In this document: piece by piece, positions 1 to 64,000 of the stretch | How positions within the stretch are numbered: position 1 is the stretch's first letter | Layout of the letters: every line of letters begins with the position of its first letter | Virus record (IMG/VR): IMGVR_UViG_3300025508_000006 | Location: 1-64,000 of that record | Origin: a virus | Reading direction: 5' to 3' (one strand) | Length of the DNA stretch: 64,000 nt | Position numbers and translations under genes: made by a program | Notes under the pieces: model-generated | What the model was told of the DNA's origin: nothing | Database searches by the model: none | Seen by the model: only the letters and a program-made list of their open reading frames with translations

Positions 1-2
1 AC

Positions 3-140
3 CACACTATCGAGTATGCTACTCCGATTAAGTTCACTGAGAAGACCGACATTGATGTTCGTGCTATTGGTGCCTCTAACGGTGTTATATCGGTGTCGTT
101 TGATTTAGTCCATGTTGAAAATAGTGTACTTAACTCATAA
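3..140 (+). CDS. 3' end of a hypothetical protein (truncated by window start)
   Basis: Open frame HTIEYATPIKFTEKTDIDVRAIG...VENSVLNS ends at TAA 138-140. Confidence 0.7.
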   Translation, partial: HTIEYATPIKFTEKTDIDVRAIGASNGVISVSFDLVHVENSVLNS

Positions 141-147
141 TAAAAGG

Positions 148-175
148 TTGACAACCAGCACCAGTATGTTATAAT
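148..175 (+). promoter_or_regulatory. sigma70-type early promoter
   Basis: TTGACA-16 nt-TATAAT with extended -10 TG, intergenic. Confidence 0.75.
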
Positions 176-207
176 AGCATATTACTTACTAGAACTAAGA
201 GAGAAAT

Positions 208-504
208 ATGAAGTCATTTAAGACACATCTCGAAGAATCCGCCAAAGTAAAGTGGATTAAAGTTGCTGACGGATACGCGAATAAAAAGATGGTGTACAAA
301 CACGTAACTTCTGATCGTATGTATGAAATACGTTTATCTGGTGCTGATTCTATGAAATTTAATAAAGATGGCAGTCAGAAAGTGTTGCCTACAGTCTTTG
401 ATAAGCATCCAGCAACATATAGTCCAAGATATCCTGTTACCGGATATAAGAATGTTGCTACAGCGAAAGCAGAAGTTGAGAGATGGATTGCCGATCATGA
501 ATAA
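208..504 (+). CDS. hypothetical protein with capsid-targeting-like N-terminus
   Basis: Starts MKSFKTHLEE, resembling T4 internal-protein signals (MKTYQEFIAE / MKTFKEF). Confidence 0.7.
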   Translation: MKSFKTHLEESAKVKWIKVADGYANKKMVYKHVTSDRMYEIRLSGADSMKFNKDGSQKVLPTVFDKHPATYSPRYPVTGYKNVATAKAEVERWIADHE

Positions 505-1726
505 TTTTAACGAGTTCATTACAGAAGCGGCACAAAAGAACACCCATATGACTCACATCGAAGATAAGGTGATCTACGGTGGTGCTGATGGAACTCGTCA
601 AGCAATCAATGCTCTTCGTGAGTTAAGAGATATGCTTGGCGGTAAGAAAGAAGGTTCTGTATCAGTCAAGTGGGACGGTGCACCAGCAGTATTTGCCGGT
701 ACTGATCCCTCTGACGGTAAGTTCTTTGTTGCTAAGAAAGGCATCTTCAATAAGAATCCAAAGATATACAAGACTGATGCTGACATCGATGACGATACGT
801 CTGGCGATCTCAATGACAAACTAAAACTTGCATTGAAGTATTTACCTGAACTTGGTATTAAAGGAGTCATTCAAGGTGACTTTCTATACAAGCGTTCTGA
901 ATTAAAGAAGAAGAAGATCGGCACAGAATCGTATCTCACCTTTCACCCTAACACAATCGTGTATGCAGTACCCGTAAAACAATCTAAAGAACTACTTGCT
1001 TCTAAAATCGGCATTGTATGGCACACTACATATACAGGTAGTTCTTTTGAAACTATGAGCGCATCATACGGTGTTGATGTAAACAAACTGAAGAAGTCAA
1101 CTAATGTCTGGTCACAGGACGCTATCTTGCGTGATGTGTCTAATGCAACGATGACTAAAAAAGAAACGGATGAAGTAAATGAAACTCTATCACAAATTGG
1201 CAAACTTTTTAACCAAATCTCTGGAAGCACTCTTCGCGTATTATCCGCCAACCCAGGACTTGCAGGTACTATCGAAACCTTTAATAACACCTACGTTAGA
1301 CGAGGAGAAGTCATCGGAGACTCCAAAAAGCACGCCGAAAAACTCATCGCCTACATCAACCAAAAGTACCAAAAAGAAATCGACAAGCGTAGCACCGAAA
1401 AAGGCAAAGGCGCCCAAAAAGCGAAGCGCGACGAAATCCTCAAGTTCTTCAGCAAAGAAAACAAAATAAGTCTCATTAAGATGTTTGAATTGCAGAAATT
1501 GATTGTTTTAGTTAAATTAAAACTTATAAATAACCTTAATAGATTAAGTAATATTGGTGCGTTTGTTAAAACTAAGAACGGATACAAGACTACTGGTCAA
1601 GAAGGTTATGTTGCAATAGACACACTTGGTGGTGATGCGGTGAAACTAGTTGATCGTATGGAGTTTTCATACAACAACTTTTCACCTGATATATTAAAAG
1701 GATGGGATAAACCAAAGGGTAAATAA
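497..1726 (+). CDS. putative ligase-fold (RNA ligase-like) nucleotidyltransferase, DUF6267-like, with capsid-targeting-like N-terminus
   Basis: Likely start ATG 497 (MNNFNEFITE). Motifs SVKWDG (KxDG), IQGDF, EGYV and AVKLV occur in ligase order. Confidence 0.6.
   Translation: MNNFNEFITEAAQKNTHMTHIEDKVIYGGADGTRQAINALRELRDMLGGKKEGSVSVKWDGAPAVFAGTDPSDGKFFVAKKGIFNKNPKIYKTDADIDDDTSGDLNDKLKLALKYLPELGIKGVIQGDFLYKRSELKKKKIGTESYLTFHPNTIVYAVPVKQSKELLASKIGIVWHTTYTGSSFETMSASYGVDVNKLKKSTNVWSQDAILRDVSNATMTKKETDEVNETLSQIGKLFNQISGSTLRVLSANPGLAGTIETFNNTYVRRGEVIGDSKKHAEKLIAYINQKYQKEIDKRSTEKGKGAQKAKRDEILKFFSKENKISLIKMFELQKLIVLVKLKLINNLNRLSNIGAFVKTKNGYKTTGQEGYVAIDTLGGDAVKLVDRMEFSYNNFSPDILKGWDKPKGK
1179..1469 (+). 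CDS. candidate overprinted Lys/Ser/Pro/Thr-rich basic protein (+1 frame inside 497..1726)
   Basis: 96-codon ORF coinciding with a strong shift of the host gene's third positions to C/A that reverts at its stop. Confidence 0.5.
   Translation: MKLYHKLANFLTKSLEALFAYYPPTQDLQVLSKPLITPTLDEEKSSETPKSTPKNSSPTSTKSTKKKSTSVAPKKAKAPKKRSATKSSSSSAKKTK
1525..1532 (+). promoter_or_regulatory. T4-type late promoter
   Basis: TATAAATA about 200 nt upstream of ORF 1728. Confidence 0.55.
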
Positions 1727-1727
1727 G

Positions 1728-2192
1728 ATGGCAGATAAACCATTATCGTTTAAAGATTTCTTATCGGTCGACTACACTCAGACGGGTGACGGTCAATTGG
1801 CGAAGAATGCAAAGAAACGCAAAACAGATGACGTTACCGGAAACACCGGTGAAGGCACTGACGAAGCACTCGACTTTCAACAGAGACGTGCTCGTGGTCG
1901 CTCAATGAAAAAGAACAAAGCAAAGATAGCGATGGGTCGTAGACGTGCCGCTAAGAAAACTGCTAGTCAAGACGTTCTTAAAAAACGTGCCCGCAAAGGC
2001 GCGATAAGTCAACTATTCAAAAAATTCTCTAAGGGTGTATCGAAATCGGACATCCCTGCTTCACGCCGTCAAGAGATCGAGAAGCGTATCGAGAAAATGA
2101 AATCAAAAGTAGATATGATTGCTCGAAAGAACTTACCTGCTATTCGTAAATTAGAGAAAGATCGACGGTCTGGTGGTAATAAAACAAAATGA
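1728..2192 (+). CDS. highly basic hypothetical protein, possible internal head/DNA-binding protein
   Basis: Lys/Arg-rich; N-terminal LSFKDFL resembles the targeting peptide. Confidence 0.65.
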   Translation: MADKPLSFKDFLSVDYTQTGDGQLAKNAKKRKTDDVTGNTGEGTDEALDFQQRRARGRSMKKNKAKIAMGRRRAAKKTASQDVLKKRARKGAISQLFKKFSKGVSKSDIPASRRQEIEKRIEKMKSKVDMIARKNLPAIRKLEKDRRSGGNKTK

Positions 2193-3436
2193 TTCCTTCA
2201 TTTAAACAGTATCTCGTAGAAGAGAACCGTGAAGTGTTCTTCACATTCGGTCGTATGAATCCTCCTACGATCGGACACGGCAAACTACTGTCAGTACTAT
2301 CTACTAAAGCAGGCAAGAATCCCTGGTTCGCTTATGTCTCACAATCACAAAACGCAAAGAAAGATCCCTTAACCTACGATCAGAAAGTGAAGCACGTTCG
2401 CAAGATGTTTCCTAAGTTTGGTCGTAATGTAATGCTTGATAAGAAAGTACGTACAGTGTTTGATATTGCAGTGATACTATTCGATCAAGGATTCAATCGC
2501 ATTACAATGGTTGTTGGTTCTGACCGTGTAACAGAATTTAAGACTCTCCTTGACAAGTACAATGGTGAGAAAGCACGACACGGTTTCTATAACTTCGAAA
2601 AGATCATGGTTGTATCTGCGGGTGAACGTGATCCTGATGCCGAAGGTGTTGAAGGTATGTCTGCATCTAAGCAACGCGAGAATGCCAAGAACAATGATTT
2701 CACATCATTCTCTCAAGGCGTTCCTAAGACAATGAACACACGAGATGCAAAGCGTCTGTTCAATGATGTACGTGGTGGGATGGGACTCAAAGAAACAACT
2801 ACATTTAGAAACCACATTGAACTTGAATCAGTCTCAGAGACACGAGAGAAATTTGTTCAAGGCGAGTTGTTCAATCTTACTGACAAAGTTATTATCAGCG
2901 AGTCTGGTAAGACAGGATACATTCAAACTATTGGTACTAACTATGTTATCGTAGCATTAGATGAAGGTGGTATTACTCGCCAATGGATCGAATCAGTCGA
3001 GTTAGCAGAAGTTCCTACTACTCAGATGATTGACAAGATTAAATCATCTACTGTATCTAAGAAGCGATATCAGGCAGCACTCAAAATACTAAAAGATGTT
3101 GTCGCTCGTAAGAAGAAAGAAGCGAGTGGTAAACCCATGCGTCACGGTATCGAATACTACGCTGGACAAATCGCTAAACAGTATGATATCAATCCTCGAG
3201 TTCTTGCTACTATGCACGAGACTAATGTTCCTGGATGGGGAACACCAGAAGCAACTAAGAAAGCGAAGAAGTATGTCCCTGGTCAGAATGAAGCGAAGGG
3301 TGACGAAGTTGCCATAGCAAGAGATGTTATCGACCAAGAACTTCAGACAGACAAGATTAAACATGACCGTATTCTTGATCGTGCGAGACTAAACCGCGCT
3401 AGACGCAAGAATAAACTAACAAATCCAAAAGTATAA
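2189..3436 (+). CDS. HIGH-superfamily (cytidylyltransferase-like) nucleotidyltransferase with C-terminal extensions
   Basis: FTFGRMNPPTIGH, VVGSDR and SAGERDPD..GMSASK motifs; N-terminus MIPSFKQYLVEE. Confidence 0.8.
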   Translation: MIPSFKQYLVEENREVFFTFGRMNPPTIGHGKLLSVLSTKAGKNPWFAYVSQSQNAKKDPLTYDQKVKHVRKMFPKFGRNVMLDKKVRTVFDIAVILFDQGFNRITMVVGSDRVTEFKTLLDKYNGEKARHGFYNFEKIMVVSAGERDPDAEGVEGMSASKQRENAKNNDFTSFSQGVPKTMNTRDAKRLFNDVRGGMGLKETTTFRNHIELESVSETREKFVQGELFNLTDKVIISESGKTGYIQTIGTNYVIVALDEGGITRQWIESVELAEVPTTQMIDKIKSSTVSKKRYQAALKILKDVVARKKKEASGKPMRHGIEYYAGQIAKQYDINPRVLATMHETNVPGWGTPEATKKAKKYVPGQNEAKGDEVAIARDVIDQELQTDKIKHDRILDRARLNRARRKNKLTNPKV

Positions 3437-3439
3437 ATA
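3432..3439 (+). promoter_or_regulatory. T4-type late promoter
   Basis: TATAAATA immediately before ATG 3446. Confidence 0.8.
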
Positions 3440-3445
3440 GATTCT

Positions 3446-5587
3446 ATGAAAACATTTAATGCGCTATCAGAAGAAGTAACTCAAAAGCAACTCAATGATG
3501 TTGAGAAGTTTGCGGATCGTATTCTCGCCAAGTTTAATGTAGACATTGAATTTACTCGCCACTTCGCGGATCGTATGAATGATGATCGAAACAAACCCGC
3601 AGTTAGTGTTGCAGAGTTACAGCAGATATTTAAGAAGATTGCAAGAAAGAAAGCGAAGGATATAAAACAGAATCCAGACAGTGAAGCGGTCATAAAGGAT
3701 ATTCAAAAAGACTTGAACTTGCCTGTGGTTATACGTTATAATAGAAACAAAGAAGAGTTTGAGGTTACTACAAAGACTATCATGCGCAAAAAAGATTTTA
3801 AGACTAGCAGTAAAGTAATCACTACAGAGAAAACTTTGACACCTGCTGAGATAAAGAAGCGAGAAGAAATCGCTAAAGCGATCGAGAAGGATTCACCTGG
3901 TATGTCCATGGCAAAGAAGATGGCAATCGCGACCGCGACCGCGAAGCGTGTTGCTGAAGCAAAAAAGATGAAAGACGACCCTTGTTGGAAAGATCACGAG
4001 ATGGTTGGAACTAAAACAAAAAATGGTAAGACAGTACCTAACTGTGTGCCCAAAGAAGATAAAGGAATTGATATGCCCTCGGAGTCAACAAAGGAATACG
4101 GTAAGTCTCAGGCAGCGATTGCTCGTAAGCGTCAACAGGCAGCAATGCGTCCTGGTGAGATGGACAAGTTAAAGCGTCTCAAAGATATGCTCAGGAATGC
4201 TAATAATAAAGTTGGTGTTGTTAAAAAAGAATCTGTTGATGAAGCATTATCTCCATCATACAAAAACAAGTATATCGGTAAAGACAAAGCGTCCTTACAG
4301 AAGACTCGTAACTCTTTCTTGTCTCAGATTGACGATCTCATTAAGTTCAAGAAGAAGACTACCAAGGATTCCGAAGTAGTTAAACTTCAAGATTTGCTCA
4401 AGCAAGTTGACCATGCACTTAAAGGTGTTAAAGAAAGCAAGAAACCAGTATCACAGATGACTCCTGCCGAGAAGAAAGCAGATGCAGAGAGACGTAAAGA
4501 ATACAAGGCGTATCAAAAGTCAAAGCGTGAGTCAATTGAAGAAGCGGTTGAAGATTGGACAGTCACCGTTACAAAACCTGTCAACAAATTAAAGAAAGGT
4601 GCGGCACAAAAAGTTAAAGCACGTTCTGCATTTGAAGCAATTAACAAAGCAGTGAAACTATGGGGCGATCCTGCTCTTAAAGCGGCACCAATGAATTCGT
4701 TTAGTGTTACTAAAGAGTCGGTTGAACTTGAAGAGAAGATGAAAGATAAACCATACGAAAAACAAATCGGTATGGGTGATTCTCGTAGCGAAAAAGAAAT
4801 TCGTGATCAGATTAGTGGTTTGAGCGATGGCACATTAAAGAAATGGGCAAGTAAACCAGCAGGACGTTTTGGTTCTAAGATTGCTAAATTACAAGATAAA
4901 GTGATCGCTGCCGAGATGAAAAAGCGTGGTCTTAAAGAATCTGTCGAAGAAGCGAAAGAACCTTCACTAAAAAGCACAGATTATCCCAAAGGCACTTCTC
5001 AGTCTGCACAGGCATTCAAAGATAGATTCGCCAAAAAGAAGAAAGTACCTGCTCTGAAAAGCACAGATTATCCCAAAGGCACTTCAATGTCTGCAACTGC
5101 TTGGAAGAAAAAGAATGAATTTGTCGAAGCGATTATGGCCAAAGATGCTGTCGAAGAAGCAAGACAAATGAAAGACCCTAAGAAAGACTCTATGGTCACT
5201 AAGAGTGGTAAGACTATCGTAATCGACAAGTCTAAGGAATCAGAGTACCTCAAGAAAGGTTGGACTCTTGCTGAGAATGAGACTGTCGAAGAGTCTAAGA
5301 ACTTCTTTAAGTTTCGCGAGTCGTTGAACGAGAAGTATCAACACTATCATACTACATTCTCTAATGCTGTACAAACTGCTGAGAAGCAAGCAGAGAAGCA
5401 AGGTTATGAAGTCGATCAAGATGATTGGTTCAACAAGATTGCAACTGGTCCTAAGAAACCTTCTGAGGGTAAGACTAATAGTTATATCATTAAGTTGTTG
5501 AAGAATGGTAAACCTACGAAGAAGACATTAGCAATACAAGTCTTCAATATGGGTAAGAAGTACGAACTTAATATGTACATCTCATAA
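3446..5587 (+). CDS. modular Lys-rich putative internal head polyprotein
   Basis: MKTFNALSEE start; short modules separated by ESVDE/ESIEE/ESVELEE/ESVEE/ETVEE/ESLNE linkers. Confidence 0.65.
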   Translation: MKTFNALSEEVTQKQLNDVEKFADRILAKFNVDIEFTRHFADRMNDDRNKPAVSVAELQQIFKKIARKKAKDIKQNPDSEAVIKDIQKDLNLPVVIRYNRNKEEFEVTTKTIMRKKDFKTSSKVITTEKTLTPAEIKKREEIAKAIEKDSPGMSMAKKMAIATATAKRVAEAKKMKDDPCWKDHEMVGTKTKNGKTVPNCVPKEDKGIDMPSESTKEYGKSQAAIARKRQQAAMRPGEMDKLKRLKDMLRNANNKVGVVKKESVDEALSPSYKNKYIGKDKASLQKTRNSFLSQIDDLIKFKKKTTKDSEVVKLQDLLKQVDHALKGVKESKKPVSQMTPAEKKADAERRKEYKAYQKSKRESIEEAVEDWTVTVTKPVNKLKKGAAQKVKARSAFEAINKAVKLWGDPALKAAPMNSFSVTKESVELEEKMKDKPYEKQIGMGDSRSEKEIRDQISGLSDGTLKKWASKPAGRFGSKIAKLQDKVIAAEMKKRGLKESVEEAKEPSLKSTDYPKGTSQSAQAFKDRFAKKKKVPALKSTDYPKGTSMSATAWKKKNEFVEAIMAKDAVEEARQMKDPKKDSMVTKSGKTIVIDKSKESEYLKKGWTLAENETVEESKNFFKFRESLNEKYQHYHTTFSNAVQTAEKQAEKQGYEVDQDDWFNKIATGPKKPSEGKTNSYIIKLLKNGKPTKKTLAIQVFNMGKKYELNMYIS
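4969..5085 (+). repeat. intragenic direct repeat (LKSTDYPKGTS x2)
   Basis: aaaagcacagattatcccaaaggcacttc occurs twice, 87 nt apart. Confidence 0.9.
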
Positions 5588-5919
5588 TGAAAAAGTTTCG
5601 TGATTTCATAAACGAAGATTGCACCTGTGAAGAACTAGAAATCACAGAGGCGGAATATCAGGGTAAATCAGTTACACTAAATAACCCTTTTAGACTGCCT
5701 TCTGGTAATAAGAAGAAGTTTGGCGTATACGTTACCAATAAGAAAGGTAATATAGTTAAAGTTACGTTTGGTGATCCTAACATGGAGATCAAACGAGACG
5801 ACCCCGAGAGACGCAAGTCTTTCAGAGCGCGGCACAATTGTGCTGATAAAAAGGACAAAACCACTCCGGGTTACTGGAGTTGCTACCAATGGAGAGCGTC
5901 TGCGAAAGTAGATAACTAA
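5587..5919 (+). CDS. hypothetical protein with capsid-targeting-like N-terminus
   Basis: MKKFRDFINE; VTFGDP...RKSFRARHNC...GYWSC motif. Confidence 0.75.
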   Translation: MKKFRDFINEDCTCEELEITEAEYQGKSVTLNNPFRLPSGNKKKFGVYVTNKKGNIVKVTFGDPNMEIKRDDPERRKSFRARHNCADKKDKTTPGYWSCYQWRASAKVDN

Positions 5920-5924
5920 ATTGT

Positions 5925-6224
5925 ATGGGAAATTTGACTAACGCAGATCGTCTGGGTCGTATAGAAGATAAAATAGATCAGATGTCAGAAGCAATTATCG
6001 CGCTCGCAAGGGTGCAAGAAAAGGTGTCGGATCTGGAAAATCGAAGACAAGAATCGCATGAGCGTATGAATCAGCATTCAAAAAAATTAGACGACATCGA
6101 CACAAAAGTAACAAGGTTGATGGAGAAAGTAAATAATATTCAGATAGTCGGTTTAGCGGCGGGCGGTCTGATAACAACAATAATTTTAGCACTACTAACT
6201 GGGCAGATAGTAATCGGCCAATAA
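5925..6224 (+). CDS. coiled-coil protein with C-terminal transmembrane helix
   Basis: Heptad-like N-terminus followed by IVGLAAGGLITTIILALL. Confidence 0.7.
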   Translation: MGNLTNADRLGRIEDKIDQMSEAIIALARVQEKVSDLENRRQESHERMNQHSKKLDDIDTKVTRLMEKVNNIQIVGLAAGGLITTIILALLTGQIVIGQ

Positions 6225-6243
6225 GATAAACCTGGAGAACAAC

Positions 6244-7272
6244 ATGAACCCCGAGTACATTAAAAGCATCGCCCAACTATGGCAACAAGTGCAAGAAGGC
6301 GAAAAGAAGAAATTAGATCCCGTAGATGATAAAGAGAACGATAAGAAGTTCAAGGATCGCAAAGACAAAGACATTGACAACGATGGCGATGTTGATTCAT
6401 CTGATGAGTTTTTGCACAAGAGACGTAAAGCAATCGATGATAAGATTGATGGCGGTAAGAAACCTGCTAAGGAATCTTGCGGCGATGACGATAAGAAGGT
6501 GAAGAAAGAGTCGGACGAAGATATGACTCCTTGTCCTGATTGCGAAGGTTCTACTGATAATCACAGTCCTGAATGTCCTAAAGCAGACAAAGGTAAAAAA
6601 GAAGTAGAAGAGGGCAAAGTGAAAGATCAAATGGTTGCAGATTCCGAGAAGATGTCTAAGAAAGACTTCATTAAGAAGTACGGAAAAGAAATGGCAGATG
6701 ATCTTTATGAAGCAAAGGAATATTCCTACACTGTTGTTCATGCTAAGAAAGGTAAGGTAGTAGTTACTGCCCCTACTTCATATGATGCGGCACAGAAAGC
6801 GGCAAAGCAATGGAAACTGAAGTCTACTGGTGGTGTTGATGCGTATCTTATGAAAGAATCTAATACTGTTACTCATGCTGACCACGGTTATGGTGAAATT
6901 CTGCAACGTACTGATGAAGGCGTAGATGTTATGTTTGAACATGGCGTTGAAATGGGTATGAGCGAAGCAACTCTGACATTCCTAGAGACTGTTGGCGCTA
7001 CTACACTAGCAAAGAAAGCAACTCAAGTTGCTGGCGGTGGAGAGAAGCATGGCGAAACTCAGTCTAAGGGCGAGAAAGACTTTGCTGATAAGCATGACAA
7101 AGATGATCCTAAGTTAGCGGCAGATGATTCTGCTGGACACGAAGATGCTACTAAAGCAGGACGTGCAGTTAAGTCACAGTCTGGTACTCGCGGCAACGAA
7201 CCTCGTATCGGTGACAAGACTATTGTAAATCCTGTTAAGGGTGCTGTAACTAAAACTACTGGTAAGGAATAA
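6244..7272 (+). CDS. modular charged protein with EF-hand-like loop, possible internal head polyprotein
   Basis: DIDNDGDVDSSDE, CPDC and VEE/LYE/LxE linkers; GGAG SD upstream. Confidence 0.7.
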   Translation: MNPEYIKSIAQLWQQVQEGEKKKLDPVDDKENDKKFKDRKDKDIDNDGDVDSSDEFLHKRRKAIDDKIDGGKKPAKESCGDDDKKVKKESDEDMTPCPDCEGSTDNHSPECPKADKGKKEVEEGKVKDQMVADSEKMSKKDFIKKYGKEMADDLYEAKEYSYTVVHAKKGKVVVTAPTSYDAAQKAAKQWKLKSTGGVDAYLMKESNTVTHADHGYGEILQRTDEGVDVMFEHGVEMGMSEATLTFLETVGATTLAKKATQVAGGGEKHGETQSKGEKDFADKHDKDDPKLAADDSAGHEDATKAGRAVKSQSGTRGNEPRIGDKTIVNPVKGAVTKTTGKE

Positions 7273-7276
7273 GATT

Positions 7277-7540
7277 ATGCCTATTAGAGGTCCTAAGAAT
7301 GCTACTCCAACTCCAATCGGTTGGGTTTCACCAAAAGGTGAATTGCTAAAGAGTCAACGTATTACTCCTCAGCAGATCGCAGAGTTTCATGGTGATGTTC
7401 CATCAACTGCAACTCAGTTAAACGAAGCACCTGTTCACCAGACTTCATTGAATTCCATGACTGATGTGGAACTAGAAGTAACTTCACTGCATTATGATAT
7501 TGATTTGTCTTCGGGTCTTACTGAAGAGTTGGAAGATTAA
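7277..7540 (+). CDS. hypothetical protein
   Basis: Tightly packed ORF with AAGGA SD. Confidence 0.7.
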   Translation: MPIRGPKNATPTPIGWVSPKGELLKSQRITPQQIAEFHGDVPSTATQLNEAPVHQTSLNSMTDVELEVTSLHYDIDLSSGLTEELED

Positions 7541-7541
7541 T

Positions 7542-7859
7542 ATGTCAGAAGAAGATAAACTACTACATCATCCTGCTGATACTAACGGCGACGGTAAAGT
7601 ATCAAAAGAAGAAGAAGCGATGTACTTAGAGTTTAAACGTAAAGAACTCGACGATGCTGATGCAATGCGAGATGCGCAACGTAAGATGGCGTGGTTCGCA
7701 TTGTTCGGTATGTTGCTATATCCCTTTGCTGTTGTACTTGCTTCTATATTGGGTATGGATCAAGCAGGCAAGACTTTAGGTGATATGGCGCCTACTTACT
7801 TTGTATCTGTATCATTAATTGTTGGTGCGTTCTTTGGTACTCAAGCAATGAAGAAATAG
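7542..7859 (+). CDS. membrane protein with EF-hand-like loop and two TM helices (holin-like candidate)
   Basis: Likely start ATG 7542; DTNGDGKVSKEE then two hydrophobic segments. Confidence 0.6.
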   Translation: MSEEDKLLHHPADTNGDGKVSKEEEAMYLEFKRKELDDADAMRDAQRKMAWFALFGMLLYPFAVVLASILGMDQAGKTLGDMAPTYFVSVSLIVGAFFGTQAMKK

Positions 7860-7888
7860 AAGTCTATATACTATACAACCTATAGAAT

Positions 7889-8266
7889 ATGAACACTATG
7901 AAACTTTTTGAGACATTAGATGAAACGTCTTTCATGCTCTTCGCGGCAAAGAATTACTACAATCCTACTTGCATCGATGCCGAGGAGTTCTACCAGGACA
8001 TAAAAAGATTTAAGTATATCAAGCGTCTACTGAATAGACATCTTGATAACGACAAACTTTCAGTAAATCTGATATTAAATCATCTCATTGTTGTATTCAA
8101 TGTATTTGGAAATGAAGCAGGTTTAAAGATGTTGGAATACAAGTTAGATGATCGTCATTGGTCTGCAATCAAACCCTTTCTTGTATATCTAAGAGTAATA
8201 ACAAATGAAACATATACGGGCATTGAAATGGATGTGCGTGTTATCGAAGAGTTGAGAAAGATATGA
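7889..8266 (+). CDS. hypothetical protein typical of T4-like phages
   Basis: FAAKNYYNP..EEFY.DIKRFKYIKRL..LILNHLIV.FNVFG. Confidence 0.75.
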   Translation: MNTMKLFETLDETSFMLFAAKNYYNPTCIDAEEFYQDIKRFKYIKRLLNRHLDNDKLSVNLILNHLIVVFNVFGNEAGLKMLEYKLDDRHWSAIKPFLVYLRVITNETYTGIEMDVRVIEELRKI

Positions 8267-8850
8267 GTTTAGCAAGTAAAGCAGGCGATCTGCTCTATAC
8301 CTTTCGATTCTTGAAGATGCTGACAACACCTTGGGATGAGACTGATGCATTTAAGTTAGGTCTTATTGATGAGAACGGTAAGCGAATCAAGAGCGAGAAA
8401 GTAGATTCCTCTGAAAAGAAAGTGGCGTTAGGTCCTTTCGTTCGTCTAGTGTTTAATGTCAAAAGAGCATTGGGCAAGTTGCCGGGTGGTAAGACTACTG
8501 TTGGTTCTTATGCGGCAGCACTCTTTCTACTCAAAGAACATTACAGTGTAGGTGAAAAGAATCTAACAAGAATATGTGTCGAAGCGGGTATTGATCCACT
8601 TGATATGATAGCAGAAGACCATGCTTGGTACGTACTTGAGAACAACCAATTATCACCAGGAATATATCGCGTAAAAGGTGATAAACTTCTTGGCGAAGGA
8701 CTCGAAGATGCAGTTCGTGCTAAAGACCAAATTCGTATACTTGACGAATCATTTCCAGTCGGTGATGTGTTCGGCATGAACGTGTATGAAGCAGTGCACC
8801 TAACTACTAACAAAATGGTGTATATCACACTAGGAGAAATCTACAAATGA
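8263..8850 (+). CDS. hypothetical protein typical of T4-like phages
   Basis: YTFRFLKMLTTPW..AFKLGLIDENG; ATGA overlap with upstream gene. Confidence 0.75.
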   Translation: MSLASKAGDLLYTFRFLKMLTTPWDETDAFKLGLIDENGKRIKSEKVDSSEKKVALGPFVRLVFNVKRALGKLPGGKTTVGSYAAALFLLKEHYSVGEKNLTRICVEAGIDPLDMIAEDHAWYVLENNQLSPGIYRVKGDKLLGEGLEDAVRAKDQIRILDESFPVGDVFGMNVYEAVHLTTNKMVYITLGEIYK

Positions 8851-9023
8851 AATCGTTCAAAGAATTTATGGTAGAAGAACCTACAGTCTCCACCGGTCCC
8901 GGTATCGCAGGCACAAGTCCTGGCGATCCTGCTGACTGGACATACGGAAAGAAGAAAAAGCGTAAACCCCTAACTCGTTCTTTTATAGAGATCATGGGCA
9001 AGCGTAAAAAACTTATCAAATAA
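8847..9023 (+). CDS. 58-aa basic protein with capsid-targeting-like N-terminus (not in ORF track)
   Basis: MKSFKEFMVEEPTVSTGPGIAG...KRKKLIK; AGGAG SD; ATGA overlap. Confidence 0.8.
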   Translation: MKSFKEFMVEEPTVSTGPGIAGTSPGDPADWTYGKKKKRKPLTRSFIEIMGKRKKLIK

Positions 9024-9036
9024 GTCTCAAAATAGA

Positions 9037-9065
9037 TTGACCTTTCTGTGAATGTGGTGTATAAT
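9037..9065 (+). promoter_or_regulatory. sigma70-type promoter for nrdAB
   Basis: TTGACC-17-TATAAT. Confidence 0.75.
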
Positions 9066-9118
9066 AGCACTATATAATTCACTAGACCCAAAAATAAAAT
9101 AACAGATGAGCAGAATAA

Positions 9119-11107
9119 ATGCCAGTAAAAATTGACAAGAAGCGTGACGCATTACTAAAGGATTACGCAGTAGGTATGTTGAAAGACTTCTACTTAAATG
9201 ATGATGAAAATTCTCCGCAAGAAGCATTCTCTAGGGCAGCAACTGCTTGGTCAAAATACGAAGGACAATTAGACGAAGAACTGGCACAACGTCTCTATGA
9301 TTTCGTATCAAAGAAGTGGTTCATGTTTGCTAGTCCTGTACTATCTAATGCTCCTACTGAGAAGAAGAAAGATAAAGGTATGCCTATCTCATGCTTTCTC
9401 ACTTATGTTCCAGATACATTAGAAGGACTAATCGGTCATACTTCAGAGTTGAGATGGTTATCAGTCTATGGTGGTGGAGTTGGTGGTCATTGGAGTGATG
9501 TGCGTACGGTATCTGATGTAGCACCTGGTCCTATGCCATTCTTACATACTGTCGATGCTGACATGATTGCATATAAGCAAGGTAAGACTCGCAAGGGTTC
9601 TTATGCCGCATATATGGATGTAAGTCACCCTGACATTATAGAGTTTTTGAATATGCGGGTGCCTACTGGTGACGTACAACGCAAAGCATTGAACTTGCAT
9701 AATGCTATTAACATTGACGACGATTTTATGGTTGCCGTTAAAAACAATCTCTCTTATGATCTACGTGATCCAAAAGACGATGCTGTCAAAGAGAGTATCA
9801 ACGCCCGTAAGTTGTGGGAACGTATTCTCGAAACCCGTTTCAGAACTGGTGAACCTTACTTAAACTTTATTGACACTGCAAACAACGATTTACCTCAACC
9901 ATTAAAAGATTTAGGATTGAAGATTAACGGTTCTAATCTATGCAATGAGATTCATCTTCCAACTAGCGCAGAACGTACCGCTGTTTGTTGTCTATCTTCA
10001 TTAAATCTGGAATACTACGATGATTGGAAAGATACGACTATTGTTCGTGACCTTATCCGTATGCTTGATAACGTCTTGCAGTACTTTATCGACGAAGCAC
10101 CTAACACAATTGAACGTGCAAAGTACAGTGCCGCACGAGAAAGATCGCTCGGACTTGGAGCGATGGGATTCCACAGTCTTTTGCAACGACATGGTGTTGC
10201 ATGGGAATCACAGGCAGCGCGGGAAATTAACGATGCTGTGTTTAGACACATTAATACCGAGGCGATTCTGGAAACTGAACTCTTGGCACAAGAACGTGGT
10301 GAATATCTCGATGGTAAGGGAAGTGGAAGGAGAAACAGTCATCTCATGGCAGTGGCACCCAATGCTTCGAGTGGAGTAATACTGAGTACTAGTCCTTCTA
10401 TTGAACCGACCAAAGCAAACGCATACACACACCGAACTAGAGCAGGATCGTTTCTTGTTAAAAATCCGTACTTGATTCAACTATTACAAGAGAAGGGTGA
10501 AGATAACGAGTCTAACTGGACAAGCATTATCACTAACAAAGGTTCTGTTCAGCACTTGCCGTTTCTTACAGAAGGCGAAAAGTCTATATACAAGACTGCT
10601 CAAGAACTAGATCAGAACTGGGTAGTTCAACACGCTGGTGAACGTCAGAAGTATATTTGTCAGGGTCAAAGTGTTAACCTATTCTTTCCTGCAGGCGCTC
10701 CTAAGTCGTATGTAAACAAAGTTCATATCAATGCATGGAAACTAGGACTGAAGGGACTGTACTATCTTCGTACAGAGGCAAAGTCTCGTGCAGAGAATGT
10801 ATCAGAGAAAGTAGAAAGAGTAGCACTAGAAGGTGATAAGCGAAGCGTAGTATATTCTAAACCAGATTGTCCATTCTGTCAACTGGCAAAAGAAGAAATG
10901 AGACTGCGTGGTATTCCATATGATGAAGTTAATCTAACTGAGGTAGGTAAGACAGCGGCAGAAGTGACTGGTCGTAAAGATGTTAAAACAGTTCCACAGA
11001 TTTATATCGGTGGTGAATATATTGGTGGGTATGAAGCACTTATGTCATACCTAGATAAAGAAGTTGAAAACGATGGCGATGACGAATGTCTCGCTTGTTC
11101 AGGATAA
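9119..11107 (+). CDS. nrdA: class I ribonucleotide reductase alpha subunit with fused glutaredoxin domain
   Basis: ISCF, SNLCNEI, VAPNASS, KGLYYLR, C-terminal CLAC; CPFC..TVPQIYIGG before the tail. Confidence 0.95.
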   Translation: MPVKIDKKRDALLKDYAVGMLKDFYLNDDENSPQEAFSRAATAWSKYEGQLDEELAQRLYDFVSKKWFMFASPVLSNAPTEKKKDKGMPISCFLTYVPDTLEGLIGHTSELRWLSVYGGGVGGHWSDVRTVSDVAPGPMPFLHTVDADMIAYKQGKTRKGSYAAYMDVSHPDIIEFLNMRVPTGDVQRKALNLHNAINIDDDFMVAVKNNLSYDLRDPKDDAVKESINARKLWERILETRFRTGEPYLNFIDTANNDLPQPLKDLGLKINGSNLCNEIHLPTSAERTAVCCLSSLNLEYYDDWKDTTIVRDLIRMLDNVLQYFIDEAPNTIERAKYSAARERSLGLGAMGFHSLLQRHGVAWESQAAREINDAVFRHINTEAILETELLAQERGEYLDGKGSGRRNSHLMAVAPNASSGVILSTSPSIEPTKANAYTHRTRAGSFLVKNPYLIQLLQEKGEDNESNWTSIITNKGSVQHLPFLTEGEKSIYKTAQELDQNWVVQHAGERQKYICQGQSVNLFFPAGAPKSYVNKVHINAWKLGLKGLYYLRTEAKSRAENVSEKVERVALEGDKRSVVYSKPDCPFCQLAKEEMRLRGIPYDEVNLTEVGKTAAEVTGRKDVKTVPQIYIGGEYIGGYEALMSYLDKEVENDGDDECLACSG

Positions 11108-11119
11108 GAGAGTAGATTA

Positions 11120-12157
11120 ATGGCATTATTAGAATTCAGTAAAAGTTACAAACCATTCGCCTACCCATGGGCAGTGGACTTAGTGAAGAAGCACGAAGAA
11201 ATTCACTGGGTGGAAGATGAAGCGGAGTTAAGCGAAGACGTACAAGATTGGAAAACAAAGTTAAGTGAAGAAGAGAAGGAGTTTGTTACACAGATTCTAC
11301 GTCTCTTTACACAGTCAGATGTTCAAGTAGGCGAGAACTACCATGAGTTGTTGATCCCTAAGTTTAAGAACAACGAGATCCGCAATATGCTATCGTCCTT
11401 TGCTAATCGCGAAGGTGTGCATCAACGTGCATATGCTCTATTGAACGATACACTTGGATTGCCAGACGAAGACTTCCACAAGTTTCTTGAATACAAAGCG
11501 ATGGCAGAGAAACTTGACTTCATGAAAGAAGGCAGCATCAATACACATACAGGTCTTGCATTAGTATTGGCACAGTCAGTATTCAACGAAGGTATGAGTC
11601 TGTTCTCTTCGTTCGTTATGCTATTGAACTTCCAGCGTTTTGGTAAGATGAAAGGCATGGGTACTATTGTTGAGTGGTCTATCCGCGATGAAACTCTACA
11701 CGTACAAGGCAACGCTAAGTTGTTCCGTGAGTTCTGCGAAGAGCATCCGCGTATTGTCAATGATGAATTGAAGTCGAAGATTTATCAGATGGCAAAGAAT
11801 GCTGTTAAGTTAGAAGATAAGTTCATTGACTTGGCATACAACAATCACGAGATCGAAGGTCTAGCAAAAGAAGATGTTAAGCAATACATACGACATATTG
11901 CTGATCGACGTTTGTTACAACTAGGCATGAAACCTAATTTCAAAGTTAAAGAGAATCCATTACCTTGGTTAGACTGGGTATTGAATGGTGCTTCACACGA
12001 CAACTTCTTCGAGAAGCGCGTTACAGAATACTCGGTGAATGGCATGGATGGTGATTGGGGATGGGATGAAGATGAAGAACCTATCGTTTGTGGATTAGAT
12101 GGAACGTTTCATCAATCCATCACGTGTGGATTAGATGGAACAGGACGTCCTGCATGA
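11120..12157 (+). CDS. nrdB: class I ribonucleotide reductase beta subunit
   Basis: FTQSD, EGVHQRAY, EG..LF.SF, RDETLH, NFFEKRV. Confidence 0.95.
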   Translation: MALLEFSKSYKPFAYPWAVDLVKKHEEIHWVEDEAELSEDVQDWKTKLSEEEKEFVTQILRLFTQSDVQVGENYHELLIPKFKNNEIRNMLSSFANREGVHQRAYALLNDTLGLPDEDFHKFLEYKAMAEKLDFMKEGSINTHTGLALVLAQSVFNEGMSLFSSFVMLLNFQRFGKMKGMGTIVEWSIRDETLHVQGNAKLFREFCEEHPRIVNDELKSKIYQMAKNAVKLEDKFIDLAYNNHEIEGLAKEDVKQYIRHIADRRLLQLGMKPNFKVKENPLPWLDWVLNGASHDNFFEKRVTEYSVNGMDGDWGWDEDEEPIVCGLDGTFHQSITCGLDGTGRPA

Positions 12158-12303
12158 TAGAAGATACTCGTAGATTTATGACTGAATGTCCTGTGTGTGA
12201 TAGTAACTGTTTTGTCGATGTGTTAAACGTCGATGAGGCAGTGATCTACTGTCCCATGTGTGGTACTGAAGCAGAAGTGGAAGAGGTTTTCATAGAAGAC
12301 TAA
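12154..12303 (+). CDS. small zinc-ribbon protein
   Basis: CPVC...CPMC; ATGA overlap with nrdB stop; AGGA SD. Confidence 0.7.
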   Translation: MIEDTRRFMTECPVCDSNCFVDVLNVDEAVIYCPMCGTEAEVEEVFIED

Positions 12304-12333
12304 ATAGTGTTATCTTCAATCAAGGTAACACTA
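12299..12333 (+). promoter_or_regulatory. late-promoter variant plus RBS-sequestering hairpin
   Basis: ACTAAATA followed by tagtgttatctt-caatc-aaggtaacacta, ending 1 nt before ATG 12335. Confidence 0.55.
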
Positions 12334-12334
12334 A

Positions 12335-13954
12335 ATGAAACCCACTATAGCATTGTATGAGGGTCATGATACTAATCTAACAGTACATGATCCTAATACC
12401 GACTCGTTCTACATATATGAATTTGAACGTGTTTCTGGTATTAAACATCATAACACAAAACTTCGTGATGAAGCATCTACTTCAGATAATGTTCTTTATC
12501 TCAAAAAAATTCTGAATCATCTTGAAGAAGTTCATGGTATAAAAAATGACTTCAAAACATTAATCTTCAAACCCATTTGGTTTGATGTTTCGTTCATTGA
12601 TCGCACTTGCATCAATGCAGACGAAGAAGTTCAACAATCCAAGGTTCCCGATCACCACGACTATCATGCGTGGAGCGCATATGGTCAGGCACCAGAATCC
12701 TTCGAGAACACCGCGTGTTTAACGTATGATGGTTGGGGTGATAACACTTCATTCAAGTACTCATGTTTCGAAGGTATCAATCGTCACTCAGTTCAATCCA
12801 TGAGACACAACTTCTCGATGGTCTATACTGCTGTCGCACACTCACTCAAAATACTACACGGCACTCTGGACCTTGATCTTCCGGGTAAACTGATGGGATT
12901 ATCCGCATATGGAGAATTGAATGATGAATGGGTAGATATAATGAAAGACGCCATTTCATCTAATTGGTGGAGTGAAGATGTAAGGGACCGTCATTGGAAC
13001 GACGAAAATAATCCATTGCTTATAATGAGAAATCGTATTGGTACTTGCATTCAAACTAATAATTATAAATTAAAACTGAAGAATAATAAAGCGTTCTCTC
13101 TTGCTAGGTCTGCGCAGGTTGCGTTCGAAGAGGGTATCGTAAAAACTATTAGAGAAGAGTTTCTTGACAAGATCGAAGCACACGATAACAATCTATTAAT
13201 ATCTGGTGGTAGTGCATTAAACGTTCTTGCTAACGAAGCAATCAAACGTGCGTTTCCTCACATTAATATATTCATCCCACCAAACTGTCATGACGGTGGT
13301 CTAAGTTTTGGTATGCTATACGAACATCTAAAGACATCTAAGAAGTACAATGTCACACAATCTGGTCCAAGAATATTCGACTACAAATATGTCGATCCAA
13401 TGATTAAACTGTATGGCGCAAAGAAAGTGGATACTAATGATATTGCTACCCTACTTAAAGAGCAGAAAATAGTAGGAATGGTGATTGGTAACATGGAAGT
13501 GGGACCTAGAGCGTTAGGCAATCGTTCTATACTATGTGATGCATCTAATCCTAAGATGAAAGACACACTCAATGCTAGAGTGAAGTTTCGAGAGTGGTTC
13601 AGACCGTTCGCTCCTATATGCAGAAAGGAAGATGCACCTAAGTATTTTTACTCTCCTAACTTCGATAACATGGAATGTATGCAATTCGTCGCAGATGTGT
13701 TGCCAGAGTATCAAACTAAACTGTTCTCTATAACACACTATGATGACACTGCCAGACTACAGGTGGTGACGGAGGAGAGCAATGCCGCAATCTATGACAT
13801 ACTGACAGCGTTCGATGGAGTACTAATAAACACTTCCTTTAATGTTCAAGGTAAACCTATTCTAAATACAATTGATGAAGCATTTCATGTTTTACAAAAT
13901 ACTGGATTAGATCATATAGTGGTAGAGTATGAAAATGAATATTGGTTATTTTAG
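12335..13954 (+). CDS. O-carbamoyltransferase (NodU/CmcH/TobZ family)
   Basis: GHD, HHDYHA, DGWGD, GKLMGLSAYG, SGGSALN, EVGPRALGNRS, RPFAP, NTSFN. Confidence 0.92.
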   Translation: MKPTIALYEGHDTNLTVHDPNTDSFYIYEFERVSGIKHHNTKLRDEASTSDNVLYLKKILNHLEEVHGIKNDFKTLIFKPIWFDVSFIDRTCINADEEVQQSKVPDHHDYHAWSAYGQAPESFENTACLTYDGWGDNTSFKYSCFEGINRHSVQSMRHNFSMVYTAVAHSLKILHGTLDLDLPGKLMGLSAYGELNDEWVDIMKDAISSNWWSEDVRDRHWNDENNPLLIMRNRIGTCIQTNNYKLKLKNNKAFSLARSAQVAFEEGIVKTIREEFLDKIEAHDNNLLISGGSALNVLANEAIKRAFPHINIFIPPNCHDGGLSFGMLYEHLKTSKKYNVTQSGPRIFDYKYVDPMIKLYGAKKVDTNDIATLLKEQKIVGMVIGNMEVGPRALGNRSILCDASNPKMKDTLNARVKFREWFRPFAPICRKEDAPKYFYSPNFDNMECMQFVADVLPEYQTKLFSITHYDDTARLQVVTEESNAAIYDILTAFDGVLINTSFNVQGKPILNTIDEAFHVLQNTGLDHIVVEYENEYWLF

Positions 13955-13967
13955 GGAATTATAACAA

Positions 13968-14423
13968 ATGTGGAATATGAACGAAAGTGTATTCGAACCT
14001 GACGAAGAATTCCTTAAAGATTATGTAGGATTTGTGTATCGTATCACTGAGATAGATACCGGTAAGATGTATATAGGAAAGAAGTTCTTCTGGAAACCTA
14101 AGACACTGCCTAAGAACTCTGTACGTAAAAGAAAGATAAAAATGAAAGTTCCTTCGGACTGGCAGAAGTATTACGGTTCGAGTGAACATTTACTTGAGTC
14201 GATCAAGAGAACTGGTGTTGATAACTATCACCGCGAAGTTCTAAAGTTATGTAGAACAAAAGGCGAATGCTCCTACTATGAGGCGAAGTTACAATTTGAA
14301 TACGATGTTCTGCTGGACGAACAATACTATAATGCCTTCATCGGTTGCAAAATACACGCAAAGCACTTACCCAAACCTGAGGTGTCTATGCGTCCCGCAG
14401 AACCTTGGCACAATAGACCTTAA
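13968..14423 (+). CDS. GIY-YIG nuclease
   Basis: GFVYRIT...KMYIGKK, YYGSS, conserved E and YYN. Confidence 0.85.
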   Translation: MWNMNESVFEPDEEFLKDYVGFVYRITEIDTGKMYIGKKFFWKPKTLPKNSVRKRKIKMKVPSDWQKYYGSSEHLLESIKRTGVDNYHREVLKLCRTKGECSYYEAKLQFEYDVLLDEQYYNAFIGCKIHAKHLPKPEVSMRPAEPWHNRP

Positions 14424-14426
14424 ACT

Positions 14427-16175
14427 ATGAGAAATCTAATCGCCGCCAATTGGGGTCATGACGCCGCACTATGTTTCTGGAATGATGTTACAAAAACATT
14501 TCATACTATTGAGATAGAAAAATTAGAAGGTATAAAACACTATAGAGGTCACTATCGTAAGGACGAGGAACTAGAAATTCTCAAACGGTGTGCTAAGATA
14601 GCAGAAGAAGAGTTTGGCATACCTAATGATTATCATTGCATTATTCGTGGCAATGTATTAAATGATATTAAGATGCATCAAATAGAGACGAGCACTGGTC
14701 GTATCACAGACAATATTATTATGAATGATATGATGCTCGACCCTGATAATATTAATGCAGTATTTAATACTAAGCATATTGATGTCACATACCGTCATCA
14801 CGAAGCACATGCTTGGAATGGGTTTGCTCCTTCGGGATTTGACAAAGCAATCATACTTACTATGGATGGTGGTGGCAACGATGGGTTTACTCATTTGTTC
14901 ACTGCTGAGAATCCTGATAGACCTCTGACAAGTCGCACTAAACTACACGGAGTTCGAGCACATGGAAGGGACTATACACAAGCATGCCTATGGTCATTAT
15001 GGAGCATAATGCAAAGTACTGATTGTGGATTAGATGTTGCGGGCAAAGCAATGGGTGCATCATCATACGGTAATACAGAAAGTGATGCCTTTTCAACTGC
15101 CCAAAAACTTTATCTACGAAGTACAGAGACTTGGAAAAACTTTAGTCCAGGTAGAATGTTATACGAAAGGCATTACAATCAAACATTGAAAGACGGGACT
15201 AATAGTAAGACTAATTTTATTAGAGCGTTCAGTCCTTCGCCCGAACTATATAATCCTTATAAACTATTCGTGGACGAGACTGATTGGCAAACAGAATGTG
15301 ATTTGGCAAGAGGCATTCAAGATGCATTCGTTAAAGATGCGCTGGCATGGTTTGTAGGTATACTGAACCAACAAAAGATAAACCTAGATGACTATGACAG
15401 AAATGTGGTGTTCTCTGGTGGGTCTGCTTTAAATGTATTATTCAATGACGTGTTGCAGAAAAAGTTAAATATAAATCTATTCGTCCCACCTAATCCGGCA
15501 GACCAAGGTATACCTTACGGTATGCTTGTGCAATGGATGGTTGCGAATGAAATGAAATACTCTCGTGAAGAAACAACATACTCGGGTCAAAAGATACAAG
15601 ATTTAGATGAACTGCCGCACTATATAGATTTATATGCTGGTGAGGGAGCAACAGTCTCAGAGATAGCAAGTATTCTGAAAGACGATAAGATCATTGGATT
15701 CGTACAAGGTGGCATGGAAGTAGGTGCGAGAGCATTAGGCAATCGTTCTATACTTGCTGATCCCAAGGGCGAAGATAAGAAAGACAAAGTTAATGTAGTG
15801 AAGAGACGCGAAGCATATCGTCCGTTCGCACCAGTATGTAGACTAGAAGATGCTGAGACTTACTTCGATTCGATTCGTTATGACAATCTATCTTATATGA
15901 ATTTTGCGATAAAGACTCGTGAAGAACATATAGATAAGTTAAGAGCAGTTACTCATGTTGACGGTACAGCAAGAGTACAAACGGTCACGCGAGAACAGAA
16001 CGAAATATTATACGACTTATTAACAGAATTTGATGGTGTATTATTGAACACTTCTTTCAATGTGAAAGGATCTCCAATACTAAATACACTTAAAGAAGCA
16101 TTCTATATGCTGGACGAAACCACACTCGATCATCTGGTAGTTGTAGATGACAATCAATTAATATGGATTTTTTAA
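14427..16175 (+). CDS. second O-carbamoyltransferase (NodU/CmcH family)
   Basis: GHD, HHEAHA, DGGGND, GKAMG, GARALGNRS, RPFAP, HVDGTARVQ, NTSFN. Confidence 0.92.
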   Translation: MRNLIAANWGHDAALCFWNDVTKTFHTIEIEKLEGIKHYRGHYRKDEELEILKRCAKIAEEEFGIPNDYHCIIRGNVLNDIKMHQIETSTGRITDNIIMNDMMLDPDNINAVFNTKHIDVTYRHHEAHAWNGFAPSGFDKAIILTMDGGGNDGFTHLFTAENPDRPLTSRTKLHGVRAHGRDYTQACLWSLWSIMQSTDCGLDVAGKAMGASSYGNTESDAFSTAQKLYLRSTETWKNFSPGRMLYERHYNQTLKDGTNSKTNFIRAFSPSPELYNPYKLFVDETDWQTECDLARGIQDAFVKDALAWFVGILNQQKINLDDYDRNVVFSGGSALNVLFNDVLQKKLNINLFVPPNPADQGIPYGMLVQWMVANEMKYSREETTYSGQKIQDLDELPHYIDLYAGEGATVSEIASILKDDKIIGFVQGGMEVGARALGNRSILADPKGEDKKDKVNVVKRREAYRPFAPVCRLEDAETYFDSIRYDNLSYMNFAIKTREEHIDKLRAVTHVDGTARVQTVTREQNEILYDLLTEFDGVLLNTSFNVKGSPILNTLKEAFYMLDETTLDHLVVVDDNQLIWIF

Positions 16176-16879
16176 TGTTAAAATTTAAACAGTACATCAA
16201 TGAACAAGCAGAACTAGACCTAATCAACGAAGGCGTAAATGATCCTGCAATCTTTAAAGCAGTGTTTCTTGCTGGTGGTCCTGGTAGTGGAAAGTCATTC
16301 ATCGTTGGTAAAACTGGACTGGGTAGTTTTGGATTTCGTGTAGTCAACTCTGATGATGCATTTGAAAACGCTATGAAGAAAGCAGGCATGGAGATGAATC
16401 CAGATAACATCTTCTCTGTTAAAGGTCAAGAACTCCGTGGTAAAGCAACTAAGTTGACTGCCGCTAAACAAGAGATGTATCTTAAAGGTCGTCTCGGTAT
16501 TGTTATTGATGGTACTGGTAAAGATTCTGATAAGATTAAACAGCAACGTGCGAAACTAGAAAAGATGGGATACGATACTGCAATCATTGTAGTGAACACA
16601 AACTTAGAAACCGCTGTTGATCGTGACGCACAACGCCAACGCTCTATTGGTAAGAAGATGCTAACCCCGATGTGGCAGGCAGTGCAAGATAATATCGGAA
16701 CATACCAACAGATGTTTGGTCAAGAGAATACATTCATTGTTGATAACAGTGAAGGCAAAGACTTCAAGAAAGAAACTATGGCAGCATACAAGGGAATTGG
16801 TGCATGGTCTAAGAAACCAGTTAAAGATTCTCGTGCTAAGAAGTGGATTAAATCTGAGTTAAAAAATAAGACTAGATAA
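16175..16879 (+). CDS. P-loop kinase (zeta-toxin/polynucleotide-kinase-like) with capsid-targeting-like N-terminus
   Basis: Likely start ATG 16175 (MLKFKQYINE); GGPGSGKS, VNSDD, IVIDGT, R..R lid. Confidence 0.8.
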   Translation: MLKFKQYINEQAELDLINEGVNDPAIFKAVFLAGGPGSGKSFIVGKTGLGSFGFRVVNSDDAFENAMKKAGMEMNPDNIFSVKGQELRGKATKLTAAKQEMYLKGRLGIVIDGTGKDSDKIKQQRAKLEKMGYDTAIIVVNTNLETAVDRDAQRQRSIGKKMLTPMWQAVQDNIGTYQQMFGQENTFIVDNSEGKDFKKETMAAYKGIGAWSKKPVKDSRAKKWIKSELKNKTR

Positions 16880-16893
16880 TAGTAAGAAATAGG

Positions 16894-16922
16894 TTGACAG
16901 GCGTTTGCTGTTCGTGTATAAT
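16894..16922 (+). promoter_or_regulatory. sigma70-type promoter
   Basis: TTGACA-17-TATAAT. Confidence 0.85.
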
Positions 16923-16971
16923 GCACTTAGAACGTTTTATAAATGAATAAGATGAAGGTTGATTAACGAAG

Positions 16972-17403
16972 ATGAATCATAGTAAAAGATTAGAAGTATT
17001 TGAGATATTAGAAAAAGTAGCATCACAGAAAACTCGTCAAGACAAGATTAAGGTTTTGCGAGAGAATAATATTATGCCTTTACGTGATGTACTTCAAGGT
17101 ACTTTCGATCCTGCAATAAAATTTAAGTTGCCTGTTGGCACTCCTCCGTTCACCGAGAACGAAATTAATACAGCACCATCATCCCTACTAAGACACCACA
17201 GATTCTTTAAATATTTTGTTGAGGGTGTACAAGAGTGTGAACGCCTCAGCACAGTCAAGAGAGAGAAAATGTTCATCGACACTCTCGAAGCAATACATCC
17301 AGAAGATGCTAAAATTGTAATCTCAATGGTTGCAAAGAAGACCCCCGTGAAAGGATTGACTAAGAAATTAGTACAGGAGGCATTGCCTGACTTGATCCGA
17401 TAA
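16972..17403 (+). CDS. hypothetical protein typical of T4-like phages
   Basis: FDP.I.F.LP.G.PPF..KRE.MFI..LE.IHPEDA. Confidence 0.75.
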   Translation: MNHSKRLEVFEILEKVASQKTRQDKIKVLRENNIMPLRDVLQGTFDPAIKFKLPVGTPPFTENEINTAPSSLLRHHRFFKYFVEGVQECERLSTVKREKMFIDTLEAIHPEDAKIVISMVAKKTPVKGLTKKLVQEALPDLIR

Positions 17404-17441
17404 ATCATGTTCATTAACTAAACCCCTAATGGAGTACGCCT

Positions 17442-17612
17442 ATGGTAGAAACAAATCAGATAGCAAGGTTAAGAAAAGATTCGAAAGAATTAGGACACTA
17501 TATCCACAAGTTAAGAAAGAAAGGTAATCCGGACAAAGCGTATAAAATCGCAAAACGACAAACTTTTCTCAATCAGGTAATAGAGTCATTCGAGACTTCA
17601 ATAACACAATAG
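17442..17612 (+). CDS. 56-aa basic hypothetical protein (not in ORF track)
   Basis: GGAG SD; MVETNQIARLRKDSKELGHYIHKLRKKG... Confidence 0.7.
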   Translation: MVETNQIARLRKDSKELGHYIHKLRKKGNPDKAYKIAKRQTFLNQVIESFETSITQ

Positions 17613-17703
17613 GGGGTGATCCCGTATCTAGGATAGAGTCTCAGGGACGAGACATATTCTCGCTATACATAACTTACATAATCGAAACAACGAGAAACAC
17701 ATA

Positions 17704-17940
17704 ATGCCCATTTACACAATGAAAAATATTAAGACTGGTGAGACAGAAGATATGTTTATGTCTATATCAGGTATGCAAGAATTCATTGCAGAAGGCACTC
17801 ATACTCAAGTTATTGGTGCTCCTAATTTTGTAACTCATACAGGTAATGTAGTGAACAAGACTTCGGACGACTGGAAAGAACATCTTCGTCGCACCAAAAA
17901 AGCAGCGGGCAATCACGTTCCTAATTCGATAAAGATATAA
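17704..17940 (+). CDS. FmdB-like small protein lacking the Cys ligands
   Basis: MPIYTM.N.KTGE..; located upstream of phoH. Confidence 0.6.
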   Translation: MPIYTMKNIKTGETEDMFMSISGMQEFIAEGTHTQVIGAPNFVTHTGNVVNKTSDDWKEHLRRTKKAAGNHVPNSIKI

Positions 17941-17941
17941 T

Positions 17942-18661
17942 ATGACACAAAAAATTACAAAGACGATTGCCGCTACAGGTGGTAGAAGTATGAAGATCCG
18001 CATCGATGATTTAATCACTGTTCAACCTATTACGGAGACACAGCGAAAAGCATTCGAAGCATATAAAAGTGGTGATCATCTTGCACTAGTAGGAACAGCA
18101 GGAACAGGTAAGACTTTTCTTGCACTATATCTTGCACTTGAGCAAGTAATGGATAAGGGTACATCATACGAGTCAGTTAGGATCATACGCTCGGTTGTAC
18201 CCACAAGAGACGTTGGTTTCTTGCCAGGAACACTCGAAGAGAAACTAGATGCGTTCACAGGACCATATCGTGCCGCATGTTCTGAGTTGTTCGAAGATAG
18301 CAAAGCATATGATAAACTTATTGAGAATCACTATCTCACATTTGAATCAACATCATTCATCCGTGGCGTGACATATGACAACTCTATTGTCATTGTTGAT
18401 GAGATGCAGAACTTAAACTTTCACGAGTTGGACTCTGTTATCACACGTATTGGTCAAGGTAGTAAAATTATTTTCGCGGGTGATTATCTGCAATCAGATT
18501 TCAAGAATAAGAGCGAAAAAGAAGGTGTTAATAAGTTCATAAGTATACTTGAGAACATGAAACATTTTAGCATAGTAACATTTAACTGGGAAGACATTGT
18601 AAGGTCAGACTTCGTTCGAGACTATATAATGACTAAAGAACACATGGGAATAGCATCATGA
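17942..18661 (+). CDS. phoH: PhoH-like ATPase
   Basis: GTAGTGKT, GFLPG, RGVT, IVDEMQN, GD..Q.D, DIVRS. Confidence 0.95.
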   Translation: MTQKITKTIAATGGRSMKIRIDDLITVQPITETQRKAFEAYKSGDHLALVGTAGTGKTFLALYLALEQVMDKGTSYESVRIIRSVVPTRDVGFLPGTLEEKLDAFTGPYRAACSELFEDSKAYDKLIENHYLTFESTSFIRGVTYDNSIVIVDEMQNLNFHELDSVITRIGQGSKIIFAGDYLQSDFKNKSEKEGVNKFISILENMKHFSIVTFNWEDIVRSDFVRDYIMTKEHMGIAS

Positions 18662-19104
18662 ACAAAACACGATTATTTGAACAATTAAAAATTGACGAAG
18701 GCGTCAAGTACGAAATATATAAAGATCACCTTGGTTATCCTACATTTGGTGTGGGACACTTGATCTTGAAATCAGACCCCGAATACGGTCAAGAGGATGG
18801 AACACCAGTCTCTGAAGAACGTGTTAACGAGGCATTCAAATACGATTCTGATTTAGCAGAGTCAGAGTGTGTCGCACTGTTCGGCAATGGATTTATGATG
18901 TGGGAATCGGAAGTCCAAGAAATCTTAGTTAATATGATGTTCAACTTGGGACGTACTCGATTGAGTAAGTTCAATAACTTCAAGGCAGCACTTAAAGATA
19001 AAGACTATGCACGTGCCGCAGTAGAAGGTCGCGATAGTCTATGGTACAGACAGGTCGGTAATCGTGCCGAGCGTCTGATGTTACGACTAGAGGCATTAGG
19101 TTGA
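18658..19104 (+). CDS. T4-lysozyme-like endolysin (GH24)
   Basis: DEG...YKDHLGYPTFGVGH, NMMFNLG, SLWYRQV..RA. Confidence 0.9.
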   Translation: MNKTRLFEQLKIDEGVKYEIYKDHLGYPTFGVGHLILKSDPEYGQEDGTPVSEERVNEAFKYDSDLAESECVALFGNGFMMWESEVQEILVNMMFNLGRTRLSKFNNFKAALKDKDYARAAVEGRDSLWYRQVGNRAERLMLRLEALG

Positions 19105-19105
19105 G

Positions 19106-19237
19106 ATGGCAAAGCAAGTTTCTACATCAACATTAATTCCTACAATCAAGGGCACGTCTATTGGTCGTCGCCCTAACACATCATCAATGAACAAATCAAA
19201 GAAGCGTTCATTCAAGAAGTATCGTGGTCAAGGTTAA
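19106..19237 (+). CDS. 43-aa basic protein ending KKYRGQG (not in ORF track)
   Basis: MAKQVSTSTLIPTIKGTSIGRRPNTSSMNKSKKRSFKKYRGQG. Confidence 0.75.
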   Translation: MAKQVSTSTLIPTIKGTSIGRRPNTSSMNKSKKRSFKKYRGQG

Positions 19238-19242
19238 TTACA

Positions 19243-19398
19243 ATGGCAAAGTATAGTCGTTTCGATCCTCGTAATAAAAAGAAAGAGCAGAAGTCTGGCA
19301 AGAAAGTTAGAACAGAACAGGATGCTAGGAATTTTATTAACTCATTAGACAAGAGATCCTTCTCTGAAACTACTTTAGATCCACGCGAACAGAAGTAA
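19243..19398 (+). CDS. 51-aa basic hypothetical protein (not in ORF track)
   Basis: MAKYSRFDPRNKKK...; stop overlaps the next ATG. Confidence 0.7.
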   Translation: MAKYSRFDPRNKKKEQKSGKKVRTEQDARNFINSLDKRSFSETTLDPREQK

Positions 19399-20285
19399 TG
19401 CCATTACAAGAATATGTCGATCCATGGAAAGGTTTACCATTTCTTTTTACAGATAGTAATACTGTAGATTGGAAGGGCACCATTGGTGTCGGCGACATAC
19501 TCTTTGGTCTTAATACTGTTCATATGCTCACACATCTAGCGCGAAAGTCTGGACGCGATGTGCCATTCACTACAATGAATGTACATTGGTACCACGGCGA
19601 AGATCACCTACATCACTTCGAAGATCCCGAAACAATCATTGAGCGAACCGATTATATTCATTCGTTCTATCATGATAAAGAATCCGTAAAGATTAATCAC
19701 ATCTTTAATTCCACCGATAACGAGGTTTCACGTCTACGACATAGAGGACTACAACGTAAGTCTGGTGCGAGAGATGTGCTAGATGGTATCCCGTCATGGA
19801 TGTTCAGACGTGATTGCTGGCACGATTCAAGTGAAAGTAAGAAGGTTGTATTCTGGAGACCGTTTGTTCTTAATGCCGAGATCCCACGTGGGTGGAAGCG
19901 AACCTTTCAACCTGAAGACTGGGAAAGAATACTAGACATATTACGTGATAAAGGTTACGAACTTATTGAGTTGTCATATCGTACACCCGTAAGAGAGGCA
20001 TTCTATCACATCAACACATGTCGATTTGGTATATTCTACGATGGTATGTGGCAGTATATTGCAAAGAATCTATGTAAACCAGTTGTTGCATTAGGCGATA
20101 ACGGCATCATTCATATTCACAATCCGCAGGGCGTCAACTTCAAGTTACCAAAAGCAGATGGAGGTGGCGGTACAGTGTTCTCCTATCTTGAAGGTTTAGA
20201 TAGAGGAAATCAAGATCACATGGATCGTCGTGCAGAAAAATATCGTAAATTTATTTTAAATGAGTTGCAAGTTGAAGACATTTAG
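19398..20285 (+). CDS. putative glycosyltransferase (GT9/GT-B-like)
   Basis: IGVGDIL near N-terminus; YDGMWQYIAKNLCKPVVAL resembles the GT9 D.G..H.A.A...P.V.L motif. Confidence 0.5.
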   Translation: MPLQEYVDPWKGLPFLFTDSNTVDWKGTIGVGDILFGLNTVHMLTHLARKSGRDVPFTTMNVHWYHGEDHLHHFEDPETIIERTDYIHSFYHDKESVKINHIFNSTDNEVSRLRHRGLQRKSGARDVLDGIPSWMFRRDCWHDSSESKKVVFWRPFVLNAEIPRGWKRTFQPEDWERILDILRDKGYELIELSYRTPVREAFYHINTCRFGIFYDGMWQYIAKNLCKPVVALGDNGIIHIHNPQGVNFKLPKADGGGGTVFSYLEGLDRGNQDHMDRRAEKYRKFILNELQVEDI

Positions 20286-20293
20286 TGTATACT
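20265..20293 (+). promoter_or_regulatory. possible sigma70-type promoter
   Basis: TTGCAA-17-TATACT. Confidence 0.5.
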
Positions 20294-20330
20294 ATACATA
20301 GTAGTCTATAACGTAATAAAGTGAATTAAT

Positions 20331-21299
20331 ATGAAAATCGATAGAGCAGTAATTGAAATCGAAGGTGCATGTAACTTCTCATGTACCATGTGTCCACAAG
20401 ACAAGCGCAACGAACAGGGCGGGCGACACAAAGACTTTCTTCGTAAGATGAATCTGTTAGAGTTCGAGGACTATGTAAGAGATTGCGCACAACATGGATT
20501 GCGTGTAGTTAATCTTGACGGTTCGGGCGAAGCAACAATTCTACGAACACTTCCCGAATACATTAAGATCGTTAAGCGATATAATGCCGAGTGTGTTATA
20601 TTCTCTAACGGTTTTAAGATGCATGGTCAGTTCATGCGAGACTGTGTAGACGCAGGACTAGACTTCTTCAGGTTCTCGTTCATCGGATCTAATCCAGCAA
20701 AGTACGATGAGTGGATGTATAACACTCGTGGGTCTAACTACGAGTTTATCAAAAAGAATATCCGCGAGATGCGAGATTATGTTAAGTCATCTAATTCTAC
20801 ATGTACCGTAGCAACGTATCATCTTATCACTGACAACGACAACTACGAGAATGAACTTGCTGAGTACAAAGCAATCGTTGAAGAGTTAGATGTTAAGACA
20901 GAAATATGGAAAATGCATAACTGGTCAGGCGTTTATGAGTTAGATGTTAATGCTCGAAAGGGTGAAGTTAAAACATGTGGTCGTCCATTCTCTCCTGATG
21001 TTGTGATTCGTGCTGGTGGTTTAGATGGCAAAAGAGGCGCAGTTGCACCTTGCTGTCAAGTATTAGGACGTGACGAAGAAGCAGTTCTCGGCCATTGTTC
21101 AGAGAATACTATCGAAGAGATTTGGGATGGACCTGCATACACCGAGTTAAGAGATAATCATACTACGGGTGACTATCCAGATTATTGTAAGTCGTGTGAT
21201 TTTTTACTTGACGATCCCGAAGTTTTGGTGTATAGTAATCATGATAGAGACCTACATAAAATGTATGGTACTGAATTTGATTTGGATGACTATCGATGA
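20331..21299 (+). CDS. radical SAM enzyme with SPASM/twitch domain
   Basis: CNFSCTMC; C-terminal CGRPF..PCC..LG..IEEIW..CKSC. Confidence 0.9.
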   Translation: MKIDRAVIEIEGACNFSCTMCPQDKRNEQGGRHKDFLRKMNLLEFEDYVRDCAQHGLRVVNLDGSGEATILRTLPEYIKIVKRYNAECVIFSNGFKMHGQFMRDCVDAGLDFFRFSFIGSNPAKYDEWMYNTRGSNYEFIKKNIREMRDYVKSSNSTCTVATYHLITDNDNYENELAEYKAIVEELDVKTEIWKMHNWSGVYELDVNARKGEVKTCGRPFSPDVVIRAGGLDGKRGAVAPCCQVLGRDEEAVLGHCSENTIEEIWDGPAYTELRDNHTTGDYPDYCKSCDFLLDDPEVLVYSNHDRDLHKMYGTEFDLDDYR

Positions 21300-21877
21300 A
21301 ACCACATGTACATATGATTACTATTACTGGTAATGCTATATCAGAACACTATCGTGATCTTGTCACACCATCATGGGAAGATGCTGGTTGGAAAGTTTTG
21401 AACTTCGAAGCGTTAGTTCCTGAAGACTGTGTGGATGTAACTATCTTACCTTTAGGCGATAAGCGTCGAGGTGCTAAGGTAGTTGGATTTACTGAAACAG
21501 AAATAGCAGTTTGGTACAGTCATTATTATGCTTGGATGTTGTGTCGTAAGTTAGATAAACCTATCATTGTAGCAGAGCATGATATTCTATTAGAGCAAGA
21601 CATTGATCCTGATGTATTCAATCATGACATTGCCTGTCTATCTCATGTAACACGTAGAAATGGCGATCATGCTAAACTAGCGGGTGGTGCATACTATATC
21701 ACTCCTGCAGGCGCAAAGAGATTATGTGCAATCAAAGACCATAAGAAAGAATCTGTTGATTACAACTCTGATGCTTGGATACATCGTATTTGTGATACAT
21801 ACGGTAAGTGGTTTATGATGACGACTATACAAGTACAAGATAAAGCAGTCGGTGTTACAGTAGAGCATAGAAAATGA
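21296..21877 (+). CDS. GT25-like glycosyltransferase
   Basis: EIAVWYSH..AW, IIVAEHD, GGAYYITP.GA. Confidence 0.7.
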   Translation: MKPHVHMITITGNAISEHYRDLVTPSWEDAGWKVLNFEALVPEDCVDVTILPLGDKRRGAKVVGFTETEIAVWYSHYYAWMLCRKLDKPIIVAEHDILLEQDIDPDVFNHDIACLSHVTRRNGDHAKLAGGAYYITPAGAKRLCAIKDHKKESVDYNSDAWIHRICDTYGKWFMMTTIQVQDKAVGVTVEHRK

Positions 21878-22659
21878 AAAGATTAATATATCAAGTGAGT
21901 GTAGGTAAACCTTCTAAGTTGTATGAAGCATGTATTAAGACTGTTCGAAAATATTGTGAACGTCATAGCATCGATCATATTATACAGACAACTCCTAAAC
22001 TTAGAATCAAACCAGATATCTTCTCTACTAATCGAAGTACCGAATCATATAGTAAGCATGGTGGTTTTCTACCTATCTACGAGAAAGAGAATGCTTTTGA
22101 TCTGCTTGGTGAATACGACCAGATCGCGATAGTCGATGCTGACATATTCATTCGTGAAGATGCTCCTAATGTATTCGATGATTTCGGAACAGAACATGCG
22201 TTCGGAGCAGTTATTGAGCGAGAGATGCCTATCAGTAGAGAGTATCAGAACAAGATACAGAACTACTCGGCGATGCAGTACGGAGGTATCCATAGTCCTA
22301 TGGTAAACTTTAAACCTAATAAATTGGGATTTGAGTTTGCTAACATGGGTTTAATTGTTCTTAATAGCGAGTTGTTTTTACCATATCTTAAAGGACAGAC
22401 TGCACGTCAATTCCTTGATCGTGGAGAGTTTAAGCGATTCATTGATGGTCAGGGTGCTTGGAAATGGTCTACGGATCAAACATTATTAAACTATTTTATA
22501 AAGAAAGAGAAAATTTCTTTTAAATCACTTGACTTTAAGTGGAATGGTCTGTATACTGCTAATACAAAGATAACTGAATGCCACTTCGTTCACTTCTTCT
22601 TGAAAGATAAACTGCCCAATGGTGGTGAGAACGTAGACGAGTTGATGAGGAATATATGA
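21874..22659 (+). CDS. GT8-like glycosyltransferase
   Basis: IVDADIF (DxD), ANMG, DQTLLN, WN, VHF. Confidence 0.75.
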   Translation: MKRLIYQVSVGKPSKLYEACIKTVRKYCERHSIDHIIQTTPKLRIKPDIFSTNRSTESYSKHGGFLPIYEKENAFDLLGEYDQIAIVDADIFIREDAPNVFDDFGTEHAFGAVIEREMPISREYQNKIQNYSAMQYGGIHSPMVNFKPNKLGFEFANMGLIVLNSELFLPYLKGQTARQFLDRGEFKRFIDGQGAWKWSTDQTLLNYFIKKEKISFKSLDFKWNGLYTANTKITECHFVHFFLKDKLPNGGENVDELMRNI

Positions 22660-23759
22660 AATCATACGAAGACAAGACACAGAAGTATAGTACGTGGGGA
22701 GACAAACTTCTTCAACATGCTGATCTTCTGGCGTCTATACAGATAGAAGATAAGTTTAAACCAGTTACGGTTCAATTGTCTCTATGCGAAATGTGTGATA
22801 GTGACTGTCCGTTCTGCTCTGTTGCGGCACGACCTCTGAAGAGTTTTATTCCGTGGGATCAACTGACCGCTATGCTCGAAGACTTCAAAGAGTTGGGTGC
22901 TAAGAGTATTGAGATTACGGGTGGTGGTAATCCAATGTTATATCGTGATAAGGCGGCAGGAAGAAATATTAATGATGTGATTAAGTATGCTCACTTATGT
23001 GGATTTGATATTGGTATTATCACTAACACAGAGAAACTTGAACGACATCTTAATCCAGAAGTATATCCATACATTAATTGGATTCGCATCTCTCTGATCA
23101 AATTAGACGAGCGAACACCTCCAGAGAAGTATGATTTCGGATCATTCCCACACGAGAAGTTAGGATTCAGTTATATCATATATGATGGCACTGATGGTAT
23201 TCCTGACGAGTTGTCGCGCACAAACAAACCATATGTCGGAACTACTGTCGAAAGTATCGAACGTATTGCTAAACTTATTGAGTTGAATCCTGATGTTAAG
23301 TTCTGTCGTATTGCTGGTAACTGTTTGCTGTCGCATCACAATACAGAGATACGTGGAAAGTTTGGTAGCATCATTGAAGCACTAGACAAGTACGATAAGT
23401 TCTTTATCAAAGAGATATGGGATCAAGATAAAGCATTTTCTGATGGTTGTTATGTGGGTCTTGTTCGACCTTACATTGCACCTCATCCCGAAGGTGGCGA
23501 TTATCAAGTTTATATCTGCACGAGTCATGTGTTAGAGAATCGTGTTTACGACATGGACTATTCACTTGGTAATATTAAAGATGTTAAAGCAATATGGAAT
23601 AATGCGAATCTAAATTACGCGAAGACGGGTAACCCATACGAGATAAGAGGCAATTGCGGAGACGACTGGGACAAGTCGTGTGTCAAGTGTTTCTACTATA
23701 ACAATAACAAACTACTACATACAGTAGCGCAACCAATGGAAGATCCAAACTTTCCGTGA
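22656..23759 (+). CDS. radical SAM enzyme
   Basis: CDSDCPFC, ITGGGNP, C-terminal Cys cluster (CY..IC..CVKC). Confidence 0.88.
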   Translation: MKSYEDKTQKYSTWGDKLLQHADLLASIQIEDKFKPVTVQLSLCEMCDSDCPFCSVAARPLKSFIPWDQLTAMLEDFKELGAKSIEITGGGNPMLYRDKAAGRNINDVIKYAHLCGFDIGIITNTEKLERHLNPEVYPYINWIRISLIKLDERTPPEKYDFGSFPHEKLGFSYIIYDGTDGIPDELSRTNKPYVGTTVESIERIAKLIELNPDVKFCRIAGNCLLSHHNTEIRGKFGSIIEALDKYDKFFIKEIWDQDKAFSDGCYVGLVRPYIAPHPEGGDYQVYICTSHVLENRVYDMDYSLGNIKDVKAIWNNANLNYAKTGNPYEIRGNCGDDWDKSCVKCFYYNNNKLLHTVAQPMEDPNFP

Positions 23760-23899
23760 AACGTAAAACTGGATTGTTTATTCTTCGAGTGATGTTGATT
23801 GTCTGGTTATCGATAAGTGTTGATAACGATGATGATCTTTATGGAGTTCTTTCTTCTATAAGAAGACTTAACGAGTGTAAGAAACTAGTAACTATATAA
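23756..23899 (+). CDS. 47-aa protein with hydrophobic N-terminus (not in ORF track)
   Basis: GTG start overlapping upstream stop; KRKTGLFILRVMLIVWLSISV. Confidence 0.5.
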   Translation: MKRKTGLFILRVMLIVWLSISVDNDDDLYGVLSSIRRLNECKKLVTI

Positions 23900-23910
23900 T
23901 AGGTGATGAT

Positions 23911-24495
23911 GTGTCATTTGATAAAACATACTACGAAACGAACAACTATACGAACTATCTCGAAAGAGGTGATCGTTACCAACAAACTGCCGCAGAGTTG
24001 CTGGCACACTTAAAGACAATGAATTTAGATCATGGACCCTTTCTCGACTTCGGTTGTGCTGTAGGATTCTTACTTCAAGGTCTAAAGAATCTTTCTCCTA
24101 ACACTTCAATGTACGGTGTTGACATCTCTGAATATGCTCGTGAAGTATGTAAAGAGAAAGGACTTACTGCATTATCAGAAGTAGAATGGAACAAGAATCA
24201 CGGTGTTGTATTTGCTATGGATGTATTTGAGCATATGCCTGTTGATGAACTCGATCTATTCTTCAATCTTATTGAAGCAGAAACAATCATATTCCGTATG
24301 CCTGTACCTGCCGAAACTGGCGAAGATTACTATCTTGACGTATCTCGTGCTGATCCTACACATCTTATTAAGTGGACTAAGGACGAGTGGAGAGAATTCT
24401 TTGTAGAGAATAACTATATTCCTCTTGACTTAAACCTCTCGACGGTGTATAATAGTACTGGAGTCTACACTGGATTAGCAATTCGAGTTGAGTAA
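23911..24495 (+). CDS. class I SAM-dependent methyltransferase
   Basis: LDFGCAVGF, GVDISEYA, DVFEH. Confidence 0.88.
   Translation: MSFDKTYYETNNYTNYLERGDRYQQTAAELLAHLKTMNLDHGPFLDFGCAVGFLLQGLKNLSPNTSMYGVDISEYAREVCKEKGLTALSEVEWNKNHGVVFAMDVFEHMPVDELDLFFNLIEAETIIFRMPVPAETGEDYYLDVSRADPTHLIKWTKDEWREFFVENNYIPLDLNLSTVYNSTGVYTGLAIRVE
24425..24453 (+). promoter_or_regulatory. internal sigma70-type promoter
   Basis: TTGACT-17-TATAAT inside the 3' end of the methyltransferase gene. Confidence 0.6.
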
Positions 24496-25037
24496 TGTAC
24501 AACGCATTTAAGATAGAGAAAATCTTCGATCAAGACGAGATAGAGAATCTAAAATCTCTATTCGAATCTTGTTCAGAGAACCTAGCACATCAAGATTACA
24601 ATCTCTATGATGTTGATAAACGTATTATTCCAAACTCTGCTACACATCCTGTACTACAAAAATTAAATCATTATGTCGATCTTACTCCTATGTCTCACTA
24701 CTTTGTTAAGTATGATGTCGAAGGTTTCACCAGTCTTCACACAGACGATGATGGTGTAGTAAAGTTGACTGTTGTTACTTTACTTGACGATGTTGATCTT
24801 ATAGGTGGTGAGACTCTTGTACTTGATCGCTATGTGAAGAATGCAAGACCAGCATATAAGTATGCAAAACGCGGTAAGATGGGCGAAGCACCAATTGGCA
24901 GTTCTCGTATTCCTGTTATCGCTAGAATGAAACCCGGGGACTCTATCAGTTATGACAATGCAGTAAAGCATGGAGTATGTCAAGTTGAGCAGGGTCATAG
25001 AATAGTGTTAGTTAGTTGGTATAAAGAACATGATTAA
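24495..25037 (+). CDS. 2OG-Fe(II) dioxygenase
   Basis: LHTDD (HxD), GGET, KHGV, R.VLVSW. Confidence 0.85.
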   Translation: MYNAFKIEKIFDQDEIENLKSLFESCSENLAHQDYNLYDVDKRIIPNSATHPVLQKLNHYVDLTPMSHYFVKYDVEGFTSLHTDDDGVVKLTVVTLLDDVDLIGGETLVLDRYVKNARPAYKYAKRGKMGEAPIGSSRIPVIARMKPGDSISYDNAVKHGVCQVEQGHRIVLVSWYKEHD

Positions 25038-25509
25038 GATATCGCATCGCGGCAATGTCAGTGGACCTAATCCTGATCGCGAGAACACATCGAAGTATGT
25101 TGATGCGGCAATTGCACAAGGTTATATGGTCGAAGTAGATATATGGAAAAACGGTGATAGATTTTATATGACTCACAAATGCTCATTGTCAGATAGAACT
25201 GAAATTAATATCGAGTGGTTGAAAGCAAGAATTGATGAGTTGATCATTCACTGTAAAGATGTTGTTGCACTTCAATGGTTTGCTAGTCAACTTGACGATT
25301 GGCATTACTTTTGGCACCAAAAAGATGATTATACTTTGACTAGTGCGCAATGGATATGGGGAGGTCTTGGTTCTCCAATGCACTCACCTATAACTAAAGA
25401 TATATACGACTATGTAGAATGTACTTCTATATGCGTTATGCCAGAATATTCAGAACAAAATATAAGTAAGTTTACTGGTATTTGTTCCGATTACATTGAG
25501 AAATATTAA
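25030..25509 (+). CDS. glycerophosphodiester phosphodiesterase-like protein
   Basis: ISHRGN, EN, VEVDIW, HCK, GICSD. Confidence 0.75.
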   Translation: MIKISHRGNVSGPNPDRENTSKYVDAAIAQGYMVEVDIWKNGDRFYMTHKCSLSDRTEINIEWLKARIDELIIHCKDVVALQWFASQLDDWHYFWHQKDDYTLTSAQWIWGGLGSPMHSPITKDIYDYVECTSICVMPEYSEQNISKFTGICSDYIEKY

Positions 25510-26213
25510 TGAACGTTTATTGCATATATACGGAACAAGATCCCGAATCAAAGAAGGGATTACAAAGATGTAAAGATTCTGCTAAGAAACATGGCATCGA
25601 ACTTATAGCATACCCAGGTATTCACTTCTCTGTACTCGAATCATTTTGGAAAGAGCATAGTATCAAAGCAAAGTATAAACCAATATCAGGTGGACAGACT
25701 TACTTTCCTGAGAAGTTAGCACCAAAAACTAGAGTCGCAAATGGCACTACGCATTATATGTTGTATAAGAAGTGTGTCGAATTGAATGAACCTATTGCTA
25801 TACTAGAGCACGATTCGTTTTTTGTCGCTCCTCTGCCCACAGAATTACCTACCAATATAGACGAATCGATCATTCAAATATCATCTCATTCAGCAACACA
25901 ACTTACACCTGCTATGCTAAAGGGTTGTGGTCGTGCTAATAAGATGAGAAAGTTCGGTACGACACAGAAACCATATCGCGACTGGACTGGAGAGCGTGGT
26001 GTCATTTCTCATCCTCTATCAGGCACGAACGGCACTAGTGGTTACATAATAGGTCCCGTGGCAGCACAGCGAATGATTGACTATATAAATGTAGAAGGTA
26101 TAGGATTTGCTGATAGATTGCGCGAAGATCATATCGGCGAAGGAAACATACACCTAGAAGTTCCGCAGAGCGTACTCTGCCCAAACGATATTAAATCAGC
26201 GAGATTATTATAA
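25509..26213 (+). CDS. GT25-like glycosyltransferase
   Basis: THYMLYKKC, ILEHD, GTSGYIIGP.AA. Confidence 0.7.
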   Translation: MNVYCIYTEQDPESKKGLQRCKDSAKKHGIELIAYPGIHFSVLESFWKEHSIKAKYKPISGGQTYFPEKLAPKTRVANGTTHYMLYKKCVELNEPIAILEHDSFFVAPLPTELPTNIDESIIQISSHSATQLTPAMLKGCGRANKMRKFGTTQKPYRDWTGERGVISHPLSGTNGTSGYIIGPVAAQRMIDYINVEGIGFADRLREDHIGEGNIHLEVPQSVLCPNDIKSARLL

Positions 26214-26214
26214 C

Positions 26215-26841
26215 ATGAACATGAAAGACATCTTTTTATCGAACGGTAGTGATAAGGGCGTTACCGGTAAATACCCACACCACTATCATACAGTATACGA
26301 ATCAGTATTTGAGTCTCGAAGAAACGAACCTATAAAAATATTAGAAGTGGGAATCTGGAAAGGAACTAGTCATCAGTCTTGGTTAGATTACTTTCCCAAT
26401 GCAGAAGTCTATGGCATTGACATATTTACTCGTGTACCACCCGAAGACGTTCCTGCACTACAAGATGAGCGGTGTCACTACATCAAAGCGGATAGTACGA
26501 ACGCTTCTGTACAGACTCTAGTAGAGGAGGCATGGGGCGAAGATATCAAGTTCGACTTTATTATTGACGATGGTTTACATACACCTACAGCAAATAGAAA
26601 GACTTTCGAAAATCTATGGAAGTATGTCGCAGAAGGTGGTAGTTTTTTAATCGAAGATATTTGGCCAATCAACAAACTAACTTTCGATGAATCAAGGCAT
26701 TCTTGGATACAGAAACCTGCATATAGTAGTCACTTCTACGATATGTTCCTCGAAGCATTGCCCGAAGGATATATCGAATATGATTGTCGAAAGGCGAGTG
26801 GTGTTCCAGATAGTTATATTATAGAGATAAAGAATGATTGA
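26215..26841 (+). CDS. SAM-dependent (sugar O-)methyltransferase
   Basis: SDKG, LEVGIWKG, YGIDI, IIDDGLH, GG.FLIEDI. Confidence 0.85.
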   Translation: MNMKDIFLSNGSDKGVTGKYPHHYHTVYESVFESRRNEPIKILEVGIWKGTSHQSWLDYFPNAEVYGIDIFTRVPPEDVPALQDERCHYIKADSTNASVQTLVEEAWGEDIKFDFIIDDGLHTPTANRKTFENLWKYVAEGGSFLIEDIWPINKLTFDESRHSWIQKPAYSSHFYDMFLEALPEGYIEYDCRKASGVPDSYIIEIKND

Positions 26842-27532
26842 CGGATATGTTATAACACTAAGTGATAATCCACTTTCTTGGCATTCGAGCGATAGACTCA
26901 TTGCTAGTTCAGAGAAAGTGAAGAACGAGTTTAAGATTCATAAGACACAGGCAATCACACCGGATCGTGTAACAACATTGATGAAACAGCATAGAGTTAA
27001 GTGGAACTATCCTTGGGAAGGATCGCAACTTGATTTGCAGTCTGGTCTTACGAAGTCTGCTTATCAAACTGTTGATCCTGATAAGAGAATCGCTTGCTTT
27101 CTGTCACACTATCTACTATGGAAAAAGTGTGTGCGTGAGAAGAAAGATATAATGATATTTGAACATGACGCATATTTCACAGAAAAGTTAGATTATAGTT
27201 TGCTATTTCAATCGCCTTATGATATAATAGGACTTAATGATCCGATGGGAGCAACTCGACGCGCCCAACTATATCATGAAAGTGTAAGCAAGAGGCGTGG
27301 AGTTAATCCAGCGCCTAAGATAGATGACAACGAAGTACCTCAGGGCATAGCAGGTAACTCTGCATACTTTATTAAACCCGAAGGTGCTCAGAAATTAATA
27401 AACTTAGTGCGTGAATATGGTGCATGGCCAAACGATGCAATCATGTGCAAGCAATTGATACCTCGCAAACTGGGACAACTGTTTCCATATGTGACCAAAG
27501 TACAAGGAATACAGTCAACAACTTCATTATGA
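26834..27532 (+). CDS. GT25-like glycosyltransferase
   Basis: YVITL, IACFLSHYLLW, IFEHDA, GNSAYFIKP.GA. Confidence 0.78.
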   Translation: MIDGYVITLSDNPLSWHSSDRLIASSEKVKNEFKIHKTQAITPDRVTTLMKQHRVKWNYPWEGSQLDLQSGLTKSAYQTVDPDKRIACFLSHYLLWKKCVREKKDIMIFEHDAYFTEKLDYSLLFQSPYDIIGLNDPMGATRRAQLYHESVSKRRGVNPAPKIDDNEVPQGIAGNSAYFIKPEGAQKLINLVREYGAWPNDAIMCKQLIPRKLGQLFPYVTKVQGIQSTTSL

Positions 27533-28188
27533 AATCATATGTCATTACACTAAAGGACTTACCCAAGTCAGTTGAAGTAGCAAAGCGCATGATAGCATCA
27601 GCACCTGAGTATGATGTTCAGATGTTCGACGCGATTACGCCTAAAGATGATCCTTATAAACTATTTGATAAGCATCAGTTACCTCTTAACTTTTTCAAAG
27701 AAGAAGGTTCACACAGAGCGAATTGCATGTCTGCTTTTTTATCACACTTCACATTGTGGCAGATGTGTGTGCGTGATAACGTCGAGTATCAAATCTTTGA
27801 GCATGATGCAGTTGCTGTCCAACCCATACCAAGATTTATAAACTATACTGGTTGTATCAATTTAGGTGCACCTAGTTATGGCAAGCAAGTTCAATGTGCG
27901 CAGTTGGGTGTTAATCCTCTAACTACTAAGACATACTTTCCTGGTGCTCATGCTTATCGTATTAAACCAGAGGGAGCAAAGGCGTTCATTTCTCTTGCTA
28001 TGGAGTATGCAAGACCGACTGATATCTTTATTCATATTGAGTTGTTTCCTTGGTTACAGGAATACTATCCACATCCTGTTGTAGCAAGAGATACGTTCAC
28101 AACTATTCAGAAAGAAGGTGGTTGTGTAGCAAAGCATAGTTACAACGTTAACCCAAACAATTATGAGATAATTGCTAATGTCAATTAA
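27529..28188 (+). CDS. GT25-like glycosyltransferase
   Basis: Likely start ATG 27529 (MKSYVITL); FLSHFTLW, IFEHDA, GAHAYRIKP.GA. Confidence 0.78.
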   Translation: MKSYVITLKDLPKSVEVAKRMIASAPEYDVQMFDAITPKDDPYKLFDKHQLPLNFFKEEGSHRANCMSAFLSHFTLWQMCVRDNVEYQIFEHDAVAVQPIPRFINYTGCINLGAPSYGKQVQCAQLGVNPLTTKTYFPGAHAYRIKPEGAKAFISLAMEYARPTDIFIHIELFPWLQEYYPHPVVARDTFTTIQKEGGCVAKHSYNVNPNNYEIIANVN

Positions 28189-28831
28189 TAGATGTTTTAT
28201 AACGGGTTGCGATTCTAATACAGAATGGATGCTTCCTTGGTTTGCGAAACACTATGCGAAACATAACAAGACTCCTATTGTCTTTATGGACTTTGGTGTA
28301 TCACATGAAGTACGTGCGTGGGTTCAGAATGCGAGTATATTCTCGGACTACATTGCAATGGAGAAACAAAAGGTTGGTGGTTGGTTCTATAAACCACAAG
28401 CACTGCTTGCATCACCCGGAGACGAGACTTGCTGGATCGACACTGACATTCATGTGTTGGGCGATCTATCGGGCATCTGGGATCATGTCGAAGATAATAA
28501 ACTAGGCATGGTAGAAGACAAACCTTGGAGCGCACGAAGAGGTGAAGTATGGCACAACTCTGGGGTTGTTGCAATGAAAGGAAAACCTGCTATACTTCGT
28601 AAGTGGGCAGATGAATGTCGAAAGAACCCTAAAGTAGGAGATCAAGAAGTACTCCATGCAATGATGCTCACTCCTATCTCACGTATGACACACATCAATA
28701 GTGTGCCTAATATATACAACTGGTTACGTATACAATTGCTTGATGGTCAAGACAATCCTAACAAACTTGCTATGCACTGGACAGGTGCAAAGGGCAAAGA
28801 ACAAATTAAGAAGATAATGTATAATGAGTAA
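28178..28831 (+). CDS. GT-A fold nucleotide-diphospho-sugar transferase
   Basis: ITGCD, KP.AL, WIDTD, NSGV, GDQEVL, HWTG. Confidence 0.75.
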   Translation: MSINRCFITGCDSNTEWMLPWFAKHYAKHNKTPIVFMDFGVSHEVRAWVQNASIFSDYIAMEKQKVGGWFYKPQALLASPGDETCWIDTDIHVLGDLSGIWDHVEDNKLGMVEDKPWSARRGEVWHNSGVVAMKGKPAILRKWADECRKNPKVGDQEVLHAMMLTPISRMTHINSVPNIYNWLRIQLLDGQDNPNKLAMHWTGAKGKEQIKKIMYNE

Positions 28832-29579
28832 AGTATTTCATATTATTGGTAACGGTGATCAGGCGAAGCACTATCTGAAAGAACCACGAAAGGGAACAAA
28901 ACTTCTCTGTAATATGCCTCCGTTCGAGGTACCTAAAGAAGATGTTTTCGGAACGTGTATGGTCGACTTTAAGATGATGATGGCATTGACCGAAGGTTCA
29001 GTTAAACTCGATCAGTACATGTGGATTCTCGGTCAACGTCCTCGCGCATGGATGTATGAACGACACGCATTCTATCTAAAGTATGCTCCTAACATCAAAG
29101 AGTTCTATACTGATGTTCCCGCATATGCTGGTAATGCAACTAACTTTAACTGCGGTCACATGGCAGTTCATTATGCGGCAGCACGACACAAAGCAGATGA
29201 GATTCATATGTATGGGTTCGATACGCTGTTCGACTTCAATATGCGTAGTGTGACGGATCTCGTGTTGTCTAGTGATAGAACCCAAGTCAACAATTATAGA
29301 CTATTGAACAACTGGCGCCCTGTTTGGCGTGACATTATGCGCGAGTTTCCTGACACTAAGTTCGTATTGCACCACAACCACGATCAACTGAAGATACCTA
29401 AACTGCCTAATGTTGAAGTGGTAGTATATCCAGACGCATTGACCGGTCCACAAAAGAAGGAAGATGAGAGTGATATTAGTGATGGTCGTGGAATGGATCA
29501 GCAGGTTGTTGTCCCACAGACAAGAGCAGAGCGACGACGATTAGAAAAGGAATTGAAAAAGAATAAGAAACTGTCTTGA
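28824..29579 (+). CDS. putative sialyltransferase/Maf-like (GT29/DUF115-type) protein
   Basis: HIIGNG...LCN, GHMAV, EIHMYGFD. Confidence 0.5.
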   Translation: MSKVFHIIGNGDQAKHYLKEPRKGTKLLCNMPPFEVPKEDVFGTCMVDFKMMMALTEGSVKLDQYMWILGQRPRAWMYERHAFYLKYAPNIKEFYTDVPAYAGNATNFNCGHMAVHYAAARHKADEIHMYGFDTLFDFNMRSVTDLVLSSDRTQVNNYRLLNNWRPVWRDIMREFPDTKFVLHHNHDQLKIPKLPNVEVVVYPDALTGPQKKEDESDISDGRGMDQQVVVPQTRAERRRLEKELKKNKKLS

Positions 29580-29604
29580 TATGCGCAAATAGTCTAAAAA
29601 GGTG

Positions 29605-29633
29605 TTGCATTGGTTGGATACCTGTGATATAAT
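29605..29633 (+). promoter_or_regulatory. sigma70-type promoter
   Basis: TTGCAT-17-TATAAT, intergenic. Confidence 0.75.
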
Positions 29634-29665
29634 ACTACCTGTATTCAATTGAAGAGACTTATATT

Positions 29666-30349
29666 ATGTTCGAACACCTTAATTATGACCTGGGTTACGC
29701 TGACTTAGAATCAGAAACCCTTGAAACTGGTCGTCATTATCAAACGCCTGATGGCAAAAAGTATCCTTCTATCACAACCTGTCTGTCTATTCTATCTGAG
29801 AAAGGCATCGCCGCTTGGCGCAAACGTGTTGGTGATGTAGAAGCAGACAAGATATCTTTCCGCGCGTCTACACGCGGTACTGCTGTTCACGAAATCATCG
29901 AAGATTACATCAACAATGTGCCTGACTATACTAAGAAGTATATGCCTAACATCGTCGCTAACTTTCTTGACGTTAAAGAAATCCTAGATACTCGTATAGG
30001 TAAAGTCTATGCACAAGAAGTTCCTTTGTACTCACATCATCTAGGTGTTGCGGGTCGTGTGGATTGTGTTGCTGAGTTTGATGGCAAGTTATCAATCATC
30101 GATTTCAAGACTGCTAAGAAAGCAAAACTTCGTAAGTATGTCGAAGCGTATTTTATGCAAGAGTCATTCTATGCTATAGCATGGGAAGAGATCACTCAAT
30201 TACCTATTACACAACTAGTTACCATTATTGCAGTTGACAACGATGAACCACAAGTGTTTATCGAACACCGTGATAATTGGTCTGGACCATTACAGGACAC
30301 AATCAAGAAATATAAGGATCGCAAAAATGCCGAACAATACAGTTTCTGA
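29666..30349 (+). CDS. PD-(D/E)XK exonuclease (Cas4/RecB-like)
   Basis: YPSITT, RGTAVH, GRVDC, IDFKT, Q...Y. Confidence 0.88.
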   Translation: MFEHLNYDLGYADLESETLETGRHYQTPDGKKYPSITTCLSILSEKGIAAWRKRVGDVEADKISFRASTRGTAVHEIIEDYINNVPDYTKKYMPNIVANFLDVKEILDTRIGKVYAQEVPLYSHHLGVAGRVDCVAEFDGKLSIIDFKTAKKAKLRKYVEAYFMQESFYAIAWEEITQLPITQLVTIIAVDNDEPQVFIEHRDNWSGPLQDTIKKYKDRKNAEQYSF

Positions 30350-30665
30350 ATCAGCAGAGTATGAGAACTTTGTTGGTGAAAGAGTAGAAGTAGATACGGA
30401 TGCACCAGCATCACTCGCAGAGTTTATCGGTATGGAAGATAAAACTGTAGAGTGGAAGAAAGAATGGGTTGGTATGCCCGAGTATAAACAGGAAGATAAT
30501 CCTACTTACAAGACTATCTCTATGCACTTTAGAAATAAAGAAGATTATGAAGAGTTTGCTAAACTGATTGGACAACCATTAACTAAGAAGACTAAGAGCA
30601 CTTGGTTCCCACGTTTAGATAGAACCGCTAATAGTTTAATGAGATGGGTACAAGATGACGCCTAA
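30327..30665 (+). CDS. small protein upstream of the TAGT-like glycosyltransferase
   Basis: Likely start ATG 30327; EWVGMPEY.QED..HF....Y..FA..IGQ.LT.KTKS.WFP. Confidence 0.7.
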   Translation: MPNNTVSESAEYENFVGERVEVDTDAPASLAEFIGMEDKTVEWKKEWVGMPEYKQEDNPTYKTISMHFRNKEDYEEFAKLIGQPLTKKTKSTWFPRLDRTANSLMRWVQDDA

Positions 30666-31596
30666 GTATCCTGTATACATTATATCGAAAGGGCGACAAG
30701 ACTCTATGGTGACTTCACAGTCGCTTGCAAGAATGAAAGTTTCTCACTATATCAGTATTGAACCTCAAGACTGGGACGCTTATGATAAAGCATTAGATAC
30801 TTTTGGTATTAGAGATTACGTCACTCTTTTATTGTTGCCCTTTAGCAATCACGGTGATGGTCCTGGACGTGCTAGAAACTGGTGTTGGGATCATTCTATT
30901 ACACTTGGCGCTAAACGCCATTGGGTTCTTGATGACAATATTGCTGATTTCTATCGCCTTCATAATAATAAGCGCATTCGTGTAGAGAGTGGTGCATTCT
31001 TTGCTCCTATGGAAGACTTCGTTGATCGCTACACTAATGTTATGATAGCAGGACCTCAGTATCGTTTCTTCTGCGCACCTAATCAAGCATACCCCGCATT
31101 CGTAAAGAACACTAGAATCTATTCTTGCCTCTTAATTGACAATGAATGTAAGCATAGATGGCGTGGTCGCTACAATGAAGACACCGACATTTGTTTGCGT
31201 GTTCTCAAAGACGGCGACTGTACTATTCAGTTCAATGCATTTCTTCAGGGTAAGATGGCAACACAGACGCTCAAGGGTGGTAACACAGAAGAGTTCTATC
31301 ATAAAGAGTTGGGCATTGATGAGAATGGTGTTGCTATTCAAGCAGATGAAACGCTAGATGTAAAGGAAAGATATAACGTAGAGGGTACAATCGCTAAGTC
31401 GCAGATGCTTGTTGATATGCATCCTGACGTAGCAACGATGGTATGGAGATATGGTAGATGGCATCACCATGTAAACTACGATTCGTTCAAGAAGAATCCA
31501 CTAGATAAAGATCCTACTGTTGTGATACAGAAAGGTGTTAATAACTACGGTATGAAATTAATTAATAATTATGGTGTAAACACGAATGGATATTAG
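30655..31596 (+). CDS. TET/JBP-associated (TAGT/GREB1-like) glycosyltransferase
   Basis: YPVYIISKGR, ARNW, WVLDDNI, YSCLL, RYNEDTD, GGNT. Confidence 0.72.
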   Translation: MTPKYPVYIISKGRQDSMVTSQSLARMKVSHYISIEPQDWDAYDKALDTFGIRDYVTLLLLPFSNHGDGPGRARNWCWDHSITLGAKRHWVLDDNIADFYRLHNNKRIRVESGAFFAPMEDFVDRYTNVMIAGPQYRFFCAPNQAYPAFVKNTRIYSCLLIDNECKHRWRGRYNEDTDICLRVLKDGDCTIQFNAFLQGKMATQTLKGGNTEEFYHKELGIDENGVAIQADETLDVKERYNVEGTIAKSQMLVDMHPDVATMVWRYGRWHHHVNYDSFKKNPLDKDPTVVIQKGVNNYGMKLINNYGVNTNGY

Positions 31597-32137
31597 AGTA
31601 GCAACAATTGCCTTACATAATGTAGTAGAGTCGACACCCTTTGCTATCCGAATGATTAATGGTACTTTGTCTAAGAAGGACTACGTTCGCTATCTCAATG
31701 CCCAGTATGTAATCTTCAATGCTATGGAGCAGTACGGTGAATATATACTGCCTCATGCATCATTGCCTAGAAAGCAAGCAATCATTGACGACCTTGCTAG
31801 TTTAGGTGAGGAAGCAGATGGTTATAATATGCCTAAGTCTTCTTTCAACTATGCAGATTATATTCTTGGAGCATATGAAGTTGAGAAAACACTCCGCAAT
31901 TCACACATCTACTTGAACTACATGGGTATGATGTTCGGCGGTGGTATCGTAGCAAAGAATGGTTATTCTGATGGTAACTTATATAAGTTCGAAGGTGGTC
32001 GATCAGAAATCATTGCGGCGATTCGTGGACTAGAGTTGGATGTTGATGAAGTCAATCAAGGGTTTCGTTATCACATAGAGATATTCAAAGAGTTAGAAAA
32101 GATGGGTAAAGATGATAGGATGGGTAAAGATGATTAG
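31586..32137 (+). CDS. heme oxygenase (HemO/Ho1-like)
   Basis: T..LH..VE, Y..YL, R..AI..DL, HIYL.YMG.MFGG. Confidence 0.82.
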   Translation: MDIRVATIALHNVVESTPFAIRMINGTLSKKDYVRYLNAQYVIFNAMEQYGEYILPHASLPRKQAIIDDLASLGEEADGYNMPKSSFNYADYILGAYEVEKTLRNSHIYLNYMGMMFGGGIVAKNGYSDGNLYKFEGGRSEIIAAIRGLELDVDEVNQGFRYHIEIFKELEKMGKDDRMGKDD

Positions 32138-32768
32138 TTTAGAAGATCGTCTAACCGAACTAACTGGTGAAATGCAAGAAATCATTGAAGCATCTGCTGG
32201 TGTTAAAGCATTAGAGACAGAGGAGTTTGGATGGGAGAACTATCGATACGAATCACCTAAGTTTAGACTAGCACACATAGAGCGATACTATGTTGATGGA
32301 CTGGTTGTTGCTCATGTTGTTGTGATACCACGTGAGACTATCGGTGCACCTATCTTTGGATTCGATGTTGTCGGTAGTGCTAAGACAGGTAGAATTACTG
32401 GTGCATTCGTTGATTGGTCACCCATAATGTGGGAAGGCAAGTGGCACAACACAGAGTGGAACAATGATCGAAAACTACCAGTCTGGGCAGAATGTTTTAG
32501 TAACCAGTTTGTTGCTATCAGACCAGACGAAGATGAGACAGATAAACTATTTGAGTTTGCTATAGATACTTTCACCGAGTATATGATGATGCTCCAAGAA
32601 TGTAAAGGCAGTAATAGTAAAGGTTGGGTAGATACAATCAAGATAGCACAGAATAAGTACTGTACACACCAAGCATCAAACCCACGCACACGTGCCGCAT
32701 TGAATAAGAAGATCGGCAAAGAACGTGCAGAGTATTTCATGACTGAGATACTTTTCCCCAAGATTTAG
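32130..32768 (+). CDS. ferredoxin-dependent bilin reductase (PcyX/PcyA-like)
   Basis: FRLAHIE, H..IP...PIFGFDVVG, DWSP, R.LP.W..CFS, Q..YC..Q..NPRT; follows heme oxygenase. Confidence 0.82.
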   Translation: MISLEDRLTELTGEMQEIIEASAGVKALETEEFGWENYRYESPKFRLAHIERYYVDGLVVAHVVVIPRETIGAPIFGFDVVGSAKTGRITGAFVDWSPIMWEGKWHNTEWNNDRKLPVWAECFSNQFVAIRPDEDETDKLFEFAIDTFTEYMMMLQECKGSNSKGWVDTIKIAQNKYCTHQASNPRTRAALNKKIGKERAEYFMTEILFPKI

Positions 32769-32810
32769 TCCCACTACCTTGGGACCGACCTGAGTATGTC
32801 ACGAAACTGC

Positions 32811-32839
32811 TTGACTTCTACACATTTATTTGTTATAAT
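32811..32839 (+). promoter_or_regulatory. sigma70-type promoter for thyX
   Basis: TTGACT-17-TATAAT with extended -10 TG. Confidence 0.8.
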
Positions 32840-32932
32840 GGACTCATGAAGTATACTTCTTTTCGTAAATTGGTAACGATTCCAAAGTGAGAAGATTACT
32901 TCTAATATAGATAATTACTATTTGGAATTAAT

Positions 32933-33601
32933 ATGGAACAAAATAAAGTAAGTTTGATTGCCCTGAGTTCGCCTAGTGCATACTCTGATTGTAATACCGC
33001 AGAGCAACTGGTAGCATATGCGGCACGAGTTAGTAATCCTGCTAATCAGAATAATACCAAGACTGCTGGTAAGTTAGTTCGATATCTGATTAAAGAGAAT
33101 CATTGGTCGCCTCTTGAGATGGTTCATATGACTATGGAGATTGTGACGACTCGTGATATTAGTCGCCAGATTCTACGTCATCGCTCATTCTCATTTCAAG
33201 AATTCTCTCAGAGATATGCAGTGAGTGAGAATCTTGACGTGGTGCGCGAGACACGAATACAGGATGAGAAGAATCGCCAGAACTCTATTGTGACGGATGA
33301 CAAACATATTACGAGTGAATGGGGTCTCGCACAATCAAGAGTACGTAACTTCGTTAAGAAGGAATATACTGCCGCTCTTGATATGGGTATTGCGAAAGAA
33401 CAGGCACGTGCATTGTTGCCCGAGGGTTTAACAGAGACGACATTGTACATGGCAGGTAGTCTGCGTTCATGGATTCACTATTGCGATTTACGCATGGCGA
33501 ATGGTACGCAAAAAGAGCATATGGACGTAGCAGAAAAATGTTGGGAAATAATTAAGCAACACTTCCCTGATGTAGTTAAAGCGGTCGAGGAGACTGAATG
33601 A
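32933..33601 (+). CDS. thyX: flavin-dependent thymidylate synthase
   Basis: ARVS, HWSPLE, QILRHRSFSFQEFSQRY, EQARALLP, TQKEH. Confidence 0.96.
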   Translation: MEQNKVSLIALSSPSAYSDCNTAEQLVAYAARVSNPANQNNTKTAGKLVRYLIKENHWSPLEMVHMTMEIVTTRDISRQILRHRSFSFQEFSQRYAVSENLDVVRETRIQDEKNRQNSIVTDDKHITSEWGLAQSRVRNFVKKEYTAALDMGIAKEQARALLPEGLTETTLYMAGSLRSWIHYCDLRMANGTQKEHMDVAEKCWEIIKQHFPDVVKAVEETE

Positions 33602-33879
33602 TGAGTGATTTTAAAAAAGGTGATGTAGTAAGTGTAGTAACTCTCTCAGGAGAGTATATGGGTAAGTACAATCAGAATCATGCGGATGGTGGTCTTACAC
33701 TAGATGATCCTCGTATGCTGATTGCTGGTGATGATGGTATTGGTTTTGCTCGTGGTATTTGTATGACAGGTGTTGAGAATGTCAATACTGTTCGTTTCAA
33801 AGATTACGTTTATTTTACACCAACCAACGCTGAGTTTGAGAAAGCATACCGTACAGCAGTAAGCGGCATCATTCTGTGA
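33598..33879 (+). CDS. hypothetical protein (small beta-barrel/Sm-like)
   Basis: GDVVSV..LSGEYMG...Y...VSGIIL; GAGGAG SD. Confidence 0.65.
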   Translation: MMSDFKKGDVVSVVTLSGEYMGKYNQNHADGGLTLDDPRMLIAGDDGIGFARGICMTGVENVNTVRFKDYVYFTPTNAEFEKAYRTAVSGIIL

Positions 33880-34022
33880 ATTCGAAGAAAGCAAAGTTGT
33901 TTCGTAAAGTAGGAAAGGTTGACAAACGGTCAAAGTCCTTGTATAATAGTCTCACTAGCAAAGAAAAAGAATTGTTAGGCGAGATTTATAAAGTGGCGAA
34001 ACAACAAAAGTCGGAGAAATAA
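33876..34022 (+). CDS. 48-aa basic protein (not in ORF track)
   Basis: GTGA overlap; NSKKAKLFRK... Confidence 0.55.
   Translation: MNSKKAKLFRKVGKVDKRSKSLYNSLTSKEKELLGEIYKVAKQQKSEK
33919..33947 (+). promoter_or_regulatory. sigma70-type promoter
   Basis: TTGACA-17-TATAAT. Confidence 0.8.
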
Positions 34023-34023
34023 C

Positions 34024-34575
34024 ATTAATATATTCTATTTACATCAAGATCCTGTAATATGTGCTGAACAGCACAACGACAAGCACGTGGTAAAGATGTG
34101 TGTAGAGTATGCACAACTGTTATCGACTGCGCAAAGATGCATTGATGGCGAGTTCTGGACTGGAAGAACAACTAACGGTCGTAAGATTGCTAGATACTTT
34201 CACCCAGACTCTGCCATGAATCATACGCTATACAAAGCAACACACATCAATCATCCATCTTCTATCTGGTGCAGAAAGTCTGTACAGAATTATCAGTGGT
34301 TGTATGATATGTGGATTGCATTATGTTTTGAGTTTGAGAAACGATACGGCAAGAAGCATATGTCGTTTGTTAAGTTAGAGTACTATCTCTTAATGCCTCC
34401 TGCGCTAATACCTACAGATGGGTTTACACAACCTACTCCTGCTATGGGTTCACATCCGCACTGCATCGTAGAAGGTGATTCGTTAACATCTTATCGCAAC
34501 TACTATAGAGAAGCGAAGCGTGATTTTGCAGTGTGGTCAAAGAGAGATATCCCGCATTGGTGGAGAGAGCAATAA
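34024..34575 (+). CDS. pyrimidine-dimer DNA glycosylase (DenV/PDG family), probable ATT start
   Basis: (I/M)NIFYLHQDP..CA.QH.DKHVVKM..EYAQLLSTA, THINHP..W, Y..YY. Confidence 0.8.
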   Translation: MNIFYLHQDPVICAEQHNDKHVVKMCVEYAQLLSTAQRCIDGEFWTGRTTNGRKIARYFHPDSAMNHTLYKATHINHPSSIWCRKSVQNYQWLYDMWIALCFEFEKRYGKKHMSFVKLEYYLLMPPALIPTDGFTQPTPAMGSHPHCIVEGDSLTSYRNYYREAKRDFAVWSKRDIPHWWREQ

Positions 34576-35330
34576 TGGCAAAGAGAATTAAGAAAGCAAA
34601 GTTCACCCCTAAACCCAAGAAGACTCTTGTGCCTGCACCTAACTGGGAGAAACTTGAGAAGGCGAATACAGAAGAGAAGCGCATGGCAGCGTGGACTGAA
34701 TGTGAACAGTTTGTTCATGCTGAAGTGACCGATAAAGAATATCTTCACTCTATGAAGAAGTGGGTGCGTAGTACTGACTGGAATATGGCAGAGCAAAGTT
34801 CTTTATTGCCTGACACGTTCATGTTACCATTTGCTAAACATGGTTGGAAAGCAATTCGATTAGGGTTTATGCCCGAGACTGTTGAGCGTTCATTAAAGAA
34901 GAATCTTCTACCCTTACTTGAGAAAGCACAAACTCTGAAGGATAGAGTTGCAAGTGATCCGGCAGTTCATCCAACAGTACTTGAGAAAGATGAAGATCAT
35001 GCAGTATACTACCCTAAAGTAAAGGAATGGATAGTAGAAACAAAAGCGTTTCTGAAAGCGAGTAAGAACTATCAAGAGTCACCGGATTCTTCATTACGTA
35101 CTCAGTATCGCACTATGGAAACTTATCTTTACAATCTTAATGCATATGTCAAAACAGGTGTTTGGTTAGATTCACACTATGGTGAAAAACGTGAGTACAG
35201 ACAAATCTCTGCATGTATTGCTCCTGCATATGATGCAGACGGAATGCAAAAACGAACTATTGGAATATATTACGCAGACGTTGGTGGTATATGGACTAAA
35301 GAACTAATGAGTAATTATAACGATGATTAA
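34575..35330 (+). CDS. hypothetical protein
   Basis: Likely start ATG 34575 after GGAG; C-terminal Y...GVWLD.HYG. Confidence 0.7.
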   Translation: MAKRIKKAKFTPKPKKTLVPAPNWEKLEKANTEEKRMAAWTECEQFVHAEVTDKEYLHSMKKWVRSTDWNMAEQSSLLPDTFMLPFAKHGWKAIRLGFMPETVERSLKKNLLPLLEKAQTLKDRVASDPAVHPTVLEKDEDHAVYYPKVKEWIVETKAFLKASKNYQESPDSSLRTQYRTMETYLYNLNAYVKTGVWLDSHYGEKREYRQISACIAPAYDADGMQKRTIGIYYADVGGIWTKELMSNYNDD

Positions 35331-35559
35331 ACTTGAAGGCAGTATGATGATGACAAAAAGTCGTTTCACTAATATGGTTGAAGATTGGGTACGTGAGAAG
35401 AGACAACCCTATATGGATGCTGTAGTAGCGATTTGTGAGAACAATAATATGGATGTAGAAGATTGTAAGAAGTTTATCTCGCCCGTCATCAAGAACAAAA
35501 TTGAGGCAGAAGCAATGTCTCTAAACTTCCTACCTAGGCAGAATACTCTGCCTTTATGA
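35323..35559 (+). CDS. gp33: late-transcription coactivator gp33
   Basis: F..MVE...YMDAV..IC......E...KFIS..IK.KIEAEA..LNFLP. Confidence 0.88.
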   Translation: MIKLEGSMMMTKSRFTNMVEDWVREKRQPYMDAVVAICENNNMDVEDCKKFISPVIKNKIEAEAMSLNFLPRQNTLPL

Positions 35560-35927
35560 GCGATGATAGTACAATAGCAACGTCGAACGCGCTCCTGCCG
35601 TATGGTACTTCGTCCAGTGCACCTGCTATTGTACTACCTGACACTGATCTGTTTAGATCAGAACGTGGATCATTAACACGAAACTATTTTGAGAATGCAG
35701 TTGATCTAATTAATCGTGAGTATGAAGCGATAAAAAGACTTGCAATGTTGAATGAATTAGTGTATAATGCATCTTATAACTTCGTACCAAGAGTCGGTCA
35801 AATGTATCATCTATATCGAAAGAAAGATGATTCGTATATGTTGAGCATGATTGAGAATTGGACGAAGTACGAGTTTGTAGTATCAATTGAATATACTGCT
35901 GACTCAGTTTGGAAAGAAAAAGGTTGA
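35556..35927 (+). CDS. DUF2452-like hypothetical protein
   Basis: LLPYGT..SAPAI, VYNA.YNF.P.VG..YHLY, DSVW. Confidence 0.65.
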   Translation: MSDDSTIATSNALLPYGTSSSAPAIVLPDTDLFRSERGSLTRNYFENAVDLINREYEAIKRLAMLNELVYNASYNFVPRVGQMYHLYRKKDDSYMLSMIENWTKYEFVVSIEYTADSVWKEKG

Positions 35928-35952
35928 CTTCTGTAAGTTATTATGTTACTAT
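35924..35952 (+). promoter_or_regulatory. sigma70-type promoter for gp32
   Basis: TTGACT-17-TACTAT. Confidence 0.65.
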
Positions 35953-36040
35953 ATACTAGTTACATTATGAGAAACAAAGTGGACACAAAAAGCAACACAT
36001 ACTAGAAACTATACTCTGTAAATATAAAAGGTAAATATAT

Positions 36041-36937
36041 ATGTCATTCGCAAATCTAAAACGCAACCGTAACTCTATCTCCGATCTCGTCAGTGCCGCT
36101 GGTGCTGGTTCAGGCGGCGGTGGTTCTGAAAAGAAATCCTATAAAGATGAACGTCAGTGGAAACCAACTGTTGATAAAGCAGGCAATGGTTATGCTGTAC
36201 TTCGTTTTCTTCCTGCTCCTGAAACGTGCGAGACTCCTTGGGTTCGCTATTGGGATCACGGGTTTAAGGGTCCAACTGGTCAATGGTTCATCGAGAAGTC
36301 TTTGACTTCAATCGGTCAACAAGATCCAGTATCAGAAGCAAACAGTGTTCTATGGAACACAGGTACTGATGATAATAAAGCAATTGTACGTGATCGTAAG
36401 CGTCGATTGCACTATGTATCAAACGTACTGGTGGTTAGTGATCCATCTAATCCTGCCAATGAAGGCAAAGTATTCATGTACACTTATGGTAAGAAAATCT
36501 TCGATAAGATCATGGATGTTATGCAACCACAGTTCGCTGATGAGAAACCAGTTAACCCATTTGACTTCTGGGAAGGTGCCGACTTTAAACTGAAGATTCG
36601 TCAAGTTGAAGGATATCGTAACTATGATAAGTCTGAGTTCTCTTCGCCAGCACCTCTAATGGGTGGTGATGATGATCAACTTGAGCAGTTATATGAAACT
36701 GTTTATGACTTAGGCGAGTTCGCAGATCCTGCTGCCTACAAGACATACGAAGAGTTATCTGCTCGTCTTGCTCTTGTTCTTGGTGAGCAAGCACCTCGTA
36801 CGGTTGCGCAGACTGTAGCATTAGATACTAAAGAAGCACCAGCGCCTGTACGTGAAGCACCTGCTCCTGTCATGCCTAGTGCTGCCGAAGATGAAGATGA
36901 CACTATGTCATACTTCGCTAAACTAGCGGCAGAATAA
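36041..36937 (+). CDS. gp32: single-stranded DNA-binding protein gp32
   Basis: DER.WKP.VDK.GNGYAV.RFLP, HGFKGPTG.W, NPFDFWEGADFKLK, acidic tail SYFAKLA. Confidence 0.96.
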   Translation: MSFANLKRNRNSISDLVSAAGAGSGGGGSEKKSYKDERQWKPTVDKAGNGYAVLRFLPAPETCETPWVRYWDHGFKGPTGQWFIEKSLTSIGQQDPVSEANSVLWNTGTDDNKAIVRDRKRRLHYVSNVLVVSDPSNPANEGKVFMYTYGKKIFDKIMDVMQPQFADEKPVNPFDFWEGADFKLKIRQVEGYRNYDKSEFSSPAPLMGGDDDQLEQLYETVYDLGEFADPAAYKTYEELSARLALVLGEQAPRTVAQTVALDTKEAPAPVREAPAPVMPSAAEDEDDTMSYFAKLAAE

Positions 36938-36992
36938 ACGTCAATTTCATAAGACGGTAAAGGATTGCGAGTTCGCGGTCGAAGATGAAACT

Positions 36993-37019
36993 AAGGGGAC
37001 GCGAAAGCGTCCCTTTTTT
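36993..37019. terminator. intrinsic terminator between convergent genes
   Basis: gggacgc-gaaa-gcgtccc followed by T6. Confidence 0.9.
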
Positions 37020-37020
37020 A

Positions 37021-38391
37021 TTACCAGGAATACTGTGAAGAGCGTATTCCAAAACTATTTGTAGGGTTCAATATATAATTACCAGCACCGCTACTAGAAG
37101 ATACATTATTCTGAGTTGTTGTCGGAGCATTAACATTACTCACATTAGTAATATTCACTGTAGCACCTTCACCTGCCGAAATTGATGATCTAGCAATTGC
37201 GCCACTCAGTTCTTCTCGATCTGTTGATTTACTTAATCTATCAGCAGTAATTTTCTTGTTGGCACTTACAATAGAATCTGATAGAGTTTCAGGAGTCAAC
37301 TCGGCAACAGTAGTTCTACTACCAGCACCTCTTGATTTTACTCTACTTCTACTTGAACTTACACTTGTCAAAACTTCTTCTTCGGAAGCAGACTCTACTT
37401 TAGGCGCACTACCTGATCCACCACTCATTACGTGATTCCACTCTTTCATGAATGCACTTGCAGGTGATTCACCACCGGGCATAATAGCACCTATAGCGGC
37501 AACTGCACCACGTGCGAATCCTTCGAGTACATTGAATATTGTATCTACAACAACTCCGAACGTATCAGAGAAAGAAAACGAGTCAAGCAACTTAGAGAAG
37601 TTTTCGAGTCCCATCTTTTTCATCAACCATGATACACCATCTTTAAGTAAGTCAAGAGGAATCAGAACTATGTTTGCAAGACCTTTCTGTATTCCCTTTG
37701 CTAGTCCTAGAAATTTATCAAATATATCAGCACCCTCACCAAGACTGGTCATCTCTTTAAAGACTGCCATTCCCACTTCGATTGCCGCAGTGAGTGGAAG
37801 AAATACTCTACCGAGTAATCTGAAGAACCCGAAGAACTTAGCGAATGTTGCACCGAATCCTTTAACGAATGTAACTATAGGTTGGAAGAATTTACCGATT
37901 GAAGAGAAGACTTTGCCTATAACACCTCCTTTACCAAAGAATGAACCGATGCGTCCAAAGAAATCTGTCATTGGTTTAAAGAATGTGCCTACTTTTGCTA
38001 CTGCTCTACCAATCGCGCCGTCGGCAGAGAAGATTGCTTTTAACTTATTACTCCATTTAAGAAACTTTGCGCCAATATCTAGTCTAAACATTTTCAGAAT
38101 TTTGTTTAAGGTTTCACCGAAACCAGTAACGAATCCTACAACTGCACCAGTAAGACCAGCAACAATGGCAGCAAACCCGAAGTTTAGTCCTTTAACATTT
38201 TCTTCTGGTTTTGATCCTTCGGCAGGCACAGCAGGAGCAGATTCGCCAATACGTTCGCGCATCATTTCCATCTCGTCCATCTTATTACTAAACCAAAGTG
38301 TAATAAAATTATCGAGTCTACGGTCAACACGACTAAGTGTTTCATTAGTCTGCATCTGTTCTAGTACTACGTCATCCAGTGTTAGCGCCAT
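37021..38391 (-). CDS. putative tail tape-measure/gp29-like protein
   Basis: Gly/Phe/Ala amphipathic repeats, Asn/Ser/Thr-rich C-terminus; downstream of gp26/gp51. Confidence 0.6.
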   Translation of the reverse strand: MALTLDDVVLEQMQTNETLSRVDRRLDNFITLWFSNKMDEMEMMRERIGESAPAVPAEGSKPEENVKGLNFGFAAIVAGLTGAVVGFVTGFGETLNKILKMFRLDIGAKFLKWSNKLKAIFSADGAIGRAVAKVGTFFKPMTDFFGRIGSFFGKGGVIGKVFSSIGKFFQPIVTFVKGFGATFAKFFGFFRLLGRVFLPLTAAIEVGMAVFKEMTSLGEGADIFDKFLGLAKGIQKGLANIVLIPLDLLKDGVSWLMKKMGLENFSKLLDSFSFSDTFGVVVDTIFNVLEGFARGAVAAIGAIMPGGESPASAFMKEWNHVMSGGSGSAPKVESASEEEVLTSVSSSRSRVKSRGAGSRTTVAELTPETLSDSIVSANKKITADRLSKSTDREELSGAIARSSISAGEGATVNITNVSNVNAPTTTQNNVSSSSGAGNYILNPTNSFGIRSSQYSW

Positions 38392-38566
38392 TATTCTCTC
38401 TCTCTTGCTTCTCTTCTTCTAAAGTTTGCATTAACAGTATCATGTGTACCTCTCTCTCCCATGGCATCATAACCTCTAACTCTGTTAATGAATACTTATG
38501 ATACCTGGATAGCAAAAAATTAGTCTTAAAATGATTTGCTAGATTGTCGTGAGACAGGCATACTAG
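38372..38566 (-). CDS. gp51: gp51-like tail-assembly-chaperone C-terminal domain, probably reached by -1 frameshift from gp26
   Basis: SHDNL.NHFKTNF.L..YHKYSLTELE.MMPWERE; no ATG at its 5' end. Confidence 0.75.
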   Translation of the reverse strand, partial: LVCLSHDNLANHFKTNFLLSRYHKYSLTELEVMMPWEREVHMILLMQTLEEEKQERENNGANTG

Positions 38567-39258
38567 AAAAAACTCTGCATTCCCTCCAGTACAACATTAT
38601 TATGTGTACCACATTTTTCGCAGTCAAACTTAACTTCATGTTTAACTGACGGCATATCTTTCAAATAAGTCGATATCTTTTCGAACTGCTGTTGAGTCAT
38701 CGTATCGATAAATCCATCGATACTATCCTTCGATTCATCTGCCATTACAATTCTTTCTTCTTGAGTAATAACAGTCTTCATACACTTACCAAGAACACTA
38801 AACCCTGCTTCTGCTTCATCTTCGGTGAAGTCAACCATAGCATAACTCGGATACATCATCTCTACTGAGATACTATCACTTAATTTTATGATGTTATTCT
38901 TCTTACCTACTTTACATTCAATCTCGCCAATATCAACTAACTGCTCATTGTCGTGATCACACTCTTCGCAAGCGATGTTTAATGTAACAACTTCGCCTAC
39001 AGACTTTGCTCTGATCTGAAGAAACATATATTCAATATCAAATGTTGTCAATTCATTTCGTTTGATAGCATTGCCGTCAAGACATGCCATGACTGTATCA
39101 AGTACTGCATTCATTATCTGACCTATGTCTTTCGATTCAGATGCTATCAGTAAAATCTTCTCTTCTTTAACTAAGTAAGGTCTAAACTTAACTTTCTTCT
39201 TCAACGATGGAACTGTCAACTCATATTTGGGTGTATCATTTAACGATGGTAATGCCAT
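38563..39258 (-). CDS. gp26: baseplate hub assembly chaperone gp26
   Basis: MALP...PKYEL.VPS..KVKFRPYLVKEEKILL, FDIEYMFLQIRAKSVGE, two CxxC, EGMQSFF. Confidence 0.92.
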   Translation of the reverse strand: MALPSLNDTPKYELTVPSLKKKVKFRPYLVKEEKILLIASESKDIGQIMNAVLDTVMACLDGNAIKRNELTTFDIEYMFLQIRAKSVGEVVTLNIACEECDHDNEQLVDIGEIECKVGKKNNIIKLSDSISVEMMYPSYAMVDFTEDEAEAGFSVLGKCMKTVITQEERIVMADESKDSIDGFIDTMTQQQFEKISTYLKDMPSVKHEVKFDCEKCGTHNNVVLEGMQSFF

Positions 39259-39278
39259 TATTTAATTTCCTCAATAAT

Positions 39279-40010
39279 TTAATTTAGTGCTTTGAATATC
39301 TTGTTTGTTACTTTACTTGCCGCATTTGTTGATGCCGCTCCAGTTCCTGTTATTCCTACCTTTCCTTTATCTGCCGGTTCTAAGTACTCACCCTGCCATG
39401 ATTTGTATGAAAACTCTACTGTGAACTGACTAATCTCATTCTGCGATGCATCTGTAAACGTCTCATACTGAATTGACTTGGGAAATGCACGATCAAGTAA
39501 CCAATGATAGTTTGCAAATCCACTTGTTCCTGCATCAACATCTATATCAAGATTAAGAGAAATAGGACCAAGATTAATATCTTTACTAACATTAAATAGT
39601 GGTGTAGTAAATCCCTTTTCTAGTTGATAGATGTGAACTTTCTGACAGTATGTATCTGCATAACCAGCAACGTATCTTCCTTCGCCCGCATCACCAACAC
39701 GTTTAATAATACTATCCATCCAACTCTCGAAGTATCGTCGTGTTCCCTGATCATTCATCACTCTGAATGTCATACTGACTTCTGGATTGTTAAACCCATA
39801 TGCTACTTGCTGTATATCAGCACCAATCTCTCGTGCAACTGTACTAATTTGTCTCGACGGAAGTGTAACACTTGTACACATGAAGGACATATCTCTTGGT
39901 GATTGATCTCCTATACGTGGTAAAAGAACGTGATACAGGTTGGGTCTTGCCGCACCTCCTTTACTGCCAAATACGCTTTTAAATTCGTCTACGCTACCAG
40001 GTCTAAACAT
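39279..40010 (-). CDS. tail-tube-fold protein (gp54/gp19-like)
   Basis: GGAARPNLY.V, C..V.LPSR, FE.W, AFPKS, FTVEFSY. Confidence 0.75.
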   Translation of the reverse strand: MFRPGSVDEFKSVFGSKGGAARPNLYHVLLPRIGDQSPRDMSFMCTSVTLPSRQISTVAREIGADIQQVAYGFNNPEVSMTFRVMNDQGTRRYFESWMDSIIKRVGDAGEGRYVAGYADTYCQKVHIYQLEKGFTTPLFNVSKDINLGPISLNLDIDVDAGTSGFANYHWLLDRAFPKSIQYETFTDASQNEISQFTVEFSYKSWQGEYLEPADKGKVGITGTGAASTNAASKVTNKIFKALN

Positions 40011-40609
40011 TAGATCATGCTCCGTGAATCTTTATAAACTTGCCCTTTGTTACCCTGGAATTGTGCAGTTGGTAAGAAAGTAGCGATTTCCCATTCTGGA
40101 GGTGGCACATATGCCATACGCCCTTCAATCTGAGATGTTAAGTAGTGCTTGAGACAAGGTTTAAAGAATCGCATCTTCGCACTTCTCTGAAGCATAGAAT
40201 ATCTGGTCTGAAACTTTGTGGTTTCGTCGAATGCTTTATTATTAGTAACCTTCATTAACTCATCAAGAAATCTTGCACGTAATGCGATAGGCAAGTAATG
40301 AAGATTCAACCCATAGAAACCACCCTTTGCAGGACCAACAATGATAACTAGAGGAAATGCATCCCAGTAAGGAAGTGTTTTTCTACCTTTAGCATCATAG
40401 AAATACATGTACATGTCACCGATGCCAGTCTTTTGTTTCGCCTGATTAGCACCACGCAATTCTAATTCTTCTTCGCGCATTAATGCACGTCGATTAAGAC
40501 CACGCATATTCTGCACTTTACGTCTGAACCAAGACTGCGATTCTTTAGTGCGAGGTGTAATACCTGCACGAAACGCTTCTGCTTCTACTTTTTTAAATAT
40601 TTCGCTCAT
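40010..40609 (-). CDS. gp2: DNA end protector gp2
   Basis: GDMYMYFYDAK...LPYWD.FPL, GLNLHYLP, KHYL. Confidence 0.92.
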   Translation of the reverse strand: MSEIFKKVEAEAFRAGITPRTKESQSWFRRKVQNMRGLNRRALMREEELELRGANQAKQKTGIGDMYMYFYDAKGRKTLPYWDAFPLVIIVGPAKGGFYGLNLHYLPIALRARFLDELMKVTNNKAFDETTKFQTRYSMLQRSAKMRFFKPCLKHYLTSQIEGRMAYVPPPEWEIATFLPTAQFQGNKGQVYKDSRSMI

Positions 40610-40613
40610 AGTT

Positions 40614-41132
40614 CTATTTAGTCTTTTTCCTAGAGTATGGTTTCATTTTCTTTAAAGGTTTAATACTTTTCTTTGGTTTTGCTTTCTGAGTTGACTTAGG
40701 CATAATACCCATTGCAGTCAATTCATTCTCAGTCCATATCTCAAAACCCCAACCATTATCCTTAGCATATGCTGCCGCCGCTTTCCATTTGTTCTGATTC
40801 TTAATGTAAGTCAAACCTTCGTTGATATATCTTTTAGTTTTACGTGAACCTGTGGGCGGTGATAGTTCTTTGTGAGGTTTGATTTCAATCAGCACAGTCT
40901 TGCCTGTACTCTTGTATGTCAACTTCAAGTCCATGAAGTAACGATGATATCTCATATCAACTTCATAGAGATACGGTATTACGGTCTCTTCGCTTGACCA
41001 GTACTTAATGTCAGAGTTATCGTCTGCCCACATAAAGGCATATTTTTCCCATAGAGAGCGATAAACGACCTTATTATAATCCCCTTTGTACTTTTCAGGG
41101 TTTTTAACTTTATATCTTCCAGAATACGCCAT
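40614..41132 (-). CDS. gp4: head completion nuclease gp4
   Basis: Start ATG 41132 (MAYSGRY); NPEKY.GD, YRS.WE, WSSE, HRYF.D, EIKP, N..KW.AA. Confidence 0.92.
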   Translation of the reverse strand: MAYSGRYKVKNPEKYKGDYNKVVYRSLWEKYAFMWADDNSDIKYWSSEETVIPYLYEVDMRYHRYFMDLKLTYKSTGKTVLIEIKPHKELSPPTGSRKTKRYINEGLTYIKNQNKWKAAAAYAKDNGWGFEIWTENELTAMGIMPKSTQKAKPKKSIKPLKKMKPYSRKKTK

Positions 41133-41141
41133 AAATATACT

Positions 41142-41172
41142 TATAAATAACCTTACAGAAACTCTATTTAGT
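41142..41172. promoter_or_regulatory. opposed late promoters serving divergent genes
   Basis: TATAAATA (+, 41142-41149) for gp48; CTAAATA variant on the minus strand near 41165-41171 for gp4. Confidence 0.65.
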
Positions 41173-41182
41173 AGGAAATAAA

Positions 41183-42436
41183 ATGGCATCTCGCGGACAA
41201 CAAAAACGTGCAAGACAACAGGCGGAACGAGCGGCGGTTCAAGAACAAGCAGAAGAGATTGCAAAGTCGAATAATACGGATACTGGGTTTAGATTCTATA
41301 ATGAAAAATCGCAAGCGCCTGATACTGCGGCAAAGACTAAGGTTATTCATGAAGAGAATATCGAAGAACCAACGCGTGCAGAAAATCCTTCACTGTTTGA
41401 GCAAAATAAGACGCGCAATTTTAGATATCCATTGTCAATGCCCGCATCAGGAAAAGGTTATCCCGGAACGATTACGTTCGAAGCATATAACGTAAAAGGT
41501 GTTGATATAGGCAAGTCGATGAAAGATATATATGATCGACTTATTAGAAAGAAGGAAGTGGTTGAAGATGCAAGCACGGAAGATGAAAAGAAAAGGGCGG
41601 ATGATGCTAAAGAGAAGAATAGCAGAAACCAAGCAGAACTAGATAAAAGTATTTCTAAATTGGGCAAAACTGCTTCTCAGTCTTATGAAAATGTTAATGC
41701 GGGCGAATCAGTTGGTAGTGTTATATTACCATTGCAACGTGATCTACGATTCTCTGACAACGTAGTATACGAGAGTCCTCCTATAGGAATGTTAGGTGCC
41801 GGACTAGAAGGCGCGATCGGCGGTAAGAATCCGTTCGAGGGTGCTACTAACGGTGACGGTACATTTAGTACTGCCGCTTCTGCACTTGCGGCACAAGCAG
41901 TCGCAAAAGCATCAGGCGCTGGAGTCGGTGCATTAGTTGGTAAAATAGCAGGTGGTGCTTTAGGTGGTGCTGTACTTGGTTCTGGAGCAACAGAGAGTTT
42001 GGGTGATGCTGTCAAGAGTGCTACACGAATTGCATCTGCTCCTAATCAAAGAACATTATTTAAAGAAGTACAGATTCGACAGTTTGCATTTACGTTCAAG
42101 TTGATCGCTAATAGTAAGCGTGAGGCAGAAGAGATTAAGTCTATCATCAAGTTCTTCAGACAGGAATTATATCCTGAAATGATGACTGTGGGTGATAATA
42201 AAGTTCCTATCGCATACAAGTTTCCCAATGTATTTTCGATTAATGTTAAGAATCAGTTCGGTGGCAATGCTGCCTCGAAGATACAAAGATGTTATTTACG
42301 AGATGTTCAGACATCATACAATGCCACCGGTAACGGTCTACTAGAAGACGGTAGTTTTATCGAAGTAGATATATCGTTATCGTTTCAAGAAGTTAAAGCA
42401 CTTGATAAACAAATGGTTGCACTAGAGGATTATTAA
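41183..42436 (+). CDS. gp48: baseplate tail-tube cap gp48
   Basis: RYP, LF..V..RQF.F.FKL...S..EA..I..IIKFFR, KFP..F, C.L..V..Y, LSFQE. Confidence 0.82.
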   Translation: MASRGQQKRARQQAERAAVQEQAEEIAKSNNTDTGFRFYNEKSQAPDTAAKTKVIHEENIEEPTRAENPSLFEQNKTRNFRYPLSMPASGKGYPGTITFEAYNVKGVDIGKSMKDIYDRLIRKKEVVEDASTEDEKKRADDAKEKNSRNQAELDKSISKLGKTASQSYENVNAGESVGSVILPLQRDLRFSDNVVYESPPIGMLGAGLEGAIGGKNPFEGATNGDGTFSTAASALAAQAVAKASGAGVGALVGKIAGGALGGAVLGSGATESLGDAVKSATRIASAPNQRTLFKEVQIRQFAFTFKLIANSKREAEEIKSIIKFFRQELYPEMMTVGDNKVPIAYKFPNVFSINVKNQFGGNAASKIQRCYLRDVQTSYNATGNGLLEDGSFIEVDISLSFQEVKALDKQMVALEDY

Positions 42437-43233
42437 TGTCAAACTATTTCGAAAACTTTCCAAGTAATCTCTACAGTTTTGGTGACGGTGAGAATCCCGT
42501 TTACTTTCAACGATTGAGTAGGTATGTTGATTTAATCGACCAAGTAAAAGATGATATTGGAGGATATATAGAATACGAGATTCTTGAAGGAGATCGTCCT
42601 GACACATTAGCATATCGTCTTTATGGTACTAGCGAGTATGAGTGGACATTCTTTTCAATGAATGAGCGTCTGCGTGAGACTGGTTGGCCAATGAAACTTC
42701 AAGATGTGTATGACTACGCACAGACCAAAGCATACAAGAATTACACTTGTAATATCAATCTTGAAGTTGATTCTGACGCACTTATTCTTTATGGTGATTC
42801 TGCATCAGGACAACAGATGTTACTTTCAGGTCTTGCACCACTTTACGATATTGGTCAAGCAGTAATACTTGGTGAGCAACAAGGTGTAGTTACTGCTAAG
42901 AATTTAGCGGTTGGCGAGATAACAGTTAGAATTGATAGTGCTATAGCGAATCCTATTACTCCTTTGAATCAAACTTACTTGTCGTATGATGATGGAGTAT
43001 CAAATGTATTATCATTGACCTCCTCTAAGTATGAGTACGAAGGAACACATCACTTCGTCGATTCTGCAGGAGATGAGATAGATTATTTTTACAGCAATGC
43101 TGTGGGTAAAATACCGGTAACTAATCTGGAATATTTGATTGCCCAGAATCAAGAGTCTAAAAGAATACGTGTTATCAAGAAACAATTCATCGACAAGATT
43201 GTGGGTGAACACAAGCGTCTGACATCGAGATAA
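42436..43233 (+). CDS. gp53: baseplate wedge gp53
   Basis: YF.NFP, EGDRPD.LA.RLYG...W, WP, TN.EY....N..KR.I. Confidence 0.88.
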   Translation: MSNYFENFPSNLYSFGDGENPVYFQRLSRYVDLIDQVKDDIGGYIEYEILEGDRPDTLAYRLYGTSEYEWTFFSMNERLRETGWPMKLQDVYDYAQTKAYKNYTCNINLEVDSDALILYGDSASGQQMLLSGLAPLYDIGQAVILGEQQGVVTAKNLAVGEITVRIDSAIANPITPLNQTYLSYDDGVSNVLSLTSSKYEYEGTHHFVDSAGDEIDYFYSNAVGKIPVTNLEYLIAQNQESKRIRVIKKQFIDKIVGEHKRLTSR

Positions 43234-43236
43234 TTT

Positions 43237-44592
43237 ATGGCAGGAAATAACTCCCAGTATAGTATTCTTGAGGCAGCGGTAATCTCTTCATCGGCAACTG
43301 GTGAAGACAATACTGTTGACATCAAGAGCAACGTAATAGAACTTCAATTCTTCGAGCATCTAGGCAAACCCTACATTGATGCTAGAATTGTTTTCATCGA
43401 CGATATGGGTTTAAAGGCAGCATTAGGCATACAGGGTACAGAACGTATTCGTATTGTTGTGGGTGATGCAGAGCATCCCGAAGAACCAAAAATCATTAAA
43501 TACTTCTACTTTGCTAGAATAGCGGAGACGAAACGAACGAATGAAAGAAGTGAAATTATATCTGCTGAACTTGTTGAAGAGCACGTATATGTGGACGCAG
43601 TTAAACAATTTAGTAGATCATACACCGCTAATCTCGAAGACATCATAGAGAATATATGCAACCGTGATCTAGGCAAAAGTGTTGATAGATTTTTATTCAC
43701 GGGATCAGTACAGGGTGAACGAAAGATTATTGTCCCATATATGAGTCCTATTGCCGCGATACAATGGTTAAAAAATAGAGCAACTACAAAGATTGGTGCA
43801 CCTATCTATCTCTACTCAAGTCTATATCAAGATGATTTGTGCATGTCTGACTTAGACAATCTGTTGGGCGAAACGGTTATTAACAGTAGACTGCCTTTCA
43901 GATATTCTAAAGCACTTCAAGCAAGCGATGATCCTAGACGCAACTTATATGAAATCATTGATTTTAAAGAGGTTGGGGGTGACAATTCTCTCTCATTGTA
44001 CGAAGATGGTGCTATCGGTTCACTCTATTCTAATCTGGATGCTGGTACAGGCAACTCAGTTGATGATCATGTAACAGTACGTGACATCATTGATGAGTTC
44101 TATACGAATGGACTTCTATCAACAGAGTCGATACAATCAGTTTATGATCCTACTTTAGTTATTGATGGTAAATTGTCGGACGAATATAATTCTCTACACA
44201 TACATCAAGTAACATCATCAGGAACTTACAATCAGTTTCCTAGTTATCACGATGAGGCGACTTTACTTGATGGTAATAGTGATATAGTCGAATCAAGATT
44301 AAAAGTGAAGAATAAGATTATACGATCAATTATGAGAAAGAATATGATTGATATAGGTATGAACGGTACATTCTTTTTCAGTGGATCGGTTACTGTTGGC
44401 AATAAAGTTCGACTTCTTTTTCTAAGCAGTAATGTTGAAAGTGACGATAAAGATTTCGTAGAACAGATAGATACGAGAAAGTCTGGTGATTATTTAATTG
44501 TGGCAATAAATCACAAATTAACAAGTGAGAAAAATATCACACAACTAAGACTATCTAAACTTGGCGAACTACCGGACGACTTTGAGTTATGA
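43237..44592 (+). CDS. putative baseplate hub (gp27-like)
   Basis: Lies between gp53 and gp5; G.E.I, SGDYLI.AINH. Confidence 0.6.
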   Translation: MAGNNSQYSILEAAVISSSATGEDNTVDIKSNVIELQFFEHLGKPYIDARIVFIDDMGLKAALGIQGTERIRIVVGDAEHPEEPKIIKYFYFARIAETKRTNERSEIISAELVEEHVYVDAVKQFSRSYTANLEDIIENICNRDLGKSVDRFLFTGSVQGERKIIVPYMSPIAAIQWLKNRATTKIGAPIYLYSSLYQDDLCMSDLDNLLGETVINSRLPFRYSKALQASDDPRRNLYEIIDFKEVGGDNSLSLYEDGAIGSLYSNLDAGTGNSVDDHVTVRDIIDEFYTNGLLSTESIQSVYDPTLVIDGKLSDEYNSLHIHQVTSSGTYNQFPSYHDEATLLDGNSDIVESRLKVKNKIIRSIMRKNMIDIGMNGTFFFSGSVTVGNKVRLLFLSSNVESDDKDFVEQIDTRKSGDYLIVAINHKLTSEKNITQLRLSKLGELPDDFEL

Positions 44593-45470
44593 ACATTTTA
44601 ACACCCATACAGAAAGAGTTTTATGGTGATGACAATCGCTGGTTCTTCGGTACTGTTGTCAATGCACATCCGCCGACAGGTCTTGAAGGCAGAGTTAAAG
44701 TTCGTATCAATGGTGTTCATAGTCCTAGCACTGGTGATATTCCTGAGAAAGATTTACCTTGGGCACAAATACTATTACCAACTACTGAGGGCGGTGCATC
44801 TGGTGTCGGTCGCATTCCTCAGATCGTTCAAGGAGCATTCGTCTTTGGGATGTTCATGGACGGCACTACTTCTCAGTTGCCACTTATCATGGGCACATTA
44901 CCTCGTACAGAATATCCCTCTGCTGTACAGACAGGACGAAGAAACCCTGACGAGAATGCTGTTGACTACACTAAGCGAAGATTACAAAATGTAGTGACAC
45001 AGAAGTTTAAAGATGATACAGTAGAGAAAGCACGAATACCTTTACGTAGACAACAGAGCATGAAGTTCTTTATTGACAATGGTTATGATTTAATTCATGC
45101 TGCCGCAATTACTGGTGCACTTCAAGGTGAATCACAGTTTGAAATATACGACGAAGATTTCTTGAACTTCTTCGGCACTCCTAAGTTAGGCATTGCAGGT
45201 TGGAAAAAAGTCAGAACATTAGGCAGTCGATACAACAATCTACTGAAGTTTGCGGCACAGTTCTCACCTAACTCAGATTGGAAGTCTTTCTCTCTGCAAC
45301 TTCAGTTCGTTTTATATGAGTTGAGAACACAATTCGGACAAGAGAACAGTCGATTGATAGCAACAGTAAATATTAAGGATGCGAGTGAAGTGGTGAACAG
45401 ATATTACCTCAAGAATACTAATGTAACTAATAGACTTGCACAACAAGCATACGATGAGGTAATGGTTTAA
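44589..45470 (+). CDS. gp5 N-terminal OB-fold fused to a tail-lysozyme-like domain
   Basis: WFFG.V, GRVKVRI.GVH, LPWA, VFGMF.DG; then AAAITGALQGES..GIAGW...QLQFV.YEL. Confidence 0.78.
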   Translation: MNILTPIQKEFYGDDNRWFFGTVVNAHPPTGLEGRVKVRINGVHSPSTGDIPEKDLPWAQILLPTTEGGASGVGRIPQIVQGAFVFGMFMDGTTSQLPLIMGTLPRTEYPSAVQTGRRNPDENAVDYTKRRLQNVVTQKFKDDTVEKARIPLRRQQSMKFFIDNGYDLIHAAAITGALQGESQFEIYDEDFLNFFGTPKLGIAGWKKVRTLGSRYNNLLKFAAQFSPNSDWKSFSLQLQFVLYELRTQFGQENSRLIATVNIKDASEVVNRYYLKNTNVTNRLAQQAYDEVMV

Positions 45471-47377
45471 TGTCAAATAGTGAAGTTCTCAAGGATAAGG
45501 TTGCGAATGCACAAAGTGCGGTCGATACGACACCAATTACCAATGCTGCCAATGATGCAGTAAACAACTTAAAGAATCAAGTAGAAACAACTACAGGACA
45601 GATAGCAGGTCAAGTAGAAGGTGGTATACAATCACTGACATCTAAGGTTGATAAGTTTCAGGACAAGTTAAACACTACAACTGTCGAGGGTCTGGTCGAT
45701 GACGGTATAGAAAGTCTCGAAGGAATGGCAACTGATGCTGTTGCCAAATTAGCAACCGATTTCATAGGAAAGTTTGGTTCATCTGTTAAAGTAACATTCA
45801 CTGAACCAGATTCAGCGGGTATGGTATATCCTTTGTCCGCTTCTCTTGTTCCACAAGGTGGAATAAATCCTACTGTTGCATCTATAATACAAGCGATCAC
45901 TGGTCTTGGACTCGACGCGGGTAGTCTACAGAAAGCAGTAGTTGAGGGCAGTCCTCAAGGTCTTATGGACGCAAGCAAAGACTTAGTGGGTCAGATCGGT
46001 GCTTTCAGTGGTGCTGAAGCGATTGCTAGTCTTACAGAAACTGCTGTCAACTCAGTAACCGATGTACTCAAAGACGCGACAACTGGCGCATTAAGTCAAA
46101 TCGTAGATGCTGGTGATAATGTTCTTAATAGTATCAACAAGAACTTATCGTTTCCGAGTGGTTGGGATTCTAATGGTGAAGCAACTGCGTACACTGCTAT
46201 TACAGGAGCAATGGAAAATAACGACAGTGCATTCAATCAATCCATGGCACAGTTATCGGGTTCGATAACAGACTTGAGAGCAACAGTAACTAGCGCACAA
46301 GAGATTAAAGCAAACAAAGCAGGCGAAGTATCCGATCTAGCAAATCTATCAGGCGGTAAAGACGGAAAGACTGTTCAGGCAGATGTTGATAGAGGTGCTG
46401 AATATCGATCACTGTACGACAAGAAAGGTAGTGAGTATCGCACTCTTGTCAATACGAAGATTGCTAATAACTCGAAACGTGGTATCATTCAAGGACTAAA
46501 TCAAGATACTCTAAAGAATATTAATAAAGAGTTCTATGAATTCACCTTTCCTAGAACACTCTCAGTTGAACAGATTACAGACATTGTTGACTTATGTCAA
46601 GGCGATGCTGCCGAGTTCTCTGAAGCAGTTCGAAAGATGTCTGATATAACAAAGAAAGAACATGCAGAGATTAAAACTTTTCTGAGGACTATCGACACAA
46701 CTATCTTTAGTGCAACAGCACCTATATTATCAGATAAAGTATTTGGTACTCCTTATGTTATAGGATCATTCAGAGAGTCTTGGAAACAGGGAGCAGGTGA
46801 TCCTTCATTCCCTTACATATCATCTCGTGAAGAACTTCAAGCAGATTTGAAAAACCTTAGTCGAGAAGTCACTGAGGTTGTTACTCACTGGACAGAGACA
46901 CACACGAACAAGAATATCGGGTCTGAAGAGATTAATAAATACCACATTGCCGCTGGACTAGATGGTATCGGTTATCATTATGTTATCAGAAGAGATGGTT
47001 CATTGCAAAGAGGACGTCCACTTAATATTGAAGGACAACATTCTCCTAATAACAATCATGATAAGCGAAGCATAGGAATAGTATTTGTTGGTGGTATTAA
47101 CGTACCGAGTGAAACACCCAACAGTGAAAACTTTTTATCTGCGCAGTCGTTGACAAGAAGTCAAATCAATACATTCGATCACTTCTGTCGTGCAACATAT
47201 AATATATTACCAGGTGCACAGATCGTGGGACACAGTAACATCGACGAAGACGAGTTTGATCCAGGGTTTGATGTTATCAGTTATGTTAGATCAAACTTTG
47301 GTAAGAAGAGTAAGTTCACAACTCCGCTCACTCAAGTACCCTTTACAATAGATGAGTTATTAACAAATGACAAATAA
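45470..47377 (+). CDS. virion protein with C-terminal T7-type N-acetylmuramoyl-L-alanine amidase domain
   Basis: VTHWTE, IGYHYVIRRDG..QRGRP, SIGIVFVGG, IVGH, PGFDV. Confidence 0.8.
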   Translation: MSNSEVLKDKVANAQSAVDTTPITNAANDAVNNLKNQVETTTGQIAGQVEGGIQSLTSKVDKFQDKLNTTTVEGLVDDGIESLEGMATDAVAKLATDFIGKFGSSVKVTFTEPDSAGMVYPLSASLVPQGGINPTVASIIQAITGLGLDAGSLQKAVVEGSPQGLMDASKDLVGQIGAFSGAEAIASLTETAVNSVTDVLKDATTGALSQIVDAGDNVLNSINKNLSFPSGWDSNGEATAYTAITGAMENNDSAFNQSMAQLSGSITDLRATVTSAQEIKANKAGEVSDLANLSGGKDGKTVQADVDRGAEYRSLYDKKGSEYRTLVNTKIANNSKRGIIQGLNQDTLKNINKEFYEFTFPRTLSVEQITDIVDLCQGDAAEFSEAVRKMSDITKKEHAEIKTFLRTIDTTIFSATAPILSDKVFGTPYVIGSFRESWKQGAGDPSFPYISSREELQADLKNLSREVTEVVTHWTETHTNKNIGSEEINKYHIAAGLDGIGYHYVIRRDGSLQRGRPLNIEGQHSPNNNHDKRSIGIVFVGGINVPSETPNSENFLSAQSLTRSQINTFDHFCRATYNILPGAQIVGHSNIDEDEFDPGFDVISYVRSNFGKKSKFTTPLTQVPFTIDELLTNDK

Positions 47378-48821
47378 ACTAGACAATCTTGACGCACGAA
47401 CAAAGTTTGTTGGTGAAGGTCAGGAAGCAAGTGTGGGTGTTCCGAAAGACGGGTTTGCTGATGCGTCTGGTGAGTTTCCTAATCGCGAATACTTCTTTGG
47501 TAGTAGTATAAACAAGGCAGCAAAAGGCGAAAAGATAAACAATCTTGATTTGGGCGGTGGTGACTTCGGAGTATCAATTGATATTCCATCACAGAAACCA
47601 TCTCAGTTTCCTTATAATCAAGTACAAGAAACCCAGTCTGGTCATTCTATAGAAGTAGACGACACTCCTGGCGGTGAACGTATTCTTCTCAAGCACAGAA
47701 CCGGTGCTGGTGTAGAGTTACGTGCTGACGGTACTGTTCTAATAGTCTCGAAGAATCAAAAGATCGAAGTGACTGGTGGTGATCATACAACGATTATTGA
47801 AGGTGAAGGTAATCTTGTCTATAAAGGTAACCTTAATCTTACTGTATCGGGTGATTATAATGTTGATGTTGAGGGTAATTATAATCTCAATATTGCAGGA
47901 GATAAAAAGGAAGATATTAAAGGTAGACACACCAAAACAGTAAACAAAGATCAAAACTATACTATTCGCGGTTCACGCGGTAGTCAAGTAGTTGGCATGA
48001 ATACAGAAACTATGCTCGGTGATAATAATGTTATTGTCGCAGGAAAACAACAGAACTTAGTACAAGGCAATATAGAGATACTAACAGGCGCCTCACTAAT
48101 TACGACTGCTGTTAATGAGTGGGTTGCGGCGGCATCGACTGCTAATGTAACAGCACGACACGTTAGTATAATTGGTCACAAAGGAACTATCGGTGGACCA
48201 CTTGTCGATTACTACGGTAAAACATATGGCGGTATGCCTGGCGGTCTGACTAATCTATCAACATTCTATGGGACATTAGTGGGTAAAGCATCCGAATCGA
48301 TTCATGCTGACTATGCTATACTGTCGTCTATATCACAGTTTGCAGAAGGTGCGGCAACTGCAATCATTGCTAAGAAAGAAGCGCCATGTATAGTAAAACC
48401 TCCATCACCAAAACCAGGCATTATGCCCTTCATACCAGTCCCTCCTACTGCGCCTCTGCCAAACCCAGCAATCATTGAGACTCAGTTAGCAACAAGTAAT
48501 TATGGTATCAGAAACGTTGTGGTCGATTCAAAACTAGCAGATAAGATAAGCAAGTCAGACGACTATAAAGGACTCTTCAACTTTGATCCTACTATTCATG
48601 AGATTCGTTCTAAGTTACGTGATCCCGCTAACTTTGATAATGGTGGGTTCACAAGTTATCTAGTGAGTGAAGGCAAACTAAACAAAGACTTTAAGAAGAA
48701 CATTCCCCGAAACATTGGACGATCTGCATCTAAGAAAGGAACTATTAGATTTGGCATCAACACTCTCGGCAACAACCCTGCTGACACCAGAAGCAAGCGA
48801 TTTAAGGTAAATACGAAATGA
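47367..48821 (+). CDS. gp5 C-terminal beta-helix spike portion
   Basis: FPYN.V.ET.SGH..EVDDTPGGERI...H.TG, VxG repeats. Confidence 0.85.
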   Translation: MTNKLDNLDARTKFVGEGQEASVGVPKDGFADASGEFPNREYFFGSSINKAAKGEKINNLDLGGGDFGVSIDIPSQKPSQFPYNQVQETQSGHSIEVDDTPGGERILLKHRTGAGVELRADGTVLIVSKNQKIEVTGGDHTTIIEGEGNLVYKGNLNLTVSGDYNVDVEGNYNLNIAGDKKEDIKGRHTKTVNKDQNYTIRGSRGSQVVGMNTETMLGDNNVIVAGKQQNLVQGNIEILTGASLITTAVNEWVAAASTANVTARHVSIIGHKGTIGGPLVDYYGKTYGGMPGGLTNLSTFYGTLVGKASESIHADYAILSSISQFAEGAATAIIAKKEAPCIVKPPSPKPGIMPFIPVPPTAPLPNPAIIETQLATSNYGIRNVVVDSKLADKISKSDDYKGLFNFDPTIHEIRSKLRDPANFDNGGFTSYLVSEGKLNKDFKKNIPRNIGRSASKKGTIRFGINTLGNNPADTRSKRFKVNTK

Positions 48822-49585
48822 AGTTATTGGTAGATCCACAATATAATCCAGAGTTTGAAGCGTCTATCACATCAGCAACTAAACTTGGTCCAGGCATATC
48901 GCTTGCTAAGTTTCTGGGTGCTAGAGGATCACGTACACAATTAGAGAAACTATATGCTGACGGTTTCTTTGGTGCACCTGATACAGCACAGATTGCTAGA
49001 AACTTAGTTCTTCATGCGCAGGCAATACAAACTGTAACCGGCAATTCATTCTTTTCTAAACATAGACTAGTAGTGAGTGAAGGTATATATGAACCTAATC
49101 CTAAGTTTGTTATACAAGAGACTAAAGTAAACGACGAAGCGGCAGCAAAGAAACTAGCAGAGAACAATAAAGGTTCTTACGGTAAAGGTCCTGACGGATG
49201 GTTAGCAAGAATACCAGTATACACTGGCGAGAAACCAACGTCAAATAGTATCAACGATTTGCGTAGAACTGGACGCACAGTAGTATATCAACTGATCGAT
49301 CAACAAGGTAAGACTGATCCTAGATTGTCATTTGATCTTGCGGTGTTCTGGAAAGATTATGTGAACTATGATAAGTTGACACTAGACTACGACACTTTTG
49401 ATCCGAACGGTGATCTCACCTGTTCTATTATATTAGAGATGCCGAAGGTTGGTACTGATTGGGATGTAAGTTATAAGTTCAATCTCGAAACAACTTACAA
49501 TGGTGAACTTCAATCAAAAGATGAGTTGTTAGAGATACTTCCTGAAGAAGATGATGAATCTAGCATATTTGATTTTTTCTCTTAG
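48818..49585 (+). CDS. hypothetical baseplate-region protein
   Basis: ATGA overlap; lies between gp5C and gp25. Confidence 0.7.
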   Translation: MKLLVDPQYNPEFEASITSATKLGPGISLAKFLGARGSRTQLEKLYADGFFGAPDTAQIARNLVLHAQAIQTVTGNSFFSKHRLVVSEGIYEPNPKFVIQETKVNDEAAAKKLAENNKGSYGKGPDGWLARIPVYTGEKPTSNSINDLRRTGRTVVYQLIDQQGKTDPRLSFDLAVFWKDYVNYDKLTLDYDTFDPNGDLTCSIILEMPKVGTDWDVSYKFNLETTYNGELQSKDELLEILPEEDDESSIFDFFS

Positions 49586-49593
49586 AAATAACA

Positions 49594-49601
49594 TATAAAT
49601 A
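49594..49601 (+). promoter_or_regulatory. T4-type late promoter
   Basis: TATAAATA upstream of gp25. Confidence 0.8.
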
Positions 49602-49622
49602 AAAGAAAAAGGTTTTAGTAGC

Positions 49623-50297
49623 ATGGCGAAGATTTTTTCAGCAGAAGATGGTAATCTCAGCACGAGTGTTAGAGTTGTGCGCGAACGTCTGTACTCTGAT
49701 TTTGATCTCACGTTTGAGGCAAATACTACTAGTGGCGGTGATTTATATAAAAAGACAGATGCCGCTTCAGTAAAACAAGCAATCAAAACACTTCTACTAA
49801 CGAGCAGATTCGAGAAACCTTACAAACCACAGTTTGGTGCCGACTTAAACTCTTTACTTTTTGATCTTGCGGATGCTGATACAGGCGAAGAAATATCGTC
49901 TGCTATCAAGACTGCAATAGAAAGATACGAACCACGAGTAGCAGTAACACGACTTCAAGTCTCAGCAACACCAGATTATAATAGTGTTGATGTTGTTGTT
50001 GAATTTCGTGTAATGAATACAGACCAAGTTGACACACTAAGATTATCAGTTGGTGGTCAGACAGCAGGTCCTGCAATATCTATCGAGTTGCCAGTTACAC
50101 CTGATCAGATTGTTGATCGAGTTATACTATCAGAAAGAGAAGGTGTAGTTACTCTAAGAACATTGACCGAAGCGGGTGCATTCTTAATTAGAGACATCGG
50201 TAAGACTGTTGACGGTGCAATATTAACACAAGACGGTGATGAGATAGCGTTATCTGGTGATTCAGGTGACGTACTAATCAAAACCGTAGGATTATAA
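49623..50297 (+). CDS. gp25: baseplate wedge gp25 with C-terminal extension
   Basis: YSDFDL.F, VKQAIK.LLLT...EKP..P.FG, I.RYEPRV. Confidence 0.88.
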   Translation: MAKIFSAEDGNLSTSVRVVRERLYSDFDLTFEANTTSGGDLYKKTDAASVKQAIKTLLLTSRFEKPYKPQFGADLNSLLFDLADADTGEEISSAIKTAIERYEPRVAVTRLQVSATPDYNSVDVVVEFRVMNTDQVDTLRLSVGGQTAGPAISIELPVTPDQIVDRVILSEREGVVTLRTLTEAGAFLIRDIGKTVDGAILTQDGDEIALSGDSGDVLIKTVGL

Positions 50298-50314
50298 TAA
50301 GAGGATAACCAGTA

Positions 50315-52105
50315 ATGGCAACAACTATTAAATCTACGGATTTAGATTTTGATGCAATCAAGAATAGTCTTAAAACACATTTGATACAATCAGGTGAATT
50401 CAATGACTATAACTTCGAGGGATCGGCACTGTCTAGTCTGCTAGATGTGTTGGCATATAATACACATCAAAATTCACTAGTCGCTAACTATGCTCTAAAC
50501 GAATCATTTTTGAGTACTGCGCAAATGCGCTCCTCACTTGTAGGTCTAGCGGGTGGTTTGGGTTATACTGTCAACTCAAGAACTGCGGCATATGCTGTCG
50601 TGAATCTTTGGATTGAGGATAACGATAATCCATCTAGTGTTACGATGCCCGCAGGTTTTAAGTTTACTACTACCGTTGACAATCTAACGTACACCTTTCA
50701 GACTCGCGACACATTAACCGCAACAAACAATGGTAGTAATCTATATTACTTTACAGCGAATGCTAACATCAATGTTCCTATCTACGAAGGCACATCTAAG
50801 AGCAAGAACTTTATTGCGGGTGAAACGTCTTCTTCAGATTCATATGTTATTCCTGTAACTAATATTGATATCGCAACTATTAAAGTTACTGTATACGAAG
50901 ATCCTTCGCATGTTGTAGGAACGGTTTACACTAACATTTCTAACGCGACAACTATTGACGTGAACTCCGCTATTTTTGTCGCGAAAGAAACACCGAACGG
51001 TTTCTATGAAATATCGTTTGGTAACGGTGTTAGATTCACAAACACTACTCCTAAAGCGGGCAACAGAATACTAGTTGAATATACTACAGTAGCAGGTCCT
51101 TTAGCAAACGGTGCTAGAACATTTACTGCTGAAAGCACTGTCGGTAATGGTAAAACATTAAACATTACTAGCGGAACTTCTGGTGGCGGCAACGAGAAAG
51201 AAGGTATCGAATCTATTCGTAAGAATGCTCCTTATCTTTATGCTTCACAAAACAGAATGGTTACTGCCGAAGACTATGCGGCACTAACACTACGCAATTT
51301 CAAGACTGTTATCAGCGACATCAAAGCATGGGGTGGACAAGACAATGTTCCTCCTAGATATGGTTCTGTATTTCTGTCAGTCGATTTCACTACAGAAGAT
51401 GCTACAGTTATTCTGACCACTAAAGAAGCGATTAAGAGACTTGCAAAAGATTTGTCTGTTGCTTCATTCGACATTCAGTTCTCAGATCCAGTTAATACTT
51501 TCTTAGAAGTGACAACATTCTTCCAGTTTAATCCAAGATTAACATCACTGGGTCAGTCTGCGGTTGAGGCATTGGTACAAAGTGCTACTTCAGATTATTT
51601 TGATGAGAATCTAGGGAAGTTCAATCAATCGTTCCGTCGTTCTAATTTGCTATCCGATATTGATACAGTTGACGGTTCTGTATTGTCTAGTCGATCATCA
51701 ATTAAAATGCAATCAAGATTTGATCCTATCGACGGTGCTGTTGATTACATCATCGACTATCCTGCTCCTATTGCACAACCAGACGATGTTGAGTATGTCA
51801 TACAAAGTGAGAACTTCTTCTTGAACGGTAAGACGTGTTTCTTACGTAATAGAATCAGCACAAGCGTAATTGAGGCAATTAATGTTGCTGACGGTCTTGT
51901 TGAAGTAGATGTAATTGGATCATACGATGCACCTCTAGGCACACTTACTCTTAATGCTTTCGCGGGTTCTTTGATCTCGGGTGACTTCATGAAGATTGTT
52001 GCGACACCTGCCAATCAGTCGGTAATTAATCCAACAAGAAACAATATCCTGAGATTCGACAACGAAGCGTCTATCGCTAGAGCAGTGCTTACAGACACCT
52101 TATAA
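50315..52105 (+). CDS. gp6: baseplate wedge gp6
   Basis: LDFD.IK..L, DYNFEGS.LS.LLDVLAYNT, NESFL.TA, E.IESIR.NAP, QNRMVTAEDY. Confidence 0.93.
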   Translation: MATTIKSTDLDFDAIKNSLKTHLIQSGEFNDYNFEGSALSSLLDVLAYNTHQNSLVANYALNESFLSTAQMRSSLVGLAGGLGYTVNSRTAAYAVVNLWIEDNDNPSSVTMPAGFKFTTTVDNLTYTFQTRDTLTATNNGSNLYYFTANANINVPIYEGTSKSKNFIAGETSSSDSYVIPVTNIDIATIKVTVYEDPSHVVGTVYTNISNATTIDVNSAIFVAKETPNGFYEISFGNGVRFTNTTPKAGNRILVEYTTVAGPLANGARTFTAESTVGNGKTLNITSGTSGGGNEKEGIESIRKNAPYLYASQNRMVTAEDYAALTLRNFKTVISDIKAWGGQDNVPPRYGSVFLSVDFTTEDATVILTTKEAIKRLAKDLSVASFDIQFSDPVNTFLEVTTFFQFNPRLTSLGQSAVEALVQSATSDYFDENLGKFNQSFRRSNLLSDIDTVDGSVLSSRSSIKMQSRFDPIDGAVDYIIDYPAPIAQPDDVEYVIQSENFFLNGKTCFLRNRISTSVIEAINVADGLVEVDVIGSYDAPLGTLTLNAFAGSLISGDFMKIVATPANQSVINPTRNNILRFDNEASIARAVLTDTL

Positions 52106-52108
52106 ATA
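52101..52108 (+). promoter_or_regulatory. T4-type late promoter
   Basis: TATAAATA upstream of gp8. Confidence 0.8.
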
Positions 52109-52135
52109 GACTCATATTACTAAAGAGAAAAATAA

Positions 52136-53530
52136 ATGACATCTGCAATTACTAATACGTTTAGGAGTCTTCTTTTAGATCAACTTAAAGAAGACATCGA
52201 CGGCACGAGCGAGAACTATTATATTGGTCTTGCGAGGGCGGACTTGATTACCAATCCTACGATTGAAAACTCGATCTATGCGCAGAATCAAGTTAGACAT
52301 TCTCTTCAGGCAGTTAAAGCACTGAATAACGCCTCTCATGTTATTAAGAACGTTACTTGGTCATCTGGTTTTGCTTACGAATCCTATAACGATGCTCTAC
52401 CTGCTCAAGAGAATTTCTATGTTATTAATTCATCAAGAGAAGTGTTTATCTGTATAGAGCAAGGTAAAAATGCTGAAGGTATTGTTCAGCAGTCAGTAAA
52501 TCAACCATTCGCATCGCATGAACGATCTGTTGTGAATGGAGGTGGTTTAGCATCTAATGGTAAAACCTTTATTCTCGAAGACCTATATAAGTGGCGTTAC
52601 CTGTTCACACTATCAAACCTTGCATATGCTACATACAAAACAAACGAATGGATTCCAGTAAAGAAAGCATTATCTACTGCAACTATTGCAGAAGAGATAG
52701 AACAGTACACACTACAACAAGCATCAACTGACGGTGAAATTCTCAGTGTTGAAATTGTTGATGGAGGTTCAGGTTATACTGCAACTCCTGATCTCACGAT
52801 AGATGGTGATGGTATTTTAGCAGACTTTGAAGTCACTATCAATAATGGTAGTGTTGTAAAAGTAGAAGTATCGCAAAGTGAACTTGACGCATCGTATCAA
52901 CACGGAACAGGTTATCGGTGTGCAATAGCAACATTATCTGCTGGTAATGCAGTACTGCGACCAATCATATCACCTCCGAAGGGCACACACGACGATCCAA
53001 CTAAGATTCTAAAGTCGGTTGCACTAATGTTACAAGCAGATTTTAAATCGGACGAAGACGCGAAGATTCGAACAGAGAATGATTTTTATCAAACTTGTTT
53101 ATTGAGAAATCTAAAGAAGTATGGTGACAGTGATGGAGAACAAGGTTATGTTGGTACAGATTCTGACTTTGATTTGAATGTTGGCAGCGCATTAAAAATT
53201 CTACAAATTAATAAAACAAATGGCGTGTTTGGTCCAGATGATGTATTCTCTAATGCTGAAAACACCATACAAGGTAAAGTGTATCACTATGATTCTGACG
53301 GTGCACAAAAGTTATATTATTATCAAGACGAGACTACAGGATTCGGTAAGTTTAATACCGGAGGTTCTCTTGTCAATAGAACCGTAACAGGCACAGGCAA
53401 CATTCTTAGATTATTTAATCCTGACGTTGACGCCACAACCGGTGATATTTTACACATAAATAATGTTGGACAGATAACACGCGGTTCTAATCAAACCGAA
53501 GACATTCGCATCGTAATTCAGTTAGGATAA
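52136..53530 (+). CDS. gp8: baseplate wedge gp8
   Basis: W.SG..Y, FYVINS..VF.C, YKW.YLF, EWIPV, GDIL..N...I.R..NQTEDIRIVIQ. Confidence 0.85.
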   Translation: MTSAITNTFRSLLLDQLKEDIDGTSENYYIGLARADLITNPTIENSIYAQNQVRHSLQAVKALNNASHVIKNVTWSSGFAYESYNDALPAQENFYVINSSREVFICIEQGKNAEGIVQQSVNQPFASHERSVVNGGGLASNGKTFILEDLYKWRYLFTLSNLAYATYKTNEWIPVKKALSTATIAEEIEQYTLQQASTDGEILSVEIVDGGSGYTATPDLTIDGDGILADFEVTINNGSVVKVEVSQSELDASYQHGTGYRCAIATLSAGNAVLRPIISPPKGTHDDPTKILKSVALMLQADFKSDEDAKIRTENDFYQTCLLRNLKKYGDSDGEQGYVGTDSDFDLNVGSALKILQINKTNGVFGPDDVFSNAENTIQGKVYHYDSDGAQKLYYYQDETTGFGKFNTGGSLVNRTVTGTGNILRLFNPDVDATTGDILHINNVGQITRGSNQTEDIRIVIQLG

Positions 53531-53542
53531 GAGACTAAAAAC

Positions 53543-56500
53543 ATGGCAAATATATTCACATCTAATACGTTATCTGGAAGTTATGCAGACGATTATAACG
53601 CTAATGACAACTATCATCAGATATTGTTTAACAGCGGTCGCGCACTTCAGTCACGAGAACTTACACAGATGCAGACTCTTATCTATGAAGAGATGGGTCG
53701 CATGGGTTCGAACATATTTAAAGACGGTGCAGTAGTAAATGGTGGTGGTGTTAGCATGAACAATGCTTATCACTTCGTCAAGATTGCATCTACTAATCAG
53801 GGTGGCGAGTTCGGTGCTATACCAAACGGCACTATCATAAAGAATCCTAACACAAATGTTTCTGCTCAGGTTATTCAAGCGATACCTGCTAACGGTACTC
53901 AGTTATTTGATACACTGTTCGTTGAGTACATTAATAGTGGTAATGCACTAGCGACAAATTCACCAACTACATTTGGTGATAACGAAACCCTAGTTGAGCA
54001 ATTTGCTACAAGCAGTGCTTATGAGTTAGTGACAGAGACTCCTGATGCGACAGGTTACGGTGCTAAGTTTACTGTTGCAGAAGGCGACTTCTTCATTCTA
54101 GGTCGTTTTGTTCATACCGAAGAACAGTCGATTATTCTTTCATCTTATACTGGTGACAACATTAATGCTGAGGTAGGTTTCAAAGTCATTCAGCAAGTAG
54201 TAACTGTTACAGATACCGATTCTCTCTATGACAATGCTTCGGGTATTGTTAATACTGCTTCACCTGGTGCTGATCGACTTCGCATCAGATTAGAACTTAC
54301 TACTAGAGATTTGATTGGAGTAAACGATACGTTCGTATTCCTTGCAGAGGTTGAAAACTCAGCAATCAGTGAACAACTACAATCTATTGACGCATATAGT
54401 AAAATCGAAGAACTTCTTGCGCTACGTACTAAGGAAGAGTCTGGTGATTATGTTGTCGAACCTTTCATTGTTAATGTCAGTGAAAACGACAATGGCATAG
54501 ATGCTAATCTCGAACTTAATGTAAGTGAAGGTACTGCATATGTAAATGGTTATCGTGCAGAGAATCAATCACCAATTACTTTAAGTCTTCCACGACCAAC
54601 AGAAACCGAGACAGTAGAGAACGATGTTATCGGTGTGAACTACGGCAACTACTTTGTATGTACTGCAAACAGAGGTCTTCCTAATCTTGATCTTGCAAGA
54701 GTTGACTTGTGGAGCGCAACAGGTTATGGCGGTGGTGGTACTGATTACGGTACTTGTCGTATTCGTGCAGTAGAACCTTTCGGAACTAAGTTTAAAGTTT
54801 ATGTATTTGACATGAGAGTGTTTACTACAGAAGACCTCGGTAATGTAAAAAGTATTGGTTCCTCAACTACTGATTACTTCGATATCGATTTACAGGGTGG
54901 TAAAGCAGTACTACACGAAACTACTAATAATAATACAGCATTATTTGCAGCGGCATATCCTCGTATAGAGTCTCTTGCAGATATTGTGTTATCAAAACAA
55001 GTACGTCAACAAAAGACTGCATCCACTAATGCTGTCACTCTTGATCAGTTACCCGTGGGTTCTTCATATGTAGATTCATCTTTATGGATTGTAAGTTTAA
55101 GCAGTGCAGTGATCGAAGCACCTAGCACCTACACTGTTGCTATCACTAACGGTGGTAGAGATGCTACTATAACAAGTCTTGCTAGTGCTTCTGGTACGTA
55201 TGAAATTCTTGCTTATGTTCAGAAGACTGCAACAGTTCGTCCAAAGACTCTCACAACCGCAACTGCAACTATCAACAGTACTACTGACTCTGCTGGTCGT
55301 ACATTGTTTGATATTGGTGTTCCTGACATCTACTCTATTGATTCAGTGCGTCAAAGTAACAGTGTAGGTTTTGATCTCTCGTCCGCAGTAGTACTTGACG
55401 ATGGACAACGTGACAACTATTATGCTGACGGTAGTCTTTTACTCAAAGAAGGTCATGCAGATCCTTCTGCGATCTACATTTCATATAAGCACTTTGCACG
55501 AGGCAGTGGTGATTTCTACGCTCCTTCTTCTTACAACGTTCCTTATAAAGATATTCCTTTACATACATCAGTCACTGGTGATACAATTGATCTACGTGAT
55601 GTTGTTGACTTCAGAGGAGATAGAAATGGTTTCGAAGGAACTTTCTCTAATGTCAATGCTCTACCTAGAGTAGGTACTAATATTACTGCTGATATCGACT
55701 ATTATCTACCTCGTGCAGATAAAGTGATTATTACACCAGAAGGTGAAGTACAAGTATTAATGGGTCAGCAAGCGCGTGAACCTCAGTTCAAAGAAACGCC
55801 TATGCACTCTATGGAACTATACAAGATTATTCTCAACGGTAATACTATCAGCGAAAATGATTTGACTGTACTTCCAACAGCACAGCAACGCGGTTACACG
55901 ATGAAAGATATTGGTGATATTGATCGCAAATTAGATGCTCTTGAAGAATCCACATCATTAAGCATTGCAGAACTTGAAGCGAGATTGGACAATGTTCTTG
56001 ATAGTGCTGGTGTTATTCGTATCATTAGTGGTATGCAAGTAGACGAGCATGGCGATCAAGGCAATAGTGAAGTCGAATCACCCGATTATAAGGCAGCAAT
56101 TGATCCTGAGAATCGTTTAGTACGTCCTTCTTTTGAAGAAGGTAATATGCGTCTAATCTTCGACTCGGCGGCATCTTCGGGTGTTGTTAAGAAAGGTGAT
56201 AATGTTTATCTTGCTCACACCGAAGCATCTTGGGTAAACCAAAGTATTGCATCACGGTCAGTTAAGATCAATCCGTTCGGTCTTATTGATAATGTAGGAA
56301 CGATGAAACTATCACCATCAACTGATGAGTGGAAAGAATCTATTCAAAATGCCGCCAAGTCTCTTGCGGGTTCGGGTCGTCTATTCGGTAATCAGGCATT
56401 CTTATGGAATAACTGGATGTGGAACTGGCAGGGACGTACTGCGAAAGAGAATGCTGAAATTTCTAAGTTGGCAGGAGTAGTTCGTACTGGTTCTGGCAGA

Positions 56501-58921
56501 GCGAAAGCATTTGCTTTAAGAACATTACATAATAAATATGGACTATCACAATCCGCCACTATCAAACGTATTATCTCTGGTAATACTCTACGTAACGTAG
56601 TAGGTGACAGAACTATTGATGTTGCATTTGTACCATGGATTAGATCACGTAAGATTTACTTCAAGGCACAAGGACTAACGCCCAACACTAAGTTTACACC
56701 ATTCTTTGATGGTACTGATGTTTCAGTTTGGTGTCGCGAAGAATCATCGTTTGTTCAGTGGTCTGATAGAACAGATGAGATTGGTAACAAGTTTACTCAC
56801 TCAGCGATAGTCGGTCATCCAGACGGCACAAGCGATCTGATTGCTGATGCTAACGGCGAAGTTATTGGATCATTCTTCATTCCTAATATCAGTCCTAAGT
56901 TAGAAGTTGCTCACACTAAGTATCGCGGACGATACAACAAATATTATCTACGATTCAGATCAGGCGCACGAGAGTTCAAACTTCTCGATATTAATGTCAA
57001 TGATTGGGCAAGTGCAAACAGTAAAGCATTCACTCACTATACTGTTAAAGGTCTGTTGCCTTGGACTTGGTACAATCCTTTAACTTATACACGTGGTCAT
57101 CGTTATCTTTATCCTTACAACTATCGACATAAGTTGTATTCAGCAAAAGAAATGAAAAAGGTTCTTGATAGTATACCAGCGAGTCAGGTGAATATTATTG
57201 ATCCAAGATTATCTGGACTATATGGTCCTGACGGTGTATCTCTGAATGCGGCAGCACTACAGACGCTTGCTAATAATCAAGATATGTCTAAGGTTCTGTC
57301 TGACTACATTAACGTGAATCAGGCACAGTTCGCTTCTATTCTTGGTGTAAGAGCAATTCCTACTCCTATGAATCCATTGGCACAGTCCTTTAAAGTCAAC
57401 AACGAGTTTGGCGTAACACTAACTAAAATCGAGTTGTTCTTTAAGTCGAAACCAACTAATGTATCTCTGCCTGTTTCTGTACATGTTCGTCCTGTAGAGA
57501 ATGGTAAACCTTCGATGAGTAGCATAGTACCAGACTCGCATGTTTATGTCAATAGTGCAAATGTTATTGTTTCTAGCACAGGTGCTCAGTTAGCAACTAT
57601 TCAAGGTAATGGAACGTCATTCGTATTCGACGAACCTATTTACTTGGCACCAGGACAAGACTATGCTATTGTAGTTACTTCACAGTCAACTGAATATGAA
57701 TTGTTCAGTGCTAGAACTAGAGAGTCGGTTATCAACTCAACTGGTAGATACAACACTACACAAACTCCGGGTTATCTCTTCTTACCACAAAATGGTAAGA
57801 ACTGGGAGAAATCACAGAACGAAGACTTAATGTTTAAAGTTACTCGTGCAGTGTTCGGTTCAGGCGGCGGTGCTAACGGTAGTGTGATATTGAAAAATGC
57901 TTCTGTTCCTGCTAAACTTCTTGAAGAGAATCCGATTCAAACTACGTTCAGCGACGAAAAGATTTATGTACGTCACATCAATCACGGTTTACGTCCAGGT
58001 GATGGTTGTAATGTTGATAGTGCTACAGAAACGGGTGGTTTCTCTGCCGCACAGTTGAGCGGTTCGCATCAAGTTATTGATGTTGATATGTACGGTTACA
58101 GATTTGAAATTGATCCTTCTAATCCTGTTGTTGCTACATCAACAGCAACTGGTGGTGGTGAGAGAGTATTGTCACAAGGAAATATAAACTTCTCAGTAGT
58201 TAATCCAATTATCGAGTCGATTATTCCTAACTCTACTTCGATTGATGTATCAGGTAAGTTTACTTCTGGGCGATCAATCTCTGGTTCAGAAACTCGATTT
58301 ACACAGGACGCTAATTTTAACAGAATTACTCCTAAGACTAATACTGATCTTGCCTCAACGTTCACTCTGTATAACGACTTCGAAGTTGATTCATCTACCA
58401 TGAGCGGAATCAATTCTTCTACTTTGTTTAAAGTTGACATGAAGAGTGCTAATGATTATGTTTCACCAATCATTGACTTACAAAGATCATCTTTGGTCAC
58501 AGTAAACAATCTAGTTGATGATCCATCGGTTACTCCTCACATCTATAGTGTTGGAGCAACGGCAGCATCAGGAGCGTCTTCAAGTACTGCTCACATTATG
58601 AAACCAGTTGTTCTTGATCAACCTGCTATCGGTATTGAGATTACAGCGGAGTTAGCGATACACTATACAAGTAATGTTAAAGTATACTATAGAGTAGGCG
58701 CCGCAGATGAGAATCTTAATGATCTTGTATGGATACTTCAACCAGAATTTAGCACTATCGTTAAAGATGCACAAATGCGTAAAGTTAAGTTTCTTGCTGG
58801 TGGTCAGGGCGGTACACTGAAACCATTTAATCAAGCACAGACTAAGTTGATTATTGAAGGAACTGATCCTGCAAATACAGCAAAAATAGGTGATATAGTT
58901 GTTAAGTGGTTAGCAAGTTAA
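53543..58921 (+). CDS. large virion structural protein (DUF4815/VrlC-like)
   Basis: Y.DD, ILF..GR.LQ.RELTQ.Q, PGADR, RT.EESGDY.V.PF, G.AYV.GY, PLAQSF, EDL.F...RA.F, SPIID. Confidence 0.82.
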   Translation: MANIFTSNTLSGSYADDYNANDNYHQILFNSGRALQSRELTQMQTLIYEEMGRMGSNIFKDGAVVNGGGVSMNNAYHFVKIASTNQGGEFGAIPNGTIIKNPNTNVSAQVIQAIPANGTQLFDTLFVEYINSGNALATNSPTTFGDNETLVEQFATSSAYELVTETPDATGYGAKFTVAEGDFFILGRFVHTEEQSIILSSYTGDNINAEVGFKVIQQVVTVTDTDSLYDNASGIVNTASPGADRLRIRLELTTRDLIGVNDTFVFLAEVENSAISEQLQSIDAYSKIEELLALRTKEESGDYVVEPFIVNVSENDNGIDANLELNVSEGTAYVNGYRAENQSPITLSLPRPTETETVENDVIGVNYGNYFVCTANRGLPNLDLARVDLWSATGYGGGGTDYGTCRIRAVEPFGTKFKVYVFDMRVFTTEDLGNVKSIGSSTTDYFDIDLQGGKAVLHETTNNNTALFAAAYPRIESLADIVLSKQVRQQKTASTNAVTLDQLPVGSSYVDSSLWIVSLSSAVIEAPSTYTVAITNGGRDATITSLASASGTYEILAYVQKTATVRPKTLTTATATINSTTDSAGRTLFDIGVPDIYSIDSVRQSNSVGFDLSSAVVLDDGQRDNYYADGSLLLKEGHADPSAIYISYKHFARGSGDFYAPSSYNVPYKDIPLHTSVTGDTIDLRDVVDFRGDRNGFEGTFSNVNALPRVGTNITADIDYYLPRADKVIITPEGEVQVLMGQQAREPQFKETPMHSMELYKIILNGNTISENDLTVLPTAQQRGYTMKDIGDIDRKLDALEESTSLSIAELEARLDNVLDSAGVIRIISGMQVDEHGDQGNSEVESPDYKAAIDPENRLVRPSFEEGNMRLIFDSAASSGVVKKGDNVYLAHTEASWVNQSIASRSVKINPFGLIDNVGTMKLSPSTDEWKESIQNAAKSLAGSGRLFGNQAFLWNNWMWNWQGRTAKENAEISKLAGVVRTGSGRAKAFALRTLHNKYGLSQSATIKRIISGNTLRNVVGDRTIDVAFVPWIRSRKIYFKAQGLTPNTKFTPFFDGTDVSVWCREESSFVQWSDRTDEIGNKFTHSAIVGHPDGTSDLIADANGEVIGSFFIPNISPKLEVAHTKYRGRYNKYYLRFRSGAREFKLLDINVNDWASANSKAFTHYTVKGLLPWTWYNPLTYTRGHRYLYPYNYRHKLYSAKEMKKVLDSIPASQVNIIDPRLSGLYGPDGVSLNAAALQTLANNQDMSKVLSDYINVNQAQFASILGVRAIPTPMNPLAQSFKVNNEFGVTLTKIELFFKSKPTNVSLPVSVHVRPVENGKPSMSSIVPDSHVYVNSANVIVSSTGAQLATIQGNGTSFVFDEPIYLAPGQDYAIVVTSQSTEYELFSARTRESVINSTGRYNTTQTPGYLFLPQNGKNWEKSQNEDLMFKVTRAVFGSGGGANGSVILKNASVPAKLLEENPIQTTFSDEKIYVRHINHGLRPGDGCNVDSATETGGFSAAQLSGSHQVIDVDMYGYRFEIDPSNPVVATSTATGGGERVLSQGNINFSVVNPIIESIIPNSTSIDVSGKFTSGRSISGSETRFTQDANFNRITPKTNTDLASTFTLYNDFEVDSSTMSGINSSTLFKVDMKSANDYVSPIIDLQRSSLVTVNNLVDDPSVTPHIYSVGATAASGASSSTAHIMKPVVLDQPAIGIEITAELAIHYTSNVKVYYRVGAADENLNDLVWILQPEFSTIVKDAQMRKVKFLAGGQGGTLKPFNQAQTKLIIEGTDPANTAKIGDIVVKWLAS

Positions 58922-58922
58922 A

Positions 58923-59153
58923 ATGTCGCGCTACGTTAAAGTAGATGGTGTTCCTGGGTTAGTTCGAGATATGGAGTCTAATGCGTTAATAAACGTAAAT
59001 TCTCATGAGATCGAACTTGCCCAGAAACAAAAGAGAATAAGAGAGAAGTCTAAAATAAATCGTCAAAACTTAGAGGATACAGTAGAAGTACTTCAGAAAG
59101 ATATGTGTGAAATAAAGGAAGCATTAGCAATATTGCTTTCCAGAAGCATATAA
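58923..59153 (+). CDS. small coiled-coil hypothetical protein
   Basis: KV.G..GLVRD..SNA.IN...EIK..L..L. Confidence 0.78.
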   Translation: MSRYVKVDGVPGLVRDMESNALINVNSHEIELAQKQKRIREKSKINRQNLEDTVEVLQKDMCEIKEALAILLSRSI

Positions 59154-59156
59154 ATA
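59149..59156 (+). promoter_or_regulatory. T4-type late promoter
   Basis: TATAAATA upstream of ATG 59189. Confidence 0.8.
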
Positions 59157-59188
59157 AATGAAACAACTGACTCTAAGATGATAGATTT

Positions 59189-62100
59189 ATGTCCTTACCG
59201 CTAAAACATCTCGGCACTGGTGCTCTTCAAGAACTCGCTACGCTTGATATTGATTATCTTGCGTATCAAGCGGGTATTCATCTTGGTAAAATGAGTAACG
59301 AAGATGTCTCTGCTATCTCCACAAATGGTAGCGGAGCAACAGTTGTCGGATCTTTTACAGATACTCTGTATGAGACAACAGTCGGTTCTACTCCAGGAAC
59401 AACTTACACCGTAAACTTTACTGTTGAACATCGTTCTAATCCTGGAACTGGTACACATACTGCAATATTCACAGCACAGAATGAAATGCCATCTCCTTTA
59501 TATGTCGGAGATACAGTTTATGTTATCGTGAACGGTGATGCTATAACTGGATTCGAAGAGATCGGACACGAACTTGCTGTATCTGGTGATGCACTATTTG
59601 TTACCGAAGGTGTTAACACAACACCTACAGCAAATTCAGTTGATGGAACAAGAGTCGAGTGGGAAGACTTTCAGAATGTCGCAGGTCTCTCGGGATCATA
59701 TCAGTCTGCCTTTGAAATTAAAGTGACTCAAGTAGGTCTCTTAAACTTTACTTTAACTGCTAACTCTACTGACGTAGATAACACAATCAAACAAACTGCT
59801 AATACTAGTATTATATTTCCTACTGTTGAAGTTGAAGAGACTTTACCACCGGAGTCTATAGGCGTACAGACTGATCTTTATCAAAAGACTACTGCTTCAC
59901 AACCTATTAATACGACCAGTGCTTTAAAGAAAAATCCAATATACTGGAACAGAGCATTAACGCCTAATGGTGTTAAGGAGATGAATGACGCAGAACTTGA
60001 CGCATTTTGCGAAGAGTTAGTCATACGTATTATGCGGGACGAGTTGCCTGGTACTTATCGTCTATCCTCTAACAGTCCTGGTGCTAATTGGGTTCAGTTT
60101 ATTCCTAGCGTATTCGAAGATACTCGTGCTGACGGAACTACAGTACCGTATTCAATATGGATAAGACAAGCGGGTATTAAACCTACTGTAATCAGACCAG
60201 TTTATGTTGCACGTAATGTAGAGAATGGTTGGGCAGGACTAAAAGAACATACAGATGCCGAAGTAGAATTTACTTTCGGCGAACGCGTAAAGAAAGCAAT
60301 TGAAACTACAGGAATTGGTAAGTATCAGTTGCGCTCTTCAACACAAGGTGCACCCACTGATGCAGGTACATGGGTTGCACGTGGTAGTGCAATAGATACA
60401 AGACTTGAATACTTCTATGATACTGGTTATCAGGCACTAGAAACCTACACGTCACAATATACAGAAGATTATCTTGGTGAGTATGAAGCAACTTATGCGG
60501 GTAACTATGAACCCACTTACACAGGCGAGTTCACAGGCGATTACCTAGGCACTTACGATGGTGACTTCATTGGCAACTACACTCCAACATATGACGGTGA
60601 TTATCTAGGCGATTACTCGCAGAACTATCTTGGTGACTACAACACAGAATATACTCAGAACTATCTAGGTGACTATGTAAATCAATACACACCTACATAT
60701 GATGGTGCCGATTACATTAGTGATTATGAAAATACATATGATGCTGATGCTGTCATTGAGCAATATGCCAGCGACTACGAATCTGTCGATTACGTTGGCA
60801 ACTATATTTCTGATTATAACACAGACTATATTTCCGATTATACCAATACATATCTTTCAGACTATTCTGGTACAGAGTATGTCGGCAATTATATTTCTGA
60901 TTATCTAGGTGGATTCCAGACCGATTATCTCGGAAACTATATTTCAAATTATATTGATGATGTTTATGTAGGCAACTACATCACTGATTACACCAGCGAT
61001 TATATTAGTAACTATCTTGGATCTTATGATGGTGATTATCTAGGTGATTATGGCGCAAGTTATGAAGGTGCTTATGATAACTCATACGAAGGAGACTTCC
61101 AAGCAACTTATGCTGGTGACTTCACTGCTGATTATCTCGGAACATATCTGACAGATTACGATTCGCAATACGAAGGGCAGTTCTCTGAAAACTACGATGG
61201 TGATTACATCAGCGACTATCTCGGAACATATTCTAGTGGATATGAGTCTGAATATGAGACAGGTTATATAACCCAATACGAAGGCGCGTATGATGAATCA
61301 GAATATGTGGGCAACTTTGTTGCTAGTTATGATAACTCATACGAAGGAGACTTCCAAGCAACTTACGCTGGTGATTACATCAGCGACTATCTCGGAACAT
61401 ACCTAAATGATTATGATTCACAATATGAAGGTCAATTCGCAGATAACTACGCCGGCGATTACATCAGCGACTACCTTGGAACATACGCTAGTGGATATGA
61501 GTCTGATTACTCCACTGACTACCTTACACAATACGAAGGTGCGTATGATGAATCAGTATATGTGGGCAACTTTGTTGCTAGTTATGATAACTCATACGAG
61601 GGTGACTTTCAAGCAACTTATGCTGGTGACTTCACTGCTGATTATCTTGGAACATACCTAAATGATTATGATTCACAATATGAGGGTCAGTTCGCAGATA
61701 ACTACGATGGTGATTACATCAGCGACTATCTCGGAACGTACACTAGCGGATATGTGTCTGATTACTCTACTGACTATCTTACACAATACGAAGGTGCGTA
61801 TGATGAAGCGAATTATCTAGGAAACTTTGTTGCTGATTATGTGTCTGACTTCGAAGGTGCTTACACCAATTTGTATGCTGGTGATTATATCAGCGACTAT
61901 CTTGGAACATATGCTGGTGAATATGAAAGTGCTTATGCTACAAACTTCGATGGTATTTACGTTGGTGGATTCGATACAGATTATACAGCAACTTTTGATG
62001 GAGAATACGAGAACACCTATATCGGCAACTATGTTTCAGACTATCTTAATGAGTTTGAAACCACATACACAGGCGACTATGGTGGTGAATACACCTCTAC

Positions 62101-64000
62101 TTACGCCGGTAATTATAGTGGCAACTATATTTCAGATTATACGAATGAGTTTGAAACCACATACATCGGTGACTATGGCGGTGAATATGTTTCTACTTAC
62201 GCTGGTAATTATAGTGGCAACTATGTTTCAGACTATCTTAATGAGTTTGAAACCACATACGCAGGTGATTATGGTGGACAATATACTTCTACTTACGCTG
62301 GTAATTATAGTGGCAACTATGTTTCTGACTATCTTAATGAGTTTGAAACACCATACGTAGGAAATTATAGCGGTGAATATGTTTCTACTTACGCTGGTAA
62401 CTACCAAACACAATACGCCAATGACTATACTAATGAGTTTGAAACAACTTATACTGGTGATTATCTAGGTAACTATGAAACTGATTATGCAGGCAATTAT
62501 ATTACTCAATACTCTGCCGAATATCAAGTACCTTACACTGGTGTTTACACAGGCGATTACATCTCTGACTATATTGGTGATTACATCTCACCTTATGATG
62601 GCGCTCTGTACACTTCAGATTATATCTCTACTTACGAAAGTGCATATGGTGGTCAATTTGAATCATCATACACTGGAGTATTTGACGGAACAACATACTC
62701 AGGAAACTATGCTAGTCAATACGTAGGCAACTACATTGGCCTATACAACAAGAACTACGCGACAGCATATGAAGGCACTGATTACATATCCACATACGAA
62801 GAAACTTACACTGGAGATTATTCTGGACAATATTCTTCTGCTTATGTAAGCGTTTATGATGCTCAAGCATATGCTACAGCATACGAAGAGAATTATATTG
62901 GAGATTATTCTGGTACATTCGGTGCTACGTTCTTAGGAACTTATGATAGTTCAAACTATACTTCAACATACGTAGAGACTTATGTTGGTGATTATCTTGG
63001 TAATTATGCTTCTGCTTATGTAAGCGTTTATGATGCTCAAGCATATACTGCATCGTTTGACACAACCTATTCTGGTGAGTACTCGGGCGTATTTAACGCA
63101 TCTTTTGCAGGCGAATATGATAGTACACAATATACTTCATCATTTGAAACTACATATGTTGGTGATTATATTGGTCAATTTAGTCAGAACTTTGCTGCCA
63201 GTTTCGACGGAATACCTTATGTAGGATCATTCGAGACAAACTATGTCGGCAACTATCTCGGACTGTTCACAGGTCAGTTCTCAGCATCATTTGCGGGTTC
63301 TGATTACATCTCAATATTTACTGCTCAGTATACTTCGCAATATACTGGACAGTTTAGTGCTACTTTCAATGCTTCTTATGATGCTACAACATATGTAGGA
63401 GATTATGTATCTGGATACGCAACAGCATATAGCGGTGCGTTTGGTGCAACCTTTATTGGCGAATATGATAGACAAGCATATGATACACAGTTTTCAGCAA
63501 CTTATACCGGAAACTATATTGGTCTATTCTCTGCTACATTCTTAGGAACGTATGATAGAACAGGTTATGCTTCTAATTTTACTGCTGACTATACAGGTAA
63601 TTATACTGGTGCCTTCGGTGCTACATTCTTAGGAACGTATGATCGTCTGCAATACACAAATGAATTTGAAAGTGCATATCTCGGCAACTATATCGGACTG
63701 TTCACACAAACGTATATTGGTTCTTATCAAAGAATCAACTATCTTACACAGTACGAAGGCATATACACAGGTGATTATAGTGGTGCCTTCAGTGCTACAT
63801 TCTTAGGAACGTATGATCGTGCTGCCTATGCACGAGAGTATGACAGAGTTTATACAGGTAATTATACTGGCCAGTTCACAGCAAACTATGCCGCGACATA
63901 TGATCGAATTGACTACACTTCTCAATACACGGGCGGTTATACTGGCGGTCCCGCTGAAACTTTCGGTGCTACATTCTTAGGAACGTATGATCGTGCTGGA
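59189..64000 (+). CDS. giant virion-type protein with Tyr/Phe every fourth residue (at least 1604 aa, runs off window; absent from ORF track)
   Basis: ATG 59189 MSLPLKHLGTG...; same frame reads FGATFLGTYDRAG at the window end; repeat region from about 60410. Confidence 0.88.
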   Translation, partial: MSLPLKHLGTGALQELATLDIDYLAYQAGIHLGKMSNEDVSAISTNGSGATVVGSFTDTLYETTVGSTPGTTYTVNFTVEHRSNPGTGTHTAIFTAQNEMPSPLYVGDTVYVIVNGDAITGFEEIGHELAVSGDALFVTEGVNTTPTANSVDGTRVEWEDFQNVAGLSGSYQSAFEIKVTQVGLLNFTLTANSTDVDNTIKQTANTSIIFPTVEVEETLPPESIGVQTDLYQKTTASQPINTTSALKKNPIYWNRALTPNGVKEMNDAELDAFCEELVIRIMRDELPGTYRLSSNSPGANWVQFIPSVFEDTRADGTTVPYSIWIRQAGIKPTVIRPVYVARNVENGWAGLKEHTDAEVEFTFGERVKKAIETTGIGKYQLRSSTQGAPTDAGTWVARGSAIDTRLEYFYDTGYQALETYTSQYTEDYLGEYEATYAGNYEPTYTGEFTGDYLGTYDGDFIGNYTPTYDGDYLGDYSQNYLGDYNTEYTQNYLGDYVNQYTPTYDGADYISDYENTYDADAVIEQYASDYESVDYVGNYISDYNTDYISDYTNTYLSDYSGTEYVGNYISDYLGGFQTDYLGNYISNYIDDVYVGNYITDYTSDYISNYLGSYDGDYLGDYGASYEGAYDNSYEGDFQATYAGDFTADYLGTYLTDYDSQYEGQFSENYDGDYISDYLGTYSSGYESEYETGYITQYEGAYDESEYVGNFVASYDNSYEGDFQATYAGDYISDYLGTYLNDYDSQYEGQFADNYAGDYISDYLGTYASGYESDYSTDYLTQYEGAYDESVYVGNFVASYDNSYEGDFQATYAGDFTADYLGTYLNDYDSQYEGQFADNYDGDYISDYLGTYTSGYVSDYSTDYLTQYEGAYDEANYLGNFVADYVSDFEGAYTNLYAGDYISDYLGTYAGEYESAYATNFDGIYVGGFDTDYTATFDGEYENTYIGNYVSDYLNEFETTYTGDYGGEYTSTYAGNYSGNYISDYTNEFETTYIGDYGGEYVSTYAGNYSGNYVSDYLNEFETTYAGDYGGQYTSTYAGNYSGNYVSDYLNEFETPYVGNYSGEYVSTYAGNYQTQYANDYTNEFETTYTGDYLGNYETDYAGNYITQYSAEYQVPYTGVYTGDYISDYIGDYISPYDGALYTSDYISTYESAYGGQFESSYTGVFDGTTYSGNYASQYVGNYIGLYNKNYATAYEGTDYISTYEETYTGDYSGQYSSAYVSVYDAQAYATAYEENYIGDYSGTFGATFLGTYDSSNYTSTYVETYVGDYLGNYASAYVSVYDAQAYTASFDTTYSGEYSGVFNASFAGEYDSTQYTSSFETTYVGDYIGQFSQNFAASFDGIPYVGSFETNYVGNYLGLFTGQFSASFAGSDYISIFTAQYTSQYTGQFSATFNASYDATTYVGDYVSGYATAYSGAFGATFIGEYDRQAYDTQFSATYTGNYIGLFSATFLGTYDRTGYASNFTADYTGNYTGAFGATFLGTYDRLQYTNEFESAYLGNYIGLFTQTYIGSYQRINYLTQYEGIYTGDYSGAFSATFLGTYDRAAYAREYDRVYTGNYTGQFTANYAATYDRIDYTSQYTGGYTGGPAETFGATFLGTYDRAG
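60410..64000 (+). repeat. nested coding repeats: 12-nt period with 255-, 96- and 87-nt higher-order units
   Basis: gataactcatacga at 61076/61331/61586; gagtttgaaac at 62051/62147/62243/62339/62435; gctacattcttaggaacgtatgat at 63533/63620/63794/63968. Confidence 0.9.

Follow-up and report, generated by a model that had tools for sequence, protein, structure and literature searches.

A T4-Type N-Terminal Tag on Three Enzymes and Other Unrelated Basic Proteins of an Uncultured Marine Phage

Introduction

In T4, the ADP-ribosyltransferase Alt is packaged without an IPIII-type tag, trimmed by gp21 and injected. Engineered T4 fusions of the capsid targeting sequence (CTS) with beta-galactosidase, nuclease or GFP established that the tag alone loads large folded proteins. 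P1 Dar, the phiKZ/SPN3US ejection proteins and virion RNA polymerase are core-loaded, processed by a prohead protease and ejected before phage expression. The P1 Dar and phiKZ/SPN3US cargoes, however, use other targeting determinants and belong to other phage lineages than the phage studied here. In the T4 record, ipII and ipIII start with MKTYQEFIAE and ipI with MKTFKEF; positions 4 and 7 of the tag are assigned to targeting, and positions 8 and 10 to processing (PMC9026906).

Two other systems come close to the locus. Phage RNA-repair modules bring together a ligase, a polynucleotide kinase, an HAD phosphatase and a nucleotidyltransferase (PMC7824862). In cyanophages, enzymes are recurrently detected in purified virions, and the portions of the proteome papers used here describe no targeting signal for them (PMC3037559, PMC9602691, PMC10665884); a full-text literature search for capsid targeting in cyanophages returned only a review on T4. 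A T4-type tag would supply a mechanism for this recurrent detection.

A Shared N-Terminus on Unrelated Proteins

Our window, i.e., the whole analysed stretch of 64,000 nucleotides, comes from an uncultured marine T4-like phage with a genome of 116 kb and 119 predicted proteins. At least seven basic proteins with no relation to one another, including three enzymes, carry a common tag: seven genes between 208 and 16879 start with M-x-x-F-x-x-(F/Y/H/L)-(I/L/M)-x-E (Table 1). All seven N-termini of the original prediction (208, 497, 2189, 3446, 5587, 8847 and 16175) are exactly where it had placed them, as is its partial match at 1728 (MADKPLSFKDFLSVD), and the replication, metabolic and baseplate genes do lack the motif. 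Start 497 is nested in a longer ORF from 368, and homologues begin precisely at the 497 Met; start 16175 is slightly ambiguous, an in-frame ATG lying 12 nt upstream at 16163. Outside the window, at genome position 94398, a 68-aa protein directly upstream of gp21 begins with a further variant, MRSFKEIRE.

Table 1. Tagged genes and promoters of the locus (positions in the window).
Feature	Position	Strand	Tag or sequence	Remarks
Early (sigma-70-type) promoter, perfect	148..175	+	TTGACA, 16-nt spacer, TATAAT	12/12, TG extension
98-aa basic protein	208..504	+	MKSFKTHLEE	mature ~10 kDa, pI 9.6
DUF6267 protein, 409 aa	497..1726	+	MNNFNEFITE	PF19782 E 3e-103
154-aa very basic protein	1728..2192	+	PLSFKDFLSVD (degenerate, shifted)	pI 10.8; Glu replaced
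Cytidylyltransferase/NMNAT-like HIGH-motif nucleotidyltransferase, 415 aa	2189..3436	+	MIPSFKQYLVEE	phrog_3041, phrog_395
T4-type late promoter	3432..3439	+	TATAAATA	shortly upstream of gene 3446
713-aa basic protein	3446..5587	+	MKTFNALSEE (variant)	numerous internal (L/I/V)xE sites
110-aa conserved small basic protein	5587..5919	+	MKKFRDFINE	phrog_7595
58-aa Lys/Arg-rich mini-protein	8847..9023	+	MKSFKEFMVEE	mature 5.3 kDa, pI 10.4
P-loop kinase, 234 aa	16175..16879	+	MLKFKQYINE	Zeta_toxin E 8e-10, AAA_33 E 1.6e-9

The frequency of the motif was assessed in two ways. A pattern fitted to the seven starts, and thus a post hoc test, gives eight Met matches in the six frames of the 116-kb genome, namely the seven gene starts and an internal Met at 35350; it matches 7 of the 119 predicted protein starts and none of 711 internal Met. 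About 0.14 matches were expected from any-position rates or shuffles, against the seven found, again post hoc. On the other hand, the pattern ^M..[FY]..[FY][IL].E, derived solely from T4 ipII/ipIII and fixed beforehand, matches starts 497, 5587 and 16175, where 0.0066 matches were expected (Poisson P 5e-8). The scan of whole genome and relatives that had been proposed as a check revealed enrichment at starts in both. Indeed, the 80 related IMG/VR loci contain 114 ORF starts with F/Y at position 4, ILMV at 8 and E at 10, for an expectation of 15.5 from independent position frequencies, and the fitted pattern occurs at 212 of 7854 coding-strand Met versus 5 of 1415 opposite-strand Met. The tagged proteins of these relatives span dozens of unrelated families.

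Codons rich in A/T, such as AAA and TTT, are frequent after start codons, and the N-terminus could in principle have nothing to do with the capsid and reflect a preference at translation initiation or at the mRNA level, or else an amphipathic start of a generic kind. We hold this to be extremely unlikely. The residues are kept while their codons differ between genes, and because codon choice varies among the tag copies, conservation acts on the protein level. Across homologues, Phe, the aromatic residue, I/L and Glu are specifically conserved with constant spacing, the intervening positions being free to vary, and the 110 other genes, highly expressed structural genes included, do without the motif.

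We consider it likely that the common N-terminus serves as a capsid targeting sequence of the T4 type and, at the same time, as a propeptide for the prohead protease. The tag is conserved at positions 4, 7, 8 and 10, i.e., the targeting and processing positions of T4, which supports this reading. A gp21-type prohead protease (Peptidase_S77, E 3.6e-44) and Gp23 (E 3.6e-149) are encoded on the same contig as the tagged genes. Moreover, all nine tagged proteins have a pI of 9.3-10.8, whereas the other 110 proteins have a median of 5.4 and just 8% of them exceed 9 (Mann-Whitney P 2e-6). During head assembly, the tag of about ten residues would anchor its protein to the scaffolding core. Position 4 of the tag is aromatic, position 7 aromatic or hydrophobic, position 8 I/L/M and position 10 Glu. 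The gp21-type protease of the same genome would then cleave after (I/L/M)-x-E, and the basic mature protein would remain among the packaged DNA and probably exit with it at infection.

The likeness to T4 internal proteins extends to the ten-residue M-K-x-(F/Y)-x-x-F-I-x-E followed by a small residue, the gp21-type protease, the basic and mutually unrelated cargo, the early-type promoters, and a tag that is the sole common part of otherwise hypervariable cargo. The natural cargo of T4, however, consists of three small non-enzymatic proteins, whereas here it would comprise proteins of 25-80 kDa, including three enzymes of 25-46 kDa. Unlike in T4, the tag sits on a conserved three-enzyme module in phages of SAR11, OM43, cyanobacteria and Stenotrophomonas, and there is more freedom at position 7 and in the spacing. 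The tag system would be a variant of the known T4 mechanism, with natural enzyme cargo. The proposed carriage of an enzyme in the head, its trimming by gp21 and its delivery with the DNA would recall Alt; and while the CTS-enzyme fusions of T4 are man-made, those of this phage appear natural and ancient.

The Three-Enzyme Module

Across marine T4-like phages, DUF6267, the P-loop kinase and the HIGH nucleotidyltransferase belong to a single gene module; in HTVC008M the kinase lies between the other two, and DUF6267-transferase fusions also occur (phrog_455, S-PM2). The three enzyme classes originally assigned from the letters all hold. For DUF6267, the KxDG ligase-fold assignment rests on invariant K58-x-D60-G61, E369-G370 and K383 and on an RNA-ligase-like predicted fold (AlphaFold, pLDDT 94, residues 1-8 disordered), with RNA ligases as the best of the long structural matches (Z 6.6-7.8); at the sequence level it belongs to none of Rnl1-5. 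It is thus a candidate RNA-ligase-fold covalent nucleotidyltransferase. The tag is present in 103 of 120 close homologues. Of 150 diverse representatives, about half have it and the remainder start 2-6 residues ahead of the domain; since untagged proteins start at the domain, the tag is a detachable module.

The kinase is predicted to have a polynucleotide-kinase-like fold, the best Foldseek match being the Clostridium thermocellum polynucleotide kinase (E 5.5e-7, TM 0.72; T4 Pnk, TM 0.77). Essentially 120 of 120 homologues are tagged; residues 1-19 are disordered in the AlphaFold model, and a second I-N-E site occupies residues 17-19, immediately ahead of the conserved GVNDPAIFK core. The 2189 protein matches the "cytidyltransferase" families phrog_3041 (E 2.5e-63) and phrog_395 (E 3e-59); against PF01467 it scores 19.5 bits, under the 21-bit cut-off that its homologues exceed. 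Among these homologues, 119 of 120 carry (S/T/N/D)F-x-x-(Y/F)-(L/I)-(V/I/F)-E-E, the lone exception being called from a later Met, and the Met-to-Phe distance varies by 2-6 residues, looser than in T4.

In earliest infection, the trio would most likely heal and seal nucleic-acid ends (RNA repair) or supply nucleotide cofactors; tRNA repair or an NAD role, as originally proposed, may be its function. Like T4 Pnkp and Rnl1 and the phage RNA-repair modules, it has an RNA-ligase fold with the KxDG lysine, a Pnk-like P-loop kinase and a nucleotidyltransferase, and the module of relatives includes tagged phosphatases of the HAD or NT5C type. By contrast, its nucleotidyltransferase belongs to the HIGH class and not to Pol-beta, and the T4 repair enzymes are made after infection, not packaged.

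Early Promoters

The sigma-70-type promoter precedes the first tagged gene (208), and T4 ipI, ipII and ipIII likewise lie behind GTTTAC-type early promoters; TATAAATA, sought within 120 nt of these three T4 genes, was not found. As the first tagged genes are under an early promoter, the enzymes are made in the cell too and are not necessarily injected cargo alone. Early expression would also suit a tag that is a removable timing pro-peptide, holding enzymes in an inactive or mislocalised state until head protease activity sets in, with virion detection as a by-product; the tag abuts the first Rossmann strand of the transferase, which it directly precedes, or the P-loop region of the kinase, and could occlude the active site. 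This is very unlikely, given that T4 gp21 is active solely inside proheads (PMC9026906), that the high-confidence models show the tag as a free, disordered tail and that many tiny non-enzymatic basic proteins bear the same tag.

Tagged Proteins in the Virions of Cultured Relatives

The idea that this phage loads enzymes into its head is supported by the T4 tag match, the gp21/gp23 genes, the modular conservation and the basic charge. It also has a precedent, as mass spectrometry has detected tagged proteins in the virions of three cultured relatives; the transferase, another kinase and a SAM lyase are among them, but no tagged DUF6267 and no tagged member of this P-loop kinase family. In S-SM1, the cytidylyltransferase T4-GC190, which starts with MKKFSAFLNE, gave 25 peptides (PMC3037559); in S-SCSM1, the NMNAT ORF91 (MKSFLQFLKE) is a virion protein (PMC9602691); and the S-CREM2 virion proteins include the SAM lyase gp6 (MKDFDSFLEE), the kinase gp14 ((V)KRFDAFLTE), the transferase gp154 (MKNFSSFLTE) and gp13 (MKDLHSFLTE) (PMC10665884). 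The 2189 protein is homologous to such NMNAT/cytidylyltransferase-like proteins, reported along with kinases in virions of S-SM1, S-SCSM1, S-CBWM1 and S-CREM2, with 36-41% identity over the catalytic domain.

Among canonical tagged starts of S-SM1, S-SCSM1 and S-CREM2, five of six proteins were detected in virions; the 106-aa S-SCSM1 ORF30 was not (PMC9602691). The untagged DUF6267 proteins of S-SM1 and S-PM2 are not among the virion proteins reported for these two phages. Some same-module virion proteins of S-SM1 bear no tag, and the tag is thus not the sole route into the particle.

The authors of the proteome papers note that abundant soluble proteins may co-purify with virions and leave packaging and contamination undistinguished (PMC3037559, PMC9602691, PMC10665884), which would suit a capsid-unrelated N-terminus. 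Against this, the S-CREM2 virion proteins that the motif singles out are precisely the unexplained "non-structural" ones: scanned genome-wide from annotated starts, S-CREM2 has the tag on gp6, gp14 and gp154 only, plus one weak match.

Small and Non-Enzymatic Tagged Proteins

Under the capsid-targeting reading, we infer that the cargo includes the 208, 5587 and 8847 proteins, which are small, basic and T4-internal-protein-like, and further the 713-aa multi-site protein and the three enzymes; the 1728 protein and the 68-aa protein beside gp21 are perhaps small basic cargo as well. The tagged proteins might instead be scaffold accessories, cleaved and expelled before DNA packaging like gp22, gp67 and gp68, with nothing functional delivered. 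T4 core proteins are likewise gp21 substrates (PMC9026906), the 713-aa protein has numerous internal LxE-type sites, and one tagged mini-protein lies within the head gene cluster, adjoining gp21. We judge this unlikely: mature virions of relatives yielded 25, 19 and 21 peptides of tagged enzymes (PMC3037559, PMC10665884), the conserved catalytic motifs of the three folded enzymes would be pointless in a scaffold, and the basic charge suits residence in packaged DNA.

The 208 family has sub-threshold Pfam matches only and no PHROG match. Orthologues of the 1728 protein carry canonical tags (e.g., MLSFKQFVSE in C48C1, MLSFKDMLSE in IMG/VR loci), and the S-SCSM1 virion protein ORF89 starts with MDSKTFNSLSE, comparable to the 3446 tag (PMC9602691). 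The 5587 orthologues of HTVC008M and C48C1 are 60-64% identical, the C48C1 tag being MKKFKQYIDE. Finally, the 8847 mini-protein resembles a T4 internal protein, and its C48C1 counterpart starts with MKTFQEFMKQFEEE.

An N-terminal tag resembling the T4 capsid targeting sequence

The original prediction had read a common N-terminus on seven otherwise distinct genes, and all seven were found in the sequence at the starts listed in the table. They match one layout of about ten residues, with an aromatic residue at position 4, an aromatic or hydrophobic one at position 7, an aliphatic one at position 8 and Glu at position 10; the motif is missing from the genes of replication, nucleotide metabolism and the baseplate, as had also been claimed. 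The enrichment of this tag is real and far beyond chance. Indeed, a regular expression fitted to the seven starts matches 7 of the 119 predicted protein starts and none of the 711 internal Met residues, for about 0.14 expected. In the six frames of the 116-kb genome, it finds eight Met positions, i.e., the seven gene starts and position 35350, which was discarded as an internal Met. Because this test is post hoc, we set another pattern in advance, using only T4 (NC_000866), where ipII and ipIII begin with MKTYQEFIAE and ipI with MKTFKEFTS...ITE. This a priori pattern, ^M..[FY]..[FY][IL].E, was built on ipII and ipIII and matches the starts at 497, 5587 and 16175, where 0.0066 matches are expected (P = 5e-8). 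The conserved residues of the tag are encoded by different codons in different genes, which indicates that selection acts on the peptide. Another tag-like start, at 7889, was rejected since its orthologue in C48C1 does not share the resemblance.

Two further properties recall T4. A predicted (L/I)-x-E cleavage site is present in all seven tagged proteins, and the P1' residue, examined over 114 tagged ORFs, is mostly Ala, Gly or Glu. Moreover, the tagged proteins are basic (pI 9.3-10.8 in 9/9), in contrast with a median pI of 5.4 for the remaining 110 predicted proteins, of which only 8% are above 9 (Mann-Whitney P = 2e-6); the internal proteins of T4 are basic and embedded in the packaged DNA (PMC9026906, PMC3012670). 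The window makes up the first 64 kb of a 116-kb contig (CheckV completeness about 67%), which is that of a T4-like phage and encodes both a gp21-type prohead protease and a Gp23 major capsid protein. Adjoining them are a gp67-like acidic protein and a gene in the gp22 position, candidates by position and composition alone. Considering the enrichment of the T4 pattern, the basic pI, the conservation in homologues and the virion proteomes of relatives, the capsid-targeting reading of the original prediction is well supported, and we hold it probable that the tag is a T4-type signal for capsid targeting and prohead-protease cleavage. The mechanism itself is textbook T4.

Several observations concern variants of the tag. 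The very basic protein at 1728 has a shifted tag that has lost its Glu, and its orthologues in relatives carry canonical tags. A T4 tag with Asp as its tenth residue permits targeting and prevents cleavage (PMC9026906); by this analogy, the 1728 protein may be loaded uncut, or may be a decaying copy. The 713-aa protein starting at 3446, with its many internal sites, may be cut into several pieces. Outside the window, a small basic protein beginning with MRSFKEIRE is encoded in the head gene cluster, between a 212-aa gene and gp21, directly upstream of gp21, and its shortened variant, F-x-E-I/L-x-E, also heads C48C1 CDS0092, the S-SM1 virion protein SSM1_192 and the Melnitz transferase.

Coordinates and N-termini of the features discussed (S-CREM2 virion assignments follow PMC10665884)
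Sequence	Position or gene	Feature	N-terminus or motif
Window	208	Tagged gene start	
Window	497	Tagged gene start, DUF6267	
Window	1728-2192	Very basic protein, shifted tag	SFKDFLSVD
Window	2189	Tagged gene start, transferase	
Window	3446-5587	Tagged 713-aa protein	many internal (L/I/V)-x-E sites
Window	5587	Tagged gene start	
Window	7889	Tag-like start, rejected	MNTMKLFETLDE
Window	8847	Tagged gene start	
Window	12335-13954	Carbamoyltransferase paralogue	
Window	13968-14423	SegE-type GIY-YIG homing endonuclease gene (PF19835, E 2.4e-35)	
Window	14427-16175	Carbamoyltransferase paralogue	
Window	16175	Tagged gene start, kinase	
Same genome	94398-94604 (L001:1226-1432)	68-aa basic protein	MRSFKEIRE
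Same genome	94.6-97.7 kb	Peptidase_S77 (gp21) prohead protease (PF03420, E 3.6e-44); Gp23 major capsid protein (PF07068, E 3.6e-149)	
S-PM2 (L009, LN828717)	2765-4540	DUF6267 and cytidylyltransferase domain in one 591-aa protein	untagged, starts directly at the DUF6267 domain
S-CREM2 (L091, OR473000)	3837-13331	Tagged virion genes gp6, gp14, gp13, possibly gp12	
S-CREM2	gp6	SAM lyase, virion protein	MKDFDSFLEE
S-CREM2	gp14	755-aa protein-kinase-like, virion protein	(V)KRFDAFLTE
S-CREM2	gp154	Transferase, virion protein	MKNFSSFLTE
S-CREM2	gp13	Virion protein	MKDLHSFLTE
S-CREM2	gp12	Cas9-like, possibly tagged	RFASFMAE near annotated start
HTVC008M (L007)	15308-15898	NT5C-type nucleotidase in the same module (PF06941, E 5.7e-7)	
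Related locus L084	9384-10004	Tagged ~200-aa protein, HAD-type DxDxT motif	FDIDDTLF
Related locus L031	6330	As L084	FDIDDTLF
Related locus L042	7950	As L084	FDIDDTLF

Conservation and modularity of the tag

The closest annotated relatives of this phage belong to, or cluster with, the Kyanoviridae: C48C1, Stenotrophomonas phage DLP6, OM43 phage Melnitz, SAR11 phage HTVC008M and hundreds of cyanophages. The same module genes are tagged in the orthologues of the first four. Practically all of 120 kinase homologues (59-100% identity) have x-x-F-x-x-(F/Y)-(L/I)-x-E right before an invariant GVNDPAIFK core. In the transferase, S/T-F-K-Q-Y-L-V-E-E, separated from the Met by 2-6 variable residues, directly precedes the first Rossmann strand in all but one of 120 homologues, the exception being called from a later Met. 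Among the close homologues of DUF6267, 103 of 120 are tagged, with the four key positions (Phe, aromatic, I/L and Glu) kept and the intervening residues variable. In a more diverse set (150 representatives, 36-69% identity), about half are tagged and the rest start 2-6 residues before the conserved NxHxEHxED. As these untagged proteins begin at the edge of the domain, the tag is a detachable appendage, outside the fold. The AlphaFold models agree with this view, as residues 1-8 of DUF6267 (overall pLDDT 94) and 1-19 of the kinase (overall pLDDT 81) are predicted to be disordered.

The scan of N-termini in relatives, which the original prediction had proposed, was run with patterns. Over 80 related IMG/VR loci (875 kb), F/Y at position 4, I/L/M/V at position 8 and Glu at position 10 occur together on 114 ORF starts, for 15.5 expected from independent position frequencies, and the fitted pattern matches 212 of 7854 coding-strand Met, compared with 5 of the 1415 on the other strand. 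Dozens of unrelated families, a HAD-type DxDxT protein included, are represented among the tagged proteins, a diversity similar to that of the hypervariable loci for internal proteins in T-even phages (PMC9026906).

Tagged proteins in the virions of relatives

The strongest evidence that the tagged proteins are head cargo comes from relatives, whose published virion proteomes were cross-referenced with the N-termini read here, a link that we believe to be new. In S-SM1, Sullivan et al. 2010 obtained 25 peptides from purified virions for the "cytidylyltransferase" T4-GC190, and also detected its neighbors T4-GC1453, 1454, 1455, 425 and 426 (PMC3037559); the corresponding protein, SSM1_190, begins with MKKFSAFLNE. 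In S-SCSM1, ORF91, named NMNAT, was a protein of the virion (PMC9602691). It begins with MKSFLQFLKE and shares 40% identity with the 2189 protein, and the virion protein ORF89 begins with MDSKTFNSLSE, much as the 3446 protein does. In S-CREM2, the authors were puzzled by the presence of six "non-structural" proteins in the virion (PMC10665884), and the N-termini that we read from OR473000 carry the tag on several of them (see the table). The neighbors Dam, an EcoRI-like protein and a glycosylase, which are not virion proteins, have no tag. In a genome-wide scan of S-CREM2, gp6, gp14 and gp154 are the only genes tagged at their annotated start, apart from a weak match, CP12 (MSNFTPYSE), which was left out of the count because of its Ser at position 8. 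A strict DNA-pattern version of the tag occurs once in S-SM1, at the transferase, and twice in S-SCSM1, at ORF91 and ORF30. The latter, a 106-aa protein of the structural module, bears a canonical tag, yet was not detected in the virion. Hence, over the three phages, five of six canonical tagged starts (SSM1_190, ORF91, gp6, gp14 and gp154) correspond to proteins detected in virions. By our binomial estimate, the chance of at least five in six is roughly 0.002, virion proteins being only about 15-24% of all genes. The S-SM1 DUF6267 and the S-PM2 DUF6267-transferase fusion are, conversely, untagged, and neither was reported in virions.

The two recent articles state that they leave packaging and co-purification undecided (PMC9602691, PMC10665884). 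In a full-text literature search, capsid targeting and cyanophages were found together in a T4 review only.

The T4-like phages that infect cyanobacteria and SAR11 rank with the most abundant viruses of the ocean. On purifying cyanophage particles, several groups detected NMNAT-like transferases, kinases and a SAM lyase in them, and were unable to tell whether these are true cargo (PMC3037559, PMC9602691, PMC10665884). A conserved T4-type tag with its protease site would provide a sequence-level rule for true cargo, would explain these detections and would predict head cargo in any related genome or metagenome. What is new is a natural use of the tag in marine T4-like phages, on a conserved enzyme module as well as on a large and variable set of cargo, together with an explanation offered for unexplained virion proteome matches. 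The T4 internal-protein paradigm, so far one of three small inhibitors, would be widened to natural enzyme cargo that is extensive and changes fast, and which includes a known anti-defense activity (SAM lyase) and an RNA-repair-like module. Indeed, since the SAM lyase of S-CREM2 is both tagged and in the virion, an anti-restriction-type enzyme appears to be a natural cargo of the capsid targeting sequence in this phage.

The enzyme module and its candidate functions

The DUF6267, kinase and transferase genes form one module. DUF6267-transferase fusions are known in phrog_455 and in S-PM2, and in HTVC008M the kinase gene lies between the other two.

The original prediction of a KxDG ligase fold for DUF6267 is supported by its motifs and, tentatively, by its modeled structure, but sequence profiles gave no match to ligases. 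PF19782 is its sole Pfam assignment (E = 3e-103). K58-x-D60-G61, E369-G370 and K383, which correspond to ligase motifs I (KxDG), IV (EG) and V (K), are invariant in 101 sequences (35-62% identity). With VIA-align, the best long matches of the model are RNA ligases, i.e., NgrRnl (5cot, Z 7.8 over 188 aa) and Trl1 (6n0t, 7.7 over 205 aa), then T4 Rnl2 (7.2), T4 Rnl1 (6.9) and REL1 (6.6). Down to Z 6, every match with a long aligned stretch (at least about 160 residues) is to a ligase, with Z staying below 8. Foldseek against the PDB gave no significant match, only weak DNA-ligase ones (E about 0.4), and phmmer and the 101-sequence profile against PDB sequences retrieved no ligase, only spurious low-complexity matches. 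A literature search on DUF6267 found nothing. Fold and motifs thus support DUF6267 as a candidate covalent nucleotidyltransferase and a putative member of the ligase family.

The sequences of the two other enzymes agree with the predicted assignments. The 16175 protein is a P-loop kinase, with an invariant Walker A (GGPGSGKS) and Zeta_toxin and AAA_33 matches above cut-offs. Its top Foldseek matches are the C. thermocellum Pnkp kinase (E = 5.5e-7, TM 0.72-0.74) and T4 Pnk (TM 0.77), with adenylate kinases and zeta toxin nearly equal. The 2189 protein contains FTFGRMNPPTIGHGKL, in which an N-terminal Rossmann strand leads into the (H/T)xGH motif, in the form FGRxNPPTxGH of the PF01467 superfamily. 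It matches a PHROG "cytidyltransferase" family (E = 2.5e-63) and scores 19.5 bits against PF01467, under the 21-bit cut-off, with close homologues at 21.8-26 bits. One transferase homologue has a weak ProQ-C-like RNA-binding domain. No tagged protein had a match in an NCBIfam search.

In relatives, tagged HAD-type or NT5C-type phosphatases are found near the module, so that a phosphatase joins the ligase, kinase and transferase set, a composition that resembles phage RNA-repair systems (PMC7824862). The tagged proteins would, as we infer from T4, be ejected into the host with the DNA, and an injected enzyme kit is plausible. Its RNA-repair version has some support from structural models, the activity being putative; a role in NAD supply, which the cyanophage papers propose, is equally open. 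In its full form, the proposal is that marine T4-like phages of SAR11, OM43, cyanobacteria and other hosts carry in their heads, by one T4-type tag, an injected RNA end-healing and sealing kit. This would comprise the RNA-ligase-fold enzyme, the polynucleotide-kinase-like kinase, the HIGH nucleotidyltransferase and, in some lineages, the HAD phosphatase, and would repair tRNA or mRNA cut by anticodon-nuclease-type host defenses, or restore a nucleotide cofactor, before phage gene expression. We regard this complete scenario as speculative and rather unlikely.

Expression of the tagged genes

Perfect sigma-70 promoters lie upstream of 208, nrdA (9037) and 16972. Among the tagged genes, the late promoter TATAAATA is found upstream of 3446 only, and it is not enriched in the window (6 sites for 5.3 expected). 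A late-class assignment of the tagged genes was dropped, since the first of them stand behind an early promoter and TATAAATA occurs at 3446 only. In view of the early promoters, the enzymes are probably also made early in the cell. In T4 (L005, NC_000866), ipI, ipII and ipIII are all preceded by GTTTAC-type early promoter sequences, and TATAAATA is absent from the 120 nt in front of each. As the T4 ip genes are alike in this respect, and as the S-CREM2 transferase has a late promoter, early expression is no argument against packaging.

Finally, a homing endonuclease gene separates two carbamoyltransferase paralogues (window 12335-16175), as if it had been inserted between the copies of a duplicated metabolic gene.

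Follow-up and report, generated by a model that had tools for sequence, protein, structure and literature searches.

Why should a phage gene whose third codon positions are otherwise rich in T give up T at those positions for part of its length, and return to it directly after a stop codon in another frame? The gene in question (497-1726, plus strand) lies in a 64-kb stretch of DNA, here called the window, which is part of a 116-kb viral record and whose sequence is also present in freshwater and aquatic metagenomes. The initial annotation ascribed the shift to a real basic gene nested in the +1 frame, and the survey of relatives described below supports that proposal, since conservation extends to the frame, its start and stop and its composition, and a basic product is predicted. 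With a probability of roughly 80%, the sequence comparisons indicate that positions 1179-1469 are a real protein-coding gene, which arose when the +1 frame of the surrounding DUF6267 gene was overprinted.

The host gene and its codon-position shift

The host gene encodes a protein of 409 aa that matches Pfam DUF6267 (E 3e-103) and PHROG 455 and carries a KWDG motif. At least 594 relatives were found among viral contigs, and the closest cultured relative is Phage C48C1 (Kyanoviridae-classified), with 68% host-protein identity. The AlphaFold model of the host protein consists of an alpha/beta domain followed by helices at residues 221-352. A sequence search of the PDB gave no significant match for this fold and Foldseek none at E<=0.001, with T4 Rnl1 and other RNA ligases appearing only in insignificant rows, while a wide VIA-align search returned only generic helical bundles (Z<=7.2). 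The assignment as a ligase is therefore based on motifs alone, and the host protein is called ligase-like here in that sense only. The nested ORF overlaps host residues 228-324, a helical, Lys/Glu-rich stretch that is also the section with the highest non-synonymous diversity of the host protein; overprinting would be expected to be tolerated in such a place.

The ORF itself (plus strand, 96 codons) runs from an ATG at 1179 to a TAA at 1467-1469, wholly inside the host gene and with an in-frame TAA directly upstream (1176-1178). As it lies in the +1 frame, the third position of each host codon is the second position of an ORF codon. Over 1295-1466 the host third positions comprise 21 A, 28 C, 6 G and only 2 T, which gives a C/(C+T) of 0.93 compared with 0.31 in the remaining gene; the value across 56 crude genes of the window is 0.30. 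The 57 codons from 1298 (1298-1468), with a single T and 28 C at the third position, are the most extreme of 14,890 such segments in the 64 kb (mean T count 21.8, sd 4.5; next lowest 8), and T-rich third positions resume immediately past the TAA. The shift first noticed by eye is thus far beyond chance. Its end at 1467-1469 agrees with the initial annotation, while the onset, placed there at about 1270, has to be moved to about 1247 as judged from relatives. The ORF divides into a part without C bias (1179-1244, residues 1-22, predicted to form an N-terminal amphipathic helix) and a part in which host third positions are almost all C or A (1245-1466), encoding a polycationic tail that is predicted to be disordered, with much Ser, Thr, Pro and Lys and a net charge of +13.

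The DUF6267 gene was also observed to contain an AT-rich tract (1470-1560, GC 0.17-0.22) directly after the C-rich overlap. This tract encodes the host segment LIVLVKLKLINNLN and holds a T4-type late promoter word, TATAAATA, at 1525-1532, which is 56 nt past the nested stop and about 200 nt ahead of the next gene (1728). The word was found just six times in the 64 kb, every copy on the plus strand, and its context AAACTTATAAATA is conserved in 58 of 62 homologues, synonymous positions included. This putative promoter is a second signal embedded in the DUF6267 gene.

Relatives with and without the nested frame

Homologues of the host gene with 69-100% protein identity were recovered at 80 loci in a scan of viral contigs. 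Twenty of these carry the nested ORF and a profile of the nested peptide added 11 further carriers, so that in 31 other contigs, close to moderately distant, the +1 ORF is intact, spans 80-102 codons and occupies the same place; the open frame in homologues that the initial annotation asked for is thus present. Most carriers are only about 70-80% identical in the host protein, and their synonymous sites are saturated, the exceptions being the near-identical L003 and L086; no indels interrupt the host-protein alignment in the overlap. One near-identical relative, which differs from the window at 34 of 1230 nt, retains the ORF, and none of these differences falls within 1316-1469. About 46 equally related homologues have neither the bias nor the open frame, and the cultured phages Phage C48C1, Melnitz and HTVC008M all lack the nested ORF. 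Given the host protein and the codon usage of each lineage, the probability of a +1 frame staying open for at least 87 codons is 0.001-0.06 per lineage.

The bias was compared between 16 non-identical carriers and 46 non-identical ORF-less homologues, which are related sequences and not independent trials. The carriers have a C/(C+T) at the host third position of 0.88-0.98 over 1247-1426 and of 0.14-0.25 after 1487, compared with 0.2-0.45 in the ORF-less homologues, whose +1 frame contains one to seven stops. The C bias in itself removes +1 stops, so that within the tail the open frame does not count as evidence independent of the bias.

This dependence is what would be expected if the C/A-rich, T-poor tract were a nucleic-acid element, such as an R-loop or origin, an unstructured mRNA or a codon-optimality ramp, with the open frame as its by-product. 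The antisense frames of the tract are open too, and the conserved late promoter lies 56 nt downstream, as might suit such an element. The strongest single result of this study, however, is a test anchored on the stop of each lineage. The +1 stops of the carriers fall at six positions (equivalent to 1421, 1430, 1442, 1469, 1475 and 1478 of the window), and when the sequences are anchored on their own stop, the host third positions show 117 C and 5 T in the 15 codons before it but 22 C and 57 T in the 12 codons that follow. Although the stop varies over 57 nt, in every lineage the bias ends at the stop of that lineage, which argues that it tracks a reading frame and not a fixed DNA tract. Moreover, A is kept at third positions and only T, which would give a hydrophobic second position in the ORF, has been purged, and the 23 unbiased N-terminal codons are open in all 16 carriers, with ATG and Shine-Dalgarno (SD) site conserved. 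A nucleic-acid element is consequently considered quite improbable.

The same stops bear on two other sources of the bias, namely an antisense ORF (codon-aligned, 1241-1417) and, as raised in the initial annotation, a segment recombined from a donor with other codon usage. The codon-aligned antisense frame is indeed open for 70-101 codons in the carriers, as follows from an opposite strand poor in A. Yet it has no conserved ATG and its ends are variable, and several of the +1 stops that terminate the bias (GTA+A/G, ATA+A, CTG+A) are not stops in antisense. Exchanging NNC and NNT would there produce conservative swaps (V/I, D/N, A/T) that would hardly be purged 20:1, whereas in the +1 frame the exchange is one of polar against hydrophobic residues. 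A foreign donor fares no better: G at third positions is not raised, Lys, Glu and Gln retain their A-ending codons, and the host protein is conserved and collinear without indels, so that, together with the ending of the bias at each lineage's own stop, recombination is an unlikely source of it. Either of these origins would be the least probable of all the explanations considered here.

The substitution pattern was examined for signs of selection. At identical host residues, third-position diversity is 0.234 in the overlap compared with 0.478 upstream and 0.504 in the ORF-less homologues; the reduced synonymous variability foreseen at the outset is therefore real, amounting to a halving. Divergence that is synonymous in the host and non-synonymous in the ORF (dSN) is 0.57 in the overlap versus 2.26 upstream, that is, about four times lower, and is saturated in the ORF-less homologues. 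The dNN/dNS of the tail in an OLGenie-style analysis, 0.73 (0.54-0.99), is not clearly below that of controls (0.87), suggesting that selection acts on composition, namely the absence of hydrophobic residues, and not on the exact sequence. Such compositional selection is as expected for a disordered polycation, and bears on how de novo proteins become useful.

In a host-protein tree from which the overlap columns were excluded, carriers are interspersed with ORF-less sequences whose bias is intermediate (0.4-0.6). Several of the latter (L012/L028, L035 and L041/L045) have a bias of 0.55-0.59 and peptide remnants broken by stops, which looks like recent loss and decay. Across the relatives the comparison shows frame, start, stop and composition conserved together, and decaying where the frame has been lost. 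A single clade of carriers is not rejected by the AU test (p=0.09), so the number of independent losses is uncertain.

Other +1 ORFs were noted in the same gene. A sister clade (L061, L065-L068, L074-L076) has an 87-codon ORF and another set (L049, L051, L052, L063) an 83-codon ORF, both starting from the same ATG with a weaker C bias or none. These versions, the sequences of which are closely similar to one another, could be older or degenerating forms of the nested gene. In L013, L022 and L031 the N-terminal half of the host gene holds a different, hydrophobic +1 ORF of 86 codons (equivalent to about 560-820); its counterpart in the window has 62 codons (636-824). As no bias accompanies it, this ORF is probably due to chance.

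Start signals and probable internal initiation

The weak upstream SD site mentioned in the initial annotation was found as GGAT at 1168-1171, of which only GGA (1168-1170) is SD-like, with a spacer of 8 nt to the ATG. Most relatives are better equipped, with GGAG or AGGAG at this site. A GGAG, GAGG or AGGA word lies 5-16 nt upstream in 13 of the 16 carriers but in only eight of the 46 ORF-less homologues; among the 11 additional contigs, ten have GGAG or AGGAG 6-7 nt ahead of the ATG. The near-identical L086 has GGAT, as the window does. The ATG, which derives from a host Asn-Glu pair (AAT G..), is at the shared position in 15 of the 16 carriers versus 17 of the 46 ORF-less homologues, and the sixteenth carrier starts at an ATG 6-9 nt upstream. 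The first 23 codons, in which there is no bias to keep them open, are free of stops in 16/16 carriers versus 23/46 ORF-less homologues.

These signals also bear on programmed ribosomal frameshifting, by which a truncated DUF6267 N-terminal domain would be fused to the basic tail and no separate 96-aa protein would be made. The onset of the bias some 70 nt past the ATG and the weak SD of this phage would suit such a mechanism. In most carriers, however, a +1 stop immediately precedes the ATG and the open frame begins exactly there, which favours internal initiation over frameshifting; SD words are conserved at the right spacing, and no conserved slippery site was seen on reading 1230-1260. Frameshifting is accordingly rated as very improbable.

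The start might, alternatively, be an accident. The host residues T-E-E-V-N-E could by chance provide an SD and an ATG, giving rise to a functionless product that selection merely keeps harmless, i.e. hydrophilic and non-aggregating. That the constraint is compositional and not sequence-specific would fit this suggestion, as would the origin of ATG and SD in conserved host residues and their presence in some ORF-less homologues. One substitution that is synonymous in the host (AAT to AAC, or the creation of an early +1 stop) would nevertheless suffice to remove the product, and many relatives have made it; yet in many lineages 80-102 codons remain open and strongly basic. A harmless by-product is hence regarded as improbable, and a functional nested gene remains the reading preferred here.

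We infer that the nested frame is translated. The mRNA carrying host and nested genes probably starts at a sigma-70-type promoter upstream of the gene row (148-175, plus strand; TTGACA-16-TATAAT with a TG extension, 12 of 12 matches), and ribosomes would start internally on it at the ATG at 1179. Contigs covering 437-2300 or parts of it, with no or one difference, occur in four metatranscriptome libraries, an observation that indicates presence only, as such contigs reveal no strand, end or translation and DNA carry-over is possible. The overprinting itself would have arisen in one lineage of uncultured freshwater or aquatic T4-like myoviruses. Selection would then exclude hydrophobic residues from the disordered tail of about 74 residues, and their exclusion forces C or A at the host third positions, producing the codon-position shift.

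The predicted product and its known counterparts

The nested product would be a protein of 96 aa with a pI of about 11. When modelled by AlphaFold together with 17 relatives, it forms a helix at residues 2-21 (pLDDT 82-87), the remainder being coil. Over residues 1-14 the hydrophobic moment is 0.45-0.77, apart from L032 (0.31), which starts at a different ATG, and the mean hydrophobicity is near zero, indicating that the N-terminal segment is amphipathic and not membrane-spanning. The net charge of the tail is +12 to +23 in the relatives; most of them have 0-4 hydrophobic residues in it, and this phage has seven.

No match to the nested protein was found in Pfam or PHROGs, nor by tblastn against 50,697 cultured phage records, and its best ESM Atlas score (0.80) is at the level of shuffled sequences. 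Nested same-strand genes are never reported by gene callers, and a profile search of 5.8 billion protein clusters recovered none at E<=0.001 despite some 30 carrier contigs. Two classes of lysis-related proteins were considered and rejected: an o-spanin or lipoprotein of the Rz1 type, as there is no conserved Cys, and a transmembrane lysis protein of the phiX174 E type, as the maximum 19-residue Kyte-Doolittle mean is below 0.8.

Judging from composition alone, the translated product would be a polycation that binds DNA or RNA non-specifically through its Lys-rich tail, in the manner of a histone H1 tail or of the Lys-rich internal proteins of the T4 head, and the N-terminal helix may serve self-association or oligomerisation, or targeting. 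Binding to DNA or membrane had been suggested in the initial annotation. The tail resembles the C-terminal tail of histone H1 and bacterial nucleoid proteins rich in Lys, Ala and Pro, such as Hc1 and the tail of mycobacterial HupB, in being rich in Lys, Ser, Thr, Pro and Ala, highly positive and predicted to be disordered. Unlike these proteins, it has neither homology to them nor a globular DNA-binding domain, and [ST]P.[KR] motifs number only 0-2 per protein, with none in the window's copy. The label of histone-tail-like given in the initial annotation is thus apt for composition, but does not extend to homology or to SPKK-type repeats, which are few. If the protein does condense or coat DNA, the small basic proteins of phages would gain a new class, found in T4-like viruses of freshwater.

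The neighbourhood invites a comparison with the T4 head. Six plus-strand genes of the window, starting at 208, 497, 2189, 5587, 8847 and 16175, begin with a leader like the capsid-targeting sequence of T4 (M..F..[FYHL][ILMV].E), and none does so on the minus strand. The six include a cytidylyltransferase-like gene and the DUF6267 host, whose N-terminus, MNNFNEFITE, resembles the T4 sequence. These genes suggest a block of packaged or ejected proteins; the promoter at 148-175 precedes the first of them (208-504), in which case the leader-tagged genes would be expressed early too. The gene that follows the host (1728-2192) encodes a very basic, Lys/Arg-rich protein of 154 aa (PHROG 23027, a family of unknown function), the start of which is partly leader-like, making its product another candidate for a DNA-contacting internal protein.

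In the T4 internal proteins IPI-III, Lys residues contact the packaged DNA (Rao and Black 2010, PMC3012670). The nested product is likewise small and basic, and its N-terminus fits a relaxed leader pattern (M..[FY]..[FYHLM][ILMVA]), one that is matched by 9 of 512 plus-strand ATG ORFs, of which five are true leader genes. Unlike IPI-III, it has no Glu at the protease cleavage position, so that the full leader with the cleavage Glu (M-x-x-[FY]-x-x-[FYHLM]-[ILMV]-x-E) is not matched, and no conserved (L/I)xE site follows. The nested N-terminus is also largely dictated by the conserved host frame. It is conceivable, though unlikely, that the nested gene encodes a de novo "phage protamine", a polycationic internal head protein whose helix would mimic the capsid-targeting leader of the host gene and its neighbours, and which would enter the head along with the DNA, offset the charge of its phosphates and pass into the host cell on injection. 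Were this analogy to hold, the de novo origin of a virion or ejection protein within the gene of another ejection protein could be traced.

Small phage genes nested in the +1 frame of another gene and read from an internal start of their own include T4 30.3' in 30.3, lambda Rz1 in Rz and phiX174 E in D. The first of these has reportedly been described as overprinted within gene 30.3 (Zajanckauskaite et al. 1997, Gene 194:157). Rz1 is a lipoprotein carrying a lipobox Cys, and a transmembrane helix is present in E. In contrast to both, the nested product described here has neither feature, and its host is the ligase-like DUF6267 gene. The present gene is a new, orphan case of a known phenomenon, overprinting, in large freshwater T4-like phages. 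For a large dsDNA phage it is also an unusually clean natural example of a gene being born by overprinting, in that both frames, older and younger, can be compared along with carriers, non-carriers and intermediates in decay, and the codon-position shift is a signature that can be read from one genome.

Overprinted, or de novo, overlapping genes of viruses have been reviewed (Pavesi 2021, PMC8227390; Sabath et al. 2012, PMC3494269). The present case shares with those genes a young ORF contained entirely in an older gene that is read in a different frame, a phylogenetic range that does not reach as far as the host gene's, an orphan product and a reduction of synonymous change in the host frame. 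Unlike the typical examples, it is found in a large (over 116 kb) T4-like dsDNA phage, and not in one of the small genomes that are pressed for space. It further departs from them in a constraint that is almost purely compositional, and in repeated loss with a decaying bias that is visible among its relatives.

Follow-up and report, generated by a model that had tools for sequence, protein, structure and literature searches.

In phage T4, IPI, IPII and IPIII, which are internal proteins, and the Alt protein are basic cargo encoded by separate genes, each with one short leader (MKTYQEFIAE) that ends in hydrophobic-x-Glu and one cut (PMC9026906). The capsid-targeting leader is about 10 residues long and has an aromatic or hydrophobic residue at positions 4 and 7, a hydrophobic one at 8 and Glu at 10 (PMC9026906). 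The protease gp21 cleaves after L/I-x-E, as first demonstrated at a Glu-Ala bond, and Asp there blocks processing; gp21 also cuts gp22, gp67 and gp68 into multiple fragments (PMC9026906). A different kind of cargo is found in the polyvalent proteins (PMC5512222), in which many unrelated domains, BECR-fold RNase domains among them, are joined in shuffled order and are predicted to be delivered with the DNA and released as units by proteolysis. These proteins usually have large domains and their own zincin-like metallopeptidase (MPTase), their commonest hallmark, which is proposed to set the units free, and their survey holds no examples from Synechococcus, Prochlorococcus, Pelagibacter or marine phages (PMC5512222).

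Giant phages offer a further comparison. Their prohead protease has the motif (S/A/G)-x-E and mostly removes propeptides from separate gene products, and we know of no chains of shuffled mini-modules described in these phages. In phiKZ, 201phi2-1 and SPN3US, a prohead protease related to that of T4 cleaves many packaged, ejected proteins behind a Glu residue (PMC5694885, PMC7411985, PMC10052503). But could a tailed phage load its cargo as one chain and leave the separation to its capsid protease? Among the papers retrieved for polyproteins with prohead proteases (on T4, SPN3US and polyvalent proteins), none mentions such an architecture in its title or abstract. The protein analysed here, P0001, is encoded in a window of 64,000 nucleotides from the 116-kb genome of an aquatic, T4-like phage (IMG/VR record IMGVR_UViG_3300025508_000006). 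We give a somewhat better than even chance to the reading that it is a capsid-cargo polyprotein cut by the phage's own gp21-family protease.

The locus and its modular protein

The reading frame at 3446-5587 translates on the + strand, free of internal stops, into 713 aa. The product is very basic, with 18% Lys and a net charge of +52. The genes and signals needed to follow the argument are listed here (a slash marks a predicted cut).

2189..3436, + strand: NMNAT/cytidylyltransferase-like neighbour gene, leader MIPSFKQYLVE/E
3432..3439, + strand: TATAAATA, T4-type late-promoter octamer that shares bases with the upstream gene's stop codon
3446..5587, + strand: modular protein P0001, 713 aa by translation, with full-length homologues at 92%, 82% and 58% identity
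5587..5919, + strand: neighbour gene, 110 aa, leader MKKFRDFINE/ then ITE/A
16163..16879, + strand: P-loop kinase gene, leader ..KFKQYINE/QAELDLINE/ ahead of GVNDP
Genome 94604-95263, outside the window: gp21-family protease gene (Peptidase_S77)

P0001 clusters with a DUF6267 (ligase-like) gene and the cytidylyltransferase-like gene, beside nrdA and nrdB, and leaders similar to its own stand on the genes at 2189, 5587 and 8847. The domain of the 110-aa neighbour is also the C-terminal module of three polyproteins (P0114, P0130 and P0185), and the P-loop kinase domain (GVNDP) is found inside polyproteins elsewhere, always with L/I-x-E ahead. A megablast with the first 12 kb returned no close cultured relative, and a literature search for DUF5824, DUF6267 and DUF3008 found nothing. 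The preliminary description had placed the gene under a late promoter. The octamer does lie directly upstream, but at an atypical spacing. Genome-wide, TATAAATA has 17 copies, of which 11 precede a start codon by no more than 60 nt. Nearly all of these start codons belong to structural genes, and we therefore regard the octamer as meaningful. The copy at 3432-3439 ends 6 nt before the ATG. Among the other ten, this gap is 17-39 nt in nine; the tenth is 1 nt from its start and has a partner at 17 nt.

How is the chain built? The AlphaFold model contains about ten modules, and among relatives these are shuffled as the domains of polyvalent proteins are. The parts follow, with the joint that closes each one.

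3446..3472, + strand: leader MKTFNALSE, residues 1-9, resembling the T4 capsid-targeting sequence; ends L-S-E; disordered, pLDDT <50
3473..3829, + strand: Module 1, residues 10-128, alpha/beta, RegB/RelE-like (BECR) fold, pLDDT 89; ends ITTE128
3830..3958, + strand: Module 2, residues 129-171, helical hairpin, gained or lost whole in close homologues; ends RVAE171/A
3959..4243, + strand: Module 3, residues 172-266, helices and a beta-hairpin motif with two Cys (PCW...NCVP); ends KESVDE266/A
4244..4435, + strand: Module 4, residues 267-330, two helices, which homologues exchange or drop together; ends GVKE330/S
4436..4543, + strand: Module 5, residues 331-366, one basic helix; ends RESIEE366/A
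4544..4735, + strand: Module 6, residues 367-430, small beta/alpha domain, pLDDT ~90; ends KESVELEE430/K
4736..4951, + strand: Module 7, residues 431-502, helical; ends KESVEE502/A
4952..5158, + strand: Module 8, residues 503-571, disordered, pLDDT <50; ends DAVEE571/A
5159..5293, + strand: Module 9, residues 572-616, beta-hairpin plus helix; ends ETVEE616/S
5294..5332, + strand: 13-residue spacer, residues 617-629; ends FRESLNE629/K
5333..5584, + strand: Module 10, residues 630-713, alpha/beta C-terminal domain

All nine joints named in the preliminary description are present in the translation (ITTE128/K, RVAE171/A, KESVDE266/A, RESIEE366/A, KESVELEE430/K, KESVEE502/A, DAVEE571/A, ETVEE616/S and FRESLNE629/K, with the cut-site Glu numbered), and LSE9/E and GVKE330/S are two extra candidates. 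The segments between joints are all net basic (+1 to +8) and measure 13-119 aa; the preliminary description had called them basic and about 30-120 aa long. The proposed C-terminal domain is real, residues 630-713 being modelled at pLDDT ~90. In Module 8 an LKSTDYPKGTS unit is duplicated, its two 55-nt copies being 87% identical (repeat family D2).

Database searches named little of this. Pfam matched no family and no peptidase domain in P0001, a scan of six relatives found no peptidase, and PHROGs returned only families of unknown function. The model of the 713-aa protein had no significant Foldseek match in the PDB, and the ESM Atlas gave nothing but unnamed viral clusters with scores <0.9. 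For Module 1, a PDB sequence-profile search yielded nothing real, Pfam had no match, and Foldseek of its model against the PDB gave no significant hit. VIA-align matched the Module 1 model to RelE (Z 5.8) and to T4 RegB (2HX6; Z 5.7 over 120 residues), the top matches being RelE, RegB, HigB2, YafQ and ParE at Z 5.0-5.8, which is below the tool's clear level. In BFVD, Foldseek found a protein annotated 'site-specific RNA endonuclease' (E 1.3e-6). The modest match to the RegB and RelE fold spans the whole domain, and an invariant H-x3-R pair is present; the full invariant set is H39, R43, D46, R48, E57, K110, T111, R114 and K115, and identity is 75-80% across many aquatic phages. By its modelled fold, Module 1 looks like a RegB/RelE-type RNase. 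T4 RegB is a cytoplasmic early enzyme. Unlike that free-standing protein, Module 1 is embedded in chains at any position.

Module exchange and the joint peptide

Relatives of P0001 were retrieved in 4,682 representative clusters, where modules occupy any position in the chain. The preliminary description had suggested looking for module gain or loss at the linkers of homologues, and the comparison came out positive: modules are gained, lost, swapped and moved at the joints. In the indel alignment of close homologues, where Module 1 is nearly invariant, 11 of 23 indel boundaries fall within 3 aa of a predicted site (2.5 expected); the binomial P of ~1e-5 is approximate because the sequences are related. 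P0004 has an unrelated module in place of Module 7, P0005 and P0007 have this module deleted, the Module 5 piece is placed elsewhere in the chain in P0008 and P0012, and Module 10 is N-terminal, internal or C-terminal in other family members. Relatives chain the modules of P0001 to NMNAT-like, HD and P-loop kinase enzymes. Modules of P0001 also occur in haloarchaeal tailed viruses and in a spindle-shaped archaeal virus, which are without a gp21-type protease. The view of P0001 as a chain of independent modules linked by a conserved peptide is supported.

What is special about this peptide? A general enrichment of hydrophobic-x-Glu in P0001 was considered and rejected (15 observed against 13.2 in shuffles). 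The longer motif [KR]-E-S-[VIL]-x-E (searched as [KR]ES[LIV].E) has four copies against 0.01 expected and is confined to P0001, with none in the other 116 ORFs of the 116-kb genome, and [LIV][DEN]E[ASK] occurs seven times against 0.61 expected. Across 263 homologues, [ED][ST]-hydrophobic-x-E was counted 208 times, compared with 40.6 in shuffles. The T4 gp21 rule invoked in the preliminary description, hydrophobic-x-Glu, fits the joints in detail, with Glu far ahead of Asp and Ala often next. The residue after ES[LIV]x is Glu in 97 cases and Asp in 15, against a background E:D ratio of 0.95; the ESVELx variant has Glu at the cut position in 75 of 83 cases and Asp in none; and Ala follows the predicted cut in 44% of cases. 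Two residues before the cut, E, D and N mix freely. The conserved E-S ahead of the hydrophobic residue lies outside the known T4 rule, and ITTE128 reads I-x-x-E, lacks the hydrophobic residue two before Glu and so is not hydrophobic-x-E.

Several modules have such a site ahead of them wherever they stand. For the kinase module, which starts GVNDP, this is L/I-x-E in 13 of 13 distinct contexts, behind a short N-terminal leader or in mid-chain, and Module 6 has I/V/L-x-E-A before it in all nine of its contexts. Module 1 always has hydrophobic-x-E ahead, whatever its position, and in one case this is the leader MKTFKEFIAE, almost T4's own. The 13-residue spacer (617-629) resembles a targeting leader in having an aromatic residue 6 before its Glu. 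Judged by these sequences, leaders and joints appear to obey one interchangeable cut rule. In the AlphaFold model, pLDDT is <50 at residues 1-9, 112-130, 252-273, 426-445, 499-572 and 611-629, which covers most joints; those at 171, 330 and 366 are modelled inside confident helices, which speaks against their accessibility.

Might the chain never be cut? P0001 could be an uncleaved multidomain 'polyvalent' protein, a single polypeptide that is packaged or not, with the acidic E-S-V-x-E peptides serving as flexible spacers and recombination joints that are conserved because short DNA repeats promote in-frame shuffling of modules. The three helical joints agree with this, packaging without processing is possible for polyvalent proteins, the N4 virion RNA polymerase among them (PMC5512222), and the joints do form an imperfect 17-nt DNA repeat family (D1 and D3) of five copies, 82-88% identical. 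But at other joints the codons for this peptide differ (GAG TCA ATT, GAG TCG GTT, GAG TCG TTG), and the longest exact DNA identity between joints is ~11 nt at most, which points to selection on the peptide. Because the codons differ, DNA repeats were rejected as the sole cause of the joints, weak repeat family included. A spacer role also fails to explain why Glu is preferred over Asp at one position while its neighbour mixes E, D and N, and it leaves unexplained the N-terminal leaders that end by the joint rule. We consider an uncleaved chain unlikely. The joints match the cut rule of the phage's own head-maturation protease, and P0001 is therefore probably loaded into the capsid and predicted to be cut there into small proteins.

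Protease, leaders and virions of relatives

The protease that such processing calls for is encoded in the same genome. The Peptidase_S77 (PF03420) match spans genome positions 94673-95101 with an E-value of 3.6e-44, above the family cut-off, and provides the gp21-family enzyme that T4-type internal proteins require. In IMG/VR, 4 of 16 related contigs have the protease; 15 of the 16 are 12-54% fragments, and the sole complete one carries it. P0001 itself lies ~90 kb from the protease and head genes, beside nrdAB, and so is without the adjacency to gene 21 of gp67 and gp68. In a related locus (L018), a 732-aa chain that has in common with P0001 the PCW module and the joint before it, at 78% identity, stands directly upstream of gp21-gp22-gp23, the position of genes 67 and 68. 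In the P0001 genome, as in other relatives, gp21 has small genes with a T4-type leader on its flanks.

Could P0001 then be a prohead-core precursor? Like gp22, gp67 and gp68, it has multiple gp21-type sites (here predicted) in one chain, and gp21 would cut it into basic fragments that help in head assembly, neutralise DNA charge or are expelled, and that are not injected effectors or anti-defence proteins. Every fragment is net basic, the L018 chain sits where such a precursor is expected, and the modules are widely conserved and not fast-evolving. Unlike gp67 and gp68, however, P0001 is far larger, basic instead of acidic, distant from the head genes and made of folded domains, one of which (Module 1) combines an enzyme-like invariant polar set with a RegB/RelE fold; the NMNAT-like, HD and P-loop kinase partners in relatives are also unlike scaffold parts. 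A core precursor is in our view quite improbable, and a cargo polyprotein processed by the gp21-family enzyme is the reading we keep.

How would such a cargo find the prohead? Compared with the T4 leader rule, MKTFNALSEE fits at F4, L7 and E10 and has Ser at position 8; it is out of register with the T4 leader, as L-S-E ends at residue 9. Leaders of close homologues, such as MKTFNVLLEE, fit better. A T4-like leader is present on just 30 of the 175 distinct N-termini in the family. With an approximate leader and this low count, the preliminary idea that one targeting signal delivers all pieces is no more than a hypothesis.

Proteomes of related virions bear on packaging. LC-MS of CsCl-purified virions of cyanophage S-SZBM1 detected S-SZBM1_139 (457 aa, 4 peptides) and S-SZBM1_140, a cytidylyltransferase of 362 aa (PMC9146016). 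The gene order there matches the P0001 locus (ligase-like DUF6267, cytidylyltransferase, modular protein); homology of S-SZBM1_139 to P0001 is limited to the two-Cys Module 3 (45% identical over 33 aa), and S-SZBM1_140 begins MRFRQFIIE/A. These data do not distinguish cut from full-length protein, and their authors mention possible carry-over of abundant proteins (PMC9146016). Four cyanophage virion proteomes contain NMNAT-like proteins, homologues of the gene at 2189..3436 (PMC10665884, PMC9602691, PMC9146016). We read the S-SZBM1 proteome as indirect backing for packaging. In the phiM12 record, the homologue gp159 is annotated 'hypothetical protein', and gp157, two ORFs upstream, 'virion structural protein'.

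Very unlikely, finally, is a never-packaged cytoplasmic protein of RNA or nucleotide metabolism, its RegB-like RNase and nucleic-acid-binding modules acting in concert with nearby genes of the ligase-like, adenylyltransferase-like and kinase types and its joints resembling gp21 sites by coincidence or serving another protease: the clustering beside nrdA and nrdB, the cytoplasmic, early T4 RegB and the lack of a virion annotation in phiM12 are in its favour, but the syntenic S-SZBM1 proteins and the NMNAT-like proteins in virions, the T4-like leaders on several genes of the cluster and the late-promoter octamer upstream all argue against it.

A capsid protease that may process cargo chains

We infer cleavage of P0001, its packaging and ejection and the roles of its pieces as follows. 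The protein would be synthesised late, possibly from TATAAATA at 3432, and taken up by the prohead core with the aid of its T4-like N-terminal leader. At 9-11 joints that read (E-S)-V/I/L-x-E with A, S or K next, the gp21-family protease would cut behind the Glu and free about ten pieces, basic small proteins or peptides 13-119 aa long, a RegB/RelE-like RNase domain included. The pieces would remain with the packaged DNA and probably be ejected into the host. Modules would be added, dropped and moved by in-frame recombination at the joints, which we propose is possible because each carries its own cut site. Counting against this scheme are the ordinary frequency of hydrophobic-x-Glu in P0001, the E-S that the T4 rule lacks, the irregular ITTE128, the three joints in helices, the out-of-register leader and its rarity in the family, the distance from the head genes, the short promoter spacing, the phiM12 annotation and the archaeal viruses that have modules but no such protease. 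What are the pieces for? With every module basic, internal peptides associated with the DNA are as good a reading as anti-defence proteins.

As cargo, P0001 would be a variant of both the T4 internal-protein and the polyvalent-protein type. With IPI, IPII, IPIII and Alt it has in common, if approximately, a short leader ending in hydrophobic-x-Glu, and further basic cargo, a same-family protease of its own phage, a gene outside the head cluster and cargo that varies among related phages. The T4 proteins have separate genes with one leader and one cut, whereas here about ten modules are placed on one polypeptide with 9-11 predicted internal sites, to which the conserved E-S is added upstream of the hydrophobic position. 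With polyvalent proteins it shares the many unrelated domains in shuffled order and, putatively, a BECR-fold RNase domain, its relatives carry HD/SpoT-like and other enzymes, and delivery with the DNA and proteolytic release of units are both predicted. Unlike in them, no peptidase domain was detected and the modules are only 13-119 aa, and release would occur in trans, by the capsid maturation protease acting at a conserved linker.

If the joints are cut, the one-leader, one-protein loading rule of T4 would extend to chains of cargo, and the 'hypothetical' modular proteins that T4-like phages of marine and fresh waters encode by the hundred would become a readable list of injected proteins. 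The recurrence of NMNAT-like enzymes and unknown proteins in cyanophage virion proteomes would be explained, a virion-delivered RegB-like RNase would be identified, and the loading of several proteins into T4-type capsids would gain a design rule taken from nature. Does this hold beyond a single phage? We put it tentatively, at slightly less than an even chance, that a very large group of T4-like phages from aquatic habitats uses the capsid maturation protease to process polyproteins as well, and that plug-in cassettes are loaded, cut free and injected. A tailed dsDNA phage would then follow a polyprotein strategy, and flanks of (E-S)-V/I/L-x-E would turn any small domain or enzyme into injectable cargo. 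The phage would then deliver a changeable, pre-made protein set of RNase, adenylyltransferase, kinase, ligase-like enzyme and small nucleic-acid binders, able to act before phage gene expression.

The P0001 gene and its candidate late promoter

The window covers the opening 64 kb of a viral record of 116 kb, whose completeness is estimated at 67%. P0001 is encoded by:

3446–5587, + strand: open frame of 713 aa

P0001 is a Lys-rich chain (18% of residues; net charge +52) of about ten modules connected by linker peptides, here called joints, with the proposed cut after Glu marked ↓. Full-length homologues on other viral contigs, at 92%, 82% and 58% identity, show that the frame is a real gene. 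What the preliminary description observed in this frame is confirmed; its interpretation, one targeting signal delivering about ten protease-released peptides or effectors into the capsid, is partly supported. Is P0001 a late protein? The octamer TATAAATA occurs 17 times in the genome, and 11 of these copies, all on the + strand, have a start codon no more than 60 nt downstream, in nearly every case that of a tail, baseplate or head gene. Four of the copies in the window are:

41142, 49594, 52101 and 59149, + strand: TATAAATA in the start regions of structural genes

By this placement the octamer behaves as the T4-type late promoter, and the T4 consensus appears to be used unchanged in this phage. 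One copy ends 6 nt ahead of the P0001 ATG, an unusually short spacing (17–39 nt for nine of the ten others), so the transcript would be nearly leaderless. Late expression is likely.

The joints as candidate protease sites

All nine joints of the preliminary description are present in P0001, and two further candidates were found (LSE9↓E and GVKE330↓S). The loose hydrophobic-x-Glu pattern is not enriched in P0001 (15 vs 13.2 in shuffled sequence). [KR]-E-S-[LIV]-x-E occurs four times with 0.01 expected, KESVELEE being a fifth variant, and [LIV]-[DEN]-E-[ASK] seven times with 0.61 expected; the former motif is absent from every other ORF of the genome. The ITTE joint is off-pattern. The pieces between joints measure 13–119 aa, each with a net positive charge. 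Five joints share an imperfect 17-nt repeat (82–88% identical), a short microhomology that may assist recombination, and in other joints the same peptide is written in different codons, so selection is on the peptide itself. Separately, window positions 3949–3976 and 5149–5176 are 79% identical over 28 nt, and two different modules start alike just after their joints (AKKMKDDP and ARQMKDP); the conserved joint unit may reach a few residues beyond the proposed cut.

Could the prohead protease cut here? In T4, gp21 recognises L/I-x-E and cuts behind the Glu; a Glu-Ala bond was the first to be identified, and Asp at the cut position blocks processing of the T4 capsid-targeting sequence (PMC9026906). 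The conserved E-S of the P0001-family joints lies outside this rule. Among 263 homologues, [ED]-[ST]-hydrophobic-x-E occurs 208 times, vs 40.6 in shuffles. The residue after E-S-[LIV]-x is Glu in 97 cases and Asp in 15, Glu and Asp being equally common overall; Asp never follows E-S-V-E-L-x, and Glu does so in 75 of 83 cases. Directly ahead of the putatively cleaved Glu stands a free mix of E, D and N, and the residue following this Glu is Ala in 44%. Such discrimination of Glu over Asp at one position only is not expected of a simple acidic spacer. N-terminal leaders, too, end in keeping with this rule. For a kinase module starting GVNDP, L/I-x-E stands immediately ahead in all 13 of 13 distinct contexts, from a leader (MKFLEFLSE↓) at one extreme to joints as deep as 900 residues in a chain at the other; the present phage carries:

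16163–16879, + strand: P-loop kinase gene with two L/I-x-E-type sites ahead of GVNDP

Module 1 (residues 10–128) has hydrophobic-x-E directly before it at every occurrence, in contexts that include a near-T4 leader (MKTFKEFIAE..) and double joints such as ESINE↓AFESIFE↓E. The AlphaFold model of P0001 (pLDDT 68.7) agrees with joints as protease sites: modules are well modelled, and pLDDT falls below 50 at the joints (1–9, 112–130, 252–273, 426–445, 499–572 and 611–629), the exceptions being 171, 330 and 366, at helix ends.

Head genes, leaders and virions

Among the genes of the record is one for a prohead protease of the T4 gp21 family (Peptidase_S77; genome 94673–95101, E 3.6e-44); scaffold-like and major-capsid genes come after it. 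In a by-eye alignment with T4 LTE↓A, MLNE↓T of the major capsid protein would fall at the expected propeptide boundary. The P0001 leader is an imperfect capsid-targeting sequence, and only 30 of 175 distinct family N-termini have leaders. The related contig L018 encodes, directly upstream of gp21, gp22 and gp23, a chain of 732 aa whose joints are of the same style. This chain shares with P0001 the two-Cys 'PCW' module and the joint before it (78% identical). The position directly upstream of gp21 is that of core genes 67 and 68 in T4. Small genes with T4-like leaders flank gp21 in other relatives (MKSYREFLDE, MISFKEYLIQE, MKTYKEYLGE) and in the present genome, where the product, with its leader of this type, may be a small protein of the core or the head interior:

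94398–94604 of the genome, outside the window: 68-aa gene overlapping the protease gene start, beginning MRSFKEIRE↓A

Next to P0001, 5587–5919 encodes 110 aa with a T4-like leader and a Cys-rich domain that is the C-terminal module of the related proteins P0114, P0130 and P0185. The P0114 counterpart matches a Nitrosopumilaceae spindle-shaped virus ORF and a Flavobacterium phage, hence a spread far outside T4-like phages.

Are such proteins found in virions? The cultured cyanophage S-SZBM1 has the gene order of window 368–5587: ligase-like DUF6267, cytidylyltransferase, modular protein. LC-MS of its CsCl-purified virions is reported to give two peptides of S-SZBM1_140 (cytidylyltransferase, 362 aa) and four of S-SZBM1_139 (hypothetical, 457 aa) (PMC9146016), sizes that match the two ORFs exactly. 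The former begins MRFRQFIIE↓A and the latter has the two-Cys module, 45% identical over 33 aa. NMNAT-like proteins are also reported in S-CBWM1, S-SCSM1 and S-CREM2 virions (PMC10665884, PMC9602691). The passages covered from these papers mention neither leaders nor cut sites, and their authors caution that abundant proteins may co-purify with virions (PMC9146016, PMC10665884, PMC9602691). For the phiM12 homologue, the annotation says no more than 'hypothetical protein'; gp157, two ORFs upstream, is annotated as a virion structural protein.

Modules, their mobility and a working model

Module 1 is a probable RNase. Its model (pLDDT 89) has structural matches, modest at Z 5.0–5.8, all to RelE-superfamily toxins and the T4 endoribonuclease RegB, the latter aligned over 120 residues. 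Another match is to a BFVD model that bears the annotation 'site-specific RNA endonuclease' (E 1.3e-6). In module 1, sixteen residues are invariant, including H39, R43, D46, R48, E57, K110, T111, R114 and K115. No known relatives were found for the other modules: a helical hairpin, a two-Cys beta-hairpin, single helices, a small beta/alpha domain, a duplicated disordered unit, a beta-hairpin plus helix and an 84-aa alpha/beta domain. The positive charge common to them all fits nucleic-acid binding, and injected effectors and DNA-associated internal peptides fit it equally well. No anti-defence role emerges from this evidence. The two-Cys motif (PCW..G.K.K.GK.VPNCVP, window 3959–4060, residues 172–205) has matches at 64–85% identity over about 30 aa in S-TIM5-group cyanophages and the haloarchaeal tailed viruses HRTV-4 and BLv36. 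For a motif of this length, such a broad distribution is unusual. In the disordered module 8 (residues 503–571), 4954–5008 and 5041–5095 (55 nt each, 87 nt apart, 87% identical) yield two copies of LKSTDYPKGTS.SA.A, apparently through a recent duplication within the gene.

In an exhaustive profile search, 4,682 representative clusters proved related to P0001. Matches to query parts 1–128, 170–262, 363–427, 424–507, 497–713 and 628–713 come from proteins of every size and lie at the N-terminus, inside the protein or at the C-terminus. In relatives, the modules are joined to domains of the NMNAT-like, HD/SpoT-like and P-loop kinase types and to DUF5824. Single modules also occur in viruses lacking the Peptidase_S77 protease. 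The preliminary description proposed checking whether gains and losses break at the linkers, and this check does not refute it: the homologues are not collinear. Most telling is alignment A1, whose homologues have a nearly invariant module 1. In A1, module 129–171 is there in some and missing in others, precisely between ITTE↓ and RVAE↓. Homologues P0008 and P0012 have an additional module between RVAE↓ and ..IATE↓ and a relocated 36-aa piece (331–366). The KESVDE↓-to-RESIEE↓ stretch is replaced, halved or deleted, and in P0004 the stretch from KESVELEE↓ to KESVEE↓ is replaced by a module found elsewhere in P0014. Indels of 10 aa or more have 23 distinct boundaries in all; 11 of them fall no more than 3 aa from a predicted cut site, where 2.5 would be expected (binomial P ~1e-5, an approximate value, since the homologues are relatives of one another and the alignment of non-homologous replacements creates some artefactual boundaries). 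In P0016, a P0001-like front half is fused to the C-terminal ~200 aa of the 342-aa protein at window 6244–7272; neighbouring genes and chain modules are thus interconvertible by fusion and fission. The very Arg/Lys-rich 154-aa product of 1728–2192 matches the middle of phrog_23027 (positions 223–331 of 602), whose C-terminal part (488–600) matches module 1, and a similar basic stretch lies inside P0001 relatives; it is another module, free-standing or chained.

How does this compare with known systems? In function, the closest are T4 internal proteins (a leader and one gp21 cut), the T4 core proteins gp22, gp67 and gp68 (many gp21 cuts) and polyvalent proteins, which have many shuffled domains and are predicted to be delivered and self-processed by a built-in metallopeptidase (Iyer et al. 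2017). P0001 combines these features differently, as a chain of mini-modules. It lacks the metallopeptidase hallmark of polyvalent proteins and the gene position of gp67 and gp68, and is therefore not counted as a member of either group. No description of this architecture was found in the papers searched, all from outside subscription journals. With moderate confidence, we favour reading P0001 as a capsid-loaded polyprotein processed by the prohead protease. The capsid protease would release the mini-modules in trans at the conserved joint, which is also the point at which modules are exchanged.
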